Positions 1 to 64,000 of a DNA stretch of 64,000 bases are shown piece after piece. The notes under the pieces are model-generated. The model saw nothing but the letters and a program-made list of their open reading frames with translations, searched no databases and was not told where the DNA came from. Numbering within the stretch: position 1 is the stretch's first letter; every line of letters starts with the position of its first letter. The DNA comes from Anthoceros angustus (Eukaryota > Plantae > Anthocerotophyta). The translations under genes and the position numbers were made by a program. The stretch is from NCBI GenBank assembly GCA_010909165.1, contig MU008185.1, positions 248,001 to 312,000 on the forward strand, given 5' to 3'.

Positions 1-479
1 GCCATACTTTTATCCCCCTCGCCATTGAGACTCACGAGGCCATGGGTCGGGACTTCTCGAAGTTCCTCAAGGGCCTGTGCTAAGGCTTACCACGATTGCA
101 GGAATGGGGTTGGTCTCCCCCTTTCTTATATTGTGTCTTTCTTCAGGCAGCGGGTGTCTATCGCCCTGCAGAGGGCGTTGGCGAACGCGGAGTACAAGAC
201 AACGAGTAGCACAGGGGAGACGGCTCTCTTCGGTGGCGGTGGTAGATAGGCTCTTTCTTATTCCCGATCTTGAGATATCTGAGCGTAGGTAGTTTTGAGA
301 AACGCGATAACGGGAGTTCGTCCCCCTTGGCCTGGTGCCCTTTGTTAGGTTCACCCTTTTTTTCGTTGTAGATGGTGTTTTATCCATCTCTTTTCTTTCT
401 ACATAAAGTCTCCTCGAGTCTCACAAGAAAACTTTTTTGATCAGCTCTAAGATCATTATTTGCAATGTTCAAATGATGT

Positions 480-955
480 ACTCGTGAGTCCTTCATAAAT
501 GGATAGAGCAAGAATAGAGAGGTTTTATTCAGAATCGCTACATCCTGGACAGCTGGCTCTTGCTGCGGGAGGTTAAGTTTTCTATTTCTCAGCAGCAAGT
601 TCCAACAGTCCTCCTATTATTGGACTTTTACAAGGCTTACGACACTGTGGAGTGGCACTTCTTGTGGCGATGCTTGAGAAACTTTAGCTTTGGAAGTAAT
701 TTCTGTCGGTGGGTAGCTATTCTCAGTAAAGATGCAGGAGCTAAAGGTTTAGTGAATGGCTCTTCCACGGACAGGTTTCGGATCACCCGTTCCGTGTGGC
801 AGGGATGCCCTCTTGCTCCCTTCCTTTTCATCATTATCTCAGATTTCCTAATCCGAGCTATCAAGCAGGATCCGGAGTTCGCAGGCGTCCCAGCCCCAAA
901 TGGTTCTTCCATGAAAATTTCAGCCTTTGCTGATGATACCATGTTATTTTCCTAG
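480..955 (+). mobile_element. Decayed LINE (L1-like) reverse transcriptase fragment
   Basis: ORF 560-955 has RT motifs LLLDFYKAYDTVEW, QGCPLAPFLF and SAFADDT followed directly by a stop. The upstream in-frame stretch E*RGFIQNRYILD matches the Q-GF-R-I-D motif with an in-frame TAG. Confidence 0.9.
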
Positions 956-1045
956 AGTTTGCACAGTATTTAACAGTAATATGCTATGCCGAATTCTCAT
1001 GTGAAGTGTTTTTCCACACTAGTTGATAATAATCTTCAAACATGA

Positions 1046-1482
1046 AGATAAGCAAAGGAGATGCGTAGCGGCCGAGAGGGATGACATACACCATGGACAC
1101 CGTCAGCTTAGGGCGGGTTTACCACGTCGCCGCTGGTTGTACATAGCTGAATAGTATAGCCAGTATGGCCAACAAGAGCGATGACGGCCTCAATAACATG
1201 GCGAAAAGAGCCAACAATCAAGATGGGAGACCTTTGTCAGCTCAACTGGTGCGTACTTAATTAAAACCAATGTTCAAAAATAATGCATGCAAGTTGGCTA
1301 CAATAAGAGACCCTAAGCATACATATATACTTCAACATAGTGACTGCAAAACCTTCCAACGTAGAGAGAGAAAACCTTCAAATAGAGAGATAAGCAAGGG
1401 AGTTGCATAGCGGCCGAGAGGGATGACATACACCATATACACCATCAGCTCAGGGCGGGTTTACCACATCGCCGCTGGTCGT
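1046..1482. repeat. Pair of ~95 bp imperfect direct repeats (1046-1140 and 1388-1482)
   Basis: Shared block tagcggccgagagggatgacatacaccat...cagct(t/c)agggcgggtttaccac(g/a)tcgccgctggt in both copies. Confidence 0.85.
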
Positions 1483-2510
1483 AATATGAGTAATCAATAA
1501 ACGGATATGGGTTCTTGATGATCTGGTGCGCACGGTTTGTCTTGTGGCACCACTTTTCCCTCCGGATGATTGGTGATTGGTGATATACTCCTTCGAGCTT
1601 GCTGCCGTTGCCCTTTGAGCTGGCCGCTGTAGCCTTTCAAGCTACCTAATGTATGATATCAAGTTGCTCTTAATACATTATCTCTCAAGATATCTTGGTT
1701 GAGTAAACAATGCCAATGCTCTACATGAACAATTTTGAATTGATTTAGATTCTCTAAATCAAAAATATTACTAATATTATCTTTCTACAATCCGGACAAC
1801 AATGGGTTCTACCAAGTAGCAACATATACGATGAAAAACTTTCCTAGTGAAGCTTGCCTGCTCATTCTATAAGCCATAGCAAAAAATGGTAACATTCTAT
1901 GCCATTCTATTTATTCATTATCAAACAGTATCCTTGAATGCTTTCTTACATGTTTGTACCATCTTGTCTCTAAGTCCATGAGCATTTGGGTGATTTCTAG
2001 AAGTAGTTTTATAATTAATTTAACAATGATTTAGTAATTCATCAAAATCTCGCATGAACTTCCTTTCTGGATCGGTTAAAACTTATGCGTATGCTCCAAT
2101 TACACTCAACACAAGATTAAGAAATGCATTTATGATCTCACTAAATCTTTCATCTCTCAAAGAAACTAATGAAATCCACTTAGAAATATGTTTTATCATC
2201 TTTAAACGCTTCTACCCTCTTCCGGTGGGTAATGTTGACGTGGGTGAATGTGTGCGTAAGCTCATGAGCGCTGTCCGAACATATCATGGGTCGTATTGTT
2301 ACAATGATTAGTTTTCATGTGCGTGGATTGAACAAAAATTATCTAAAAATAAAATTTCTCAAATTATGAGATATACAAACGTACAAATGTAATTTTCATT
2401 TGCAAACTCATCTAAAAGTGTGCAGGACCGTGTGTTTATTTCTTCCGTCTACATATATCATGATTCTCCAAGTGTGACAATTGCATGCTAAGTTTCAGTT
2501 GTTTGATATA

Positions 2511-2856
2511 CCGTACCTCGAAGGGTGGTTCAACAGGATAATGCCGAAATAATTATTTTTTGAAAAAAACAAGGTTCAACATAAATATTTATATTTTTTA
2601 AAATTTCAACATTTACAAAAAATAATTTTATCAAATTTCAACATTTATTAAAATATATAGGTATATATAAAACTAATGGATATGTATAGATCTCCCTAAA
2701 TAGGCCCTAATTTTCCACACAAACCCTAGTTTCCTTATTTTCGCATCATAAACTCATAAATTTTTACCTATTCAACATTTTAAGTATAATAATTTCTGGA
2801 TTTTCAACTTTTACTAATTTTAATTAATTAATGCCGAATCACCCCTTGGGGTACGG
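2511..2856. mobile_element. MITE with TA target duplication (Tc1/mariner-type, Stowaway-like)
   Basis: TA|CCGTACCTCGAAGGGTGGTTCAACA at the left and TGCCGAATCACCCCTTGGGGTACGG|TA at the right form ~25 bp imperfect TIRs around a very AT-rich, non-coding ~300 bp interior. Confidence 0.7.
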
Positions 2857-3368
2857 TACTCATATAGATGATCAAGAATAGAATTACATAATAAATTGAT
2901 ATAGACTTAATCCATGATTTCAAACTGTAAATTAATTACATCAATTATTTTGATAAACCCATTTATAACATCTTAGGTATTATTAAGTTCTTTAGATTTT
3001 TATTTAAATCATTAACATATTTATTTTCCGGTATCTTTCAGCATGATCATATATCTACGTGGTTCCAGTGTGCGAACTCTGGGCGCTATCAACTCGGCAG
3101 GTGCCTCCGCTTCATGAAAAGATCATGTGCTCCGGTTCAAGTCGCGGTGTGTGAACATAAGTCGCAGGCCAGCGACGAGTCGATTCTACAACTAGAGTTA
3201 ATCTTTGGAGTTCATGTTCATACTTTGGAACTGCAGCCTCGAATGTCAATCGCTGTCTTCTAGACTTCGATCTTACAAGACCTTGCGTTCGCTGCAACCC
3301 GGGCGCACGATATCCTGCCTCTGGTCAAGTACAATGAAACTTTGCAAGATTCAGCTAGACGACTGTGG

Positions 3369-6300
3369 CTACTGCCGATCTCCACATGAACAAAACCCAT
3401 TAACAAACCTGTGAACACAGTGAGAGTCTCGAACTATGATCTCTCGTTTCTCAATCCTGGACATGACCTTCGTACTACTGTGACAGTCATTGCACATTCG
3501 CAGGTTCTTTGTCACTAGCAGAGGTGTGCCAACTGAAGTGTGCAGGAGTCCATACGCCAATGCCAGCTTTTCAGCATGCCCACACAAGGCATCCTCCTTC
3601 TCTCTGTCTGAGACAGACTTCAGCACCAGGTCTGTGTGAGGGGTATGGCCTCCTTCGTCTCTCAACCGTATATTTACGCTCTTCAGTTTATTGGTAATGT
3701 CATCCCTTTCTTCGCCGACGACGAAGGTGTGTATGTTGCTGTTTACCTCAATCCATGCGCTTGCAGGCTTCTTGTGTGCACCTGCAGACTTTCTCAAGCT
3801 TTCTATGCAGTCAGCAGCCTGCCACATACCAGCCGTGGCATAAATGTTCGCCAAGAGAATGTATGCCGCTGCATCTTGAGGCTCTGCCTTGACAATCTGG
3901 TCAAAGCATCGCCTGGCAATTTCTACATTGCCATGGATTTTGCAGGCACTGAGCAGAGATCTCCACCCCACAGTTTGATCCTGAGGAGGCAAACAAAGTA
4001 ACATGCGCTCTGCTTCATTTAGATCGCCTGACCGCCCCAGAAGGTCAACCATGCAAGTCTGATGGTAGACATTCGGCACCAGGCCGAAGTCTTGGACCAT
4101 CATTGTGAAATACATTTCACCCTCACTTACCAGACCCTCATAACTGCATGCAACCAAGAGAATGAGGAAAGTAGTCTCGTTGGGATGAGGCCCGTTGTCC
4201 AGCATTTCCTGAAAGCACTGCAATGCCAGTCTACTCTTTCTATGTTGCGTGTAGCCATTCAACAGAGCATTCCATGTCACCACATTTCTGAAGGGCAATC
4301 TGTCAAACGCTTTCCGAGCATCCTCCAAGCTTGCACATTTTGCATACATGTCCACAAGGCTGTTACCAATTACCACTTCAGCCTCCAGTCCCCTTCTCTG
4401 TATCTCCAAATGAAGCTGCTTCCCCTGATGTAAAGCCCCAACACTGGCACATGCATTGATCAAGCATACAAATGTTGCCCTATCAGCTGGATTGATGTTC
4501 TCCTGCTGCATTGTTGCATAAAGAGCCAGGGCTTCTTGACAAAGACCATGCTGCACATATCCTGCAATCATAGCATTCCATGTCCCTACATCTCGTGTCT
4601 GCAATCTGTTAAACAATTGGTGAGCATCCATCAAGTTACCACACTTTGCATACATGTCCACCAGGCTGTTGCCGATATTCACATCATCCTCAAGTCCACT
4701 TTCTTGAATTTGACGATGAAGCTGTTTGCCCTCATTTAATGCTCTGAGTTCGGCACATGCTTTGAGGAGGCAAACATATGTCACAGCATCTGCTACAGAG
4801 ATACCCTGCTGTTGCATACTTGCATGCAGTGCCAGGGCTTCTCGACCAAACCCATGCTCAGCATATCCAGCAATCATGCAAGTCCATGTCACAGCTGATC
4901 TAGAGGTCAATTTATCAAATGCTTTTCGAGCATCTTCTAAGCTCCCACATTTCACGTACATGTCCACGAGACAGCTACCAACAACCATGTCCATGTCAAG
5001 ATCTCTGTCTTGAATCTGAGAGTGAAGCTGCTTTCCCTCATGAAGAGCTCCAATGTTTGCACACGCTTTCAGGAGGCACACAAACGTGACATGATTGGGT
5101 GATACAAGGCCCTCCTGCTCCATACTCGCAAACAGCTTCAGGGCTTCTTGGCCAAGCCCATGATCAGCGTATCCTGCTATCATGGCAGTCCAAGTCACAA
5201 CATCTCGGGTGGCCATCCTGTCAAAGATGGTTCGCGCATCCTCCAAGCTGCCACATTTTGTGTACATGTCAATCAAGCTGCTGCCAACAACCACATTAGC
5301 ATCAAGTCCACATTTCTGGATTTGGGCATGCAAAACTTTTCCCTCATGCAAAGCTCTACAATTGGCACAAGCCTTCAGTAGGGCAACAAAAGTCACATAG
5401 TCAGCTGAAACCATCTCCTGCTGCATCCTTGAAAAAAGATTGAGGGCTTCCTGGCAAAGCCCATGCTCAGCATACCCTGCAATCATGGCATTCCATGTAA
5501 TCACATCTTTTGCAGGCAATCCATCAAAGACTCTTCGGGCGTCTACTAGGCTGCCACATTTGGCATACATGTCCACTAGGCTATTGCCAATTACCACATT
5601 TACGTCCAGGCCTCTCTCCTCAATTTTGGACTCAAGGTCCTTGCCCTCAACTAAGGCTTCAATACTGGCACAGGCTTTCAGGAGGCATACGAACGTTATA
5701 GGGGTTGGGTTGACAGCAATTTCCTCCATGCTTTTATACAGCGCCAGTGCTTCTTGGCCTAGCCCATGCTGAGCATATCCAGCAAGCATTGCATTCCAAG
5801 TTACCACATCCTTCGTAGGCATTTTGTCGAATACAAAGTGGGCATCCTCTAAGCTCCCACATTTTGCATACATGTCCACCAAGCAGTTTCCAACAAAGAC
5901 ATTGGGCTGAACTGCACTTTTTGCAGCGTCGGCATGGACCTCCTTGCCAGACGCCAAATCCAGTGCCTTGGTACATGCCTTGAGGACTGCCACAAGAGTA
6001 TGGTCATTTGGTTTGACACCACACTGGCGCATCTTACGATAGAGATCAATAGCCTGCTCAGGCTGCTTGTTCTCAGCATGTGCCAAAATAATAGAAGCCC
6101 ACATAAAGGTGCTTGGTGCAGCCAGCTTGCTGAACACCTGCAGTGCTTCATGCAACCTGCCATGAGAAGCGTACATGCGGAGAATATGGTTGGCCAGGAA
6201 CACATTTGAGTCGGATCCACTTTTGAGAGTGAGAGCATGAACACGCTTGCCCAAAGCCAGATCTCTATGGACCCTGCACACCTTGAGGGCATGATAAAAA

Positions 6301-6966
6301 AATCCTGCCGGAACATAAAATCCTTGCCCAACCAGGAGACCCAGCAATTCAACTGCCTCATTCAGCTGTCCCTCCTCACATGCTTTGCTCCAGATTCCAA
6401 CATCTAGACTTCCTTCACACCTTGACACCCTGCAACGTTGAGGGAGCTGTCAAAGACAAAGTTAATCGCAGAGCTACGATCACTACACCTTTCAACATGA
6501 TGTAAGTTCACTTTCACAGAATTCCAGAGGCAGTATGCACCTCTCATCGACCTCAAAGTCAGTTCCGGAGTAGAATTTAGGATGGTCTGATGCTAACCAC
6601 GACCCAACGGTGCGTGTCGGTCGTGAGTCAACCACCAGGACCTCACTCAACGTGCTGCTCACGACTTCGGTTTTGAGTTTGCTCTGCAAAGTTGACGGAA
6701 GCAAAGACCGACCATGACTCCGTTATCGCCCATGAATGTTCAAATCTATGACACCAATTTACCTCGTTCAACCTGCTGTCCCAATTGCGCTGCCAGAAAT
6801 CACTTGTCCCAAATGACGGATGCAGGCCGCTTGACCCACGCTGTTGTGCAGCATCCTGCAACGATGACAGTCGTCTGCACCATTCCCAAGAAGCGAGACA
6901 CACGGGCCTCCTCTGAATGTGGCTGGAGAAAACCAGATTGCGGCCAGCGCGACCACCTTTCTTCAT
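3369..6966 (-). CDS. PLS-class PPR protein with E domains and a DYW:KP-type deaminase domain (~1135 aa, 3 exons)
   Basis: Exons 6966-6763, 6683-6541 and 6429-3369 are joined by GT-AG introns of 79 and 111 nt and stay in frame (3408 nt). About 7 P-L-S triplets. C-terminus: KKPASAWIEV (KP box), HAEKLA, CNDCH, CSCGDRQ*. The N-terminus MKKGGRAGRNLVFSSHIQRRPVCLASWEWCRRLSS resembles an organellar (mitochondrial-like) presequence. Confidence 0.93.
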
Positions 6967-8027
6967 TCCAGCTATCCACCAGCCTTGTTGTCGATGTTCA
7001 CTATGAAACCCTAAGGTTCCATCAGCTATTCACTGCATCAACGTTGATCTGGACATCGTGGAGTTCATCACTGCACATATCCGCTTCTAAAGTCGGACAT
7101 GCTGCTTCAACAGCTGAGTGCAAGCCTTTTCTCAGGCTTGGTACGAGGACTTCCAGTCTGACCAAGCAGCGGACAGTTGGCTGCAGAGGATCTGGTATGG
7201 ACAAGTAAGGAGACAAGCTGCACATGGTTGACGTGCAAGTTTGCCCTGACTTGATTATCTGAGTGCTTTTTGTTGTGAGATCAAGGTGAACGGGCGGGTA
7301 ACCACGTCCTCGGATGCCAAGCTCAGTTGTTGTATCCATTGTCCTCCACAATTCACTTGTTGTCTGCAACCCGAACTGTTTACCGTGCCTGATCAGGCTG
7401 ATCCTGCTTCACTTTCGCTTCTACAAATGTCTACCAGAGGCTTCCCTGGAGTGAGCCCTGTGCTCCCTATGAGCTGCACCTGGTGATGTATTGGGGTTGC
7501 TGCTCTGGGGCCTTTGTGTGTTCCAACATGGTGTTAGTGTCTTTGAGGTCGTTTGCCATCAACAACAACCCATCCCAACAACAAGCCATCCCGTTTCCAA
7601 GTTCTTCCAGAAGGCCTGTTTCAGTAGCGAATTGCTCTGTAGCAATCACAGTGGTTGTCTTCTGGAGCAGATGCTTGGCTATGACGCCGTCCGCATGTAT
7701 GCTGCCCATGCGAGGTTGGAGGATGCGTTGCATGAGTAGCTGCTCCAAACGCTTATGCCTTCCTTACTGAGGCACATGTTGAGAAAGGAAAAAAAGGGGT
7801 GTGGGTTTGGCTGGTAAGAGCAAAAAAGCCCCTAAATATATTTATCCCAGTTCGTTCCTCATAAAGAGTTTCCCGCAAAGTTAACCCGATTTAGTGATCA
7901 CCCTTTGTAAGACCAAACAGGGATCGGATCCTCTGATTCGAGGACAATGTGCCATGTTTCAAGGCATCCCGTCACTAAGTACCGGCGGAGCATCCGTTCT
8001 GCCAGTCAGTACAAATGGAATGAGGTT

Positions 8028-11000
8028 CACCGAGTGCGAGGAAGTCCAATCTTGCTTCCCTGAATTCAGGCTGAGAGACTTAGTGGCCCGTTAGAAGATA
8101 CCTGAGAGCAGTTCACAATTCCGAACTCTAAACCGTCCACAAGGGCTCGAAAGCTGGCCTCCACGATGGACGAGTGTGCCCCGACCTAGAAAGGCACCAG
8201 ACCTCAGAAACACGTCTCTAATGCAGATGTTTCGGGATGGCAGGAAGTCACATACCGTCGTCCACTTGCTACCATTGCCGTCGGTAAAGTCAATTGTGAC
8301 TCTGGTGGTGGACATCGTGCCCTTTCTAGCTACCAAAGGCTCTAACAGTCGGACTCGGTAGTCCGACAACTCTACTTGCTGAAGCTGTGGATAGTGCTCC
8401 TCCAGTGCCCGTCTGCTCTGATCAAGTTCCGTATTAATATGACAGCATTGCGGAAGGTCACAAGTTTTCCTCGGGGCTGAGAAGTTGGGTCACGAGACGT
8501 GTACCTCAGTGCATGGCTGAGGGCGTCGACAGGTCCATTACCTTCGGCAGCGCTCATCTGGTAATCTCGCGGGTGAGAAAATTCAGGAAGTAAATTCAAA
8601 CGCAGTTCACGTTTAACAAGAAGGGGCCGGACCAACCTGGACAGAACTACCAACGAGTAGCTTGACTAAAGCCTGGTTGACTTGTACATCATTCTCGGTC
8701 GGGCTCACCCCGTTTTTGCAATCAGGCTTCATGTCAGCTTCGCTACCCTGTGTCCCTCGATTGCTAGAGATCACGGAGAACTCCAACACACGAAAACTGA
8801 GATAATAGCACTTGTCAGCTCATGTGACGGACGTACAGAAAAGTGGTGAAAGGCTGTGATAATGGACAAAATGACTTGAAAATGCACTTACGGTTGTACA
8901 TAGTCCTTGCCCTTCCGTACAATCAGCATATCCACGGAAGCAGATGCATTCTCAAACGCACAACCCTAACGATGCAATCGCAATACGCTTATCAGAGGAG
9001 GTACATTTGTAAGCGACGAGAAACATTTTCTTACATTAACAGAAAGCAGAAACTTCACCGCTGAGAGATGAGATTACCTCATTCTCCATCTGCTTTATGC
9101 GAGCTAGCACGCTGCCAGCAACATCTTTATCCAGCACCAATCCTGCTTTCTCTGCCTAAATTCACATGAAATGTTCCACACCAATTCAGGACAGCGGTAA
9201 GGAAGATGCAGGGGTATTGTCCGGACATGATAGAAGAGCAGAATGTACCTTGTCCAAGATATTTCCTCGTCCGGAAAGCTCACTCACAACAGAGCGCATT
9301 GTGTTGCCCACGAGCGCGGGATCCATATGATTGTAACTCTCAGGCATCTGATGATGAAACATTGGTGACGATATATCTTTTGCGACATCAAATTGCAACA
9401 TCCCACTCTAAAGATTTATATGGACAAGCATACCTTACGAAGTGCTGCAACGTGAATCCCTCCTTTGTGTGCAAACGCGCTCGATCCTACATAAGGCTGT
9501 GAAGGTGACATTTCCTGTGCAGCAACTTCAGCTACAGTGCCAGCTATCTCTGCCAGTCGTGGTAGAAAGGCAGGTGGTATGCAGAGATGCCCAAGCTTGG
9601 CTTGCAAACCTCCTATGACACTCACCTTCGATGCAAGAGAAAGGAGGAGTGAGAACATCTAGAGGAAGCTGACAACTACTGCGAAGGGTTCGCGGAAGAT
9701 CAAAGAGCATCCAACAACAAAAGCCTCTGAATTCATACCAAGTTTGCATTTCCAGTGCGCTCTCCATAGCCATTCATGCAGCCTTGGACAAGAGATGCAC
9801 CACCTCTCACAGCTGATAGACTATTGGCCACAGCCATATCCGTATCATTGTGAGTATGGATACCCACCCTCACTTGGGGCCAATCTTTAAGTGCTGCTTT
9901 TACCTCTCGAGTCCTTGCCTGCATTGCACAAACTGTTGAAAGAGAATGCTCAAAACAGGGCAGACACAAAAATAGGCTTCTACCTCAATGTCCCAAGGCA
10001 TGGAGCCACCATTTGTGTCACATAGCACGACAACGTCAACTCCAGCTTTAGCTGCTGTTTGTAAGCAGTTCAGTGCATACTCCCTGAATAACACATCATG
10101 ATGAAATCACCTAAGTCTCTGGAGCCTGACTTGAAGAACAGCTTCCCGAAAGTAAACTAACTTGCCTGTTTGCAGTCATTCCGTCAAAGAAGTGTTCAGC
10201 ATCAAGCATGACCTCTCTCCCTCTGACCTGAATTGTAATACTTCGCTTCAGACAAAGGCTTCTGGGGAAGCCAACAGCTGCTGCTGAAGGGACACACGAC
10301 TGACCTTGAAATAAGTAACAGTATCGGCTATCATTCTCAAGTTCTCCTCGAGGGTTGTCTCTAGAACTCGGAACACTTGAGCATCCCAGGCCTATCACTT
10401 CCACAGGACGTTTCAATCGCTAGGGATGCATGAAGGTCGAACTGCTATAAAAACAATATAAGCCCAGCATACCTTGGCTACCAGTGTAATAACCGTGGCT
10501 TCACACGAAAGTAAAGCTTGAACATTTCTATCCTGTGATGTGCACCTTCGATTAATCGAATAATGCTTCAGCACATCAAACATGAAAGTTCACAAGCAAT
10601 TGACAGCATAAAAACCAAGCAGTACAGTCAGACCTCATCACATGAGGAATTTTTTCGACGAGTTGCTCCAAACGCAGCCAGCTTTGTTCGACCTTGTGAC
10701 TTCGAGACAACAGGTTCACAAAGGCTGAAAAAATCGGCATCTTTGGGGTTTGAACCTGGCCATCCTCCCTCTATGTACTCAACACCTACACAACAAGAAC
10801 GGCACTCTTCCTCAATAACGGACCGACCCTGCATCAATTGGGAGAGACACCCCTACCCGATGGAGCTTGCACTCAAACGTCCTGGGGCAACATAAGTAAA
10901 AACTGCTCCCAGTGACTGTCACAACCCTCTGATTTTGTGACGTCGCATCTCCAAACTGAACCAGAGGATGAAACTGAAGTCGTACCTAAGTCAACTAAAG

Positions 11001-11739
11001 CGCTGGCAATCTTCAGTTTATCGGCAAGGCTTAATGAGATTCCCACCATCTGCAAACACACAGGAACACTGCAGGTGATTGCACCGCTAACTCCAGCCAA
11101 CATGTGAAAATGAAAAGCGACAAAAGGTCACGCACCTGAGCCCCGTCTCGCAGCGTCGTATCATACATTGACACACGTGATCCTGTGGCACCGCCTTCAG
11201 CAACCCGCGGCTCCACATCAATGAAGGCCTGCAAATTGCCCCATTACCAGCATTCTTCTGTCAGAATTTCTAGCTTTGCTTTCATGCACTTGATTTCACG
11301 TACAGCCGCCAGCCCTGCCTTACGGTTGACTCAGCACGACTTCCGGAACTCTTCAAACCTGCAAGAAGGGGAGATCATACCAGCTGCGACTTTGCCGAAA
11401 TTGTCCCCAGTTGAGCCATTTCCGACAGCGTTTTCGCATGGAGCTCACTAAAAAAAACAAGGCAACATGTCAGCCTGCAGCTTGAGCAGCGCAAGCGGCG
11501 TAATGCTTTGGATTTACAATGCAGGTGCTTCCTGGATCAAGGCACATGTAAGGAACTAGTCTAAGAGGGTCATCGTCCAAGCTGCACCTGGATCGCAGCG
11601 GAGAAATGAACAAGGAGCACCGTCGCAGCGGAGGAATAAACGAGGAGGATCGTAAGCTGCCCGCGACGCAGGGGCTGCAGACAGACCTGTGAAGCCATGC
11701 ATCACACGACGGAGCTGGGCCAACAGAGGTGGCAGCCAT
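8028..11739 (-). CDS. cimA: Multi-exon citramalate synthase / LeuA-related (bacterial CimA-type) enzyme with probable plastid transit peptide
   Basis: Motifs in order across short GT-AG introns: [121 protein letters not shown]. The N-terminus [12 protein letters not shown] is Ser/Arg-rich. The start and last exon are approximate. Confidence 0.88.
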
Positions 11740-12931
11740 GGCGATCGTTGCACTGTAGCACACATTCACGACGCCCAATACTATGGACACTTATTACTTA
11801 TAGACTACCCATTGCAATCTTTTTCCCCCAATCGCGAAATATATACCTATGTATTTGGATTGCGGTCAGTTTTCTCTTTCAACTTCTCTCCCGCTCGCTT
11901 GTACCTCCCTCGACTCAAGGCCTACTCACATAGGCTTTAGCAACGGGATCCGTCCGTGGTAGGGGCGCTCCGTAGTTATGATGGACGGAGCTCCGTTGCT
12001 CCGTTTTTGTCAGCCCGTTTTTCACGTAAGGAAGAAGAAAAGAATTTTATTCAAGTCCTGTCATGGACTTGGTACTTAATAACTTGTACCATGGTCTGCC
12101 CAAGCTACTTGCACCAAGGGCATCCACTTCCTTTAGGCATCCCATCTAAGTATTGATCTAAGTGCAGGATGCTTAATAATGGTGTTCTTATAAAAATGTG
12201 TGCTCATTTGGCCTAAGCTATTTGGACCTCCCCGTTTATGCACTCGGGATACATTCCGGGTGCAAGGGGACAAATGGGAGACACACATGCACAAAAAGGC
12301 TTTGTTGCCCTTTATGAAGAGTGGTTTAGGGAAGGGAAGAGAAGAGCAGGGCCGAGCCTTGAAGTTAATGGGAAAAAGACATGTAACAAGTCTAAGACCT
12401 TGAGCCGTAGAGCGACGTCCTAGGATTCACCTATAGCACATATGATGTCATTGCGAGGAAGATGAAGATGGAATAACCTATATTCTTGTAAATTATGGTG
12501 AATTTATATGTCTTGCTGTTGACCCCATGCCATTCTGATTATGAAGATCAATCTTCATGATAAGAAAGCCAAAGCGTTAGTATCAAAGTCGTTTGGAGAG
12601 CAAAGGATACATGTTATTAGAAAAGCAGTAAAGTGGAATGGGACTAGGCTTACTCTATGCGTGAGTAGATGATACGTTTTGCCTTGGCTTGACTTGATAC
12701 ATTTGTCGAAATCTTTGTCACGGTTTTGTAGTTCCCCATAGTTGTAGCATATGGCTTATGGTTTATGGAGTCGTTCTGAGTTAGGGCATGCTTGACCTCG
12801 CTCGTTGTGTTTGTGTTCGTGAGACCACATTTATCTTGAACTGAACTTAACTACCTATCTTTAATATTATAACCAATTGAATAATCATAAACTAAGATAT
12901 ATATACATATAGGTAATACATATACATCAGG

Positions 12932-13025
12932 TCCGTCAACTACATATACGTTCCCAATCAACCTCTGCTTCTGAAAGTTCCGTCAACTACATATACGTTC
13001 CCCATCAACCTCTACTTCTTAAAGT
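12932..13025. repeat. Tandem duplication, 2 x 47 bp
   Basis: tccgtcaactacatatacgttccc(a/c)atcaacctct(g/a)cttct(g/t)aaagt occurs twice back to back. Confidence 0.9.
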
Positions 13026-13067
13026 ACTAGACTTGGGTATGGAGAGCTACATTTCAGAAAATGTGGC

Positions 13068-13699
13068 TTGGTGGTTAACTTTTGCAGGGAACTCTACCCT
13101 GAGTTGAAAAGAGTTCAGGAACTTTGTTTGCGGCGGACATCAACTTCTCGTGACGTCTGCTCGGTGTTTCCGCCAAAGGCTGCCAGAGCCGTGCAGTATG
13201 ACAGACTTCCAAGTTTGGAGTCATTGGGGTACAGGCTTCCAAGCTCGTACGAAGTGACAAATGGTTGGCCGTAGTAGACGTAGAGCGTGACAGAATCTCA
13301 CACACACAAGAGACGTGCATTGCGAGAGATGAAGCTTACCCTGTGGAAGGGCATCCACATCTTGTACACGGATGTGACTTTTATTATCTAGGAGCCTTTG
13401 GGCCGCGTGATGTTCACAATCTCTGTGAAAAGAGGGGACTTTGCAGTTGGCCGGGGCCGGTACTGGAGCAGGGGTCTTCGGCTCCACACAGAGAGCGGGT
13501 CACTTCCGAAAAGCTTTTCGCTCATCTGGGAAACAACAGGCCCGACTTTCCTTGGAGGTACTTTGTAGCTAGCCGGAAAGAACCGGACGTTTTCGCTCTG
13601 CAAGACGGTGCGATACGCAAGTTAGCGAATGCCTGGGATGTGCTATTTGACGATGAAGGGGGAGGGCAAACGAGGAGCAACTGGTTGAAGATGAGCTAA
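13068..13699 (+). other. Unidentified coding-like stretch (two ORFs in different frames), possibly a pseudogene or TE relic
   Basis: ORFs 13068-13274 and 13265-13699 have protein-like composition (GHPHLVHGCDFYYLG; FPWRYFVAS), but I recognise no family. Confidence 0.25.
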
Positions 13700-16600
13700 G
13701 GTTGTGCTGCAGCGGCTAAATTGCATAACGCCACAAGCCTCTGCTTGCGAAGGCTGGAATAGTACCTCTGCCGCATCCACGTTGTCTGCGTCAAAAACAT
13801 CTGTGAAATGATCATCTGCATCCCAACCGTCAGCTTCGTCGTTGTTACTAGTAGAAGGTTTTCCATCCTGTTGCGGGGACTCCAATAATTGCCTATGCTC
13901 TCGCGAGGCCTGCAGGTGCACAGATTCTGTCAGGATTGAGGCCTACGGTCCTGGCGATGAGGGGAAGGCTTCTTCCATAGAATTCCGAAGCCAGGTTACC
14001 TGCTTGGACTTGGGTCTCGGTGCTTGTGCCCCTTCCTGACTGGCGGCAAGTTTTCGCAATGCTTTCCTTTCTTCCTTTGCTATGTCTGCAAGCTTGCGCC
14101 TGCGATTTTTGCAGACGACACACGGACAATCCTCTCTGTGATGCTGAGTCCTGCACATAACCATGGAGCGAGACCGGGCAAATCAGAAAGTGCTCAACTA
14201 ACACCCCACTGGGCGAATTTAGCAGCCTCATCTCCGAGGACAACCAAATCATTCGGGGATGAAAACAGAAAGGAGACTCACCCGTTGACACGTTTACTTT
14301 TGTCATCCTTCTTTGGGCCAGCAGACTTCGGGTTATCAGCCTTCTCATCTTTCCCCTTTGTGGCACTCCCGCTGGCCTTGTCTTCCCCCTTCTTTGAGGC
14401 AACTGCATCTGCTTTCTCATCCTTGCCCTTGGCGACAGGAGTATCAGATGCATTGGTATCCTTGCCGTCTTCCTTGGTATCCTTGCCGTCTTCCTTGGTA
14501 TCCTTGCCATCTTCCTTGGTGTCCTTAACTTTAAGTGTACTACTGTCCGTCTTATCCTCTCTCCGACTACTGTGACTCTTTCTATCTCTATCTTTATCTC
14601 TAGGTCTGTCTCTATCTCTGCGTTTGGATGAACTGTGGCCTCTTTCCTTCCCTTTGTCCCCATGGCTCCTGTGATCCTTTCCTTTCTTTGAATGAGATCT
14701 CCCTTCTTTTCCTCTGTCGGCCCTTTCACCTTTTGGCTTAGCAGTTGAGGTAGTGCCCTCCTTTCTACTGCTATCAGGTATCACAGGGTCCTTATCGTCT
14801 CGATTAACTTCAACTGCAGGAGGGATGCCATCATCCTTGCCTTCATCAGCAGGGCTGCAGACCTCATTCTCTACCCCTTTGTCCGTTCTATCTTCTTTCC
14901 CTTCACCTGCAACAAATGTATCGTCTCCCCCTCTTTCTTTGTCATCAGGATCCCCAAGCCTTACTTCTTCATGGGCTGCGGGGCTCTTGATAAGCTTGCT
15001 ACCACCACTATCACCAGCCATTTCTTCCTCACCAACCATGGCAGCCCTGCCACCGTCGAGTGCCTGAATTTGGACTTCCCTCTCTTCCTGGACAGAACTA
15101 GGACGCTCGAGATCCTCAGCTTTCTCACCACCACTAGGAATCTCACCTGCGTCGACATCAGTTGGAGACGCTTCCTCTGTAGCAGTAGAGATTTTTGCAT
15201 CATGTGCCTCATCAGAAGCACTAGCCTTTAAAGAATTGTCATCCTTCTCTTCAGCTGCAGCACTAGGAATAGCTTCACCCTTCTCAGTAAGGCTTGTATT
15301 GCTACCACCTTTCCCTTGTTTAGTAAAGCCCGGAGTCTTGTCCTCTTCTTCTATCTCTGCGGTGGCAGCTGTTTCATCTTCTTCCCTGTCAACGGCAACT
15401 TCCTCCACTTTGTCTTCACTATCCTTAGCATCAATAAGATCTGCCTCGTTTTGCATTTCTGTTGTCACTGCATCTGCCACTTCACAAGAGAAAAAAACAT
15501 AAGATGCTGTCGTATACAGAAAAAAGGCAAGAACATGCATGCATTGAAAAGTTAGAACTAACCCGTGTCTGCATCTTCTACGAGCTTGCCAGGACTTTCT
15601 TGTGATTCCGGGGCCTCGGGCAACGTAGAACTGGCTGGCTCTTCAAGTCGTTGCTTTACAGTTTCTTTCAAATTCAAAAGTTCATCTGAAGCATCGTAGT
15701 CTTCTCCTGCATCAACTCTTTCCTCGGCTGACTTCTCGACAGCAACTTTCGATTCACCAGATCCACTTCCAACTTTCTTCTTTCCGGCTTCTCTTGCAGA
15801 AATCTTCTCAGACTCTCTGGAAGGAGCTCTTTGTTCCCTTGCCATACTTTCAGCCATTACTTGTTCTACAGGCGCTGCACATAACGAACAAAAGCAGAAT
15901 CATATAACACTGCCAACAGCTATTACAAGTAGGCTATTTTAAAATTCAGGAACAATCATCCAGACGTTCTTACCACTGCGTTTCTTTGACTTGGGTGGAG
16001 TGAAGCCCTCAAAGTGAACATTCCTCGATGATGCTTTCCTCTTCCTCGAGGGCCTGGATTCCTCCACCGTTTCTTTCTCTACTTGCGGTTTCTTATCACT
16101 TTGAACCTTTTTATCGCTCTGCATCTTCTCTGCTGGAGACTGCTTCTCTGTAATGAGCTTGTTTTCCGTTTGACCTCTAGCCTGCTTGTGGGATTGCTGA
16201 TCTGCTTTGCCAGGTCTATCTGATCCTGACACAGAATACCCGAGTAGGGCTGCAAAATCCACATAGCAAACGATTCAGACCCCCGAGGACAGGCACAGAC
16301 TCTCTCCTGTTTCCCAGATACACGTGGCTAACAAAAGACACAAGTCCACGTGTGAGCGGGTCATCACCTTTAGCAGCAAGCTTCTTAGTGGGAACATACT
16401 GAAGACCAGCTGCAGTCCAGTGCTTGATGAAGGCAGCCTCCACTGCCTGCATGAGCTCCACCACAGGGTCTCCCTCATTGTTGTATTTGCGACAGTTGCT
16501 CCAGACAAGTTGAACATCTCGCAAAACATCATCGGTGTTTTGGTACTTCCTTCCCTTGTCTAGATTTTCCCGGATCGTACCGAGATCCATGGGCTCCTTG

Positions 16601-18355
16601 ATCACATCCAGATAGTCCTGCATGCCAACGATCTGTCAGAGACGAGCCACACCGACATCCAGAACACCCCCAATCCCTTACCACAGACCGCACAACCCCA
16701 GTCTTACTCATCAGAACCTACCGGAATTTTCAACGCAACCGGATTCACCGGCTTGTTGAAGGGCTCAGATTCCTTCATTTTCATCACCCGCTTCACTACC
16801 TGCACGCAAGAGCGACAACTTCTAATCAGCGGCAACAACCAACATCCTTCCCACTTCGTAGCACTCGGCAAGAACCCACCACCATCTTTCAAGCCTCTCA
16901 GCCCCCAGCGTCACTCACCTGCAGTGCAGATTTCAATCCATTCTCATCCGAGTTCTTCAGAGGAACGTCCACCATTGGCGTGTCGACCACCTCCACCGGG
17001 GGCTTCACCTTGAGCGCGATTTTCAGCTTCCCATCCTTCCGCTCAGCGGACAAGGCCTTGGCGTCCTTCTTATCTTGACCAGCAGCCTTTCCTCCCTTCT
17101 TCTCCGCAGCAGCAGAAGCCTTCGCATCCTTCCTTTCCGCAGGGGATGGCCTGCCGTCCTTCTTGTCGCCAGCAGCGACCGCTTTAGCATCCTTACCGGA
17201 AGCCTTAGCATCCTTCGCGGCCGCCTTGGCATCCTTGGCGGGAGTCTTGCCGTCCTTGGCGGCAGCCTTGGAATCCTTAGCACTCGCCTTCCCATCCTTC
17301 CCAGATGCCTTCACCTCCTTCCCAGACGCCTTACCCTCCTTCACCTCCTTGACAGGTGTTCTCGACTCTCTCCTCTCATGCGCCGCTGTCCTCAACTCCT
17401 TCTTATCTACCGCAGCCGGCTTCGCTTCCTTCTTCTCAACCGCCGGAGCCTTAGAATCCTTACCCAATCTTGCCTCCCTCCTCTCCGCCGCAGGTGTCTT
17501 CCCCTCCTTCTTCTCCTCCTTCTTTTCCTCCTCCTCCTCCTCCTTGTCCTCCCCCTCCTCCTCCTTCTCCTTCTCCTTCTCCTTCTCCTTTTCCTTCCTC
17601 TCCTTCTCCTTCCTCGCCTCCTCCTTCTCCGCTTCCTTCTGCAAATCAGGCGAGGTCCTCCCTTCCTTCAGATCAGCACCAGGCAGCCTGTCCGGCTTGG
17701 CCGGTGCAACCTTCTTCTTATCCCTCCGCCGGTACACGTCCGATATCCGATTATTGTTGCCGATAATTATGTCTCCCTCATCCAAAGCTTGCACATCAAC
17801 CGGCAGAACCACTTCCAAGCCTTTGAGCTTGCCGTCCTCACTCGACTTCAATTTCGTCCCCAACGTGGGAACCACATCCCGCAGTTTCACAGGCTTCCCG
17901 CGCAACCTCGAGCTCTCGCGCCTGGCCTTGCCGCCGGCCGGGGTCTCAGGTACGTCCTTCGCCGGCCCTTCCTCGGCCGCCAGTTCCCTGAGCCTGGCCT
18001 CATCTCCCAAATCCTCCTCCACAGGCACAGAGCAAACCTCGGTGGCCTCCCGGGCCTTGGTGTCCCCTTCCGCGTCCGCATCCAATTTCGGCCTCACGTT
18101 CCTAGCAGCTCCTCTGGGAGCCCGCTTCCTCTTCAGATCGACTCCGACCGACGGCACATCCCTCTCCTGCTGAGCTGCTGCTGCTGCCTCTTCGTCCTCG
18201 TTCCCGCCCGCGACGTCGACCTCGTTCTTGGCTGGCGCCTGGGATGCGGGTTCCGCTTGCGCCGCTTTGCTCTTCTTCTTTTTGGGCTGCTCCGGTTCAG
18301 GCTGCAGCTGTTTCTGGATGTTCCTCGCCATCAGGCGAGTCTTCCTCTCGTCCAT
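13643..18355 (-). CDS. Bromodomain protein with long charged low-complexity regions and a C-terminal H-x3-C-x-C-x2-C motif (At1g58025-like family)
   Basis: Bromodomain split over exons: VKRVMKMKESEPFNKPVNPVALKIP / DYLDVIKEPMDLGTI...DVQLVWSNCRKYN. C-terminal HHREDCPCVVCKNRRRK. K/E/D-rich exons at 16898-18355 and about 14290-15480. ATG at 18355; last exon reached through CAG|GTAACC...CTGCAG. Confidence 0.85.
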
Positions 18356-19057
18356 TTCGCTGCCAGCCTTCCTCCAACATAGAAACACTTACAGCTCAAA
18401 CCATGGCGGACATGAAACCGAACTCAAATACATGCAATATATGTGTAAGCAGGAACGCGCTTGTATCAATCTAGACGAGCACGTTCGGTGCTCCACATAC
18501 ATATAATGGGAAACCGAACATATTCCGCTTCTAAACGGTCGACCGGTCACCCGGTCACCCGGTCGACCCTCCTATCGTTCCGTCCTATCAGGCCTGGCTG
18601 TGCACAATGCAGGCCAGCCAGTGAGTCTCGCGAGCTGTAATACTGCTCAGGTCTCCTGCAATTTTTCGGTGTTTCATTGGTGAATACAATTTTCCGATCT
18701 CAAGCTCACGACCGAAGCTGAACTCTACAACGGCCAGCCGGTTTTGGGGTTTTCAAAAATTCAAAGACATTCCGATGACTTTGTCAGCAGCTTGTAGGAT
18801 CTAGGCCGCCAGGCATGTTTTTGAAGGAGGAAGGAGATGGATGGAGAGCTCTTCAGCAGCAGCGGGTTACTGCGAATAAATAATACCTACCTGTTTTGAG
18901 AACCGATGAACCACTGTCATTAGGTGGCGGAATCGATTGGGAGGATACCTGATTGTTTTTTGGTACACCTAGACTGTAGAGTACAGGGAATTGAGGGTTC
19001 CTTCCTCCTTCCCCAGTTTACGGCAGGTACTTGTCCGAGAACATCTTTCTTCCGTTT

Positions 19058-22000
19058 TCAGGCTGCTTTCAGACTCATGTCCTGGTATCTGTGAGAGTCG
19101 TCCCGCAGAAAGCTTTGTCGGGAGTTCAGCCTCGTGTATGCTTGCAAGAACCGAGTCTGCACACCAAGCAGACAGAACACTTGTAATGAAAAAGGAGACC
19201 TCTGAGTAATTGATGGAAAGCAGCAACGAGGGGGCGCAGGGTCGTACCAACTGAAAGCATGCGAGAGTCCACCAGCTTCCTTGAAGTCCACAGCCAAGCT
19301 TGTTCATGATCTGCAGCAGGAACCGTGACAAGGGGTGAGCAACTAGTTCCGTTTTCTGTCAATCGATGTAGTGGTAGTTGATTGTAAAGCTATCTAGAGG
19401 TGAGGCATGTGGGCTAAGTGCGTCAACCAGAAGGAGAAGACTGCCGCCCACAAAACACGAAGCCATACTGAAGCCCAGAAATTTAAGATCCCTGCCAGCC
19501 TGCACACATGGCGCACAATGGATTAGATGGATAACTTCCCACATAAAGGAGTGGAAAATAATACGAGTTTGGAGGAGGAGAACATCTTACAAGCAGTGTG
19601 CCTTCGCAGGATAGGGTTGGTGGAGTCAAAGCGGTGGCAAACCAGAATGGTAGTGTCACGGTCCTCATCTGAAAGAGCCCACAGGCATGCAATGAGATGA
19701 CGAGACATGAAAAGCATGAGACATGATGTGCTTCAGATTTTCAGCTGTTAAGGAAAACCGATGCACTGATAAGTAAGAATCTGGTTGGACCTCAGAGATA
19801 ACAGCCAGGTCTTTGGTGAAGATTTGTGGAGCAAACCAAGGGACGAACACAAATATGGCACCCAAGCTGGTGCCCACTATGGCTCCGATAATTAAGAGGG
19901 ATTTGAGAAGTAACCTAGCCTGTCACCAGCACCATAGACGAGGAGATTAGCACAAACAGACCAGGTGCAGGAGAGCGTAATGTGAACAAAAATACACACG
20001 CGCAGTCACCTCTTGGAGGTTACGATTAGCTCCTTGAATAAGTGCAGGCATGAAGGACTGCGCGGTTTGACAAAGGGGCTCACCCCATACGGTACATATG
20101 GCAAATATTCCTATCATCACCTGTCGAAAAGGGAAGAGAAGTTTAGTCGGGTGTGAAAGTAGCTAGGTCTGCAGTTTGACTCAAAAGTATCTCCATACCT
20201 GATGCCCAGCAAGAGTGCTGGATCCTAGAGACGTTGCCAGGTACGTTATTAGGGTGTAGAATGACACCTGTGTCAGAGATGTAACAATGTTCAGCCCTTA
20301 CATGCAACGGCATAATCACTAACCACAACTACTTCATTGCACAAGTCAGATTTTCTACGAGGGCTCCTCTGGACTTTGGAAATAGGAGAAAGTTCCAACC
20401 TTTGAGAACATTGTCAAAAGCACAGGAGCAGCGAGCTCAACCATTTGAACAAACTCTTCCATGGAGGGTATCGACATAGCCAGTGCATTGTAACCCTTTT
20501 TGTTCAGAGACCATAACATCATAAAGGTTCCCACGTACTGGTTCACAAGCCACAGGACAGCGAGTCAAGCAGTTGCATCTCCCCTCAGGGCTGAGACTGT
20601 GAACATCTCCTCATCTCAGTACTATGACTGTGAACAGGGTTTCTTTCCACACCTGTGAAACCATTGTTGCCCAGGCTGCACCAGCAATTCCGTATCCAAG
20701 AAAGGAGCATAGAATGATGTCACCCATGCAGTTGACAGAACTTGCAACAAGGAGAACCCTCAGAGGCCCCCAAGAGTCCTGCATGCCCAAGCTGCAATTC
20801 AAACGGGAGAGGTCACTTAGGATCATTCTTTACACCCAGGGTGTAGCATGAATGTCATGATGGATACTCCTGAGTTCAGGTTGGTACCAAGCACTCTGGG
20901 CGACCATTCCCACCAACACTGCTGGCCAGGCAAAGCCCCTGATCTGCAAAAGAGTACTGTTAATTCTGATAGCCTGATGAAAATGGTGAGCAGCCAGCAG
21001 GGCCCTCCCAGAAGTCCATGCCAGTCACTTCACCAATCGCCAGCCAAGTTCATACCCGTCTACAGGCTTGGGGCACACAACACCGTTCGAACACAATTGC
21101 TTACCCTCACATAAGACTGTGCTGCAGGAACCATACCGACGTTCTTCGCCCCAACAAAAGCTGTTACATGTGCCAAAAAGTTCATTCATCAACATACGTT
21201 TAGTATGTGGACGTTCCGGGTCCTTCTGCACGAAAGTAGCAATGCCTGTCAACATACACTTCTACAATCTATTCCGTTGCAAAGTCCACACATGTCCCAG
21301 GACAAGAACGCCACCTTTAAGGAGGGATGTGGAATAGTTCGCTGTAAACACAAACATGATCCAACCACATGCAAAGGAGACGAAGAAGAGCCTTGAGAGA
21401 TGCCCTGCCGCCTCAGCCCTATCCTGCACAGCGAAAAATCCTGTTAAACCCGATACTCACAGCTGCTCGCTCACTGTCATAACAATCCCTAATTACTTCA
21501 AAGAGCACAACATGGTCTGCAGAAGCCAGGTTGCAGCAACCGGGCAGCCAGCAGGGCCCTTTCATGTCTATCCACCTACCTTCCTTGCCAAAGATGTGGC
21601 TATAAGATTAGAAGTTGCAATCGATAAGAACATAAAGATATAGCAAAGCTGGTCGCAAAGCACAGTTCCAGGTCCTGCAAAATCCTCAGGCGCAAAAAAA
21701 CCATTAAATGTCATCACGGTCACACCCTCTCGTGAACTGCAGCAGCTAGATACTCTGCAACATGACCTCACCCAATGCTGCAAGCTCCAAGGAGCTGCTT
21801 TGCCCGACAACAGCCGTGTCAATAATACTCATAAGAGGTCCCGACAGCCAAATTCCCAGGGCCGGCCCAGCAAAAACCATGATCTCACGCATCTGATCGA
21901 TGATACTCTTCTGGGTATGTGGCTCCAAGTCACTGCCCGCTTCGGTTCCACTAGCCTCGCGAGCTTTCCTCCTCTCCAGGAAATGCTGCTCGTACGCAGA

Positions 22001-22423
22001 TTCAGTGGCAGCCTGAGGATACGCAGCTGCTGCCGATGCAAGCTGTTGCTCCGTGCCCAAGGGCAGAGACCCCCCCTCGGGAGCCCCCTCCAGCAGCTCA
22101 TGTTCCGCAACTTCCAATGACTTCACCAGCTCAAGACCAGCATCCACATAAAATTCAGGAGATCCCGATAACATAGGAGGGCTAGCCACAGGACTGAGCT
22201 CAGAAAAAGGCTCGGCACCCAACTCCTCCGCCTTTACATCGGCTACAGTTTCCGTCACCCCTGCCTCGGAGCATCGGTGCCTCAAATCACCCCTCCTCCA
22301 CCCACCTGCCCCTCCTCCACCCACAGGCCCTGCAGAAATAGCCAACAATCGACCCGTTCCCACACCCGCCCAAATTCCGCGTCCTGCAACCGGAGGCCAC
22401 AAAATTCCTCCCCGGCAGAGCAT
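19058..22423 (-). CDS. DTX46: Plastid-type MATE transporter, DTX46/EDS5(DTX47) clade, multi-exon
   Basis: [38 protein letters not shown] / [29 protein letters not shown] / [14 protein letters not shown]...[16 protein letters not shown] / EGTLL-AGRDLKF, preceded by a long transit-peptide-like N-terminus. Confidence 0.9.
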
Positions 22424-23329
22424 TCCCCACCAGGCTCGTCCTCACACGAACACATCCCGCCGCTGCATTCCGAAACCCGAGTGGCACCTCCGCTCGAAAC
22501 ACCTGAGCTGTGGGACTCCATTCCATGGTGCACTCCCGGCTCACGCTCTGCATTCCGCCAGAAACCACAACATGAGCTCACTCCCAGGCCCGGACAAGAT
22601 GCAAGAACCCACAAAAGATTAGGGCGACAGCATTCCGAGCTGGGACGGGAGGAATGTCCTGTTCCCATCTCCAGACTTAAAATCCAAAAAGCACCTGAAC
22701 AATCTCGATAACGCGAGACCCAGAAGACCCAGAAGACCCAGAAGCAACAATCCGAGCTTCCGCAACGCATTCAACATGCAAAGATACCTCATGCGGGAAC
22801 GCTGGGAGTGACAATTGCCGCTGCGTGTGGTTGTCCAACACACGTCAACTGTAGACTGGCTGGTGTTTGCCGTGCGCGCATGCTCAATGCACGGACGCCA
22901 TTTCCAAATCCGCCCGACTCTCAGCTGAATCCGAGGCCGCGGCGATGGCAAGCAGTGACGGGCGGCCGGACGCACGGGACCACGATTCCAGATTCCGATG
23001 GGAGTGTGGGCCTGGCGACAAAAGGACGTCCGACGCGATAGTGAAGCTAAGATGCAAGGTGTGGCCGGGAACTGCCTCCCAAAAGGAGCGAAGTGTTGGT
23101 CACCGGTTGACCGCACCTGTCTCACCGACCTGAAGCCCCGGGCCGCGCGGCCCTGTCCTGTCCTGTCGTGTCCTGGCCTGCCCAACGCTCACGAATCACG
23201 GCTCACGATTCGCGATTCACGTCTCACGTCCGAGACGCGTCTCGAAACGCCATTCTCGTTTTGGAGCGCGAGCCCCCGCGCTGAACGCTCCCCTTCCTCA
23301 CAAAACCGCCTTGATCACATATCGCTATG

Positions 23330-23395
23330 ATTCGCTCAGCACTACCAGTTCTCCTCCATTCGCTCAGCACTACCAGTTCTCCTCCATTCGCTCAC
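23330..23395. repeat. 28 bp tandem repeat (~2.3 copies) upstream of the MATE gene
   Basis: attcgctcagcactaccagttctcctcc occurs twice and then attcgctca. Confidence 0.85.
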
Positions 23396-24029
23396 CATGA
23401 CAACAGACATGAATAGGCTGTAAGATTCGCTTCCGTAGAAGCCCAGCATGTGCCTTGCTTACATGTGCCTTGCTTACATATAGGAATGTACAGTAGTCTA
23501 TGTCATCCTGTGGTAACCTTCGGACTTCGGTCCGGGGAGGCTGCGAGGAGAAGGGCTCATGAATTCTTCATAGCTCGGGAACTTCACCTGCTCAAAATTA
23601 AGTATTGCCTCCTAGACATCGCACATCTGTCTGATCTGATATATTCCTCCAAGGAGGAGGAGAAGAGAACATCACCAAAGGTCCCCATCTTGTTACCATA
23701 TTGATACAAGGTGTGTCGTTAGCCTTTCCAATCACAAGAATTTGCATCAGGGAGTTTGAAGGCGTCGTAAAATAAAATTTAATGAGGTGGTCTGTCTCCT
23801 CCGACCTTGGCTAGGCCATCATAGGCAGCACAGAAATTTACAACTGTCTTCCCATTATGAGGGATGCAAGTCTGTCCTCTGTTGTAACTTGAGAATATCC
23901 TGGATAGCCATGCCTTGCATGGAACAGGAGCAGGGAGCAGGGAGCACGGCAGGGCAGGTTCTCTGTGACTCCTCCGTGTCGCTCAACCTGCTCATTTACT
24001 GCATTTTGAAACACATGCCCGGCCTGCAG

Positions 24030-24212
24030 GAATCCAAGGAAGCAGATGGAAGAACCTGCAAGAGCCGGCCTGGAGGAATCCATGAAATGGAAGCATCGGG
24101 GGAAAGTTGCAAGAGCCTGCCTGCAGGGATCCATGGAATGGAAGCAGAGGGAGAAACTTGCGAGAGCCGGCCTGCAGGAGGAAGCAACTGGAGAAGGTTG
24201 CAAGAGCCGCCC
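24030..24212. repeat. ~55 bp imperfect tandem repeat (3-4 copies) just past the R3H gene stop
   Basis: Recurring ggaagca...gc(a/g)agagcc(g/t)gcctg(c/g)agg units. Confidence 0.7.
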
Positions 24213-24215
24213 GCC

Positions 24216-25259
24216 CTACGATGCACTCCTTGACGACGCAACATGGTCATCAGCAAGTCTGTTGGACGATAGCCCTAGTAACGCTTGCCCTAGCGTCCTT
24301 CCTGCCGCCGCACCAGGCCTACCGTCGTCCCGTAAACCACCAGCACACTGCAGCCTGGGAGACGGTGATCTGCGACTCGCAACATCCGAGCCACCATCAC
24401 CGTCGTGGCCCCCGCTGCCATTGTCACGACCTGGATCTGAAGCTCCAGCTTGCCTGGACGGATGCGTCACGGGCAAGCCCAGGGCCTGGGCGAAGATCCT
24501 GGTAGCTGCCCTAGCTGACGACCGGGCAGCCCGCCGGGACGCATCATCTTGGTTGAGCGAGCCCTGGTCGGAGGAGGAGGCCGAACCCTCAGCCATGGTT
24601 AGGGTTCCTCCATCTCTCGCATCGCTTGGCTCGGCATCCGGCGCGTCTTTTGCTAAGGCAGGGCTTCCATCTCCCAGACGCGGCTTCCCGAGAGCACGGG
24701 CGATCATCCTGCGAGCAACCAAGGGCACATGCCTGGCGCTGGGAACCCTGTCACAATGCCCGGATCCTGCGTCTGCGAAAATCCGCTCTCTGGCAGCCGA
24801 GTACGCCGCCTGCCGCTCCTCCAAGGACACGGCGGAGCGTTGCACCACGGCGCTCCTCTTCTGACCCCTTGCCGACGCCCCGGATCCGGACTGAGATTTG
24901 AGCAGGAGCTTGCTGCCGTGGGGCTCCATCGGGGCCGCCTCGTCGGGGCTCCTGGCCAGCACGTCGCTCACCAGGACCTCAGGGACGCAGGAGTCGGCGC
25001 TCTGGCCGACCACCAGATGCCGCTCCTCGTTCTCGCCGACCGACTCGTGAGCTAATCCGAACAGATCGGCTAGCCGGTGCAGCAACATCCTCTGGTACGA
25101 ATCCATGGGCTTCAGCTCCAGCACGTCCTTCCCGCTCCCGCTTCCTGCGCCATCCTGCAGAAACTCCACAAACATCTCCTCCACCGACAGCACCAGATGC
25201 TTGCTGTACAGGTTGTCCTTCACGAGCCATGCCAACTCCTCCACCTCCATGGCCTCCAT
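24216..25259 (-). CDS. Intronless R3H- and SUZ-domain RNA-binding protein (347 aa)
   Basis: R3H motif LELKPMDSYQRMLLHRLADLFGLAHES; SUZ motif SLEERQAAYSAARERIF. Confidence 0.88.
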   Translation of the reverse strand: MEAMEVEELAWLVKDNLYSKHLVLSVEEMFVEFLQDGAGSGSGKDVLELKPMDSYQRMLLHRLADLFGLAHESVGENEERHLVVGQSADSCVPEVLVSDVLARSPDEAAPMEPHGSKLLLKSQSGSGASARGQKRSAVVQRSAVSLEERQAAYSAARERIFADAGSGHCDRVPSARHVPLVARRMIARALGKPRLGDGSPALAKDAPDAEPSDARDGGTLTMAEGSASSSDQGSLNQDDASRRAARSSARAATRIFAQALGLPVTHPSRQAGASDPGRDNGSGGHDGDGGSDVASRRSPSPRLQCAGGLRDDGRPGAAAGRTLGQALLGLSSNRLADDHVASSRSAS

Positions 25260-25498
25260 GGCCTGGCCTACCAGTAAGCCTCCACGGACAACATCGCACC
25301 CGAAGCTTCGTCTGCCGTTTACAGGCTGCTACGACAGCAGAGATGTCCCTGGAATTTCCGTCACCTCCAGTTCCCGGGATGTCAGCTTCTGTTTCTAGAT
25401 GATGTTCATATACGCATCGGTTGAGCCCTAAAGGCGGAGGCCGAGTCCCAGGCGCTTGTGGGTTGTCGCTCCGGCTCCGAAATCTGTGTGGGTTGGAG

Positions 25499-26010
25499 AT
25501 GGCGGGAACCCAGGAGCTGGGGTCTGAGTCTGACGCCAGTCAAGCTACCTTCTCGTTCTCGGGAGAAGACCACACTCTGGGCAATTCTCTCCGATTCGTG
25601 CTGAACAAGGAGAAAGCAGGATGGTACCCTCCAGATGCAGCTTCTGCAACACTGCTGTCTCTGCTGCCGCCTGTTGCATGATGGTGTGGCTAATCCCGCC
25701 CCCTGCATGTGGTTGCAGTCCACGAGTAGGATTCTGCGGTTACAACGTCCCATATGCTCCGGCGAATCTGGTGAATGTGCGGGAGCGAACAACAGATGTG
25801 TAAGGGGCGTTACGTGGTGCTTAGCTTTGCTTACAGCAGCTGTGGAATAATGAAATTGAACAAATCCAGCCGAGGAGGTGGTGAGAGATGCTCTGCAAGA
25901 TCTGATGGTTATGTGCGAGCATGTGGCAAGCACTTTCATCAAGGCGGTGGATGATTACGGAGCCACTCAGGGGATGAATACTGTCAGTATGAAGTCTGGA
26001 GTGTCCAACC
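25499..26010 (+). pseudogene. RPAC2: RNA polymerase I/III subunit AC19 (RPB11-like); probably non-functional or non-canonically spliced
   Basis: ATFSFSGEDHTLGNSLRFVLNK / PRVGFCGYNVP / PAEEVVRDALQDLMVMCEHVASTF. The expected first donor reads GA|GAAAGC rather than GT, the conserved PHP reads PYA, and no in-frame GT-AG solution exists for intron 2. The 3' end is uncertain. Confidence 0.65.
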
Positions 26011-26371
26011 AAACCTCACGCGGGTGTGCTGAGCATGGGCTAGGTCAAGACGACTGGTGTTTTGTCGTAGTGGAGCAGTTTCCAGACTTCAGTCTCTCTC
26101 TCTCTCCTTTTTTTTTTTTTTTTGGCGTTGATGCCCCCATCTTGTTAAGGGTTGCTCTCTTGGCCCTGAAGCACACCCGCTTCGTACTGATCTCATCCTA
26201 GTGGTGGGATCTGTTAGAGAAAACATGAGTTTAGGCAAAGTCAGAGTGTTTTGCACATCCAGGTATGCTGCATCAGGGAGCGTGTATTCCAAGATATGGG
26301 GGCAGTTGATAAGAAACGAAGGGCCCTCACTGTAGGTGCCCCTTGTACACTGGAAACTGCATCTCGAACTT

Positions 26372-26415
26372 TCGATCTCCCCGAGTATAAGATTCGATCT
26401 CCCCGAGTATAAGAT
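26372..26415. repeat. 22 bp tandem duplication
   Basis: tcgatctccccgagtataagat occurs twice. Confidence 0.85.
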
Positions 26416-26869
26416 AGGGGCCCAAAACGAATTTTATAAGGAGACACATCGGAGCCTTGCCAAATGGCCTAGGCCAAATGGACACACATTTATAAGAATG
26501 CCGTGATTAAGCATCCAACTCCTCCCAGTGAAAGCAAGAAGACTGCCTTTCACCATTCTAGGACATTGTTGTATGTAGCTCCGTTCCACTCAGGTTGCGA
26601 ATCCTGGAGGGCAAGTGTGTATATAGTGTTTGTGAGTACAGAACCTGACCACAGATACACGAGTGTGAATGCCCCAAGTCGTACCTATTTGTGAGCCGAG
26701 CCCTCCCCACCTCTAGAAGTTCGCCGCATGTGTGATATACCCCTCTTCTTCTCTCATTTCAATCAGATGCCTTGTTCTCCTGCGCTGAGCACGTCCTGTA
26801 ATTTCCGAGGAAAATGCGCCCAGAAAATCAACTCCAGCCCTAGAACTCCTATTTGGCTATATCCTGCCA

Positions 26870-27296
26870 AATGTGGCACCCTAGTAGTAGGACACGCCCG
26901 AAGAGTCTTTGATGGATTGCCTGCAAAGGATGTGATGTGGAATGCAATACCTAGGTGCAGGTTATTCAGAGCATGGGCATTGCCAGCACGCCAACAGTTT
27001 ATCAAGCATGCAGCAGGACATGGTTTCAGCTGACTATGCGACATCTGTTTGCCCTACTTGTAAAAGAGTTGTACTTGCCACTTGTACTTGTTGGCTTTCC
27101 ATGAGAGAAAAGTCTTGCATGCCCAACTCAGAAATGTGGACTCGATGCTAATGTGATTGTTGGCAGCAGCTTGATTGGCTTGACAATGTGCACAAACTGT
27201 GGCAGCTTGGAGGATGTCCGAACTGTCTTTGACTGGGTGGTCACCTGAGATGTTGTGACTTGGACTGCCATGATAGCAGGATATGCTCATCACGGC
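26870..27296 (+). pseudogene. Decayed PLS-PPR fragment, inverted copy of part (~5160-5565) of the PPR-DYW gene in this window
   Basis: Nucleotide blocks such as acgcccgaagagtctttgatggattgcctgcaaa, atggtttcagctgactatg and gatgttgtgacttggactgccatgatagcaggata match the reverse complement of the intact gene, with frameshifts and a CGA>TGA stop. Confidence 0.85.
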
Positions 27297-28429
27297 TGGC
27301 TGCACCCAAAGGTCCAAGACCTCAACGGCAGGGCCTTATACATGGTGGTTCACTAAAAAATCCATACACCAGGATTGATCGACGAGCGGCGGGGTCAGGA
27401 ATCCTGCCAGGTCAGGATCAGGCTAGTCTTCTGCGGAAGCGTGTTGCAGCATGTCACGGCCGCTTGTGACGTGCCACAGGCTGGTTGTTGTCGCATGCTG
27501 CAGTCGGACACGGTGAGACACTACACAGTTGGAACGTCCCTGTCAGGATGAAGTCTGGAGTGACCAGCAACATTACCTAACGTGGTCTCCAGATGGCTGT
27601 TGTTGTCGTCATTGTCCACCTGAATTTGGGGACAAACCGATCTCAAAGTTCGAGGCTTAACGAGGGACAGATCTAGAAACACATTCCTCATCAAAGGCCC
27701 ATCAAAGGAATCTATTGAGAAGAAAGTAGCGATTTGAATGCAAGCAGCAGGGGCTAGGTGCTTCTCGACTCTCCACTGTCCGTGACTCGGTGTTTCTATC
27801 CTACTGGGTGCAGCTTCTAGACTCATCATTGTCCCCAAGACGTTTCTTATGGACCCTCCATCGTCCCTACTGACTGGCGTTTACCCCAATTCCACCCTCT
27901 TTCCAACTGTGATGCAGTTCCTTCTCGTTTTCCTTAGTCGACAACGTTCTATGAGAAGTCAAAGAGCTATTCCGTTCGGCAGGTTTTGGAAAGCGAAGGA
28001 CAGGAAGTCGTTGCTCTTGCAACACATGTATGACAGAGCACGCAACGTGAACGTTAGAAAGGGTACCCCAGGGTGCATCGCTGATGGGTAGGTACACACA
28101 AGTGACAAGAACACTGAAAATACTATCAAAAGAGTCCAACGTGAGTTGCTGATGAGTACACACAGCAGTTAAGAACACTGGAGATATTACGAAACGAGCA
28201 AGGCAAGAATGCCCACAAGCACGAGAGTCTTACACAGCCATAGCATGATTCTGGGCGATACAGCTTACCACACGCTACAACGTTCACTCGGTAAGCTCTC
28301 CATTTGTGCTCTCCATCTAGCTAAAACGCTGGCCCCCTTATTTATACGGAGAAGACGTCTCAGAAGCCAGTGTACCATCCCAAAGATCGTCAGCAGGGTG
28401 CAGGTTTTGTGTTTTGTGAAGACTTCAAA

Positions 28430-29062
28430 CTAGCCAGAGCTGGCGAAATTGTAGCCAATTTGGATGATCCCCGTGTCGAGGTTTGCTATTGCGGCGAAAG
28501 CGGCCTGTGAGAGGTCGATGGTGCTGGCGCAGCCGGGGGGGCAGTAGTCCACGATCCGCACCTGGATCGGGTTCGTGTTGGTGCAGCCCGACGTGCACCA
28601 CACCCAGTAGTAATCTCCGCACACGGCGCCTCCGTTCCAGAACGCATCGCTTGCTGCCGCAAAGTAGCCGTCGGCCGGGAACTGGCTCTGGTCGTACCCG
28701 AAGCATGCCGACGCTGCGATACACAGACAGTCATGGTTCCCACTTCCAGGATCGTTACGCCAGCCAGTGAGATGCTCACTAGTCATTCACCATGTGACTA
28801 CACGTCAAGCTTGCAGAATGCAGAGTGGCCCTGCTGTGGTCAGAGGTGCAGCAGGACAGTCCCCTTGGATGACAAGCTTAAGCACGTGAAGTTGGAACAA
28901 TCGGCTGAACTTACGGACGTATTCGTTGTAGTATGTTGCTTGGCCGTAAGCATCCGCGGAGGCGAGGTGCGCATTGTACAGCACTGCGAGCAGCAGTGCC
29001 AGTGCTGCTGCTGCCAACCGCGAGCTCCGCTCCACCTTCGCCGTCATCTTGTTGTAAGCCAT
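28430..29062 (-). CDS. Secreted EG45-like / plant natriuretic peptide-like DPBB protein (143 aa, 2 exons)
   Basis: Exons 29062-28915 and 28713-28430 join to give a signal peptide plus GQATYYNEYVPSACFGY...AAASDAFWNGGAVCG...VRIVDYCPPGC..TIDLSQAAFAAIA..DTG.I.I.Y. Confidence 0.88.
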
Positions 29063-29599
29063 GTGCGAGCAATCACAGCTTGATGACGTTGGGCGATGGC
29101 CCAGGCCGCTCTAGCACAGCTGATCAGAGTAGCAGGTCCCAGGAGACGTGGGAGCTGCAGGCGATGGAGATGGAGAGCTGAATGCAAGCCAGCGTTATAT
29201 ACACGCTGTGGTAGAGACTGGTGTTTCCAGGTGGAATCCATGGTCCAAGAACTAACGAATTTGACTATATAATATTAAAGAAGATGAATTGACGTGGTAT
29301 TCCTTACGAGCGTTTCCCCCGCGTTGGTGTACGAGGTTGACGTGGCATTTCGTATTTGCGTACGATAAGGAGACGGGGCCCACATGGCGCCGGTAGGTTG
29401 CTTCTGCATCCACGTTGGAAGTCAGTTGCTTCCGTCTTGGAAGTCAGGACTTGAATAAAATTCTTCTTCTTCCGTCTTGAGTGTGATATGCTTTGAAGTC
29501 TGCAGTGTAGAGCCCAGCTGGATTATCTAAAGCATAGAGGGGAATAGCTGAAGAGGAGCACGTTTCAAATTGACTAACTTTGACGGTCCGTGTTCCAGT

Positions 29600-29915
29600 C
29601 TTCCTTCAAGCTTCTCTCGTTCCTTCCTTCAACCATATTCCTTCCTTTCTTCAACAAAACTTCTTCCTTCCTTCCTTCCACCAAACTTCTTTCTTCCTTC
29701 CTTCAACCAAACTTCTTCCTTCCTTCCTTCAACCATATTTTTTACATTTTTTACTCCAATCAAACTTCCTCCTTTGCTCAATCAAACTTCCTTCCTTCAA
29801 TCCAACTTCTTTCTTCCTTCCTTCCTTCAACCAAACTTCTTCCTTCCTTCCTTCAACCAAACTCCCTCCTTCCTTCTTCCAAACTTCTCAACCCTTCAAC
29901 CAAACTTTTTTCTTT
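29600..29915. repeat. Pyrimidine-rich minisatellite (unit ~ttccttccttcaaccaaacttc)
   Basis: About ten degenerate 21-29 bp units with almost no G on the + strand. Confidence 0.85.
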
Positions 29916-30782
29916 CAAAGAATATATATTTCAATAAAATATTTTTTTTGAAAACTTTAAAATGAAGATCTCAAAATATCATTCTCAGCAGGAGCACAAA
30001 CAGAATCAGATCATATCTGGGAGCAAGAGTAACAACAAACACGTGGAACCTGCAGAGAAACTACGAAAAGCAACCCCCACCGGCACCCACAAAAAAGAAA
30101 ACCTGCCAAGCAACCAGGTAATGCTGCTAAAGGTACGCGGATTGAAAGGTATCGCTCTTTCACTTATGATAGAACGTTGTGGACTAAAGAGAATGGAAAG
30201 GACCTACATTGCAGTTGGAAAGAGGATGGAGATGGAATTGGACTAAACGCCAATCAACTTGGACAGTGCAGTGGACAAGGACTCCAACAGCATAGTTCTC
30301 CACATTAGGTTTGGTTGGTGACTCCAGACTTCATACTGACTTTGCTCTTTCCTGATTGGCTCTGTATTCATCCACCGCTTTGTTTCTGTCTCTCCACTGT
30401 CCTTGCTGGCTGGCATTCGTCCCAATTCCATGCTCATTCCAAAGGATCAGAAGGCCTTTCCTTTTTTCTTAAGTCATTAACGTTCGTTCTTGCACCTACT
30501 TTTGGGAGGTTCGGGAACGTGATGGAGACGAACTATTTCTCCAGGGATTCAATAGAGCACGCAACTTTGTTTGGTGCCTAGGCTTGCGCGTGTAGACAGG
30601 GCCACGAACAACACTTGCGGTAAAGGGAATCACCCGCAGCTTCTGATGCCTCCTTGCCTTTACTCTTGGAAAGCTTCTCCGAAGCTGTGAATGTGGCAAC
30701 TTGAACAGTTAGAACTGTGTCTGCACTCGAGAACTGATAAAAGCGTTTGATGGCTAAGTTCATGATGCAATGTCTCTCTACC

Positions 30783-33700
30783 CTAGGCCTGCCGTCCAGC
30801 GTTTCTTCTAGGTCTTTTTCTTGTGAGAGCATTCTGGATACGTCTCGCTTTGTCTTGGCTTTCCCAGGATGTTTTCTGGATAGATATGTTCTCCAGAACG
30901 TTGTGTGGCAGAGACCTCATCAAGTCCTGGAACATTTCGTCGTCCAGTCCGTCCCAGCCATCCAACACCAGCGTCTTGATGCTGCGGTTGTTCTCCAACC
31001 CTTGGAAAAACGCCTTGGTGAACCTACATGGACCAAAGGGCTTTCTAAACTCAAGCCGAAGCTCCTGAATAGCCTTGCACCCTTGCAGAATCGTGATGAG
31101 CATAGGATCCATGTCGTCATCATGCGAATGATGTGAGTGAAATACGCCGAGTTTGGTGATACTGCTGTTTCCACGGAGTGCTTTCAATCCGCGTGTGACG
31201 AAGAAGCTGGCAAGCCCGAGCTCTTTGAGAGCACGGTTGGAGCGCAACACGCGAGCCAGGGCTTCCCCCAGCCCTGGCTCCACTGCCTGCTGGCCACCCG
31301 GACACAAGAGAACAAGCTCTGTGACGGAGCGATTAAAAGCCACAGGAAGATTTTGAGCCTCATGACTCCTCGCCGGATCCAGCGTCACACCACGCCCTGG
31401 GCTCTGACATACTGATGAAGACTTACAAGCAGCGTCGTCCCACCACTTTTTCAGCGTTTTCATGGGAAATCCCTCCTTCTTCTTCTTGTTGATGGGGGCC
31501 CAAGACAAGTCATCACGCCACACCAAAGCTTCAAGCAGTGGAATGATGAACATGGGCGCTGGCAGCTTTTCATTCCGGGGCATCAAATCTCCGATTCTAA
31601 GCCCAGTCAGTGTGGTGGTGTGCGCCAGGGCCTTTGCGATCAGCTCAGCTCCTGCCTCGTCCATGCCAATTTCGGAAATCCAGAGACCCCGGATGGTGAG
31701 CGAGTTGGTGAGGATGTCGGCCAAGTGTTGCGCCCCTACAGCATTCCCAATGTCGTTCCCACAGAGACCCAATATGGACAGGACTGAACTGCGCCTCACA
31801 TTGCGCCGAAGGGCTGCAGCGATGTCACCCAGTCCTTGTGCACTCAATCCCACATATTGCAAATCCAGGACGCACAATGAGCGATAAGATCTCTCTATGA
31901 CGGCAGTCAGTGCCTGCACGCAGGCGGCGGTGGCCCCAAAGCCAATGTACCCACACAAATCCAGCTGCTGGAGCACAAGGTTGTGTTGCAACCCTGACAA
32001 GAGTGCCAACGCCTCTTCCTGCCTCACGCTGTAACCCGTCCTTCGCTGAGGATTCAGATGAACGTTCTTCAGCGTGCGGCATTTGCCGATGGCTGTCAGC
32101 AGACGCAAGCGAACGTCCCCCTCCCACTCCCCGCGGTGTTGGCACTTCCCGTACGCGTCCTGGCAGTTGCAATCGAAGTAGCTCCCCCACAAATCCACAG
32201 CTGGGAGTGTTTGCAACCGTCGCGAGTCGGACTCCAGTGCTGCGAGCAACCTCAGCAACCGCGGGTTCACTCTCTCACCTCTCAGAGCTTTCTTCAGAAG
32301 TTCGGTTTTGCCTTCCTTTTCCCACGAGGTGCCCTCGATAGAGATGTGCTCCAGGTTGGTGTTGGTGGACAAGGATTGTACCAGGTCTTCAAACATTTCG
32401 TCGTCCAGGCCATCCCAGCCATCCAACACCATCCTCTTGACGCTAAGGTTGCGACCCAACCCACGGAACAACCTCTTGGTGAACTTGCTCCGCCCGTAGG
32501 GTTTAAAAAACCTGAGCTGCAGCACTTGCAGCCTTATGCACCTCTGCAGGATTGACATCAGCAGAGGGTCCACCTCCTCGTCATCCAGGCCATGGTGGTG
32601 ATCCAGCGTTAATGCCGTGATGCTGCTGTTGTTAGCCAGTGCCCACAACCCGCACGTCACAAAAAAGCTCGTCACCTTGAGGAACTTCAAAGTTGTGTTG
32701 GAGCGAAGCATGCCAGCCACAGCTTCTGCCAAACCACCCTCCACAGCGCTCTCTTTCGTTTTCCGTATTGAACTGCTTGCCTTCTTAAGCGATACCCTTC
32801 CAGCCCTATCCTTATCCTTGCCTCTGCCTCCTAGCAGCCCGGTTACCCGAAGCGAGAGCTGGGTGATGGATTTGTTGTATTTGCATGAATGACATACCCA
32901 CTCCAGCTCCAACTCCGACAATGACTCCGACGAGGAAGACTCACCAGGGCTCAAGGCTCTCAAGAGAGGAACCAACATGGCCGCCTGCTCAGGATGCTTC
33001 TCCCGGTCATATCCTAGCTCAAGCCTGTCCAGTGTGGTGCTGCGGGCCACAGCGTGCGCAACTACTGTGGCGCCCGAATAATCCATTCCTACATCGCGCA
33101 GCCCCAAGGTTCGCAGTGCACGCGCATGCGTAAGGATGTGGGCTACGTGCTGCGCCCCGGTAGCTCTTATGATGTCGTTGTTATCAACACGCAACACGCG
33201 GAGAACCGAGCCGCTGTTGTCCCGCAAGGCTGCGGAAATATGGCCCAGTCCTTCCACACTCAGCCCGAGGCCCCGCATATCCAGATAATCCAATCTGCGA
33301 CTGGGTCGCACCACGGCAGCAGCCAGTTTAATGCACGCTTCCGTGGTCCCGAATCCTTGGAACCCGCAAAAGCTCAGGCTTTCCAGTTCTGGATTGCGCT
33401 TCAACCCCTTCAGCAGCGCCGTTGCCTCCACGTCCCTCACGCTGTACATCCCAAGCACAAACAAGGGATTCAGATGGATGGTCCTCAGGCTCCTGCAGTT
33501 GCCGATAGCGCTCATGATGCGCAAGCGCAGCTCCCCCTTGGACTCGCCCGACGCTTCATGTTCGCGCTCCAGGAAGTAGGTGCCCCAGGAACCCGCAGGA
33601 GGAGGAAGAGCGGACAGGGTCGGGGAATGGGACTCGAGGCTAGCCAGCAGGTTCGCCAGCTCGGCAGAAAGATCTAGAGCCGTCTCCGCCATAGCCGAAT

Positions 33701-35132
33701 CTTCGCTCAGTCCGTGGAGTCTCATGTTTGACGTACTTGGGACCGTGATCTGCAGAAGCAGTTGCCGGATCTCATCACGTTTTGCTGTGCACTCCTGGTC
33801 ACATCGTGCCCACTGCAGAACTTGGTCGAGCTTTTCCAGAGCATCCCCGTATTCACCCTCCGTGGCGTGCTGCAGGGCCTCCTTCCGATGCCTCAACCTG
33901 CGGTCATGAAACACGTCTTCCTGTTCCGGGAACGTCTTGAACAGTCGCGTCCGCACATTGATATCATCCACCACAATACCAAACTCTGGCAGGCCTTTAT
34001 CAAATGGAGACACGGTCACATGGTGGTCGATCACTGTCCATCGGTCATACGTCCTTCCATCGCTGCATTTCACGGGATCGCACATCAGCTGATCTGTGAT
34101 GGGATCTTCAAACCATCGGTCTTCTTCACCATCCTGTGCAGAAGACTGCCTCTTTTCCAGCCTCCTAGTCCTCCGCTCTTCCAAATTTGCCAACACCTAC
34201 AAATGTGCCAGACACAACGCATTGAGACATAACTCCACTCATCACAGCTGACCTAAACAATTCAAAACCCTAAACAATTCAAAACAACTTTAAATTCGAA
34301 CTTGAAGGAAACACTGTTCGAACTTTGTTGAAGGAAACACTGAAGAGTCTCACATCTGCAAAGAACTTCTCCGATTCCGAAGTCTGAGGCTCCGTGCTCC
34401 GGGTTAGGGTAATCGCAGTGTCCAAGTCTATGTTCCGATCCTGCCCGGTAGCTGCCACTCCGTCCAGCACTGGCTGCAGCAACGATTTGAGCTCGGCACG
34501 CAGATCCAGTATGCTCGCATTCACCTGATGCACGTCATCCCTCCACTCCTTCCAAGCGCTAGCACTATCTGCCAGCGCATCTGTCAAAGCCCCTTGCACT
34601 CGGGATAGATTGGCTCGGAACTCCTCCTGCTTGCTCTGCTCCTCGATCACCACATCGAAAATGATGATCTGAAGCTTGGTTTGGAAAGACGTTACCACCT
34701 CCTCCCTTATCCTCTTCAACTTGTCGTAGATTCTGCTCACGCTCCAAACGGACTTGATGTAGCCACGGTCCAGACACACTTGCACGTACTTCGTAGCCCT
34801 TTCCAAATCCTCCTTCAAAGCCCCTGCTCCAACACGACAGCAACGCATCATTCACTAGTGCACATCGATATCCCGCCAGCCAAGAAATCAATATCATCCA
34901 AACTAAAAAGCAGCATCTGAATTTCCATACCAGCAGCCCACAGAGCGCTGTTGCTCTGAGGAGTCCTCTCCTGGAGCGAAAGCAGGTCCAGTTTGAGGTT
35001 GGTGATGAAGACGCTGAGCTCCCCGACAATCTCGTCGTTGTTGCGCTTCTTCAAGCACAATTCCTTCACACTCCACAGGGCCTCTACCAGCGTGTAGCCA
35101 GCCCCTATCGCGGCCAAGGTTAGATCCGCCAT
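30783..35132 (-). CDS. ~1360 aa protein: N-terminal four-helix-bundle (MLKL/RPW8/UND-like), coiled coil, U-box, TPR-like helices and two RI-type LRR modules
   Basis: Exons 35132-34931 (202 nt), 34823-34354 (470 nt) and 34196-30783 are joined by GT-AG introns of 107 and 157 nt with matching phases (1, 0). U-box FEDPITDQLMCDPVKCSDGRTYDR; TPR-like EALQHATEGEYGDALEKLDQVL; LRRs such as LRTLGLRDVGMDYSGATVVAHAVARSTTLDRLEL. Confidence 0.85.
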
Positions 35133-36989
35133 GCCCCCAAGATTGGCGCAAAACGCAGCGCTTAAGTTGAAGCGCTCAAGTTGAAGGCAGTCGATACAAC
35201 GTCCTGCATCCTCCTTCTCCCCGTCCTTCCTTCACTTTGTCTGTCAGAACCTCTTCTCTGAAAATATTACAGCAACCATGCTCTTCAAACTTGACCTCGG
35301 AACTTGCAACATGCACGCGCTCGTCTCAATATTCGTTCCCGAGACGAGCTCGGCTGCACTCAAGAAGGCCTCTCGACTAGCGCTTTGTCAATCACAGCCA
35401 AGCCTCTCCGTCTGCCTGCGTCCACGCTGTGCTTTTGAGGATAACTGCCTCGCAGGAGGAGGAAGAGCGGACAGCGGGCAGGCTCGGGAGCGGGGACTCA
35501 GGGCAACCGGCGGGGCAGGAAGAGGCAGCTCACAGGTTCAAACTTCTCAACAACGTCCTAGATAAGCTCTTGCAACAGCAGCACAGAACAGCAAAGCCGA
35601 AGGCGTCTTGGCAACTTCTCAGGAGACAGGTTTTTGCCGAGTCCGCTTGCATCGGACGCGCGCTCTCGCAAGCAGGTGCAATATGCTGATGCAATGACGG
35701 GGACACAGAATCCATGGTGAATTGGCATCGGTGTTTAGGACACCATGATTGGAACTTCTCGTCACCTGGTTCGGCATGAATCCCCTGTGCTTTGTTTTTT
35801 TCTTCGTACACAGCGGGCAGCTCTTCCCGCGGGCTACGCAGCGACGCTCCTCAAAGTAGGAGTGCTTTTAGCATACTTAGAGGATTACTTCGCCTGCGGG
35901 AAGAGCGAGCTGCCACCGGGAAGCCGGGCGAGGACGTCTCCGGGCGGGCGGTTGGACAAGGGGGAGGGAGAGGCACCCGGCCGTGCAGGACATAGCCCGA
36001 GGATTTTGCTACCCTTCGCACTTACTTCTTCGTGAGGGTTAGGTAACTGGTATCTGCCGTCACCAGGATGCAGGATTGTCCAGACTTAACAGATTCGTGT
36101 GCCGTGTGATGCTGTCATTGGAGCAAGCGCTTTGATTCTCGCAGGTGCTCAGGCAGCCGTTCACTTTCCCACGAGCCGGCCTTGCGTAATGCTCTCCCGC
36201 AGAGCAGGAAGCTGGCTCCGTTTGTGTTCACACGGAGGAGGAGGAACAGAAATGCGTTTGTTTACATATGTAATTATGTACATATACTGGCACGGACATC
36301 GGAGTCTGATGGTCAGAGGCTGTCAGCTGGTTATGCTTATAAGCAGGGTTTATTCCTGAGGGACATACATCTGCGAGGTGGGCGCTGCCCTCCACGTATG
36401 TATGTACATATGGGAGAGCACAGGGCACACACATGTGGTGCATGACGTGGCATGGAATGTCCTTGGCTTACTCCTACAGTCCACCCCCCCTAAATGGGAC
36501 TGGTTCGGAGTGCCTTTAGAGGTCCCATTAAGGGAGGTGTCCCGATTATATTTTCCCTATTTAAAAATAATAAAAATATTATAAACTCTAAAAAATCAAA
36601 AAATACCCAAAAAAAGAAAATTTTAAATTTTGATTGATAGGTTTCACTAAAAATAAATTTTACCACTTCTTTATATAGTTGTTTGAAAGCTAGCGTATGG
36701 CATACCAAAGAGGACAGAGGGGACGGACATTTTTTTTCTGCCGCAAAACTTTTGGTGTCCGGTTTGGTGACCCGACCGAAATGGGGTAGCCCAAAGGGGA
36801 CGCACCAAAGCGGCCACTTCGCGGTCACCGGATTTCAGAAAGGGAACTTTAGGGTTTTTTCCGACTCACTCTATGTGTTTTCTCCCACGGAACAAAAATT
36901 TTTGTTCCGCAACGCTCCTATTTAGGGTCCGTAGGCCTCATAGGCAAGCCACATGCCCGCTTTTAGGGTTCATGTGCTAAGAGGGTGGA

Positions 36990-39440
36990 GCATGGTTTAG
37001 GCGGGGGTTTAGGCAACCGATTTGGCGGGCGGGCGGGCTGCGGTGGCGGCGAGGCGGCGAGGCAAGGCGGGAGGCGGAGGCGGGAGGCGGCGAGGCGGCG
37101 AGGCGGCGAGGCGGGCGGGCAGGCGGCGAGGCGGCGAGCGGGCGGCGGGGCGCGGCGCGCGGCGGGCGGGCAGGCGGCGGCGGCGAGCGGGCGGCGAGCC
37201 CACCGCCACGGACGGGGCAGGCGGCGGCGAGGCGGCGAGGCGGGGCGGGTTTTCGCGGACCGGCGAGAAGGGCGGGCGGGCTGCGGTGGCGGCGAGGGAC
37301 GGAGGCGGGAGGCGGGCGGCGGCGGCGGCGGCGAGGGACGGAGGCGGGCAGGCGGCGAGGCGGCGAGGGGCGAGGCGGGCGGGCGGCGGGGCGAGGGACG
37401 GACGAGGCGCGGCCTTCACTGGGTGACGGACGGCGGCCAACCGCAGTAAGGAGAGGCGGCGAGGCGGCGAGGCGGCGAGGCGGGGCAGGCGGCGAGGCGG
37501 CGAGGCGGCGAGGCGGCGAGGCAAGGCGGGAAGGCCGGGGAGGCGGAGGAGGAAGGCGGGCGGCGAGGGACGGAGGCGGGGCAAGGCGGGCGGCAGGCGG
37601 CGAGGCGCCACGGCAACGGAGGCGGGCGTGGCGAGCGGGCGGGCGGCGAGCGGGCGGCGAGGAGGCGCCACGGTAGCCCTCCCCATCCTTGCACCAAGCC
37701 GCAACTAACCTCGCCCCTCATTCGGGTCGCGCCACGGCAACGGAGGCGGGCAGGCGGCGGCGAGCCCACCGCCACGGACGGGCGGAGGCGGGCGGCGAGG
37801 CGGCGAGGGGCGGGTTTAGGCGGCGAGGCAAGGCGGGCAAGGCGGGCGGGCGGCGGCGAGGCAAGGCGGAGGAGGGGCTGCGGCGAGGCGGAGGCGGGCA
37901 GGCGGGCGGAGGCGGGAGGCGAGGCGGCGAGGAGGCGGCGAGCGGGCGGCGAGGGACGGACGAGGCGCGGCCTTCACTGGGTGACGGACGGCGGCGAGGC
38001 GGCCACCGCAGTAAGGAGAGGCGGCGAGGCGGCGAGGCGGCGAGGCGGGGCGAGGCGGCGAGGCGGCGAGGCGGCGAGGCGGGGAAGGCCGGGGAGGCGG
38101 AGGAAGGCGGGCAGGCGGCGAGGCGGGGCGCGGGCGGCGGCGAGGCGCCACGGGCAACGGAGGCGGCGAGCGGGCGGGCGGCGGGCGGAGGAGGAGGAGG
38201 CACGTGGGCCCTCCCCATCCTTGCACCAAGCCGCAACTAACCTCGCCCCTCATTCCTTCCCCGCCCATGGTGATGCCGAATTGTTTGATGCTCATTTCTT
38301 TGCAAACGGCCGACACGCAGATGGTACTGGTGCCACCGCAGTATTATTGTAGGCTTCCTGCGGTTGTGGGCGGGATGGTGCACCGCCCACCCTCTCCTCC
38401 TCACATGCCGCAGCCGCAGCGCGCCTCGAGCGGCGGGGCGCCACGCTGGCAGGCGCCCTCATTGTGGCGGCGGGGCGCGGCGAGCGGGCGGGCGGCGAGC
38501 GGGCGGCGAGGCGGGCGGCGGGCAGGCGGCGGGCGGGCTGCGGTGGCGGCGGGCGGAGAAGGGCGGGCTGCGTTGAGGCAAAACACGGGCGGAGGCGGAG
38601 GAGGGGCTGCGGTGGCGGCGAGGGGCGGAGGCGGGCAGGCGGGCGGGCGGGCGGGGCGAGGCGGGCGGGCTGCGGTGGCGGCGAGGAGGCGGGCCTTCAC
38701 TCAGGTGCGGGCGGGCAGGCGGCGAGGCGGCGGGCGGGCGGGCGGGCGGGGCGGGCGGGCGGGAGGCGGGAGGCGGGCGGGCAGGCGGCGAGGGGGCAGG
38801 CGGGCGGCGGCGAGGCGGGCAGGCGGGCGGGCGTGGCGAGCGGGCGGCGAGCGGCGGCGAGGCGGCGAGTGCAGTCCTCCCCATCCTTGCACCAAGCCGC
38901 AACTAACCTCGTCCTCATGGTGGGCATGAATCTGCGTGCAAGGAGAGGCGGGCAGGCGAGCCCACCGCCACTTGCATGTGTGGGGCGGCGGGCGGGGCGG
39001 CGAGGCGGCGAGGCGGCGGGCGGCGAGGCAAGGCGGGGCGGAGAAGGGCGGGGCGGCGGCGAGGCAAGGCGGAGGAGGGGCTGCGGCGAGGCGGAGGCGG
39101 GCAGGCGGGGCAAGGCGGCGAGGAGGCGGCGAGGCGGCGGCCCTACCGGGCCGAGGGACGGACGAGGCGCGGCCTTCACTGGGTGACGGACGGCGGCGAG
39201 GCGGCCACCGCAGTAAGGAGAGGCGGCGAGGCGGCGAGGCGGCGAGGCGGGGCGAGGCGGCGAGGCGGCGAGGCGGCGAGGCGGGGAAGGCCGGGGAGGC
39301 GGAGGAAGGCGGGCGGGCAGGCGGCGAGGCGGGCGGGCGGGGCGGCGGCGAGGCGCCACGGGCAACGGAGGCGGCGAGGCGGGCAGGCGGGGCGGCGAGG
39401 AGGCGGGGCGGCGAGGAGGCGGGCGGGCTGCGGTGGCCCC
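36990..39440. repeat. G-rich array of GGCGAGGC/GGCG units with duplicated unique cassettes
   Basis: An 8-mer ggcgaggc run interleaved with cassette ccccatccttgcaccaagccgcaactaacctcg (x4: ~37681, 38213, 38880, 39441) and gggacggacgaggcgcggccttcactgggtgacggac (x3). Confidence 0.9.
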
Positions 39441-39499
39441 TCCCCATCCTTGCACCAAGCCGCAACTAACCTCGCCCCTCATTCCTTCCCCGCCCATGG

Positions 39500-40070
39500 T
39501 GATGCCGAATTGTTTGATGCTCATTTCTTTGCAAACGGCCGACACGCAGATGGTACTGGTGCCACCGCAGTATTATTGTAGGCTTCTGCGGTTGTGGGCG
39601 GGATGGTGCACCGCCCACCCTCTCCTCCTCACATGCCGCAGCGCAGCCTGCAGCCCATCGTGCATGTGTGGGGCAGCGGAGGAGGGTTCCACGATCTCCT
39701 CCGAGCTCACCCGATCCTAATATGTGGAGTGAGTTGTTTCTGTGTCTTATGACCCCAAGAAGCCAATGCATCCTTTGTCCTACGAGGAGCTTGATGCGCT
39801 TTTGCAGCATGCGGAGGACCACAACGACCTCATCCGCCACATAGAGAACTACCCTTGACTTCAAGTTCTTTTCGAGCCGAGGAACGTGGTCGCAGTGTAT
39901 TTGACCGGACTCGACTTCCTATCAGAGTGCCTTCCGTGTCGGAAGCGCACTATTTCATGCATACCCATTTTGATGGGTGGCCATTGGGTCCTAACGATCA
40001 CCGTGAGGCCTCGCGTCCAAGCACCCGAGTCACCGGAGGACTTCAAGTCGTGGATGGCCAAGTTTCACCC
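39500..40070 (-). pseudogene. Ulp1/C48 SUMO-protease-like remnant
   Basis: Across frameshifts: DLKSSGDSGAW..TVI, YTATTFL, HWLLGVIRHRNNSLHILGS (cf. HWxLxVI...hLDS) and PQKP..N..CG (cf. PQQxNxxDCG). Confidence 0.55.
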
Positions 40071-40939
40071 GACGGCTTGACTCACGTGCACGGCCGCCTC
40101 GACGCTTATCGCCCCTCCCGGATTTCATCTCAACGCCTTCTACGAATTGGACGACGCCAACCATGTCTTGTGGGAGGAGATGAACGACCTCTACATCATC
40201 GAGGGCGGTGATCATGGGGTTAGATCGGGGGGTCATGTGCTTTAGGCACCGTGGCGAGGGTTTTGATAGGACTTGATGTACGAGGCCTTTACGGTTTAGA
40301 TTTGTAGGTGTCTTCGCACCCGCTTCCCACGCTTTGACTTGACCAAATTTTGACGCTTCCTCTTCGTGTATTCTCACCACTCGCCGATATCCGTGCCCAC
40401 GTTTTCAACTTGGCCTCGGTTCATGCTTGCCGCGCATCGTGTTCCCTCGTGCATTTTGGCCCGCTTCCATTCTCCTTGGCCTTGTCAACCCCGCCCCTTT
40501 CCATTCTCCTTGGCCTTGTCAACCCGGCTTTTGCCCCGGCTTTCCATGTCCACGCTTGCTTATTAATTGACAACCCATACAGGCTGCCTTCTTTCAGTGT
40601 GATTTGGGTCCGCGGAACTCGCTCTTCACAGAGGTTCGTCGCTTTGATAGCTGCTGCCTCCACTTCAAGGGGAATGCGGTTTCACACAAAGGTGATTCCG
40701 ACACGCGTCTCCACAATTTTCATGCACCATTGTCGGAAGGTCAGGACAGAACTTGCAGGGAATGTCTCTGCCCATGCCTTGCGGCTGGACCGCGCGAGAA
40801 ACCGGTTGCTGGACGCAGGAGGCTATTCCATGAGCCCTTGCGTCATGTGTCCACGCGGTGGCCCCTCCGGCCCTCACGTTTCTATCCTATCGGCGGTGAT
40901 GCCCTGTGCCCGTCGCCTTCCCTATCCATGTCTCATTGC

Positions 40940-41100
40940 CTCCCGCTTGCACCACATGCCCTAGTCGCCTGCCACCGCGACGCACCTCATATGAAAAGCG
41001 CTCAAGAGGTTAAGGGCTCTCCATGTCCACAGTGTGCAGTGCATTCCACTCCCACACCATCTCCTGCAGAGGATCCCCGTCGCCCGCAATACAAGCACAC
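40940..41100 (-). pseudogene. PHD/ePHD-like zinc finger remnant
   Basis: VCLYCGRR...GVECTAHC...(frameshift) AFHMRC...GMWCKR gives the C-x2-C, C-x3-C, H-x2-C, WC spacing. Confidence 0.5.
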
Positions 41101-41109
41101 TGCAACCTA

Positions 41110-43420
41110 TGCGATACATGTCCGGAGGTAATTTGTACACTTCAAGCCCGCCAGACGCCATGTCCTCGCCACTTGCATGTCCTACAAAACATTTGTCGTC
41201 ATCAAGAATCGCTGGTGTTCACATTCGAGACGGTCTTGGTGGCGTTCACTTACCCTCACAAGAATGCTATCGGAGGAAGCGGTGGCACCTCCGGTGCAAC
41301 ATTGCGGCGATCGTGGTCCGGGGACATAGTAGTCGTTGTCGCCCTCCTCGCCTACCCCATATGCGGCGGCCCTACCGGGCCGGCCCGCTCCTCCTCTGGA
41401 AGGCCTCCGCGGACGTGGCCAGCTATGTCATCGCCTCCGACCTCATTTTCCTCACCCTGTGCAAGTTCCACACCCGAACGAAAGTCGCCAGCTCTGTCCT
41501 CATGGTGGGCATGAATGCTGCGTGCAAGGAATGTATGTGCCAAGGGTTCGTGGTATCCAACTCACGGCTGTCCTGCAGCTCCAACATGTACCTCTTGTAC
41601 AGGAAGCCCCACTTCTCCTTGACGCCCTCCGGAAGTGCTCGATCGCCTCACACCCACGTATCCACCCACCAACCACGCCGTTATGTCTGGCACGGGCTCC
41701 GGCGTCCGGAAATTGCGCAGCCCGCATTCGGCAAGCAGAATGCGGCAAATCCCTTTCACATGACAACCAGTATCCACCTTACCTGATTGTGCACCGATGG
41801 CCCCCGAATGAAGTTCCTACCGTTCTCTCGCGGCCTCGCTGGTTCAGGTCCTCCTCAACTAGGTTGTGCTCCGCAGCGAAATCGGACCGAATCCGCTGCG
41901 GGTGCCCAAACCTACCGCCCGCCAGACGCCTTGTAGATTGTTCCTGCCCGCTTGTTGTCCTCCAGCACCGCCCACGTTATGTAGTGCGTTGCCCCATCTA
42001 TGGCCGCGTGCACCCTGAAGTGGAACATGTACATCTTGTCGACGCAAAGACAACACTCGCACCGTTAGCTTGCGTGCCTTGTGCCGCGCTATCGACTCGG
42101 CGACCACCATGTGCTCCAAGTTCCGCACACTCACAGTCCATGTGCCACATGTACATCGTGTGTATTGCACCGCGAACGCGCGCATGCGACCTCATTTCCA
42201 TGGCCTCCTACCGCATGGCTCGCAATCTTGCCGTCACACCGCCTCGGCCCCGCCTCCCTCCGCCCTCCGGAAGTGCTCGATCGCCTCCGCCTCGCACAAT
42301 CCTCACTCCCGCTCACACCGCCGCGTGATGGTCACATTTTGTAGGATGAGGTTGCGACGCCTTCTATTGTTCTCGGCGGACCCGCAGCCCTCTCCATCCG
42401 GCACCGTGCGGCCACCTCCTCAACGTCGCGGTGCACATCCCGGCTCGCTGCGAGCCCTTTCAATGTCCGCCCGCCTCCTCCTCCGCCTCTGCGATGTTCC
42501 TCAAAGTCTCCACTTGAAAGGGCCCGCCGACTGCCCTTCCCTCTCCCGCCTCCGCCCTCGCCCTCTGTTTGATGTCGAGGGCTGTGATCGCCTCCACCTC
42601 CGACACTTCGCCTCCCTTCCTCCATCGGATCCCCCCTCCCGTCTCCGCGCCTCGGCCCCTCCATCTCCCCTTGCAGCGACGCCCCATCTCCCCTCCGCCC
42701 GCCCCACTCCGCCATCCACCCGCGCCCGGCCTCACCAAGACCCTCCGCCTCCCGCCATCCTCTCATTGCCTGCCCCGCCCCTCCGCCTGCCTCCGCCTGG
42801 GCCTCGGCCCCGCCCTCCGCCTGCCCCTCCCTCCGGTTCCGCACACGGCCCCGCCTCCCCTTCCTCCCACCCGCGCGCCCACGGCCCCGCCCACCCCGCC
42901 CTCGCCCCGGATGGCGCCACGGCCCCGCCCCTCCGCCTTCCTCCTTCCCGCCCGCCCGCCTGCGCCCTCCGCCTCCCCTCCTTCCCGCCCGCCTCGCCCC
43001 ACTCCGCCTCCCTCCTCCGCCCGCCTCGGCCCCGCCCGCCGCCCCTCCATCGAACCCCATCGTCCGACTCTGCTCACGCCGCCATCCACCCGCGCCCCGC
43101 TATCACCCTCATCTCCTCCTTCCCCGCACACCGCCTCCTCCGCCCGCCTCCGCCATCAATCCGACCATCGCCAGGCGAACCCAACCCGCCCGTTCTCTGC
43201 GTCCCCATGATCGCCGCAGTGTTTCGCGACTGGGCCTATCCTCACCACGCCTGCCTCGCTGCGAGCCCTTTCAATGTCCGTCCGCCCTCCTCCGCCCCTC
43301 TGCGATGTTCCTCAAAGTCTCCACTTGAAAGGCGGCTGCCGGCCGTTCCCTTCCCTCTCCGCTCGCCCTCTGTTTGATGTCGAGGGCTGTGATCGTCTCC
43401 ACCTCACGCCCCGCTTTCCT
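41110..43420 (-). pseudogene. Intron-containing IS3/IS481-like (integrase-core, eukaryotic IS3EU-type) DDE transposase remnant
   Basis: Motifs in order across frameshifts and GT-AG introns: MWHMD; HAAIDGATHYITWAVLEDNKRAGTIY; FGHPQRIRSDFAAEH; FIRGPSVHNQ|AIEHF; ELQDSRELDTTNPWHIHSLHAAFMPTMRTELATFVRVWNLHRVR; YGVGEEG; GGLEVYK. Confidence 0.8.
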
Positions 43421-44110
43421 CCCCTTCCTCCATCGGATCCCCCCTCCCGTCCTCTCCGCGCCTCGGCCTCCATCTCCCCTTGCAGCCGCCCCATCTCCCC
43501 TCCGCCCGCCCGCCCCACTCCGCCTCGGCCTCCATCTCCCCTCCGCCTCCTCCGCCATCCTCTCATTGCCTGCCCCGCCCCTCCGCCTCTGCCTCGCCCG
43601 CCTGGGCCCTCGGCCCCGCCCTCCGCCCGTCCCTCCCTCCGGTTCCCTTGCAGCCCCCCTCCCCTTCCTCCCACCCGCGCCCGCCTGCCCACCCGCGCCC
43701 TCCGCCTCGCACCCGGATGGCGCTCACGGCCCCGCCCCTCGCCCCTTCCTCCTTCCGCTCCGCGCCCTCGCCCGCCCTCGCCCTCCTCCGCCCCTCCGCC
43801 CCGCGCCCTCGCCCTCTCCGCTCCCCTCCCTCCCTCCCTCCGCTCCGCGCCTCGGCCCCTCCGCCTCCCTCCGCCAGACGTCAGGCCCCGTTCACTTTGC
43901 CATCCACCCGCGCCCTCGTCATCACCCTCATCTCCCCTCCTTCCCCACCGTCTTAGCCCTCATCGCGCCCGCCCGCCTCCGCGCCATCAATCCGACCATC
44001 GCCAGGCGAACCCAACCCCGTTCTCTGCGTCCCCATGATCACTGCGGTGTTTGGCGTACTCGGGCCTATCCTCCCTCCCTCCGCCCTCGCCCTCTCGTTG
44101 CGTGGTCTCC
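42430..44110. repeat. C-rich (G-rich on - strand) array, ~820 bp higher-order duplication
   Basis: Cassettes ctgcgatgttcctcaaagtctccacttgaaag...gatgtcgagggctgtgatcg (~42489 and 43300) and ccatcaatccgaccatcgccaggcgaaccc (~43152 and 43984) sit in ccgcc/ccgccc runs. Confidence 0.88.
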
Positions 44111-44904
44111 CGCCGCTGGGATTCACTACTTGGAGCCGCGGTCGGGTTCAGCACCGGAGCACGCCACTTGTTCCATCTTCTGACAATGCGTGGTTTCCCG
44201 CATCTCCGGCCGTATGTCGCATAATTCCGCTTTCACGCCACCGACAGCTGTTTCATGAAATGAATGGCATGTGCCTTATTCACTTCGGCGAACGCTTTGG
44301 GTTGCTTCGCAACAGCCCCCCATGCCTAAGGACATTGATGCCTGCCTTGCTTCTTTCCACAAATCCACGATACAATGTTTCAGCAAATACCCTGACCCCA
44401 CCATTATTCCTACGCCTTTCCACCCCACAACTCTACGGTGATAGGCCACGCTGGTGTGTGCACGTTGAAGAGAAACACGAGACTCTTTGTAGCAAGCAGC
44501 CCCCCTACACTCGGGAATTTCGGGCTCCCATATACTGCGCAGTGCTCGAGGATGACGTGAGCAGCCTGCAATGCCTCCTCTTCGGCAAAGAAGCTCACAG
44601 CCTTGTCCACGTACAACACATACGCAGTCTGGTTGTCAAGGAGAAACGGCAACCGACATTGCTGCATCGGCGGCACCCCTCGTCGACTCGCGGCAATTGT
44701 CATTCGCCCCGCCGATCGCCGCATGCCATCGCCAACATGCCCATGTAGTCCCCGCCCGTCCACACATCTAAGCGGAACTGCGCGGCGGTCCATACACGAT
44801 GCACCGAGTGTCACATCCCCACTCCACCCGGCCACCCATCGCCTTTGCGGTCTCCGCATGCTCCTTTTCGCCGTAGGATGCATGGCGCCCCAGCTTCAGC
44901 AGCA

Positions 44905-45900
44905 TCGTGTCCACCACCGTCGCATGGTACACGTGGTCGCCGCGATCGAACCCACCCCACGCACACCGGTCGACCATCGTCACCAAGCACGATGACTTGC
45001 ATCCGCCTCACCCCACCACCATTGCGCACTCAACGCGCGGCCAACTCCATCGCCCGCATCCCCTTCTCCTTCCGTGTTGGACCCGCCCCAACCCACCAAT
45101 CCGCCGTGGAGGCTCCTTGTTCTTCGCAGCCTCCGCAATTCAAATGTGTCCATGTGCTGAAATAGATACCCTCGGTGCATGTGCCGCAACCCCGCCGTCA
45201 CAACTGCATTGCCCACCTCTCATCCGGAGCATCCTCCACTGCATGGTTCCATCCTGCACGCACCAAAACCACCCCACGAGTCCAAGCCCGCAGCCCTTGT
45301 CTCCTCCACCTCAAGACATGCGCCACCATGTCCCCGGTCCATCCGCTATGCGACGCGTTCGAATGTCGTCCGGCAAGCGTTCGAACACCGGCATGGACGG
45401 CGATGATGTCGACGCCTCACCACCGTCGCATGGTACACGTGGTCGCCGCGATCGAACCCACCCCACGTACACACGTCGACCATCGTCACCAAGCACGATG
45501 ACTTGCATCCGCCTCACCACACCACCATTGCTGCACTCTTCTGAACGCGGCGGCCAACTCCATCGCCTTCCGCATCCCCTTCTCCTTCCGCGTTGGACCC
45601 GCCCCAACCCACCAATCCGCCGTTGCCGGAGGCTCCTTGTTCTTCGCAGGCCTCCGCACTTCAAATGTGTCCATGTGCTGAAATTGATACCCTCGGTGCA
45701 TGTGCTGCAACCCCTGCTCGTCCACAATCTGCATTGCCCACCTCTCATCCGGAGCATCCTCCACTGCATGGTTCCATCCTGCACGCACTAAAACCACCCC
45801 ACGAGTCCAAGCCCGCAGCCCTTGTCTCCTCCACCGTCAAGACATGCGCCACCATGTCCCCGGTCCATCCGCTATGCGAGACGCGTTCGAATGTCGTCCG
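44905..45900. repeat. ~520 bp tandem duplication of coding-like sequence
   Basis: caccgtcgcatggtacacgtggtcgccgcgatcgaaccc at ~44915 and 45421; ccatgtgctgaaat at ~45150 and 45671. Confidence 0.88.
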
Positions 45901-45904
45901 GCAA

Positions 45905-48845
45905 GCGTTTCGCGAACACCGGGCATGGACGGCGATGATGTCGGCGTCCTCTACCCCGCCGTCACGGAACGCGCCGCCGCCATCGCCGCCCACGCCCGTG
46001 TCCTCGCTCGCTCCGCCCCAACGGATCCGCCGCTACCGCCTGTGGCCCCCCCCCGCAAAACAACCGCGCGAATTTCAACCCCAACCCCATGCTCACGCCC
46101 GCCTCACCACCGTCGCATGGTACACGTGGTCGCCGCGATCGAACCCACCCCACGACCGCGATTGAAGTTCTAATGTCCCTTCACCCCACGGTTTCGTGAC
46201 TCCACGCCCGGCCGCCGGAACGGTGGTCTTGCTCGCCGATGACCCGCCATGGCTCCACGATTTCCACAACTCGGATCGGGGAGAATGGAGTGTCCTCCAA
46301 CGCGCGCGCATGGACTCTTCCCCTTCCGCTTGAAATTGAATAGGGCGGGCATCGCGATTTTTCGGAGGCACCCGCAGAGGCGCGATGTCATTGCTCCTCC
46401 TGCCACACTTTAAGATACCTGCACGCGCCGCCACGTTGTCCTCGTCGACCGCAGCGGTGCATTAATTCGCCCCTCCTTTTGTGTGCACAAGCTACCTCAT
46501 TCGGCCCCACATACTCACAAGCGAACACCGCAGCCAATGAACACGCAACTTGCAGCTCATCAATAATTACCAATGGGATGGCATTTCGGAAACATGTAGT
46601 CCACAATCCCAACTGAACATCACACATCACACAACGACTTGGCCACCTCTCTACAACGGCTCGGCAATCTACGCTAGGCCATGCCATAAACCGTGTTGTG
46701 AGAAATGGCGGTCAGCACCCTCGCGCACATAGTGTCCTCGAAGTCATACAATGGAAGGAGCAATGTCCCGCCGCACGTCATGGCTGTGGGAGCTGTCCTC
46801 CGTCATCAATGGTACTTCAAACACCACAATTGGCGCCTCACCAAAGAACACGCGTCCGTAATGAAGGTGTATCCGCTCGTCGCAAAGACAACCTACGACC
46901 GTCGCGAACACCGGGCATGGACGGCGATGATGTCGGCGTCCTCTACCCCGTCGTCCACGCGAACGCTGCCCGCCGCCATCGCCGGCCCACGCCTCCGTGT
47001 CCTCGCTCGCTCCGCCCCAACGGATCCGCCGCTACCGCCTGTGGCCCCCGCCCCAACCCCAACCCCAACCCCAACCCCAACCCCAACCCCAACCCTGCTC
47101 ACGCCCGCCTCATGTGTCTTGCACCATCGACCGACCGCGATTGAAGTTCTAATGTCCCTTCACCCATGTGGTTTCGCCGTTGTCGCGCCCTCGGCGTCGT
47201 CGGAAGCAGTGGTCTTGCTCGATGACCCGCCATGGCTCCACGATTTCCACAACTCGTCGGAGAATGGAGTGTCCTCCAACGCATGGACTCTTCCCTTCCG
47301 CTTAAAATTGAATAGGCCGGGCATCGCGATTTTTCTGAGGCACCCGCAGAGGCGCGATGTGATTGCTCCTCCTGCCAGACATTAAGATACCTGCACGCGC
47401 CGCTGCGTTGTCCTCGTAAAGCGCAGCGGGTGCATTAATTCGCCTCTCCTTTTCTGTGCATAAGCGACCTGATTCGGCCCCACATACTCGCAACCGAACA
47501 CCGCAGACAATGAACACGGAACTCGTAGCTGATCAATAATCACAAATGGGATGGCATTTCAGAAACATGTAGTGCACACTCCCAACTGAACATCACACAT
47601 CACACACCGACTTGGATACCTCCCTACAATGGTTCGGCAACCTACGCTAGGCCATGCCATAAACCGTGTTGTGAGAAATGGCGGTCGCACCCTCGCGCAC
47701 ATAGTGTCCTCGAGTCATACAATGGAAGGAGCAATGTCCCCGCCGCACGTCATGGCTGTGGGAGCTGTCCTCCGTCATCAATGGTACTTCAAACACCACA
47801 ATTGGCGCCTCACCAAAGAACACGCGTCCGTAATGAAGGTGTATCCGCTCGTCGCAAAGACAACCTACGACCGTCGCGAACACCGGGCATGGACGGCGAT
47901 GATGTCGGCGTCCTCTACCCCGCCGTCACGGAACGCGCCGCCGCCATCGCCGCCCACGCCTCCGTGTCCCTCGCTCGCTCCGCCCCAACGGATCCGCCGC
48001 TGTGTGGCCCCATCCAAAACAACTGCCGCGCCCCAACCCCAACCCCACTGCTCACGCCCGCCTCACAGTCTCTTGCACAACACCCGACCGGACCGCGATT
48101 GAAGTTCTAATGTCCCTTCACCCATGTGGTTTCGCCGTTGTCGCGCCCTCGGCGTCGTCGGAAGCAGTGGTCTTGCTCGCCGATGACCCGCCATGGCTCC
48201 ACGATTTCCACAACTCGACCGTCTCGGAGAATGGAGTGTCCTCCAACGCGGCGCGCATGGACTCTTCCCTTCCGCTTGAAATTGAATAAGGCGGCATCGC
48301 GATTTTTCGGAGGCACCCGCAGAGGCGCTGGCGTCATTGCTCCTCCCGCCACACTTTAAGATTCCCGCACGCCGCCACGTTGTCCTTCTCGACCGCAGCG
48401 GTGCATTAATTCGCCTCCTTTTGTGTGCACAAGCTACCTCCTTCGGCCCCACATACTCACAAGCGAACACCGCAGCCAATGAACACGCAACTTGCAGCTC
48501 ATCAATAATTACCAATGGGATGGCATTTCGAAACATGTAGTCCACAATCCCAATCGAACATCACACATCACACAACGACTTGGCCACCTCTACAACGGCT
48601 CGGCAATCTACGCTAGGCCATGCCATAAACCGTGTTGTGAGAAATGGCGGTCAAGACCTCGCGCACATAGTGTCCTCGAGTCATACAATGGAAGGAGCAA
48701 TGTCCCCGCACGTCATGGCTGTGGGAGCTGTCCTCCGTCATCAATGGTACTTCAAACACCACAATTGGCGCCTCACCAAAGAACACGCGTCCGTAATGAA
48801 GGTGTATACTGGCCCGTCCGCAAAGACAACCTACGCACCGCGCGA
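45905..48845. repeat. Three tandem copies of a ~970 bp coding-like unit
   Basis: gattgaagttctaatgtcccttcaccc at 46160, 47139 and 48097; the tggtacttcaaacaccacaattggcgcctcacc block also occurs three times. Confidence 0.92.
47051..47092. repeat. (CCCCAA)7 / (TTGGGG)7 microsatellite
   Basis: Seven perfect units; the equivalent positions in the other two 970 bp copies have only 2-3. Confidence 0.95.
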
Positions 48846-48849
48846 ACAT

Positions 48850-51800
48850 GGTCTTCACTGTGGGTGCATGCCTCAAAGGTCGTCCCGTTCAGGAAGTTAT
48901 CTGCTGTACATCCTTGAGCACCGGAGAAAAAAAACTGACCACCTCCAAAGATAACGTGTTCACAATGGGCATCACCGCCCGAGCGTCCAAGCTGTGCACC
49001 ACGAGTCTGAACCCGTCCCCACAAGCCCCCCAACATGCAAGCACTTTTTAAACAAGACCTCCTCGGTTAGCCTCTCCTGGACCATGCTCACCTCCATGCC
49101 AAGCTGCGGTCCCGGACGAAGGCGTGCAAAATGTCGAAAAAACTCCGGATCCCCAGCCGTGATGAGGGCAACGGCCTCCTTGATGGCCGCATGTTGACGG
49201 TCCGCACTTGCCCACGAGGCCTTCTTCAGCAAAGACAACACACCCATCACCTCCGGGTAGCACGCTTTCATGTCCGCCTTGAAGGCCTTCCTCAAGAACG
49301 ATGAGCCCGGCGCATCTTGCCACACCTTCGCACGCCGTCCATCTGGCTGCCAAGGGCGTGTGCAATTGTGGCCACGGTCATGGGGCATGACACTTGCACG
49401 CCGGTCGCCAGCACCATGTACACAAGGTAGCCAAAGAACCGAGCCTGTGAGTCGAGGCCTGCGTGTTAGAATGAAAGGCCTGCAGGCTATGATGAACACT
49501 CCACACACACGCGACTCACCACACAATCGCTCATCCGCGAGATGGACTTCCCCTTTTTGATGTGGTGCAGTGTCCCCGAGCCCCGGGTTGTCCTCGCCTC
49601 AAACACGCAGTTCATGAACATGGGATTACGCGGTGCCGCCATGCCTCGCCGATGCAGCGAGTCGGCCTCACAACCGTCTCGCCTCGGCAAACTACCCCCA
49701 TGCCGGTTGCGATCTTGGACATGGAACCGTGGAACAGACTTCCCATCACAATGTTGCTTGAAGAGGTCGTACAGGGCCCCGCATTCGCTGCCGCCATGCC
49801 GCAACCACCGCCGCAGCAACTCCTCCTCATCAGCAGTGGCGGAGGTTGGTTGTGGCCATGGCGGCGTATCTTGGGCACTTCAAATGCTGAATGGCAAGAG
49901 GCGCAGGAGGTCCTACCTTCAGCACAATCCGCCTCTTACACAGGCGATGCTGCTGTCTGTGGATGGGCTCCAGAGTGGTATTTGTGAGGGCGAACCGGCG
50001 CATAGCGGAGTTGGCGGCATCGTGGGCCTCTTGCGCCACTTCCAGGTAAACTGCTTCGACGTCTCCCTCACAAACTGTTACGCTCCTGCCCGCCAGGGCG
50101 GACGCTCTCTTCCATTCTCGGTGACTGTCGTGCAGGCGCAGCAACTCCTCCTCATCAACAGAGTGGCGCAGGTTGGTTGTGGCCCATGTCTCCAGCAAGT
50201 CCTCAGGCTCTATGGCCCCTAGATCGAGGGCCGGGTCTACGTCTTCCAGCTTCAAGAGCCACGCGGCGTCACGATGAAGCCTTCTCTCGACATCGTAAAG
50301 CTCCAACCCCGGACGCCACCACCGCCGCAGAACCCTCCGTGTCTATCCGATGTCCTCGCCGCTCCATAATCGAGTGCACTTCGTCAACACCGCAGCTGGT
50401 CCGGATTCCCCATCCTCGCACTCTCTCGCGCGCCGCGCGGATGTCGAAAACATCTTGGCCTCACGCGCGCGCATTCCGTTCGCAGATGGGAGATGGCGGC
50501 TTTCTTCGCAGCCTGGAGGACGGAAGGCATCGCCATGCCGCAACCACCGCTCGTATGTTTTCAAGAATCGACGCGCGGGATGGTGGCGGCTTTCTTCGCA
50601 GCCTCCGTGAGGACGGAAGCGGCGCCATGCCGCAACCACCGCTCGTATGTTTGCAATCAGCCGATGGCGGATGGCTGCGATCGCGTTCCACCGCCTTTGG
50701 ATGCTCCGCGGGCGATCGCCATCAGCCAGCCGAGGGCGCCGCTGTCCTTTCATCTCGGAATCCAATGACTACGAAGGCCCCACTGCAGCGTGCACCGTGT
50801 TTCGAGGGCGATGACGCCTGGAAGCCACTTGGTCGAAGTCGGATCTCAGCGTCCGACCGGGAGATCGAGTCCTGTCCGGTCCACCACCAGTGTGCACGTC
50901 ATCTCCGTCGAAATCCGCTTCCCCGCCGCAGGCTCCATCCTCCTCTTCCAAGACCCCTGCTTTTTCTCGGTAGTTGCGGACCATGAACGGCGTCATCTGG
51001 GATACAGGATCCCAGACATACAACAGCGCACCTTGCAAAACGTGAGCGCTCTGTGATGCAGTGCTACCGGGCGGGAACAGGAGCGGGTCATCTGTGAGGA
51101 CTGCAGTCGGCGAACTGCGCGCTAGCACCTTCTGGTTGCGCTCGATGAAGCAACCAGGGCCCAAATTGCTGCGGGGAAGGCGGAAGAGGGCTGCCACCGG
51201 TCCACGAGTGCGGCAGCCACAGTCCCCGGTTCAAACTCAGAACCGTCATACCTCGCTCCCACGGGCATGGCAGCCGGTACGTGCAACTCCACCACTGCGC
51301 CTGCGCAATCCTCGACAAAGCGCCTCCCCATCTCGCCTCGGTCCTAAGTGGATGGCCTCGTAAATGCGATTCTCGGAACCGTAATAGAGAGCTTCTTCAT
51401 GTGCACCGCCCGCCCGCCGACGCCCGCCCTCTGCCTCCCCGGGAACCATAATCGGGTGATTGCGGCGTTGTGTGAGGGGATGTTTCCCATTGCCGCACGC
51501 ACTGCGGTGTTCCGCGTGCGGAGGGAACGTGCACCCCACCCTCACCGCCCCGGTACCGCCCGGCCGCGCCCAGATCGCCGCCGATCCGCAATGCACACGC
51601 CAAGGGTCCGCCGCAGTGCCGTGTCGCACACCGGAGGGGCCTTGCGGATTGCCTCGCGCCGTGGAATTCTAGCAGCGCAGGAGGCTTGGAAACGCGCGAG
51701 GCCGACCTTGGCGTGGGGAGGATCGAAGACATTTGCATCCTCGTCGTCGGAGTTCACCCAATCTCCGAGAATGTCGCCACCGCCATCGCAGATTCAGACG

Positions 51801-52200
51801 GCGCCCGGCCTCTCCTCGCCGCCATGTTTTCACTTGGATTGGTGCGAGTCCACCAAAAAAATGGGTGTGCCTTGGTCACGGCCTCGCGATTTCCGTCAAG
51901 GGTGGAGATGGCGAGGGGCGGCGTGTCCGCGATGGCGAACCACCGGCCGATCTGCGAGGAAGATACGGGCGCCGTCTCCCGTCTTCGTCTTCGCATGACA
52001 AGAGCGGAGGTTCATTATTTCGTGGAGTCGTGCCCCAAACGCCTCAAACCCCGCTTAGGATTAAGAATGCCCGCCTTTTACTGACGGAAACACGACATTC
52101 ATTACATCGGAAAGACGGAGATGGGCGCGCCGTCTCCGGCATGCACCTCGTCGGATGGCCGCATTGTTTAAGGCGATGGTGGAGATGAGGACATGCTTAA
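48850..52200 (-). pseudogene. Unidentified, frameshifted coding remnants of the giant element
   Basis: Protein-like pieces (KACYPEVMGVLSLLKKASW; ELYDVERRLHRDAAWLLKLED; HVLQGALLYVWDPVSQMTPFMVRNYRE) with a probable GTGAGT donor near 49520. No family recognised. Confidence 0.4.
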
Positions 52201-53049
52201 ACGCGCCCTTCTAGAAGACGCGTTGTTTATGTTTGAAGTATTCGCGAGGGACCGGACAGGAGGCCGTGGACAAGAATGCGGCCCGCGCGACGCTTGGGGA
52301 AGACGCGGGTCGCATCTTCAGCAGACAGGGCCATGCCCGGTGGCGTGAGCAGTGTTCGCGTTGCCTACAAAACATCGGCCGCTCACGGAAGGGGATTCCG
52401 ACATGACCAAGGACGGCCGTGTTCGCTCGTAGCAATTTGCGGTTTATGTCAAATCACTTCCTCCATACGTTTGTTGAACCCAAGCATATATAGTGAATTT
52501 GTCCTGCATTTCGAACGAATGGATGGCGGAATAATGATGGATATTGAGTATGAGGTTTTTGTTCACACATGGCTAGTAGGAAAAGGTTTTGGGCCAAACT
52601 ATAAGGCCCAAAAAGGATGGAACATAATGCATAATGTTCAATTTTCAAAGGCCAAGGAAGATAGTGGTACATATAGCAGAGGACTTGACAACCTTGGCCT
52701 TTGGGATATTTGAAAGGAGGAAACATCATGCATGGTGTGTCCATGCCAAAGGCCAAGGAAGGCGAGAGGCATATACTACAAAGGACATGTCATCCTTGGC
52801 ATTTGGGATTTGTCAACGAAACATCATGCATGTTGTTTCAACCACCAAAGGCCAAGGAAGTTAGTGCTACATATACTACGGTAGGCTTGGTCTTCCCATA
52901 TGTGTGTGTCAATAGTTGGATGGCATGCGGATGTAAAGGTAAAACATCTTTAGGGTTTAGCGAAGGGGCGTTGGCGTGTTAGAGCATGTGCACATATGCA
53001 TGTAATCCGCATATATAGACATAAATATTACATATGTCTTGTTCCTTGG

Positions 53050-54290
53050 ACTTTGGCCTATAGTAGGATTGATAGGACATGCTAGCATCCTTGAAAGGTT
53101 GGTATATAATATATGGATATATATGTAGGAGAAAGTTGAAAACTAAGCATGTCACGCAGATGTGCTCGTTTTTCTTCCTCTATCCCTTGCAAAGCAAATT
53201 TTCCATGCATCGTCGATAAAGTTTCTTGGCATATGCCTAAGGATCTTTGTGCAGTAGCAATGGAAAAGCTTCTTATTTTTGTTTCCCTTTTCTATGTATC
53301 GCGAAAGGGTTTTCCTTTATATGCATCAATGAAAAGGGTCCTTGCACTTTGGTACAAGTGATAATGTCTTCGTCTTGGAAAAGAGGTATATTATGTTTCT
53401 ATATATGCGGGAAAAATACCGTATACACCGCATAATATGTGAGAAGTTGTGCTCTCTAGTTTTGCCTTCTTCTATCCTTCGTCGATGGCAATGTTTCCCA
53501 TGCATCATGAACAAAGTTCCTTGGGGCATGGGGAATGAACTTTGTCCATGATGCATGCGAAAACTGCATATGGTTTTTGCCCTTTTTTCGTGCGAAGCTT
53601 CAGGGAAAATGGTCCTTGGCCTTTGGTAGAAGTGAATGGTAATGTCTTCATCTTAGAACTAAGGTATATTATGTATGTCTATATATGCAAGAATAACACC
53701 GTTAACGTGCATGATAGGATAGAAGTTGTGTTGTGGGTTTTTGCCTTTTGTGCTTCGCGCATCGCTTTTTTTCCATGCATCCTGGACAGAGTTCCTTGGC
53801 CTATGGCGAAGGAACTGTTTCCAGGGTGCATTGAAAAGTTCCTTTCCATATGTTACCTTTTGTATGCTTCGTGCATCTTTCCCGACATGTGGGAAAAGGC
53901 TCCTTGGCCTTTGGCACATGTGACTATGAATGTATTCGCTGCTGAACCGAGGTATATCATGTATGTCTCTATATGTGCGAATAACAACGTAAACTCGCAT
54001 GACATGGGCGAAGTTTTGTTTTGGTTTTGTCCTTGTAATCTTCGCTGGCAATTCTTTGAATGCATCCTCCAAAACCTTGGCCCATGGGGATTGATTTTTC
54101 CCACGATGCGTGGAAATTTTCCTTATGTTTTTCCCGATGCTTGGCCTATGTGTATGCTTGGCCAATGGAATTGTCTCTACATGCATCATCGAAAAGGGTC
54201 CTTCGCCTATGGTACAAGACATTGTTCATGACCGGTCTTTGAAACTAGTTATATCATACATGGCTATATATGTAGGAATAACGTGGAAAA
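53050..54290. repeat. AT-richer degenerate ~285 bp tandem repeat (4-5 copies) in the element centre
   Basis: Recurring aggtatat(t/c)atgt...tatatg...aata block at ~53385, 53660 and 53950, with weaker copies near 53100 and 54250. Confidence 0.7.
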
Positions 54291-55499
54291 CAAACATGGT
54301 GCGGTTGGTATACGATTTTCCCTCCGCATCGCGGGCGTAAATCATTGGCCACATGGCGGATGACGTTTTGGATGATGCATGCCATTACGTTGTCCCGCAT
54401 GACCGCACCGCTCAAGGTTGTGGAGTCCGAGGCACAAACGCCAAGGAACGGCAGCAAACTCGCCCCGTCCGGCCGCGATCCACAACGGCGTGAACGTTGG
54501 GAAGCGATCCGAACTTGCCGTGATGGGCGGAACGAATCGGCCATACCGAGGGAAAGAGCAGGAAGCGGCCGAGGAAGAATGGCGAGGGGCGGCGGGGCGC
54601 GAGACAATGGAAGCGGACGACCGTGCATAGAACGGCGGGGCCGCGCTGCCATCCCGGTGTTGTAAGGCGATTGGTGTGGAGGTGATTATGCGTGCGATGG
54701 ACACCTCCCGCCTCTACACGGGTGTAGGTGTGCGGAACCGCGGTGGATGACGAACACGCCAAGTGTGATGGATGGGAGGGAAGGAGCCGAGTGCAGTGCG
54801 CGTGCTCTGGCGATGGCGGACGACAATGGGCAATCGCTTTTCCGCGCACATCCTTGGAATGGAAGCGGAGGAGTTTGCATGGTGGCTAGTGGAAACGCCG
54901 AGGAGGTGGTGCGGAAGGGAGGACTTACAGTGCAGCTTAACGATCACAACACACGAGCGCAGAAGGGATTGTCGGCGTCAGCGGTGTCTGTGGCCGCCGA
55001 GGGAGGTGAAGCTCCGGTGGGACAAAGGGAAAGGAATCGGGAGGACGAGTGGCCCAAGCGGGATGGCTGTGGAAGGGAAGGCGGAGGAGGAGGCGGGGAG
55101 TGGCATGGATGATGGGAGGGCACGCCTCCCCATGGCCATGGCGACGGCGGCATGGTGCGGAAGGGGTCTAGCAGACCATTTTGTTTGCTGTTGCTATTTT
55201 TGCTTGCTATGCGATCACGCTATGACCTGCTGCACATTAGTGGCAATGGTAGTAATACTGGCGGTGGCAGCCGCAGCTTTTGTTTGTGTGGACCGAGACG
55301 GGTGACCCGGTCGGCGCCATTATATGCAATTGGTAGGAAACCCCCAGAAAATGATTCTGAATAGTGATGTGTTTTAGGCGGTCCAGTATACGCTCCACAG
55401 CGAGTGTCATGTGAAGAGGAAAGGGGTTGGCGGTTAAGGACACGAACACAAGGAGGGCCAAAAGGGTTGACAAATCGCTAGTGCACATAAATGTCATGG

Positions 55500-58400
55500 T
55501 TGCCATGCGGGTTAGGCGGTCGCCCGCCTCCCCATGGAGGCGGGAGTAAAGCCGAGGTCGATCAAGGAGGGGCGATTGCCGCCGAGACCGAGGCCGAGGG
55601 GAGGGCATCGTGCCTCCCCATGGAGAAGGAGTCGGGCGGGGCGCCTCCCCATGGCCATGGCGATGGCGGGGCGCCTCCCCATGTCCATGGCGACGGAGGG
55701 CACGCCTCCCCATGGAGAGGCGGCGGTGGCGCCATCCCGCAAGGCCGGCGCAATTGGAAACAACGACGCAAAGGCGCGGCGGGCGGGCGGGAGTAAAGCC
55801 GAGGTCGATCAAGGAGGGGCGGGAGTGATGGAGAAGGAGACAAGCGCGGTGGCGGGAGGCGGGGAGGGGAGGGAGGCGGCGGCATGGTGCCCGCACTTGC
55901 CGGGCGGAGGGCACAGCCACTCTTCCTTGGCGGGAGGGCGGCGGAGGGCGGCAGGAGAAGGGGAAGCGAGGGGAGAGGCCTCCCCATGGCCATGGCGACG
56001 GCAGAGGGGCGGCGCGGCGGGCAGCAGGGGCGGGAGGCATCGTGCCTCCCCATGGAGAAGGAGGCGGAGGGGCGGCCTCCCCATGGTGGCGGCGGCAGCG
56101 GCGGGGCCCAGCAATGGCGCAGCGGGGAGGGGAGGCCGCCTCCCCATGTCCATGACGGAGGCGAGGGGCGAGCCGCCCGCCTCAAGGAAAGGGGCAGGTG
56201 GCCTCCCGATGGAGGCGCAGGCGGGGGCGGGGGCGGCAGCGGGGAGGGCACCGCCTCCCCATGGAGAAGGAGCGGGCGGGGCAGAGGCGCCTCCCGATGG
56301 AGGCGGCGGCAGGCGCCTCCCGGCGGCGGCGGGAGGGGAGGGGGCCTCGCCTCCCCATGGCCATGGAGACGGAGGCGGGAGGGCGAGCCGCCCGCCTCAA
56401 GGAGGGGGGCTGTGGCCTCCCGGCGATGGAGGCGCAGGGGAGGGCATCGTGCCTCCCCATGGCCATGGGCGGCAGAGGCGCCCGCCTCCCCATGGAGAAG
56501 GAGCGGGCAGAGGCGCCTCCCCGAACGATGGAGGCGGCAGGGGGAGACTGTGCCTCCCCATGGAGGCGGGCGGAGGGGAGGCGCCTCGCCTCCAAGGAAC
56601 GGTGGCCTCCCCATGGAGAGGCGGGCGGGGAGGGCGGCAGGAGGCGGGGAGGGGAGACTGCCTCCCCATGGAGAAGGGGCGGGCGGCAGTGCAGGCGCCT
56701 CGGAGATGGAGGCGGCAGTGGCCTCCCCATGGCCATGGCGCAGCGGGGAGGGCACTGCCTCCCCATGTCCATGGCGACGGAGGCGGGAGGCGAGCCGCCC
56801 GCCTGAGGAGGGGGGGCCAGGCCTCCCGGCGATGGAGGCGGCAGCGGCGGGTGCCCAGGCGGCAGTGCGGGGAGGGCCGCCTCCCCATGGAGAAGGAGTC
56901 GGGCGGGCAGAGGCGCCCCCGGCGATGGAGGCGGCGGCAGCGGGGGAGGCGCAGCGGGGAGGGGAGGCCGCCTCCCCATGGCCATGGAGGCGGGGGCGGA
57001 GGGCGAGCGCCGCCTCAAGGAAAGGGGCGGGGCGGTGGCCTCCCGGCGGCGCGGAGGCGGCGGTGGCGCGGGGAGGGCGAGGGGAGGGCGGCGCCTCCCC
57101 ATGGTGATGGACGGAGGCGGCGGGGAGGCGGGGCGCGGGGAGGCGAGGGGAGGCGGGAGGGGCGAGCCGCCCGCCTCGAAAGGCAGTGGCCTCCCGGCGA
57201 TGGAGGCCGCAGCGGGGAGGGCAGCCTCCCCATGTCCATGGCGAGGGGAGGAGGAGGCACGCCTCCCCATGGAGAAGGAGTCGGGCGGGCAGAGGCGCCT
57301 CAACGATGGAGGCGGCGGCAGTGCGGGGAGGGGAGACTGCCTCCCCATGGCGGCGGAGGCGGGCGGAGGGGAGGGCAAAGGCGCCCGCCTCAAGGAAAGG
57401 GGCGGGGGCGGCCTCCCGGCGATGGAGGCGGGCGGGCGGGCGGCGGCAGTGGGGAGGGGAGACTGCCTCCCCATGGAGAAGGGGCGGGGGGCAGAGGCGC
57501 CTCCCCGGAGATGGAGGCGGCGGGCGGCAGTGGCCTCCCAGCTGGCGCAGGGGAGGGCAGCCTCCCCATGTCCATGGCGACGGAGGCGGAGGCGAGCCGC
57601 CCGCCTGAGGAGGGGGGGCCAGGCCTCCCGGCGATGGAGGCGGCAGCGGCGGGTGCCCAGGCGTGGCGCGGGGAGGAGGAGCGGGGAGGCGCCTCCCCAT
57701 GGAGAAGAGTCGGGCGGGGCGGGGCGCCTCCCGGCGATGGGCGGCGGCAGGGGCCCAGGCGTGGCGGAGGCGCCTCCCCATGGCCATGGGCGGGGCGTGG
57801 AGGCGAGCCGCCTCCCCATGGAGAAGGGGCGGGGCATGGCCTCCCCTCGGCGATAGGCGGCGGTGGCGGCGGGGAACCCCAGGCGGGGCGGGGAGGCGAG
57901 CCGCCTCCCCATGGTGATGGACGGAGGCGGCGGGGAGGCGGGGCGCGGGGAGGAGGCGGAGGCGGGAGGGCGAGCCGCCCGCCTCGAAAGGCAGTGGCCT
58001 CCCCGGCGATGGAGGCCGCAGCGGGGAGGGCAGCCTCCCCATGTCCATGGCGAGGGGAGGGCACGCCTCCCCATGGAGAAGGAGTCGGGCGGGCAGAGGC
58101 GCCTCCCCGAACGATGGAGGCGGCGGCAGTGCGGGGAGGGGAGACTGCCTCCCCATGGCGACGGAGGCGGGGCGGAGGGGCGGGCAGAGGCGCCCGCCTC
58201 AAGGAAAGGGGCGGGCAGGCCTCCCGGCGATGGAGGCGGGGCGGGGCGGCAGGCGGAGGCGAGCACAAGGGGAGGAGGAGGCTGCCTCCCCATGGAGAAG
58301 GGGCGGGGGGCAGAGGCGCCTCCCCGGAGATGGAGGCGGCGGGCAGAGGCGCCTCCCAGCTGGCGCAGGGGAGGGCAGCCTCCCCATGTCCATGGCGACG

Positions 58401-58850
58401 GAGGCGGAGGCGAGTCGCCCGCCTGAGGAAAGGGGCAGTGGCCTCCCCGGCGGAGGCCGCAGCGGCTGGGTGCCCGGCGGCGGGGAGGGCACGCCTCCCC
58501 ATGGAGAAGGAGTCGGGCGGGCAGAGGCGCCCCCGGCGATGGAGGCGGCAGGCGGCGGGGCGTGGAGGCGCAGCGGGGAGGCCGCCTCCCCATGGCCATG
58601 GAGGCGGGGGCGTGGAGGCGAGCCGCCTCAAGGAAAGGGGCGGGGCGCCTCCCCGGCGATGGAGGCGGCGGTGGCGCGGGGAACCTGCAATGGGCGGGGA
58701 GGGCACCGCCTCCCCATGGTGATGGACGTGGAGGTGGGCCGGAGCGAGGAGCCACGGTGAGGAGACGTGGGAGGGCAGTTGCCTCCCCACGCGATGGCGG
58801 GGAGGCACGCCTCCCCATGGCGAGGGGAGAGGGAGCGGAGCATTGCGCAT
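55500..58850. repeat. G-rich satellite built on GCCTCCCCATGG
   Basis: Roughly 40 copies (by eye) of (g)cctccccatg(g) separated by variable purine-rich linkers such as agaaggagtcgggcggg, ccgcctcaaggaaagggg and cctcccggcgatggaggcg. Confidence 0.92.
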
Positions 58851-58889
58851 TGGAGGAGGAAGGCAACCCCGCTTTGGGGACGACGGGTC

Positions 58890-61223
58890 GCTGAGGACGA
58901 GGGCGATTGCCGCCGAGGCCGAGGCCGAGGGGAGGAGGAGGAGGATGGGCTGCCTCACGCCGGGCCGCCGGAGGCCGAGCTCGGCATGGCGGTGGCGGTG
59001 GCGGTGGCGGAGGCCGCCATGCCCGACCCCGAGGTCGGCCATGGTGGCGGGAGGGCGATCGCCGCCGCCGAGACCGAGGCCGACGGAGGGCCCGGCGATG
59101 GCGGGATCGAGGCGGGATGCGGAAGGCGTGGAGGCGGGGCGGGGAGGCACGCCTCCCCATGGAGACGGAGGCGGCGGGGCGGGCGGCGGCGATCTCAGGG
59201 AGTGGACCGAGCGCGCCACCGCTTGAGGAAGGCCGTGTATGGGAGGAATAACCGCCCATCGGTGGCGCCATCTCGACGTGGAACGGAAGCAGCAGATTAG
59301 GCGGAGGCTCGGGCGCGGGGAGGAGGAGCGGAGGCGGACGGCGAGCTCACGGCGGTGGAGGCGGAGGCGAGCCGCCTCCCCATGGCCATGGAGGCGGAGG
59401 CGGAGGCGGAGGAGGAGGTGGGAGCAACCTGTGACGGTGGCGGAGCGGAGGCCATGTCGGAAGAAGATGGAGAGCGGAGTGCGCCCAACCCCAACTCCGC
59501 GGAGGGCGAGCACAAGGGGAGGAAGCGCGATTACGAGGAGTCGGACACGGTCCGGCGGAAGCGCCGCGGCCAAGGCGGGTGCCTCCGACGCCCAATGCCC
59601 GGACGCGGCTTGAGGACGGGCGGAGGGCGATTGCCGCCGAGGCCGAGGAGGAGGAGGCTGCCTCACGCGCCGGGCCCGAGCCGAGGCCGAGCTCGGCATG
59701 GCGGTGGCGGAGGCGAGTCGCCCGCCTCCGCCCAATGCCCGACCCCGAGGTCGGCCATGGTGGCGGGAGGGCGGCGATCGCCGCCGAGACCGAGGCCGAC
59801 GGAGGGCCCGCGATGGCGGGATCGAGGCGGGATGCGGGCGTGGAGGCGGCGGCGGGGCGGAGGCGGAGGCGGCGGGCGGCAGCGGCGGCGGGCGGCGATC
59901 TCAGGGAGTGGACCGAGCGCGCCATCCGGTTGAGGAAGGCCGTATGGGAGGAATAACCAGTTCCATCGGTGGCGCCATCTCGACGTGGAACGGAAGCAGC
60001 AGATTAGGCGGAGGCTCGGGCGCGGGCGGCGGAGGAGGAGCGGAGGCGGCGGGGCGCGGGCGGCAGGCGGCGGTGGAGGAGATCCGGCACAGAGGAGGAG
60101 GAGGAGGAGGAGGAGGAGGAGGGTGGGAGCAACTCCGCTGGCGGTGGCGGAGCGGAGGCCATGTCGGAAGAAGATGGAGAGCGGAGTGCGCCCAACCCCA
60201 ACTCCGCGGAGGGCGAGCACAAGGGGGAGGAAGCGCGACTACGAGGAGTCGGACACGGTGTCCGAAGTGGAAGCGCGGCGGCCAAGGCGGGTGCCTCCGA
60301 CGCCCAATGCCCGGACGCGGCTTGAGGACGGGCGGAGGGCGATTGCCGCCGAGGCCGAGGGGAGGAGCGGAGGCGGGTGCCTCACGCGCCGGGCCCGAGC
60401 CGAGGCCGAGCTCGGCATGGCGGTGGCGGAGGCCATGTCCGCCGCCGCCATGCCCGACCCCGAGGTCGGCCATGGTGGCGGGAGGGCGGCGATCGCCGCC
60501 GAGACCGAGGCCGACGGAGGGCCCGCGATGGCGGGATCGAGGGCGGGATGCGGGCGTGGAGGCGGCGGTGGCGGAGCGGAGGCGGAGGCCATGGTGGCGG
60601 AGGCGGCGATCTCAGGGAGTGGACCGAGCGCGCCAGTCCGGTTGAGGAAGGCAGTTTATGGGAGGAATAACCAGTTCCATCGGTGGCGGCATCTCGACGT
60701 GGAGCGGAAGCAGCAGATTAGGCGGAGGCTCGGGAGGCAGGGCTGCGGAGGGGAGGAGCGGGAGGCGCTGCTGCGCGAGCTCACGGCGGTGGAGGGCAGC
60801 ATCCGGCGGCACACCGTAGGAGGAGGAGGAGGAGGAGGAGGGGTGGGAGCAACTGCAGCTGACGGTGGCGGAGCGGAGGCCATGTCGGAAGAAGATGGAG
60901 AGCGGAGTGCAGCTCCAACCCCAACTCCGCGGAGGGCGAGCACAAGGGGGAGGAAGCGCGACTACGAGGAGTCGGACACGGTGTCCGAAGTGGAAGCGCG
61001 GCGGCCAAGGCGGGTGCCTCCGACGCCCAATGCCCGGACGCGGCCTGCTGGAGGCGGGGACGCGGCCAACCGGGACAGGAGAGCGATGAGCCGCGGAATG
61101 CTCGACGCCGTCGAGGCCATGGAGGGCACAATTAAGGTTCTCCGGCAGATGATCAAGCGCATGGAGGACGAGGGAAGTAGGCGGCGTCGTCATCCCTTGT
61201 GCTCGAGTTGCATCACCAGTTAG
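58890..61223 (+). pseudogene. Triplicated (~715 bp x3) coding-like unit of a second element gene, ending in a coiled-coil-like tail
   Basis: RLRKAVYGRNNQFHRWRHLDVERKQQIRRRLG and GRKRDYEESDTVSEVEARRPRRVPPTPNARTR occur three times. The unique ending is AMSRGMLDAVEAMEGTIKVLRQMIKRMEDEG...*. Confidence 0.5.
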
Positions 61224-62635
61224 GTTTTTGCATAGGGGTCAAGCATGCGCCTTAGGAAGGCCGCAGGAGATAGGGTTGATGCTAGCCGCAATTTTGCGAT
61301 GTGAGCGTGGACATCCTTTTGATCAATGCAATGGCACTTCACCGTGAAATTTGGCTCTTTGCACGCAAAGATGAACATTCTTGGCGAGGTTGTTGCTGTA
61401 TGGGAGGAGGAGGTGGTGGGTCGCCATCCCTCTTCCTGCTTCGAGCCGCATCGTGCTTCTTCTTGTTTGAAAGAGGATCGTGGCTCTCATTGTTTCCAGA
61501 TCGTGGGTTCCTTAAGGAATACACGGTCCCAAAGTCCATAGTCAAGACGAGGAAGCGGCCGTGGGCTGTGCATGGTTCGCAAACCATGGCGCCGCCGCCG
61601 CCGCCGCCGTCATTACTGCGATACCCATGCCGGTGTGTAGGGTTTGACAATCAATGGAGCGCAGCAATGCCACGTTAGGGTTTGGTGGCCATTGATTCCT
61701 CAAGAAAACTTAATGGCACAAGGTAGTGCGGAAACATTCAAAACATAGTGTCCGTCTCTTTGTTTTCAAAAGGTGAAAGCACAAAATTTTCAAGGACACC
61801 CGCTTCGAGGACATTGTGTGTGTCCCTTTGGTGCTTGGCCGCTCTTGGTTAGGGCGCCAAAGCGCCATGTGGCCATGTGCTGTGAAAAAGAAACCGTACT
61901 GGAATGTACGGTATATTCCTCAAGATCCCCACGCCTTGCATGGGTTTCGCGAAAAAAAAAATGTCCCATCCCCTCTGTCCCCTTTGGTATGCCATACTAG
62001 CGCTCTCTCAAAGCAACATCAAAAAACCTCTACCTATCATAAAGGAAAAAGCTTAGCTTAAGAGTCTTCAATCACACCTAAAAGTCTATTGTTCTCTGAA
62101 ATAATGGATTCTTTTTCTTTCTTTTAATTGTTTTAGTAAAAATTAGAAATCCCATTTAGGAGGTGAAACTAACATGAATGTATGTTTCAAAAGGTCCCAA
62201 TTATCATTTAGGGAAAAGTCCCATTTATTACATTGTAAACTAAATGGAGTTGGATGGGAGGTCCCATTTAGAGAGAAATCCCATTTATAGAGTTCCCAAT
62301 TAGGGAGGGCCGACTGTAGTGAGGAAGCAATCTGAGAAAGCATGCGCAATCTTTGGAAGCAATATGAGAAAGCAACCTTTGGACTACATATGGAGACCCG
62401 GACGGAGTCTTGACACCGACGGTGACCTAGTTGAGCACTAAACAGTCACTTGCAGAAGATATGCATATGCTTGTTGCGGATCATCCCGACCCACATGCAG
62501 AACAACTTCGTAGGACATCTTTTCAGCATGATTGATGCCTTCAAGTTTGCAATTCCGAATCATGGCAGAAGGCTTGGCAGAATGCTTCACTTACTGCAAA
62601 GTGGGAAGAAAACGATATCGGTCTAAGTAATGACA

Positions 62636-63985
62636 TAATCAGCATGCCTTTTCACGATTGCTGGTACCTTGGAATCCTCGGTTTGGATAAGTACAGGGGC
62701 TCCGAGGCTCTTTTTGTCCTGGTGGCAACATATTATTGGAAGTTGTTTTCGAGACGGCGGACCGTGTTCGCCGTACTTTGAACTTGAGAATTTCTGGTCT
62801 TGGTAATGACATTGTTGCACCACTTGTGGCTGCAAAGGAGTTTCTCAATAGGCTAGAGGTTGATGCGGTCGTTCCTCGAGCCTTCTGGCTTAGAAAGGAT
62901 CCTGGTAGGAAGCGCATATTGATTATGACTTTTCACTCTATGGATCATGCCTCCAGGTTATGAAGGCTAGATCTATGTTACAGATAACTCAGTTATATAT
63001 CAGTGAGGATCTTATCCATGCAATGGAAGACTAAGAAGGAGAAGTGGCTTTCTTCGTGGAGATGAATGGGTGATGTTTGGCCCTCATTCATGCAATTTCG
63101 ACATAATTGAAGATTATTTATCTTATTTAAATTTTATCTTTATATTAGTTCAGACTATTTTACCACAATCTATGTAGTTATTGTATTTCAATCCCATGAC
63201 GAAAATTCGTCCTTAGTGGAGTTAAATAAAATTCTTCTTCTTGAGGGCCCAAAAGTCTGACCAATCTAACAAGTCAATTGCACGCCTTGTGGCCCTTCCA
63301 ACTCATGATCAGCATGCCTTTTCACGATTGTCGGTACCTTGGAATCCTCGGTTTGGATAAGTACAGGGGCTCCGAGGCTCTTTTTGTCCTGGTGGCAACA
63401 TATTATTGGAAGTTGTTTTGAGGCGGACCGTGTTCGTGTTCGTGCTGAACTTGAGAATTTCTGGTCTTGGTAATGACATTGTTGCACCACTTGTGGCTGC
63501 AAAGGAGTTTCTCAATAGGCTAGAGGTTGATGCGGTCGTTCCTCGAGCCTTCTGGCTTAGAAAGGATCCTGGTAGGAAGCGCATATTGATTATGACTTTT
63601 CACTCTATGGATCATGCCTCCAGGTTATGAAGGCTAGATCTATGTTACAGATAACTCAGTTATATATCAGTGAGGATCTTATCCATGCAATGGAAGACTA
63701 AGAAGGAGAAGTGGCTTTCTTTCGTGGAGATGAATGGGTGATGTTTGGCCCTCATTCATGCAATTTCAGTGACACTGTTGAAGATTATTTATCTTATTTA
63801 AATTTTATCTTTATATTAGTTCAGACTATTTTACCACAATCTATGTAGTTATTGTATTTCAATCCCATGACGAAAATTCGTCCTTAGTGGAGTTAAATAA
63901 AATTCTTCTTCTTCGGGGGCCCAAAAGCTGCTACAGCCAATCTAACAAGTCAATTGCACGCCTTGTGGCCCTTCCAACTCATGAT
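62636..63985 (+). mobile_element. Two tandem ~670 bp copies of a decayed LINE ORF1-like fragment
   Basis: Period 670 (62639 vs 63309). Peptide NLRISGLGNDIVAPLVAAKEFLNRLEVDAVVPRAFWLRKDPGRKRILIMTFHSMDHASRL resembles the NhxIxGh...RPIhVxF RRM of LINE ORF1; followed by an AT-rich tail. Confidence 0.6.
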
Positions 63986-64000
63986 ACAGGAGATATTTAG

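Follow-up and report, generated by a model that had tools for sequence, protein, structure and literature searches.

An intact nuclear gene of Anthoceros angustus related to bacterial TIGR00977-type citramalate synthases, with orthologues in green algae, a clubmoss and ferns

Gene structure and transcripts

The window analyzed (the whole stretch of 64,000 nucleotides from contig MU008185.1 of Anthoceros angustus) contains on its minus strand an intact, transcribed, nuclear and intron-rich plant gene with a coding sequence running from 11739 to 7975. The gene is made of 19 exons, with 24–192 coding nucleotides each, and 18 introns, 17 of them GT-AG and one GC-AG (10165-10084). The joined exons form a single open frame of 1938 nt that encodes a protein of 645 amino acids. 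A spliced contig of 2079 nt from a public run is 100% identical to the window and reproduces all the junctions of the gene, its length being accounted for as 12 + 1938 + 129 nt. The gene is also represented by spliced transcripts in several related organisms, and the contigs of these relatives, likewise obtained from public runs, agree on the junctions, including the 103-nt skip of the last intron. An earlier note on this DNA had placed many short GT-AG exons between 8028 and 11739. The spliced structure and the start hold, but one intron is GC-AG and the coding sequence ends at 7975 and not at 8028, because there is a last intron of 103 nt (8101-7999) followed by a short last exon. Two other splicing possibilities were ruled out by the spliced contigs: an exon-17 acceptor at 8415, as the one used is at 8412, 3 nt downstream, and an exon 18 reading on to a stop at 8066, as the extra last intron intervenes.

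Concerning the conservation of the locus, a related genome differed from the window by up to 2.6% in the listed core exons versus about 6.5% across the locus, and the listed indels were all intronic. The boundaries of exon 11 were identical in an unrelated land-plant contig (L086). A Pfam scan of five neighbouring long open reading frames gave nothing relevant.

Exon 1 (11588-11751) contains a short 5′ untranslated region, the ATG (11739-11737) and the leader codons 1-50, as indicated by contig pieces 11588-11751/11761 and by translation. Exon 2 (67 nt, 11381-11447) encodes the remainder of the leader and is supported by its AG/GT sites, the frame and the depth bins; besides, according to the spliced-contig record exon 1 and the piece in exon 5 must lie 226 nt apart, which is the sum of exons 2, 3 and 4 plus a 2-nt alignment shift. 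The catalytic TIM barrel starts in exon 3 (11136-11228), with a ten-residue motif and the Arg-Asp substrate/metal site (joint 11049/11136, piece 11136-11227). Exon 3 is followed by exon 4 (10986-11049; joints 11049/11136 and 10783/10984, the latter with the 2-nt shift), exon 5 (10634-10785; contig joints), exon 6 (10473-10532; joints 10531/10633 and 10390/10472) and exon 7 (10305-10391; record-length arithmetic on the spliced contig). Exon 5 carries a 14-residue motif (10780-10739) and matches TIGR00977 positions 37-81 with 38.8 bits, while exon 7 matches positions 104-132. Exon 8 (10166-10227) encodes DAEHFFDG (10203-10180) and ends at the GC-AG intron, where the contig joint (10082/10165) has a 4-nt ambiguity within which no GT donor is possible. 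Exon 9 (9984-10083), with LCDTNGG, is supported by the spliced contig and by a match to TIGR00977 positions 154-186. Exon 10 (9739-9918), with GIHTHND and its metal-binding His-x-His, is supported by the spliced contig and by matches to Pfam HMGL-like (65 bits) and TIGR00977 (67.6 bits).

Exon 11 (9434-9625), of the post-barrel subdomain, includes AFAHKGGIH (9478-9452) and matches TIGR00977 with 54.1 bits. Exon 12 (9249-9347), with VSELSGRGN (9287-9261), is supported by the spliced contig and TIGR00977, exon 13 (9078-9155) by the joints 9154/9248 and 8964/9077, and exon 14 (8892-8965) by the spliced contig. The latter supports also exon 15 (8637-8796), which contains a variable linker and the start of the C-terminal regulatory domain, and exon 16 (8505-8557), with a ten-residue motif (8548-8519). 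Exon 17 (8256-8412; joint 8412/8505) runs from DYRVR (8363-8349) to WTT and matches TIGR00977 positions 447-494. The motif WTTVG is split by the intron as WTT|VG (8256/8185). Exon 18 (8102-8185) includes an 11-residue motif, IVEAS (8167-8153) and the end of the LeuA_dimer-type domain, with a weak Pfam match to LeuA_dimer; its end at 8102 derives from a side length of 82 and from the depth bins. Exon 19 (7950-7998) provides the final seven codons and the stop TAG (7977-7975), with a 3′ untranslated region extending to about 7846 and a depth of 49 nt in the bin 7950-8080. All the bacterial-type signature motifs quoted in the earlier note were thus present on the minus strand in the places given for them.

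N-terminal leader

In the window protein, 94 residues precede YDTTLRDG, compared to 62–139 in the full-length green orthologues and 5–7 (13 in one case) in bacterial homologues. Nothing in the bacterial proteins corresponds to this leader, while similar extensions occur in all the full-length green orthologues. Its first 60 residues contain 25% Ser plus Thr and 5% Asp plus Glu, and from this Ser/Thr-rich, acid-poor composition the leader is a probable plastid transit peptide. The domestication of the gene with introns and a transit peptide, proposed before, is in agreement with the 18 spliceosomal introns and the N-terminal extension, the transit function being predicted from composition.

Family placement

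In an exon-by-exon scan against NCBIfam models, eight exons gave matches and TIGR00977, the citramalate synthase equivalog, was the best model for each. The matches were collinear, spanning positions 37-494 of 526, and summed about 303 bits with the exons scored separately, the curated cut-off of 450 bits applying to whole proteins. Full-length orthologues surpassed this cut-off (Selaginella 595, Adiantum 610, Klebsormidium 568 and Spirogloea 585 bits). The same orthologues scored about 185–290 bits with the LeuA models TIGR00973 and PRK00915, under their cut-offs of 517–748, and 130–147 bits with the Leptospira-type CimA model NF042433, under its cut-off of 950, while their scores with homocitrate-synthase models were far under the cut-offs. 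With the window exons, the LeuA models either scored under TIGR00977 or gave no match. Collinear alignments of the window protein covered about 545 residues at 42–48% identity for 80 bacterial genes (the best 80 loci), and identity to the Selaginella and fern proteins was 74–78%, so a chance resemblance is excluded.

The domain order HMGL-like barrel, HCS_D2 subdomain and LeuA_dimer was found in the window protein. HMGL-like gave 65 bits on exon 10, HCS_D2 on exon 11 and LeuA_dimer on exon 18 were weak Pfam matches, and the protein is collinear over its full length with proteins having all three domains. When near-invariant positions were defined as the columns at least 95% conserved among 84 bacterial homologues, 103 out of 106 (97%) were kept in the window protein, the regulatory domain included. 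They comprise the catalytic or metal-binding residues R100, D101, E236, H237, T269, H300 and H302 and 96 others. The green clade has nonetheless fixed differences from the bacterial consensus, like E106V adjoining the TLRDGAQ site. After the first strand-helix unit, the window protein carries IEGGWPG and not the LeuA-type IEAGFP, which in a printed alignment is found at the corresponding site of the solved bacterial LeuA 3EEG; a motif search by regular expression missed it in the four LeuA-type outgroup rows. A PDB search yielded no close solved structure, the best match being a homocitrate synthase with 172 bits.

Phylogeny, origin and distribution

Three trees without cyanobacterial sequences were built: two were quick runs under C20, and the third, on 44 rows, used LG+F+G4 and ultrafast bootstraps. 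In the three trees, the green clade was monophyletic (SH-aLRT 100; 100/100 in the bootstrap tree) and the window protein was sister to Selaginella plus ferns. The branching order within the clade tracks the species tree, and vertical inheritance across the green lineage is what these sequence comparisons indicate. The green clade, with a long stem branch (0.44–0.62), was nested among bacterial cimA-type proteins, beside Chloroflexota proteins with Anaerolineae names, while LeuA and a haloarchaeal enzyme formed the outgroup, at the end of a branch of 1.9–2.3 substitutions per site. As the earlier note held, the protein belongs to the bacterial TIGR00977 CimA clade, apart from plant isopropylmalate synthases (IPMS) and methylthioalkylmalate synthases (MAM), and its ultimate origin is bacterial. 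Concerning the endosymbiotic or horizontal acquisition contemplated before, a simple endosymbiotic transfer gains no support, because the nearest bacteria in this cyanobacteria-free sample were Chloroflexota-named. No cyanobacterial relatives were found among the best 80 loci of a genome-contig scan nor in the plasmid collection. An Atlas search was uninformative on origin, and the ten cluster representatives that were labelled had only Gammaproteobacteria names.

Orthologues were found in the prasinophyte Pyramimonas, in six genera of streptophyte algae (Mesostigma, Chlorokybus, Klebsormidium, Mesotaenium, Spirogloea and Closterium), in the clubmoss Selaginella and in the ferns Adiantum and Ceratopteris. 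No protein from mosses, liverworts or seed plants was among the best matches; seed plants seem to have lost the gene, as apparently did mosses and liverworts. With many green algae, a clubmoss and ferns all carrying it, it is an old gene of the green lineage and not a novelty of one genome, and the peculiarity to this plant suggested in the earlier note is not sustained. The wide presence in green algae and bryophytes that would remove the novelty was largely found, in many green algae though in no moss or liverwort among the best matches. The family was already in the databases but apparently unstudied, the window gene being one more orthologue. Some orthologues (Klebsormidium, Adiantum) are named (R)-citramalate synthase in UniRef, many family members are automatically named 2-isopropylmalate synthase by JGI and NCBI (Klebsormidium), and our literature search found no paper on a TIGR00977-type enzyme in the green lineage.

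The green orthologues, exemplified by Selaginella LOC9643899, share with the window protein 57–78% identity, the leader-plus-core layout and a C-terminal NCS..GC end; the species of the window was absent among the full-length database proteins, and its protein branches outside Selaginella plus ferns. Concerning the bacterial enzymes of TIGR00977 type, the window protein is collinear with them over the full length at 42–54% identity, with the same three domains, the same AEGNGPV motif and a further 27 residues of motif sequence in common. Unlike them, it carries a leader of 94 residues and is encoded in the nucleus by a gene that has 18 introns and no operon context; in addition, its green clade has a long stem and has fixed a few substitutions. 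The bacterial relatives occur in ilvB-ilvN-ilvC-cimA and cimA-leuA-leuB-leuC-leuD operons, in the latter case beside a separate canonical leuA. Genes of TIGR00977 type are annotated as cimA in Streptomyces, Azospirillum, Monoglobus and Anaerolineae, and plasmid-borne homologues carry the NCBI annotation cimA with an isoleucine-biosynthesis GO term.

Possible function

The functional name of TIGR00977 rests on a few bacterial enzymes, one of which is presumably GSU1798 of Geobacter sulfurreducens, in line with citations in PMC2749216 and PMC3150298. The window gene probably encodes a TIGR00977-type ("Geobacter-type") citramalate synthase that would be plastidial and serve a route to isoleucine. 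The substrate, regulation, location and pathway role that we infer are as follows. From pyruvate and acetyl-CoA the enzyme would form (R)-citramalate, its catalytic core being a metal-dependent, HMGL-like TIM barrel with the Arg-Asp of TLRDG, the Glu-His of DAEH, the Thr of CDTNGG and the His-x-His of HTHND. Feedback control, probably by isoleucine, would be exerted through the C-terminal LeuA_dimer-type domain, and the 94-residue leader would direct the protein to the plastid. There, isopropylmalate isomerase and dehydrogenase could convert citramalate to 2-oxobutyrate, the precursor of isoleucine in this scheme, without threonine deaminase. As judged from sequence, the likeliest function of the gene would be in a plastid citramalate route. 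The gene would have been taken from a bacterium before chlorophytes and streptophytes diverged, with vertical descent and a subsequent loss that concerns seed plants and, it appears, also mosses and liverworts.

The alternative that best withstands the data, although we consider it unlikely, is a shift of the green clade to a different 2-oxo acid or a different role, such as organic-acid accumulation or specialised metabolism, its product being citramalate or a homologue not intended for isoleucine. The long stem branch and the fixed substitutions, which lie close to the active site as well as in the regulatory domain, would fit such a shift, as would the fact that apple citramalate goes to esters as well as to isoleucine (PMC7826400); yet the near-invariant bacterial positions are almost all kept, also in the regulatory domain, and conservation of the core exons is seen when related species are compared. 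Less probable still is a second 2-isopropylmalate synthase of the leucine pathway that has retained the fold. LeuA does have the same fold and catalytic residues, and this is the name that JGI and NCBI give to many members of the family, but the orthologues reach 568–610 bits with TIGR00977 and stay far from the LeuA cut-offs, canonical LeuA is separated by the long branch mentioned above, bacterial genomes have a separate leuA adjoining the cimA-type gene, and it would be less parsimonious for a pair of isoenzymes to have been retained for a single step ever since green plants arose. Bacterial contamination or a recent genome-specific transfer, to which only the bacterial character of the nearest non-plant relatives could point, is ruled out for practical purposes by the 18 spliceosomal introns, the spliced RNA of several related organisms, the intron positions shared with another land plant, and the orthologues in green algae, a lycophyte and ferns in species-tree order.

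The textbook route to isoleucine in plants depends on threonine. To our knowledge, the only plant citramalate synthase described is that of apple, a recent IPMS derivative. If the citramalate synthase interpretation is true, the green lineage would ancestrally have had a second way into isoleucine synthesis, which was lost later. Its candidate enzyme is old, conserved and provided with a regulatory domain, and it persists in lineages ranging from prasinophytes to ferns, while no seed-plant protein was among the best matches. Going further, and with less confidence, green algae, hornworts, lycophytes and ferns may have a working, threonine-independent citramalate route in the plastid, based on an enzyme whose donor would be a Chloroflexota-like bacterium and whose arrival would predate the chlorophyte-streptophyte split, while seed plants would have lost the route and apple would have re-invented the activity from IPMS. 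The apple enzyme MdCMS is an IPMS derivative without regulatory domain that forms citramalate for isoleucine (PMC7826400). It belongs, together with plant IPMS and MAM, to the same superfamily as the window enzyme, for which the same type of reaction is proposed, a Claisen-type condensation between acetyl-CoA and a 2-oxo acid. They are, however, of the LeuA lineage, whereas the window enzyme is of a separate, older, bacterial-type lineage and, unlike MdCMS, has its regulatory domain intact. The CimA of Leptospira interrogans (PDB 3BLE) and the archaeal (R)-citramalate synthases resemble the window enzyme in the proposed reaction, the TIM-barrel core and the LeuA_dimer-type, isoleucine-binding regulatory domain, but Leptospira CimA is of another subfamily, as reflected in the NF042433 scores (130–147 bits versus 950), and the haloarchaeal enzyme goes with the LeuA outgroup.

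Gene model and transcript support

The motifs from which the earlier note had recognized a bacterial CimA/LeuA-related gene were all found in their place in the minus-strand translation of 7900-11900, and its observation of the gene was sound. Exons were chained from a three-frame read-out, the coding pieces being joined through AG/GT sites, and the 16 core exons yielded an uninterrupted frame, collinear with 80 bacterial genes at 42–48% identity over about 545 residues. Transcript support was obtained by comparing contigs of public runs with 7950-11850. The run of organism A contained a 2079-nt contig that was 100% identical to the window and consisted of exons only; a spliced form identical in layout occurred in the runs of two related organisms (95–99% identical), and a fourth run contained the unspliced genomic copy of a relative. 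The contigs matched every hand-chained junction except one acceptor, which lies at 8412, not 8415. They also uncovered two leader exons (11739-11588 and 11447-11381) and a final intron of 103 nt (8101-7999), followed by a last exon of 7 codons with the stop at 7977-7975. The 2079-nt contig was thus accounted for exactly (12 nt of 5′UTR, 1938 nt of CDS and 129 nt of 3′UTR). The intron at 10165-10084 (minus strand; donor cag/gcaagt) has a joint that is ambiguous by 4 nt, and in this range only a GC-AG reading is possible; it has the sole non-GT donor of the gene and was confirmed by spliced contigs of three organisms. The final model comprises 19 exons and 18 introns, and encodes 645 residues. 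The joined protein was used for local alignments and trees, while database searches were run exon by exon.

Family assignment

In the exon-wise NCBIfam scan, the equivalog model TIGR00977 (citramal_synth) was the top model for every matching exon, with collinear matches covering positions 37–494 of 526, while the LeuA, homocitrate-synthase and Leptospira-CimA models gave lower scores or no match. The bacterial CimA-type assignment proposed from the motifs was right. Among Pfam families, HMGL-like matched exon 10 (65 bits), and weak matches were obtained for HCS_D2 on exon 11 and LeuA_dimer on exon 18. The full-length orthologues of Selaginella, Adiantum, Klebsormidium and Spirogloea scored 595, 610, 568 and 585 bits, respectively, with TIGR00977 (cut-off 450), versus 185–288 bits with LeuA models (cut-offs 517–748) and 130–147 bits with the Leptospira CimA model (cut-off 950).

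The window protein is 74–78% identical to the Selaginella and fern orthologues and 52–54% to the best bacterial proteins. It keeps 103 of the 106 columns whose conservation across 84 bacterial homologues reaches 95% or more, including R100-D101 (TLRDG), E236-H237 (DAEH), T269 (CDTNGG) and H300/H302 (HTHND). Its IEGGWPG motif is common to the nearest bacterial group, whereas the solved LeuA structure 3EEG shows IEAGFP at the aligned site. No close solved structure was found in the PDB, where the best match was a homocitrate synthase (172 bits) and a plant MAM/IPMS chain reached 116 bits.

Distribution in the green lineage

Full-length eukaryotic relatives were reached from an exhaustive search with exon 11. 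A word-index search with a Spirogloea protein as query and a second one with nine aligned streptophyte sequences gave one and the same set. Orthologues were found in the streptophyte algae Spirogloea (three copies), Closterium (several), Mesotaenium, Klebsormidium, Chlorokybus and Mesostigma, in the land plants Selaginella, Adiantum and Ceratopteris, together with four fern-like transcripts, and, by cluster look-up, in the prasinophytes Pyramimonas parkeae and P. obovata. In UniRef, the proteins of Klebsormidium and Adiantum are already named (R)-citramalate synthase. Further eukaryote-like sequences with N-terminal extensions were P0033 and the cluster P0168/P0169/P0280. This cluster is a eukaryote-like branch of the green clade, represented by one NCBI WGS record (LFIK01) and by dozens of Logan/ENA contigs reaching 92 kb; its source may be a green alga with a small genome, frequent in environmental samples. 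The Closterium models P0003, P0166 and P0170 are much longer (760–1091 aa) than others of the family, and P0003 was matched twice by the query exon, which suggests that gene prediction fused tandem copies or that the protein is internally duplicated.

Mosses, liverworts, seed plants and core chlorophytes were not represented by name among the best 120 matches of either word-index search, where orthologues from these groups, if present, would be expected to rank above the bacterial matches. Within this word-based and length-limited search, the result points to a probable loss of the gene in the four groups.

The genomic contig of another land plant (L086:1-2100, Logan SRR33208241) carries the gene with 78–88% identity in exons 11, 12, 14 and 15. 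The introns of the gene can be considered old, since the exon boundaries of that contig are identical to those of the same four window exons.

Phylogeny and origin

Three trees were built, two by quick search under LG+C20 (110 and 71 rows) and one under LG+F+G4 with 1000 ultrafast bootstraps (44 rows). LeuA of E. coli and Bacillus served as the root throughout, joined by a haloarchaeal citramalate synthase in both C20 trees and by a bacterial LeuA adjoining a cimA-type gene in the 71- and 44-row trees. Supports of the 44-row tree were read after correcting a shift of node labels along the root path caused by re-rooting.

The three trees were in agreement. The green sequences formed one clade (SH-aLRT 100; 100/100 in the bootstrap tree). 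With 71 and 44 rows this clade consisted of two groups, the streptophytes and one containing Pyramimonas; with 110 rows the split was unresolved. Within the streptophytes, land plants formed a clade (SH-aLRT 95–98; 97/100), in which the window sequence was sister to Selaginella plus ferns, a placement that fits a bryophyte. In the C20 trees, the sister of the green clade was a bacterial group with named members from Anaerolineae/Chloroflexota (SH-aLRT 90 with 110 rows, 95 with 71). Under LG+F+G4 this immediate link received only 64/82, and support was 90–98 for the wider group that also takes in further Chloroflexota (Dehalococcoidia) and one Dormiibacterota sequence. The endosymbiotic origin considered earlier is unsupported, not refuted, because the trees took in no cyanobacterial sequence.

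N-terminal leader and selection

Ahead of YDTTLRDG, bacterial homologues have 5–7 residues (13 in one) and the window protein 94, the first 60 of which contain 25% Ser+Thr, 10% Arg+Lys and 5% Asp+Glu. Full-length green orthologues have leaders of 62–139 residues with similar composition. These features fit an organelle transit peptide. Plant branched-chain amino acid synthesis is located in plastids, and from this location together with leader length and composition we infer plastid targeting of the window protein.

Compared to the genomic contigs of a relative, about 6.5% of sites differ over the locus. Differences affect 24 of 941 sites (2.6%) in the listed core exons versus 17 of 266 (6.4%) in the leader exons, and all listed indels are intronic. 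Judged from these differences, the catalytic core is under purifying selection, and the leader evolves faster, in the manner of transit peptides.

Bacterial gene context and predicted function

The bacterial genes occur in arrays of the types ilvB-ilvN-ilvC-cimA and cimA-leuA-leuB-leuC-leuD, and also adjoining leuC. The bacterial cimA-type gene therefore belongs to branched-chain amino acid synthesis and is separate from the canonical leuA alongside. Plasmid-borne bacterial copies carry the PGAP annotation cimA and a term for isoleucine biosynthesis. On the basis of these arrays and annotations, the plant enzyme most likely synthesizes (R)-citramalate, which would be converted to 2-oxobutyrate and then isoleucine, with feedback control predicted to act through the retained C-terminal domain. 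In the bacterial operon at L089:6001-12461, a TIGR00977-type gene stands immediately before a second HMGL-like/LeuA_dimer gene of the canonical leuA type, after which come leuB, leuC and leuD, a natural case of both synthases adjoining.

Relation to known enzymes and sequence context

The only plant citramalate synthase found described in the literature was apple MdCMS, an enzyme derived from IPMS that lacks the regulatory domain and, in its authors' tree, falls outside both microbial CMS and plant IPMS (PMC7826400). No paper was found on a TIGR00977-type enzyme in the green lineage (green algae, bryophytes including hornworts, Selaginella, ferns), nor is one mentioned in the two Anthoceros genome papers. 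The novelty suggested for the Anthoceros genome was not borne out, since orthologues across green algae, Selaginella and ferns are already in databases; it is a typical member, passed on by vertical descent, of a gene family long established in the green lineage.

Elsewhere in the window, GC content is very high (up to 0.78) in the blocks 36000-44000 and 55500-60000, where both GC skew and AT skew are strong. Their long overlapping ORFs on both strands matched no Pfam family, and the blocks are probably compositional artefacts or repeats, not genes.

What the first reader, a model, noticed from the sequence alone, without database searches (positions are those of the whole stretch)
30783..35132. 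Unusual immune-like architecture: four-helix bundle + U-box + TPR-like + tandem LRR, without NB-ARC
Seen: three ORFs that the track lists separately splice cleanly into one ~1360 aa gene. The N-terminus MADLTLAAIGAGYTLVEALWSVKELC...ALKEDLERATKYVQVCLDRGYIKSVWSVSRIYDKLKRIREEV has the L..A..hV..C...S.h..hW....Y..KL pattern. It is followed by a U-box, TPR-like helices and ribonuclease-inhibitor-type LRRs; no P-loop is visible. Established: MLKL/RPW8-like four-helix bundles execute cell death, and a related domain (UND) precedes the U-box in PUB-ARM ligases. Inference: a PUB-like E3 ligase whose ARM repeats are replaced by a large LRR sensor, or a sensor-ubiquitin ligase-executor fusion. I do not recognise this architecture from seed plants.
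Basis: partly seen in the sequence, partly recalled or inferred. Interest (0 to 1): 0.82.

Follow-up and report, generated by a model that had tools for sequence, protein, structure and literature searches.

The report
U-box ubiquitin ligase with LRR arm
An intact three-exon gene in a non-seed land plant joins a four-helix-bundle head and a U-box ubiquitin-ligase core, a cassette shared by many fern, moss and liverwort proteins, to two leucine-rich-repeat horseshoes where its relatives carry ARM, SPRY or kinase tails; this is a new variant of a known ligase type, and its function is untested.

Summary
Three minus-strand ORFs join through two GT-AG introns into a 1361-aa protein. Fern and liverwort homologues align without gaps across both junctions and share the MADL start. 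The U-box-to-LRR fusion lies inside one 1137-codon exon, so it needs no splicing assumption.

Domain order:
- An N-terminal helical domain (~224 aa). A homologue model gives a four-helix bundle plus brace-like helices.
- A U-box that passes the Pfam threshold, followed by a conserved helical hairpin.
- Two tandem ~480-aa ribonuclease-inhibitor-type LRR modules.
- No Walker A motif and no NB-ARC.

The head-U-box-hairpin cassette is a family found in liverworts, a moss and ferns. Its tails are swapped among SPRY, kinase, ARM, ZZ and ubiquitin-like domains. None of the 150 best hits among 1.84 billion proteins joins it to LRRs. The LRR module's closest relatives sit in bryophyte LRR-Roc-COR proteins.

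Best reading (0.6): a PUB-like E3 ligase that uses LRRs as its target-binding arm. A cell-death executor role for the head is untested (~0.15). No RNA evidence was available.

The scan had flagged sister cassette fusions (EF-hand, ARM) elsewhere in this genome, but not this gene.

The parts
34931..35132 (-). Exon 1: start codon and residues 1-67 plus the first base of codon 68. These are helices 1-2 of the N-terminal bundle.
   Evidence: ORF and sequence. Homologues start at the same MADL/MAEL. L001 matches at 60% identity over residues 7-68.
34824..34930 (-). Intron 1 (107 nt, GT..AG). A second in-frame AG lies 3 nt upstream (34828-27), forming a NAGNAG-like tandem acceptor that would add one Ala.
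   Evidence: The homologue alignment fits the 1361-aa form without a gap. GC is 0.44 against 0.55 in the CDS.
34354..34823 (-). Exon 2: residues 68-224. These are helices 3-4 of the bundle, the brace-like helices, and the conserved EKFFAD motif that leads into the U-box.
   Evidence: The family alignment A1 has an invariant W. The protein-language-model neighbours of this exon are MLKL_N/DUF7792/RPW8/MCAfunc clusters, score 0.80.
34197..34353 (-). Intron 2 (157 nt, GTGAGA..TTGTAG, phase 0). It contains a perfect 17-nt tandem duplication at 34252-34285.
   Evidence: GC is 0.38. Homologues are gapless across the junction.
33912..34124 (-). U-box domain (about residues 249-319 of the protein).
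   Evidence: Pfam PF04564, E 2.2e-6, 28.2 bits against a cut-off of 21.4. The closest solved sequence is the UBE4B U-box 2kr4, E 0.002, with DPI..M.DPV..G and SP.D aligned.
33741..33911 (-). Conserved stretch that always follows this U-box in the family (about residues 320-376). Its sequence pattern suggests a helical, TPR-like hairpin, but it was not folded.
   Evidence: It is co-conserved with the U-box in all 62 cassette hits for which a joint U-box-plus-hairpin range was extracted, at 45-59% identity. No Pfam TPR hit.
32259..33683 (-). LRR module 1 (residues 396-870): an RI-type horseshoe of about 13 strand-helix repeats with its own N-terminal cap and a C-terminal TSWE motif.
   Evidence: AlphaFold2 model on alignment A3: pLDDT 84.3, pTM 0.86, regular strand/helix alternation. 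Foldseek: ribonuclease inhibitor 1a4y E 7.4e-13, NLRP9 E 6.6e-13. Pfam LRR_6 hits 8 of 17 homologous modules.
30786..32258 (-). LRR module 2 (residues 871-1361): a tandem duplicate of module 1.
   Evidence: BLASTP of module 1 against module 2: 43% identity over 491 columns, E 3e-111. A DNA direct repeat with 1461-nt spacing marks the duplication (D5). dN/dS is about 0.37.
30783..30785 (-). Stop codon.
   Evidence: Module 2 ends at the same point as homologous modules.

Best explanation
The gene encodes a single-chain U-box E3 ubiquitin ligase of the 'helical head + U-box' kind (PUB-like). The U-box recruits a ubiquitin-charged E2 enzyme. The two RI-type LRR horseshoes take the place that ARM, SPRY or kinase domains hold in its relatives, and act as the arm that binds the protein to be ubiquitinated or a ligand that regulates the ligase. 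The N-terminal four-helix bundle with brace-like helices is the counterpart of the UND/MCAfunc/MLKL_N-type head of plant U-box proteins. It most likely serves regulation, oligomerisation or membrane or partner docking.

Shown: the gene structure, the domain order, the U-box, the RI-type LRR fold, the tandem duplication, the cassette family with its swapped tails, and the absence of an NTPase.

Inferred: ligase activity, LRRs as the substrate or ligand arm, and the role of the head.
For: - The gene is intact and its junctions are backed by homologues.
- The U-box passes the Pfam threshold and aligns with the E4B U-box, including DPI and SP.D.
- The cassette of head, U-box and hairpin recurs in Adiantum, Riccia, Marchantia, Calypogeia and Ceratodon, with SPRY, kinase, ARM, ZZ and ubiquitin-like tails. 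This is the pattern expected of a constant catalytic core with exchangeable target-binding arms.
- In a FastTree of the cassette (no support values), this gene's nearest neighbour is a SPRY-tailed gene at 59% identity with the same intron positions.
- LRR module 1 folds as a ribonuclease-inhibitor-type horseshoe. The fold hits also include the LRR arms of E3 substrate receptors (FBXL2, COI1, D3).
- Both LRR modules have stayed open, with dN/dS about 0.37 since the duplication.
- The literature describes MCAfunc(UND)+U-box(+Arm) as the ancestral streptophyte architecture (PMC8049495).
Against: - No RNA evidence for this gene: none was listed, and the one run laid gave only short 90-95% matches to LRR paralogues.
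- No orthologue with the same U-box-LRR order was found, so conservation of the fusion is unknown.
- The U-box hit covers only profile positions 5-41 of 73.
- The head was modelled on a homologue with 32-34% identity to this gene's two head exons, not on this protein.
- Ligase activity and LRR ligands are untested.
Confidence: 0.6

Rival explanations
1. Sensor-ligase-executor. The LRRs sense a pathogen or danger molecule. This releases the N-terminal four-helix bundle, which oligomerises and permeabilises membranes or conducts Ca2+, as in MLKL, CC/RPW8-type NLR heads or MCA. The U-box tunes stability. The protein would be an NB-ARC-free LRR immune receptor.
For: - Pfam MLKL_N hits 3 of 18 family heads below threshold. 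The one I inspected is in register: P0031 residues 23-115 against profile 13-107, E 5e-4.
- The language-model neighbours are MLKL_N/RPW8/MCAfunc/PUB10_N clusters of Streptophyta.
- Plant MLKL heads are annotated as MCAfunc in the literature (bioRxiv 10.64898/2026.08.07.743466).
- The same LRR module type sits in LRR-Roc-COR proteins.
- The cassette also occurs C-terminal to an alpha/beta-hydrolase-NB-ARC in Calypogeia (P0012).
Against: - No family hit reaches a curated threshold.
- The same head type in UND-PUBs and MCA is not known as a death executor.
- Nothing here tests membrane activity.
- The head sits next to a ligase core in dozens of relatives with non-sensor tails.
Confidence: 0.15
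2. A young, lineage-restricted chimera with little or no function: a product of exon or domain shuffling (cassette plus duplicated LRR block) that is not expressed or is on its way to decay.
For: No RNA evidence. No orthologue with the same order in the 1.84-billion-protein library. Repeats and a possible inverted-repeat element flank the gene. Other notes call this assembly noisy.
Against: A 1361-codon frame without a stop. The two LRR modules have diverged to 43-47% identity yet both stay open, with dN/dS about 0.37. The splice sites are canonical and the start matches homologues. The CDS keeps high GC3 while the introns do not.
Confidence: 0.12
3. The LRRs are not a target-binding arm. They act as an autoinhibitory or scaffolding domain, as the N-terminal LRRs of ROCO proteins are thought to, and substrate choice lies in the helical head or the hairpin.
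For: The closest LRR relatives are N-terminal modules of LRR-Roc-COR proteins. Cassette-only proteins of 430-510 aa exist, for example in Marchantia (P0004) and Riccia (P0005), so the cassette may work without any tail.
Against: In relatives the tail position is filled by classical protein-binding domains (SPRY, ARM). Two full horseshoes are a large investment for mere autoinhibition.
Confidence: 0.1

Closest known systems
Uncharacterised head-U-box-hairpin cassette proteins of ferns, mosses and liverworts (for example Adiantum KAI5057293.1, Riccia KAL3694366.1, Marchantia Mp3g13280)
   Same: Homologous N-terminal domain (E down to 2e-29), U-box and hairpin at 42-59% identity. The order and start are the same, and in L001 the intron positions are too.
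   Different: Their tails are SPRY, kinase, ARM, ZZ, ubiquitin-like or absent. None of the 150 best hits has LRRs after the cassette.
Class II plant U-box proteins (UND-U-box-ARM: PUB13, ARC1, PUB17)
   Same: A helical N-terminal domain, then a U-box, then a repeat domain that binds targets. The UND equals the MCAfunc domain in the literature (PMC8049495; PMC11263811). MCAfunc and PUB10_N clusters are among the head's language-model neighbours.
   Different: LRR in place of ARM. The U-box is closer to the UFD2/E4B type (DPI rather than CPI). An extra conserved hairpin follows the U-box. No Pfam MCAfunc or PUB10_N hit.
LRR-bearing E3 ligases: F-box-LRR receptors (FBXL2, TIR1/COI1, D3); by my own knowledge also LRSAM1 (LRR-RING) and bacterial IpaH/SspH (LRR-NEL)
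   Same: An LRR solenoid serves as the target- or ligand-binding arm of a ubiquitin ligase. FBXL2, COI1 and D3 appear among the fold matches of LRR module 1.
   Different: Those use F-box/SCF, RING or NEL catalytic parts, not a U-box, and none has a four-helix-bundle head. LRSAM1 and IpaH were not tested here.
MLKL, CC and RPW8-type NLR heads (four-helix-bundle executors)
   Same: An up-down four-helix bundle followed by brace-like helices at the very N-terminus. There are weak sequence and language-model links to MLKL_N/RPW8.
   Different: No pseudokinase or NB-ARC partner. A U-box follows instead. No curated threshold is met, and death activity is untested.
Bryophyte LRR-Roc-COR (ROCO) proteins (for example Marchantia Mp1g27080)
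   Same: The ~475-aa LRR module, including its cap and C-terminal motif, is the closest relative of both modules here at 30-31% identity to the sequenced example P0156.
   Different: No Roc GTPase or COR domain here. The module is duplicated and attached to a ligase core.

Membership tests
U-box E3 ligases (Pfam PF04564) | U-box profile match above the curated threshold | tested here: met
   28.2 bits against a cut-off of 21.4, E 2.2e-6, exon-3 residues 29-65, profile positions 5-41 of 73.
U-box E3 ligases (Pfam PF04564) | Conserved core and E2-contact positions (hydrophobic residue after D/C-P, M.DPV, G.T, and Pro of the second loop) | tested here: met
   The HMMER alignment to the UBE4B U-box (2kr4) aligns DPI/DPL, M.DPV, G and SP.D. 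The same positions are conserved in the cassette alignment consensus.
U-box E3 ligases (Pfam PF04564) | E2-dependent ubiquitin transfer | not testable with these tools
   Needs an in vitro ubiquitination assay.
Class II PUBs (UND-U-box-ARM) | N-terminal UND/MCAfunc domain (Pfam MCAfunc PF19584 or PUB10_N PF25368) | tested here: inconclusive
   No hit at E<=1 for this gene's two head exons, and neither family is among the 25 families shown for the 18 aligned heads. MCAfunc and PUB10_N clusters appear among the language-model neighbours at 0.86-0.78. A profile-profile test was not possible.
Class II PUBs (UND-U-box-ARM) | C-terminal ARM repeats | tested here: not met
   No Arm hit. The tail is two RI-type LRR modules.
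MLKL_N / HeLo / CC / RPW8 four-helix-bundle heads | Four-helix up-down bundle at the N-terminus | tested here: met
MLKL_N / HeLo / CC / RPW8 four-helix-bundle heads | Family profile match above threshold (PF22215, PF05659, Rx_N) | tested here: not met
   The best is MLKL_N at 20.0 bits against a cut-off of 27, in homologue P0031. There is nothing in the window's own exons.
MLKL_N / HeLo / CC / RPW8 four-helix-bundle heads | Membrane permeabilisation or cell death on release | not testable with these tools
   Needs expression assays.
NLR immune receptors | Central NB-ARC or NACHT NTPase with a P-loop | tested here: not met
   No NB-ARC or NACHT hit. No Walker A motif anywhere in the 1361 aa.
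RI-type LRR proteins (Pfam LRR_6) | Horseshoe of ~28-aa strand-helix repeats | tested here: met
   The model has pLDDT 84.3 with about 13 strand/helix units. Ribonuclease inhibitor at E 7.4e-13, TM 0.53-0.55. Pfam LRR_6 hits 8 of 17 homologous modules but not this sequence at E<=0.1.
ROCO proteins | Roc GTPase plus COR domain | tested here: not met
   No Roc or COR hit in this protein. They are present in the LRR-module relatives P0156, P0158, P0066 and L004.

The most novel reading that the evidence does not exclude
The gene is one member of a modular, NB-ARC-independent surveillance system of non-seed plants. A constant 'four-helix-bundle executor + U-box' cassette is wired to interchangeable sensors: LRR here; SPRY, kinase, ARM and, per other notes on this genome, EF-hands elsewhere. 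Ligand binding by the LRRs unleashes the bundle to permeabilise membranes or conduct Ca2+, as MLKL or CC-NLR heads do, and the U-box sets the threshold by self-ubiquitination.
Probability: 0.12. Interest if true: 0.9.

Novelty: new variant of a known kind. Interest (0 to 1): 0.55.

Why it matters
Plant U-box ligases are known almost only with ARM, kinase, WD40 or TPR partners. Plant intracellular LRR sensing is known almost only through NB-ARC receptors or F-box proteins.

This work adds a clean, single-exon fusion of a U-box core to two RI-type LRR horseshoes. It also recognises that the core is a conserved bryophyte-fern cassette with a CC/MLKL-like head and freely swapped tails. Together these point to a domain-shuffling family that seed-plant models do not show.

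It gives a concrete set of constructs to test two questions: whether UND/MCAfunc-type heads next to U-boxes are regulators or executors, and what RI-type LRR modules (shared with ROCO proteins) bind in early-diverging land plants.

Tried and rejected
- Word-index protein search with exon 3 found nothing. Restricted to the U-box region, it found one Calypogeia ARM-U-box protein. With the ARM region of P0029 it returned only liverwort proteins and no seed-plant PUB, so I could not build a UND alignment for a profile-profile test.
- ESM Atlas feature search with the whole of exon 3 gave no usable hit.
- RNA evidence: one run was listed, holding next to none of the sampled words. Laying it gave only short 90-95% pieces on LRR regions, no joints, and nothing on exons 1-2.
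- Foldseek on the helical head against the PDB gave nothing at E<=0.001. The Atlas shape search gave only TM<0.5 rows. A profile of the head against PDB sequences matched only designed coiled coils.
- A mixed alignment of cassette and LRR fragments (A2) misaligned the LRR rows and was dropped. LRR module 1 was folded on its own alignment.
- I looked for a U-box-LRR orthologue in the Logan contigs that hold the best fragments. L001 has the cassette followed by SPRY, L004 has LRR followed by COR, and L002 and L003 are too short to tell.
- TE capture: no terminal repeats bracket the gene. The only inverted repeats lie downstream of it.
- Rfam found nothing in the window.
- I considered whether the 'MADL' start is a MADA-like motif, as in CC-NLR heads. 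Beyond M-A-D the match to the consensus I recall is poor, and I had no model to test it, so it is left as a lead only.
Full report
**Gene model**

On the minus strand an ATG at 35132 opens a 202-nt exon that ends before a GT at 34930. Two AG acceptors 3 nt apart (34828-27 and 34825-24) both keep the frame. Exon 2 runs to 34354 and is followed by GTGAGA. A TTGTAG acceptor at 34197 opens exon 3, a single 1137-codon ORF down to the stop at 30783-30785. The joined CDS gives 1361 aa (or 1362 with the upstream acceptor) with no internal stop. The introns are AT-richer (GC 0.44 and 0.38) than the CDS (GC 0.55, GC3 0.66).

No RNA evidence could be obtained. The run search listed one run holding next to none of the stretch's words. 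Laying it gave only short 90-95% matches on LRR parts, which are evidently paralogues.

The junctions are supported by comparison instead. In a MAFFT alignment, 18 relatives pass both junctions without a gap (…WAA|GALKEDLE… and …EKFFAD|VLANLE…), and the closest ones start with the same MADL/MAEL. A genomic contig from another sample (L001) carries the same three exons, split at residues 67/68 and 224/225, at 46-60% identity. The key fusion, U-box to LRR, lies within one exon and so does not depend on any splice call.

**Domains**

- **U-box.** Pfam finds a U-box above its curated threshold at exon-3 residues 29-65 and finds no NB-ARC, NACHT, Arm or TPR. There is no Walker A motif in the whole protein. 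The closest solved sequence is the UBE4B U-box, with DPI, M.DPV, G and SP.D aligned.
- **Hairpin.** The ~60 residues after the U-box are co-conserved with it in every relative. I call this stretch a helical hairpin from its sequence pattern.
- **LRR modules.** The remaining ~965 residues are two tandem modules, 43% identical over 491 columns (E 3e-111). The duplication is also visible as a DNA direct repeat spaced 1461 nt apart. dN/dS between the modules is about 0.37. Module 1 was modelled on an alignment of 17 homologous modules (pLDDT 84.3, pTM 0.86). It shows about 13 regular strand-helix units and matches ribonuclease inhibitor (E 7.4e-13) and NLRP-type LRRs, as well as the LRR arms of FBXL2, COI1 and D3. 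Pfam LRR_6 hits 8 of the 17 homologous modules but not this sequence.

**Relatives**

An exhaustive HMMER search of exon 3 against 1.84 billion representative proteins gave 722 hits at E<=1e-3. I split the 150 best by domain with phmmer:

| Domain content | Hits |
|---|---|
| LRR matches only | 86 |
| U-box plus hairpin only | 42 |
| N-terminal domain plus U-box plus hairpin | 22 |
| U-box and LRR together | 0 |

. A protein with both parts would have outscored all of these. The fusion is therefore absent from that library at this level of similarity. The window's own protein is absent too, so this genome's proteome is apparently not in the library. Close sister species may be unsampled.

The cassette-bearing proteins that carry names come from:
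- liverworts (Marchantia, Riccia, Calypogeia),
- a moss (Ceratodon),
- ferns (Adiantum).

No seed plant appeared among the roughly 25 I looked up. Their tails are SPRY, protein kinase, ARM, ubiquitin-like and ZZ (the last named by its source record, not scanned here). One Calypogeia protein has alpha/beta-hydrolase, then NB-ARC, then the U-box cassette. In a quick FastTree of the cassette (no support values inspected), this gene pairs with the SPRY-tailed L001 gene.

The LRR module's best full-length relatives are the N-terminal modules of LRR-Roc-COR proteins of bryophytes. The sequenced example P0156 is 30-31% identical.

**The N-terminal domain**

I could not submit this gene's own joined residues 1-224 by reference. 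I therefore modelled the closest complete homologue (P0027 residues 1-215) on an 18-row family alignment that includes this gene's two exons. P0027 matches the joined head at E 6e-28 and is 32-34% identical to the two exons. The model has pLDDT 80.7 and pTM 0.79. Four long helices (2-24, 30-56, 61-90, 96-123) are followed by a helical pair (130-152, 158-183) and two short helices that lead into the U-box.

|---|---|---|
| Rx CC domain | 10.0 | rmsd 2.3 Å, 105 of 107 residues; first among natural proteins |
| Human MLKL executioner domain | 7.7 | 120 residues |
| Sw-5b N-terminal domain | 7.6 | |
| NRG1.1 CC-R | 7.5 | 106 of 109 residues |
| Cbl N-terminal bundle | 7.5 | |
| MLA13 | 6.8 | |
| AtMLKL3 | 6.1 | 171 residues |

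Two independent weak lines point the same way:
- Pfam MLKL_N is the family hit by most heads: 3 of 18, all below threshold. In the one I inspected (P0031, 23-115 against profile 13-107, E 5e-4) the match is in register.
- The protein-language-model neighbours of P0027 residues 1-215 are all Streptophyta clusters carrying MLKL_N, DUF7792, RPW8, MCAfunc or PUB10_N (scores 0.88-0.78, 187 shared features). This gene's exon 2 returns the same top cluster at 0.80. Scores under 0.9 are leads only.

The literature ties these names together. The MCAfunc domain is the N-terminal domain of PUB13 and PUB45, and MCAfunc+U-box+Arm is described as the ancestral streptophyte arrangement (PMC8049495). Plant MLKL four-helix bundles are annotated as MCAfunc, Cbl-N superfamily or DUF1221 (bioRxiv 10.64898/2026.08.07.743466). 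UND-U-box-ARM is the class that holds ARC1 and PUB17 (PMC11263811).

**Interpretation**

The simplest reading is a PUB-like single-chain E3 ligase with three parts: a conserved catalytic cassette, an exchangeable target-binding tail (here LRR), and a head of the UND/MCAfunc/MLKL_N type. I put this at about 0.6.

The more exciting reading is that the head is a death or ion-channel executor released by LRR sensing. It is compatible with the fold and with the company the LRR module keeps. Nothing tests it, and the same head type sits in ordinary PUBs. I put it at about 0.15.

A non-functional young chimera is made less likely by the intact frame and by purifying selection on both LRR copies (about 0.12). 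LRRs acting as autoinhibitor or scaffold rather than substrate arm is a further option (about 0.1).

**Novelty**

A full-text search for U-box-LRR phrasings found no paper. The PUB papers I read describe ARM, kinase and other partners but not LRR.

Other first-stage and follow-up notes on this same genome report sister fusions of the same cassette with EF-hands and with ARM. They also report LRR-Roc-COR-caspase genes, one of them 75 kb beyond this window, and one note calls the genome hornwort-like. These are unchecked AI notes. I verified only that this LRR module type occurs in LRR-Roc-COR proteins elsewhere.

I rate the gene a new variant of a known kind: interesting mainly as the entry point to a modular, non-seed-plant family.

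Noticed in passing
window 37024-39428: A ~2.4-kb G-rich low-complexity satellite built on GGCGAGGC-like 8-nt units (GC about 0.8, strong G over C skew), 1.9 kb upstream of the gene's start.
   Followed up: no
window 29568-29912: A CT-rich tandem array (26-nt unit, about 10 copies) 0.9 kb downstream of the stop codon. It creates spurious ORFs in all three plus-strand frames.
   Followed up: no
window 27542-27977 and 30144-30340: Two inverted-repeat pairs (92 nt at 79% and 25 nt at 92% complementarity), 2.2-2.7 kb apart, just downstream of the gene. This may be a small TIR element. It does not bracket the gene.
   Followed up: no
window 34824-34830: A NAGNAG-like tandem acceptor at intron 1 (GAGCAG). 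Both AGs keep the frame and differ by one Ala. Homologues fit the shorter form.
   Followed up: partly
L001 1983-4374 (Logan SRR33208241 contig): A gene with the same three-exon head-U-box-hairpin cassette (46-60% identity, same intron positions), continued by an exon whose translation looks like a SPRY domain by eye (not scanned). It is the nearest relative of the cassette found.
   Followed up: partly
P0012 (Calypogeia fissa CAM6092395.1, 824 aa): Alpha/beta-hydrolase, then NB-ARC, then the same U-box-plus-hairpin cassette at the C-terminus. This is a liverwort NLR-type protein ending in a ligase core instead of LRRs.
   Followed up: no
P0036, P0051, P0111 (Adiantum, Riccia): Head + U-box + hairpin + protein kinase. 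This is an MLKL-like order (bundle ... kinase) with a U-box inserted between the two.
   Followed up: no
P0001 (Logan, 300 aa): The best-scoring hit holds two consecutive U-box-plus-hairpin units in one predicted product. It may be a tandem cassette or two merged genes.
   Followed up: no

What the first reader, a model, noticed from the sequence alone, without database searches (positions are those of the whole stretch)
36474..62319. ~26 kb giant TIR element with an IS3-like integrase and chromatin/SUMO-type cargo
Seen: 26 bp TIRs (22/26), a ~44 bp inverted subterminal block and repeated CCCATTTA motifs enclose 25.8 kb. Inside are two divergent decayed gene regions around an AT-rich centre: a leftward region (unknown ORFs, integrase core, PHD-like, Ulp1-like) and a rightward helical protein. 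The right end reads CACTA but the left does not; both ends share TACAG..CTGTA. No CACTA transposase and no TSD are visible. Established (from memory): eukaryotic IS3-like elements (IS3EU) are described with TAY..RTA ends, mainly outside land plants, and Ulp1/PHD cargo is known from Ginger, Zisupton and MULE elements. Inference: a giant, possibly undescribed plant DNA transposon family of IS3/IS481 ancestry.
Basis: partly seen in the sequence, partly recalled or inferred. Interest (0 to 1): 0.88.

Follow-up and report, generated by a model that had tools for sequence, protein, structure and literature searches.

The report
Oversized GingerRoot DNA transposon copy
This 26-kb stretch is a copy of an already described kind of plant jumping gene (GingerRoot/IS3EU), likely in a hornwort; two-fifths of its length is internal tandem repeats in likely error-rich sequence, so its giant size is likely overstated, and its extra genes remain unidentified.

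Summary
The element is real and belongs to a described superfamily. Inverted ends at 36475 and 62318 read TA..TA (21 of 25 identical, unique in the window). Contigs of a public sample carry the same ends with other flanks, which fixes both termini and shows the 'CACTA' to be flank plus TA. The transposase (minus strand, about 42170-41426) has all three DDE residues, hits Pfam rva_4, is 46% identical by hand count to published Selaginella GingerRoot SL_GR-020, and shares an intron with an intact relative. So it is an IS3EU/GingerRoot transposon, known from land plants since 2019, not an undescribed family. The size (25.8 kb; known 3.9-12.9 kb) includes 10.5 kb of internal tandem duplications whose copies differ by about as many indels as substitutions, as uncorrected long reads do; about 15 kb is non-redundant. 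The defining 6-bp target duplication is absent. Ulp1 and PHD cargo found no support in Pfam, PDB, homologue searches or folds. The likely hornwort host would extend the reported range.

The parts
36475..36499 (+). left terminal inverted repeat, begins TACAG
   Evidence: a contig with another flank joins at 36475 and a single-copy contig runs from this flank into the TIR
36694..36737 (+). left subterminal block (37/44 identical to the right block, inverted)
37024..39647 (.). GC-rich low-complexity tandem region (units of about 560 and 1200 bp) that repeats the end of the leftward open frames
   Evidence: no hit; fold uninformative (pTM 0.24)
40668..40886 (-).
   Evidence: read; no Pfam family
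41426..41646 (-). transposase, last core exon: catalytic E (IEH) and the NPWH / WNLHR motifs; one frameshift near 41630
   Evidence: Pfam rva_4 E 7.6e-8, 8.1e-10
41647..41782 (-). predicted intron 2 (donor CAG|GTAAGG), absent from relative L001
41783..42040 (-). transposase, middle exon: AIDG motif, second catalytic D (RSD), GPSVHNQ; two frameshifts near 41920 and 41830
42041..42134 (-). predicted intron 1 (donor GAC T|GTGAG), same position and phase as in L001; acceptor AG not seen in the window
42135..42168 (-). transposase, exon end with the first catalytic D (WHMD); the N-terminal part lies further up and was not mapped
42444..44073 (.). GC-rich tandem duplication, two units of about 810 bp
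44912..45985 (.). tandem duplication, two units of about 506 bp, coding-like but unidentified
45910..48848 (.). tandem triplication, period 972 bp, coding-like but unidentified
48975..51230 (-). unidentified open frames (208, 170, 153 aa)
52500..54300 (.). AT-rich centre with short tandem repeats
55970..58840 (.). GC-rich low-complexity tandem region, period about 808 bp
61955..61998 (-). right subterminal block
62151..62302 (.). cluster of 7 CCCATTTA-like motifs (4 exact), likely transposase-binding sites (inferred)
62294..62318 (-). right terminal inverted repeat, ends CTGTA
   Evidence: contigs leave the window sequence behind 62318 and 62320 with other flanks

Best explanation
The stretch 36475-62318 is a copy of an IS3EU/GingerRoot DNA transposon, with TA..TA inverted ends and an intron-containing DDE transposase gene, likely in a hornwort genome and likely lengthened from about 15 kb by internal tandem duplications. 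By analogy with the family (inferred, not shown here) the transposase would bind the TIRs and the clustered CCCATTTA motifs, cut at the 3'-TA ends and join them to a new site with a 6-bp stagger. This copy has no 6-bp duplication, so its two ends likely no longer sit in their original target site: a recombinant or mis-joined product of two copies, or a copy with an adjacent deletion. Many of its frameshifts are likely long-read errors rather than decay. The other coding-like DNA is cargo of unknown function.
For: Termini fixed at TAC..GTA by contigs with other flanks. Pfam rva_4 is the only integrase family hit. All 10 homologues scanned of the 26 found are rva_4 proteins. D, D and E are present in family motifs. 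58 of 126 residues are identical to the published GingerRoot SL_GR-020 (hand count against the pieces). The pieces are 43-46% identical to intact relatives L001, P0034 and P0018 and form a clade with them and P0009 (99/96; 98/94). Intron 1 has the same position and phase as in L001. Both ends share a subterminal block, and summed contig depth at the ends is far above the single-copy flank (1153 and up to 7106 vs 13.6; not a copy number). Duplicated units differ by 2-8 substitutions and 3-7 indel events per 100 bp, and the unique flank shows 5 gaps but 1 substitution in about 700 bp against a contig. Host: the neighbouring PPR-DYW protein has the HAE active site and ends DRQ; PMC9478123 restricts that type to hornworts, lycophytes and ferns and names a DRH variant in hornworts.
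Against: No 6-bp duplication (TACTCC left, GTGAGG right), a defining trait of intact copies. The perfect-like TIR is 25 bp, against 100-150 bp reported for Selaginella GingerRoot. No published GingerRoot sequence was in my trees, and no IS3, IS481, Ginger or Polinton outgroup, so placement rests on Pfam, motifs and a hand count. The window's branch is long (0.83-1.4). One ungapped 258-bp block differs by 24 substitutions between two duplicate units, so some duplications may be real and old. A consensus of the duplicated units restored no clean open frame, so decay is not excluded. The hornwort assignment rests on one neighbouring gene.
Confidence: 0.85

Rival explanations
1. The 25.8-kb structure is a true, intact, mobile unit: a giant GingerRoot with several cargo genes, whose internal duplications are real and travel with it.
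For: Matching TIRs and subterminal blocks with no internal copy of either. One contig shows a go-back joint 38551 to 37781 and others in the AT-rich centre, so some tandem structure exists in short-read contigs. 9% ungapped divergence between two units.
Against: No target duplication. Indel-rich differences between units. No listed contig spans a junction of the 972-, 810- or 506-bp units (only 16 of about 600 records are shown). Known family members reach 12.9 kb.
Confidence: 0.2
2. The terminal TA is not part of the element but a TA target duplication (element CAG..CTG), which would make this copy intact and the family a TA-targeting variant with an IS3EU-type transposase.
For: It would explain the missing 6-bp duplication. 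Every other end seen in contigs also carries the TA, which fits both readings.
Against: Complete IS3EU families always end TA..TA and usually make 6-bp duplications (PMC10045372); 72 of 77 Selaginella GingerRoots end TA..TA. Integrase-type enzymes join a 3'-terminal A (own knowledge). In Selaginella 287 unpaired ends stand against 77 intact copies, so loss of the duplication is common.
Confidence: 0.07
3. A CACTA element, with the integrase gene as a separate nested insertion.
For: The right end reads CACTA, and the flanks show a short inverted likeness next to the TIRs that 24 of 3000 random pairs reach (noticed after the fact).
Against: Other copies end at 62318 with different flanks, so the CAC is flank. 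The left end lacks CACTA and is covered by a single-copy contig. No 3-bp duplication of that reading (ACT vs AGG). No CACTA transposase family in Pfam scans. The TA..TA ends match the transposase found.
Confidence: 0.02

Closest known systems
GingerRoot of Selaginella lepidophylla (PMC6839031; SL_GR-020 closest of the 6 SL_GR sequences by eye)
   Same: TA..TA termini, integrase-like DDE core with the same motifs (46% identity by hand count to SL_GR-020), multi-copy ends, seed-free land-plant host, extra internal DNA.
   Different: 25.8 kb (about 15 kb non-redundant) against 3.9-12.9 kb; 25-bp TIR plus a separate subterminal block against 100-150-bp TIRs; no 6-bp duplication at this copy; host likely a hornwort, a group not among the Bryopsida and Lycopodiopsida listed there.
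IS3EU superfamily (Repbase; PMC10045372), including fungal TET/JBP-carrying IS3EU (PMC12730594) and Styx of Zymoseptoria (PMC10853768)
   Same: One lineage with GingerRoot (99% bootstrap in PMC10045372); TAY..RTA ends; several cargo genes beside the transposase.
   Different: The 15 fungal IS3EU rows seen are 8.3-12.9 kb and Styx about 8 kb; their cargo (TET/JBP, alpha-kinase, GATA, CCHC) was not detected here; they make 6-bp duplications.
Locus L001 (metagenome contig) and proteins P0018, P0034, P0009
   Same: 43-46% identity (35% for P0009), one supported clade, same intron after WHMD in L001.
   Different: L001 lacks intron 2 and shows no likeness to the cargo region; its 3.5-kb contig shows no termini; host unknown.
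Prokaryotic IS3 and IS481
   Same: Remote kinship of the DDE core: three intact homologues score 31-48 bits on the IS481 model.
   Different: Far below the cut-offs (224 and 160 bits); the window pieces and L001 do not hit these models; the best plasmid match has E 0.1; the gene has introns.

Membership tests
IS3EU/GingerRoot | DDE transposase of the IS3EU/GingerRoot (Pfam rva_4) type with all three catalytic residues | tested here: met
   58/126 identical to SL_GR-020 by hand count
IS3EU/GingerRoot | Termini 5'-TA..TA-3' in inverted repeats | tested here: met
IS3EU/GingerRoot | 6-bp (6-8) target-site duplication | tested here: not met
   TACTCC vs GTGAGG. Tested on this one copy only, so it is not an 'intact' copy by the criteria of PMC6839031; the family's duplication could not be tested without the genome
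IS3EU/GingerRoot | Monophyly with published IS3EU/GingerRoot transposases against IS3, IS481, Ginger, Polinton | tested here: inconclusive
   supported clade with L001/P0018/P0034/P0009, but no published reference or outgroup in the tree
GingerRoot (Selaginella) | TIRs of 100-150 bp | tested here: not met
   25-bp core, patchy likeness over about 300 bp and a 44-bp subterminal block
GingerRoot (Selaginella) | Captured host gene fragments (22 of 77 copies; not obligatory) | not testable with these tools
   no host genome held; no match to the rest of the window
CACTA/EnSpm | CACTA at both ends, 3-bp duplication, Transposase_21-type gene | tested here: not met
Ginger1 (Ulp1/PHD cargo recalled, not from a call) | TG..CA ends, 4-bp duplication, HHCC/GPY motifs | tested here: not met
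   ends are TA..TA; core is rva_4, not rve; features as given in PMC6839031
Ulp1/Peptidase C48 or PHD cargo | Profile, sequence or fold match | tested here: inconclusive
   no hit; folds uninformative (87, 88); frameshifts lower the power of all these tests
Prokaryotic IS3 / IS481 | Score above the NCBIfam cut-off, no introns | tested here: not met

The most novel reading that the evidence does not exclude
A hornwort GingerRoot family that is the largest IS3EU/GingerRoot element known (15-26 kb) and carries several conserved cargo genes of its own with no known relatives, possibly chromatin or SUMO effectors, mobilised as one unit.
Probability: 0.25. Interest if true: 0.55.

Novelty: new member of a known kind. 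Interest (0 to 1): 0.3.

Why it matters
It would add hornworts to the few plant groups that host GingerRoot, the only plant DNA transposon reported to use an integrase-like transposase, and give a family with a conserved intron and large unidentified cargo. If the size and cargo hold up in accurate sequence, it would be a plant parallel to the fungal IS3EU elements that carry anti-silencing genes. As it stands it mainly shows how uncorrected long-read sequence inside repeats can look like a giant, decayed element.

Tried and rejected
Whole genome: none held, so no genome-wide copy, duplication or empty-site search. Cargo: Pfam on 150 open frames (143 of the 178 frames listed plus others from the right part) and on 24 read-through frames gave only rva_4 above cut-off; PDB search of the Ulp1-like frame gave 1 chance hit at E 3.8; homologue searches found 0 of 1522, 0 of 502 and 0 of 26 candidates (weak evidence, word-based); single-sequence folds were uninformative (pTM 0.24 and 0.27), so no fold search was run; the protein atlas did not answer. 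Consensus of duplicated units gave no clean frame, and differences between units showed no codon periodicity. Reads: no RNA holder listed. Run X1 leaves the right flank 62359-62663 and the stretch 41713-43683 without cover; a hole proves nothing. CACTA and TA-duplication readings: see rivals. In the first tree three rows (P0019, P0022, P0048) were cut at the wrong place by my script; they and the short P0025 were left out, with the same clade. Earlier findings: three look-ups, nothing. Literature: GingerRoot occurs in 13 papers; hornwort + Anthoceros + DNA transposon + Ginger gave 1 paper whose hit is an author name; IS3EU + Ulp1 gave 0; one search listed no hornwort GingerRoot report by title. 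Subscription papers and Repbase entries are not searched, so a hornwort family may already be on record.
Full report
Observation. The two ends are real. A pattern covering both matches only these two places with up to 3 mismatches. The first 400 bp align to the reverse complement of the last 450 bp with score 91, against at most 45.5 for 200 random windows. A 44-bp block is shared (37/44). Five of six exact CCCATTTA motifs in the window lie within 350 bp of the ends, although the motif is not in excess window-wide.

True termini. No whole genome is held, so I laid contigs of two public runs of one sample on the ends. At the left, a single-copy contig (depth 13.6) runs from 35800 into the TIR, and other contigs reach the TIR from a different flank that joins at 36475. 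At the right, contigs leave the window sequence behind 62318 (two) and 62320 (one, two bases fitting by chance) with other flanks. The element therefore reads TAC..GTA, and the CACTA is flank plus TA. Summed contig depth is 1153 over the left end and 3300-7100 over the right end, against mostly 0-120 inside. The tool warns that this is no copy number, but it suggests many short or related copies that share the ends. There is no target duplication: TACTCC on the left, GTGAGG on the right; no offset tested gave a convincing one.

The transposase. Pfam finds rva_4 at 41426-41647 on the minus strand (E 7.6e-8) and no other integrase family. Three-frame reading and ungapped mapping of homologues lay the core out in six pieces from 42168 to 41426, with the first D in WHMD, the second in RSD and the E in IEH. 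A library-wide search gave 26 proteins at E<=0.001; all 10 that I scanned are rva_4 proteins, the named ones from fungi and an insect. One scan of metagenome contigs gave an intact relative, L001 (1 of 22 candidate stretches). It has an intron at the same place and phase after WHMD (donor GAC T|GTGAG in both; 96 vs 94 nt to the next shared codons). The window has a second predicted intron after HNQ that L001 lacks. The pieces, joined with X at each break, are 46%, 45% and 43% identical to L001, P0034 and P0018 and group with them and P0009 (99/96; 98/94 after removing four rows).

Comparison with print. PMC6839031 (read: parts 1-5 of 7 of the text and supplementary file 1; its tables S1-S7 and figures are not held and could bear on TIR sequences and sizes) describes GingerRoot from Selaginella lepidophylla: TA..TA ends in 72 of 77 intact copies, 6-bp duplications, 100-150-bp TIRs, 3.9-12.9 kb, 287 unpaired ends, host gene fragments in 22 of 77, and relatives in mosses, lycophytes and animals. 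Its sequence SL_GR-020 matches the window pieces at 58 of 126 aligned residues by my hand count, including WHMD, IDGAT, GHP-R-R-D, EHNL, GPS-HNQ, IEH and NPWH-SLH-F-P. PMC10045372 (passages) joins IS3EU and GingerRoot in one lineage at 99% bootstrap, with TA..TA ends and usually 6-bp duplications. Fungal IS3EU with cargo are 8.3-12.9 kb in the 15 table rows I saw of PMC12730594 (passages and part of Table S1), and Styx is about 8 kb (PMC10853768, passages). PMC9804982 and bioRxiv 10.1101/2021.09.26.461848 (passages) treat GingerRoot as an established superfamily. IS3 and IS481 are remote: homologues score far below the model cut-offs and the best plasmid match has E 0.1.

Why it is so long. 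Self-comparison shows that 10,526 of 25,844 bp repeat an earlier part of the element directly, in at least seven separate tandem regions; 7.7 kb lies in windows of 72% GC or more. The non-redundant length is about 15 kb, close to the known upper range. Duplicated units differ by 2-8 substitutions and 3-7 indel events per 100 bp, mostly 1-2 bp. Such a ratio is typical of uncorrected long-read consensus and not of evolution (own knowledge). The unique flank too shows 5 gaps and 1 substitution in about 700 bp against a contig (the sample may be another individual). So the frameshifts need not mean decay. Against a purely technical origin: one 258-bp block differs by 24 substitutions without gaps, contigs show go-back joints in two of the tandem regions, and consensus of the units restored no clean frame.

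Cargo. The Ulp1-like, PHD-like and helical proteins found no support: no Pfam family, no PDB relative, no homologue, uninformative folds. The Cys/His spacing of the PHD candidate is C-x2-C-x7-H-x2-C-x3-C-x4-C-x3-H, not the C4HC3 order (consensus recalled). Frameshifts weaken all these tests, so the cargo is unidentified rather than disproved. No paper in the library holds both IS3EU and Ulp1.

Host. The PPR-DYW gene at 3369-6449 has the HAE active site and ends DRQ. PMC9478123 (passages) restricts this type to hornworts, lycophytes and ferns and names a DRH variant in hornworts. The run that holds the window has 98 million letters of contigs, which fits a small genome. A hornwort is the likely host (inference, about 75%). 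I found no report of GingerRoot in hornworts; PMC10952607 (passages) annotated hornwort transposons with an automatic pipeline only.

How it most likely works. Shown: ends, multi-copy use of those ends, DDE gene, introns by donor sites and a shared position. Inferred from the family: cut-and-paste transposition by an integrase-like enzyme that joins the 3'-TA ends to a target with a 6-bp stagger, guided by TIRs and subterminal motifs. Inferred for this copy: the ends no longer flank their original target (about 60% recombination or deletion, or a mis-join between copies in the assembly), and much of the excess length comes from local tandem duplication, real or assembled.

Verdict. A new member of a known superfamily, probably in a new host group; size and cargo claims need accurate sequence. 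Interest 0.3.

Noticed in passing
window 3369-6449 (-): Intact PPR-DYW gene of the KP type (HAE active site, ends DRQ), a candidate U-to-C organelle RNA-editing factor.
   Followed up: partly
window 30783-35133 (-): Gene for a U-box protein with leucine-rich-repeat-like segments and a likely helical N-terminal part; the element's left end lies about 1.3 kb upstream of its likely start.
   Followed up: partly
window 62640-63980: Tandem pair of a 667-bp unit that is high-copy in run X1 (depth about 3000); no Pfam family.
   Followed up: partly
window about 490-980 (+): Reverse transcriptase fragment of a LINE-like element (Pfam RVT_1, E 2e-19).
   Followed up: no
window about 7500-11700 (-): Multi-exon gene with HMGL-like and LeuA dimerisation domains, an isopropylmalate/citramalate synthase-type enzyme.
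   Followed up: no
window 24216-25328 (-): R3H and SUZ domain protein.
   Followed up: no
window 26888-27295 vs 5158-5548: Inverted partial copy (88-94%) of part of the PPR gene 21 kb away.
   Followed up: no
window 42258-42284 and 41620-41646: A 27-bp stretch that encodes the catalytic-E motif occurs twice within the transposase gene region; real duplication or consensus artefact unknown.
   Followed up: partly
window 36465-36474 and 62319-62329: The two flanks are a short imperfect inverted repeat of each other, reached by 24 of 3000 random pairs; chance or a palindromic target preference.
   Followed up: partly
L001:732-1899: Intact, intron-containing GingerRoot-type transposase gene in a metagenome contig, likely from plant DNA in the sample.
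   Followed up: partly

Follow-up and report, generated by a model that had tools for sequence, protein, structure and literature searches.

GingerRoot DNA transposons were described in 2019 in the clubmoss Selaginella lepidophylla by Cerbin, Wai, VanBuren & Jiang (PMC6839031), and were also reported there from other lycophytes, mosses, fish, corals, sea anemones and oysters. These elements are 3.9-12.9 kb in size, have 5'-TA...TA-3' ends and create a 6-bp target site duplication (TSD); the terminal inverted repeats (TIRs) of the S. lepidophylla elements are 100-150 bp long. According to the same paper, a 6-bp TSD is also found in Ginger2/TDD, Maverick/Polinton and some LTR elements. GingerRoot and the IS3EU elements of Repbase were later placed in one lineage, near bacterial IS3/IS481, that has TA..TA termini and TSDs of 6 bp (Kojima & Bao 2023, PMC10045372). 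IS3EU elements have been further characterized by TAYGG..CCRTA ends, TIRs over 30 bp and 6-bp TSDs, and those of fungi bear extra genes, such as TET/JBP and alpha-kinase (Kojima 2025, PMC12730594). Here, we report a locus whose integrase-like motifs are very probably the decayed remains of a transposase gene from a cut-and-paste DNA transposon of the IS3EU/GingerRoot type, inserted in a land-plant (probably lycophyte) chromosome.

Ends and classification of the element

We analyzed a 64-kb stretch of DNA (hereafter the window), in which one element of 25,301 bp (36696..61996) could be delimited by TIRs, a TSD and composition steps. Comparison of the window with itself using blastn revealed a 56-nt inverted match with 87.5% identity (36695-36749 versus 61997-61944), corresponding to a left TIR at 36696..36751 (+ strand, starting TATGGCATACCAAAG...) and a right TIR at 61941..61996 (- strand, ending ...GGTATGCCATA when read on the + strand). 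The well-matched part of the TIR is about 55 nt long, with weaker matching patches further in. The hexamer CTAGCG was read directly on both sides (36690..36695 and 61997..62002; identical at 6/6 positions), and the two junctions are CTAGCG|TATGGCATACCAAAG... and ...CTTTGGTATGCCATA|CTAGCG. The element thus begins with TATGG (36696-36700) and ends with CCATA (61992-61996), a TA...TA arrangement. The window contains a 27-nt terminal pattern at exactly two places, in inverted orientation; none of 100 shuffles contains it. In addition, GC content is about 0.40 in both flanks and 0.52-0.84 inside the element, with a step at each end. The window holds a single copy of the element ends; no internal TIR copy was detected within the element, and metagenome contigs scanned for the exact TIR gave 0 matches. 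A candidate subterminal motif, CCAAAGRGGAC, was rejected, as its enrichment was no greater than chance.

The 6-bp TSD, the TATGG..CCATA termini and the TIR of over 30 bp are the features by which IS3EU/GingerRoot elements are recognized. Membership rests on these hallmarks, on Pfam and on relatives of the transposase, with the published GingerRoot and Repbase IS3EU elements compared by description and not by alignment. The sequence-only reading of this DNA had presented the transposase as a class unexpected for plants, and had named a match to a known plant TE superfamily as grounds for dropping that view. On this ground the view has to be given up, because the element, with its 6-bp TSD and TAYGG..CCRTA ends, has the hallmarks of a superfamily that was described in plants in 2019, namely in S. 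lepidophylla, other lycophytes and mosses (PMC6839031). The element is very probably a non-autonomous IS3EU/GingerRoot transposon with a dead transposase gene inside, rather than the representative of a transposase class new to plants.

A transposase relic and its proposed introns

Pieces of an IS3/IS481-like DDE core are spread over three reading frames of the - strand, from 42147 to 41426, where translation recovered all of the motifs first noticed in the sequence (WHMD, RIRSD, SVHNQ|AIE and WNLHRVRK). In coding order, the first is WHMD (42136..42147, frame 0) with the first catalytic Asp, which fits the family consensus WH.DG..K by its placement with respect to the next piece; this piece alone is too short for scoring. 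Next is KMYMFHFRVHAAIDG...NKRAGTIYKA (41930..42037, frame 2), which covers positions 18-53 of the Pfam profile rva_4 and positions 244-279 of a profile made from full-length relatives. It is followed by GRFGHPQRIRSD...RGRER (41821..41916, frame 0; relatives' profile positions 286-318, E 0.0043), the GRFGHPQRIRSD part of which (41916-41881) includes RIRSD at 41895-41881 and the second catalytic Asp codon at 41883-41881. The piece GRNFIRGPSVHNQ (41783..41821, frame 2; relatives' profile positions 317-329) forms the end of an exon preceding intron 1 and matches RAYLTGSSVHNQ of L001, a public short-read contig carrying a related gene. Beyond intron 1, translation gives AIEHFRRA (41623..41646, frame 0), with the catalytic Glu codon at 41640-41638, and the C-terminal piece VKEKWGFLYKRYM...NPWHIHSLHAAFMPTMRTELATFVRVWNLHRVRKMR (41426..41623, frame 2; rva_4 positions 120-173, relatives' profile positions 345-399), which reads VKEKW...NPWHIHSLHAAFMP...WNLHRVRK within 41623-41426. 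A C-terminal tail, AAYGVGEEGDND...SILVR (41254..41373, - strand, frame 0), contains RAAAYGVGEEGDND, a weak match to RDAAYGAGKEGARD in a downstream exon of L001 (E 0.003; AAYGxGxEG motif), and a candidate last exon of 24 codons plus a stop was obtained by translation (41107..41181, - strand) and has no Pfam match. All three catalytic codons, the D of WHMD, the D of RIRSD and the E of AIEH, are still legible. IS3EU/GingerRoot transposases are IS3/IS481-like DDE enzymes that lack both an HHCC zinc finger and a GPY/F domain; in this copy the N-terminus, the part in which an HHCC finger would be looked for, is missing.

Searches were run with single exons or pieces. The C-terminal piece (41426-41647:-) matched Pfam rva_4 (PF24764, integrase core) with 32.7 bits and E 7.6e-8, above the gathering cut-off of 26 bits. 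The IDG piece gave 13.6 bits (E 0.056) against the same profile, at positions collinear with those of the C-terminal piece. Moreover, the profile built from 15 full-length relatives was run on the 2,025 six-frame stop-to-stop pieces of the whole window and matched four of them (E 4.9e-6, 0.0043, 0.15 and 0.41). As these four matches are collinear, all at the relic on one strand and in profile order, with none elsewhere in the window, they amount to more than chance. Only one transposase copy is present within the 64-kb window. The gene had originally been given a span of 41110-43420, of which the part with the motifs stands (41.4-42.15 kb); the region of about 42300-43420 shows no detectable coding similarity, and this upper third appears to be noncoding since it is occupied by a G-rich minisatellite.

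To separate introns from frame damage, every GT/GC...AG pair able to join both frames was enumerated at each frame change, with translation across short candidate junctions only. Excision of intron 1 (41647..41782, - strand, 136 nt, CAG|GTAAGG...GTGTGAG|G, phase 0) brings the pieces on either side back into one frame and rebuilds SVHNQ|AIEHFRRA. A 115-nt GT-AG intron lies at the same codon in L001 (SVHNQ|RIEKFWRQ). The CAG|GTAAGG intron read earlier from the letters is thus borne out by both the restored motif and the L001 intron; its identity as a true spliceosomal intron is well supported by these sequence comparisons, and it would predate the window copy, because a divergent relative has the same intron. 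A candidate intron 2 (41182..41253, - strand, 72 nt, AGG|GTAAGT...TTTTGTAG|G, phase 0, in frame), which had also been proposed as GAGG|GTAAGT...TTTTGTAG, has good signals, and it is put forward on sequence signals only; its downstream exon is covered by no relative. In the gap of about 100 nt between WHMD and KMYMF (42135..42038), no clean intron was found: the GTGAGT that directly follows WHMD is matched by no acceptor in a compatible frame. Joins free of stops are limited to GC-AG introns of 71, 59 or 32 nt and a GT-AG intron of 41 nt, and the spacing they would give departs from the family consensus.

At three other junctions, at about 41925, about 41821 and 41623, no GT/GC-AG pair among all those enumerated bridges the two frames. 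With no room for an intron, these junctions are best read as frameshifts. The first two flank the GRFGHPQRIRSD...RGRER piece at both ends, and the third is a 1-nt break at which two frames overlap by a single base; the AIEHFRRA exon matches RIEKFWRQ-VW... of L001 gap-free only with a one-base shift at 41623. Furthermore, a stop (41425-41423) directly follows WNLHRVRKMRSEAMT (WNLHRVRK), and the tail then continues in another frame. Full-length relatives have an N-terminal DNA-binding region of roughly 230 residues, and the relatives' profile found no match to this part anywhere in the window. Upstream of WHMD, at 42261-42287, the beginning of the AIEHFRRA exon recurs as an exact 27-nt copy. Since two host ORFs, 3.0 and 3.4 kb long, run uninterrupted on the same contig, sequencing or assembly error was rejected as an explanation of the frameshifts, and the breaks are mutations and not assembly noise.

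A functional transposase needs a continuous ORF after splicing and a DNA-binding N-terminus. What we found is at least three breaks, a stop and no N-terminus, so that the intact intron-containing gene suggested by the sequence-only reading turns out to be a frameshifted, 5'-truncated pseudogene. The same findings bear on the idea of an intact, possibly domesticated, intron-containing host gene derived from an integrase. The retained D, D and E codons and the one intron conserved with L001 would suit such a gene; however, at least three frame changes with no possible intron, the stop after WNLHRVRK, the lack of any detected N-terminal domain and the location of the relic inside an element bounded by TIRs and a TSD make it extremely unlikely, and the intact long host ORFs nearby argue against repairing the gene by appeal to assembly error.

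Relatives of the transposase and origin of the contig

A large HMMER search with the 74-aa C-terminal piece as query yielded 7 short fragments, and these led to L001 and to a further set of contigs in public assemblies (L002-L007). One fragment (P0001) lies on L001, with which the C-terminal piece shares 36% identity over 59 aa (E 2e-14). Another (P0002) led to L002-L007, in which an element encoding an rva_4 transposase is present in full (6,554 bp). L006 is exactly this element from end to end, with TATGG...CCATA ends, and the 6 bases on its left in L002/L003 (TATATC) are the same as the 6 bases on its right in L005. The encoded transposase has HTH_21 and rva_4 domains (rva_4, E 1e-29), with rve matching only at 1e-5. 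Named full-length relatives come from basidiomycetes, Diversispora, bivalves, cyprinid fish, cnidarians, a sea urchin, a nemertean and sponges, in agreement with the earlier statement that animal and fungal genomes commonly contain this family. Against the NCBIfam transposase profiles for IS481 and IS3, these full-length relatives give E 1e-8 to 1e-17, with scores well below the curated cut-offs, and at this level the original label of an IS3/IS481-like DDE integrase is upheld. No paper mentioning rva_4 or PF24764 was found in the literature.

These profile scores also bear on whether the relic could instead be left over from a Ginger2/TDD transposon or from the integrase of an LTR retrotransposon. 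All of these enzymes are integrase-fold DDE proteins, and 6-bp TSDs are known from Ginger2/TDD, Maverick/Polinton and some LTR elements (PMC6839031). Even so, such an origin is very unlikely, given the far better match of the full-length relative to rva_4 than to rve, the reported occurrence of TAYGG..CCRTA ends in IS3EU (PMC12730594), and terminal repeats that are inverted and not direct. No RT, RNase H, protease or LTRs were found nearby, nor any other Pfam domain in the scanned ORFs of the element. For a Gypsy integrase, flanking LTRs, an adjacent RT/RNase H, HHCC and GPY/F would be expected; the inverted ends and the best profile of the relatives, rva_4 and not rve, speak against it.

The closest relatives detected share about 40% identity with the window copy over 55 residues. 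In a tree of the C-terminal exon (64 columns), the window copy groups with the fragments P0001, P0003, P0008 and P0009 with SH-like support of 0.82, separately from the animal and fungal proteins sampled. This tree and the shared intron would fit long residence in an intron-bearing lineage, and they give no sign of recent transfer. In particular, the position of the intron within the catalytic motif, common to divergent copies, points to long residence in intron-bearing genomes and not to a fresh bacterial arrival.

The contig itself has an intact gene for a PLS-type PPR protein of 1,019 aa that includes E and DYW domains, together with an R3H-SUZ ORF and a U-box ORF, from which it can be recognized as land-plant DNA; the PPR-DYW gene thereby confirms the location in a land plant that had been assumed from the letters. 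The best named relatives of the PPR protein belong to the lycophyte Diphasiastrum complanatum, with 46-50% identity along the whole protein, and it is 35-43% identical to proteins of ferns, Cryptomeria (a conifer), Ginkgo, a liverwort and a moss. By this similarity the host would be lycophyte-like; lycophytes and bryophytes are the plant hosts reported for GingerRoot. For the 1,137-aa U-box ORF, a word search gave no match at 1e-20.

Could the element be foreign DNA, brought in by fungal or animal contamination, by a chimeric assembly or by a very recent horizontal arrival? The abundance of the family in fungi and animals and the much higher GC content of the element relative to its flanks are compatible with this. 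On the other hand, the identical 6-bp CTAGCG on both sides implies that the two AT-rich flanks were contiguous before the insertion, which argues against a chimeric join or a contaminant. The plant genes on the same contig, the heavy decay of the copy, and closest relatives that are only about 40% identical and group with it apart from the sampled animals and fungi (SH-like 0.82, 64 columns) point in the same direction, and a foreign origin of this kind is accordingly judged highly improbable.

Interior of the element and comparison with described systems

Most of the 25 kb of the element is tandem repeat. G-rich minisatellite arrays with units of 8-33 nt within 560-1200-bp higher-order repeats occupy 37000..39500 (+ strand), and a 35-nt scrap of transposase exon is embedded in them at 38911-38944. 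Arrays that are G-rich on the - strand lie directly upstream of the relic (42290..44130), in place of the expected N-terminal coding region. They are followed by internal tandem repeats of about 510 bp x2 and about 970 bp x3 (44912..48848), an AT-rich island at 52.5-54.5 kb and a second large G-rich array with a GC content of 0.69-0.80 (55500..61000, + strand). Pfam gave no match for ten further ORFs within the element, no second transposase-like ORF was detected there, and Rfam and tRNA scans of the whole window returned nothing.

With so much repeat, the TIR/TSD pair might belong to another large element, in which the rva_4 relic would be a passenger or an older nested remnant. Of the 25.3 kb, the relic makes up about 1 kb, the rest of the interior is pieced together from arrays in which scraps of the gene are scattered, and the window offers one copy of the ends only, with neither a second insertion nor an empty site. 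Yet TATGG..CCATA together with a 6-bp TSD is the published signature of the relic's own superfamily (PMC12730594), the independent rva_4 element on L002-L007 has the same ends, and the 25-kb element contains neither another transposase-like ORF nor an internal copy of the TIR. We therefore consider a separate origin of the ends unlikely, and return to the reading in which the relic and the ends belong to one IS3EU/GingerRoot element.

Under this reading, an IS3EU/GingerRoot element would have inserted at CTAGCG in a land-plant chromosome, duplicating the 6-bp target. By analogy, active members are expected to encode an RNase-H-fold DDE transposase, related to that of bacterial IS3/IS481, which would bind the TIRs, excise the element and reinsert it with a 6-bp staggered cut. 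The ancestral gene probably had at least one spliceosomal intron, inside SVHNQ|RIE. The window copy can no longer make the enzyme, in view of its at least three frame breaks and the stop after WNLHRVRK, and its N-terminal DNA-binding part appears to have been lost, with a G-rich minisatellite now in its place.

In annotation, the interval 36696-61996 should be masked as a single IS3EU/GingerRoot element, with no gene call for the relic; beyond correct annotation, the locus has little significance. It does represent an unusually large GingerRoot-type element, built up largely from GC-rich tandem arrays within a genome that is AT-rich, and it indicates that Pfam rva_4 corresponds to elements with IS3EU/GingerRoot hallmarks. 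The host may lie outside lycophytes and mosses (e.g. a fern, a hornwort or another seed-free lineage), and it may be speculated that the window copy and the Logan fragments P0001, P0003, P0008 and P0009 form a distinct, long-resident plant sublineage of IS3EU/GingerRoot, marked by the conserved phase-0 intron in SVHNQ|RIE and able to reach a satellite-filled size of 25 kb. This proposal is tentative, and we regard it as rather doubtful; if true, it would widen the known host range and size range of IS3EU/GingerRoot.

Among described systems, GingerRoot resembles the window element as a plant-resident DNA transposon whose DDE transposase is integrase-related and which has a 6-bp TSD, TA...TA termini and TIRs. 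The hosts of the rva_4 relatives (fish, cnidarians, bivalves and fungi) also match the reported spread of GingerRoot/IS3EU. The differences are mainly of size and state: the window element is 25.3 kb long compared with 3.9-12.9 kb, about twice the largest published one, and its TIR is about 55 nt compared with 100-150 bp in S. lepidophylla. Moreover, its interior consists mostly of very GC-rich minisatellites, and its transposase is a frameshifted, 5'-truncated pseudogene. Repbase IS3EU elements share the 6-bp TSD, TIRs over 30 bp and TAYGG..CCRTA ends (TATGG..CCATA in the window), whereas the TET/JBP and alpha-kinase genes of fungal IS3EU elements have no counterpart here, no second gene being detectable in the window element. 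With respect to Pfam rva_4, the C-terminal piece scores above the gathering threshold and a second piece is collinear with it; however, the window matches the profile in fragments only, the domain being split across three frames and one intron. Finally, the relatives of the transposase match the profiles of both bacterial IS3 and IS481 across the HTH and the catalytic core and have the same HTH_21-plus-core architecture, but their scores are far below the curated cut-offs, and they belong to eukaryotic elements that possess introns, TA..TA ends and a TSD fixed at 6 bp.

Transposase scraps and internal repeats of the element

Dispersed scraps of the transposase gene were found in the arrays of the IS3EU/GingerRoot element. 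The start of the AIEHFRRA exon recurs as an exact 27-nt copy at window 42261-42287, approximately 60 nt upstream of the WHMD motif, and the stretch coding for FMPTMRT has a 35-nt copy (97% identity) at 38911-38944, within the left G-rich array. Because of these scraps, both of which point to it, internal rearrangement of the element is indicated. Within one unit of the internal tandem repeat of about 970 bp lies a perfect (CCCCAA)x7.5 microsatellite (47051-47095).

The GC-rich element also encloses an AT-rich island at 52500-54500, with a host-like GC content of 0.37-0.48 and tandem repeats of 100 bp and about 275 bp, in which the Pfam search gave no match. The island may stem from capture of host DNA, which has been reported for GingerRoot, or from a nested insertion. 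A short way beyond the right end of the element, two tandem units of about 670 bp share 96% identity (62634-63985).

Neighboring ORFs

On the minus strand, an intact, intronless PPR-E-DYW ORF of 1,019 aa (3369-6428) ends in CSCGDRQ at its C-terminus, in place of the usual DYW. An inverted 430-nt piece at 26865-27295, with 80% identity to part of this ORF, is probably a PPR pseudogene fragment. Another minus-strand ORF (30783-34196; 1,137 aa) has a U-box at its N-terminus and consists of two halves reflecting an internal duplication, 30826-31123 being similar to 32284-32584; a word search detected no relatives of it at E 1e-20.

Related elements and intron positions

Six Logan contigs (L002-L007) carry a full IS3EU-type element of 6,554 bp (e.g., L002:372-6925). 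This element has the termini TATGG..CCATA and a TIR of 35 nt, and it is flanked by a TSD of 6 bp (TATATC). Besides the transposase, it has several more ORFs, none of which matched Pfam. Its transposase is interrupted by a gap of about 140 nt, whose position differs from that of intron 1 in the window's transposase relic. Another Logan contig, L001 (run SRR2148099), contains a GT-AG intron of 115 nt (L001:98-212); in the exon after it, L001 and the window relic share only 36% identity. The L001 intron lies at codon position SVHNQ|RIE, the identical codon to that of intron 1.
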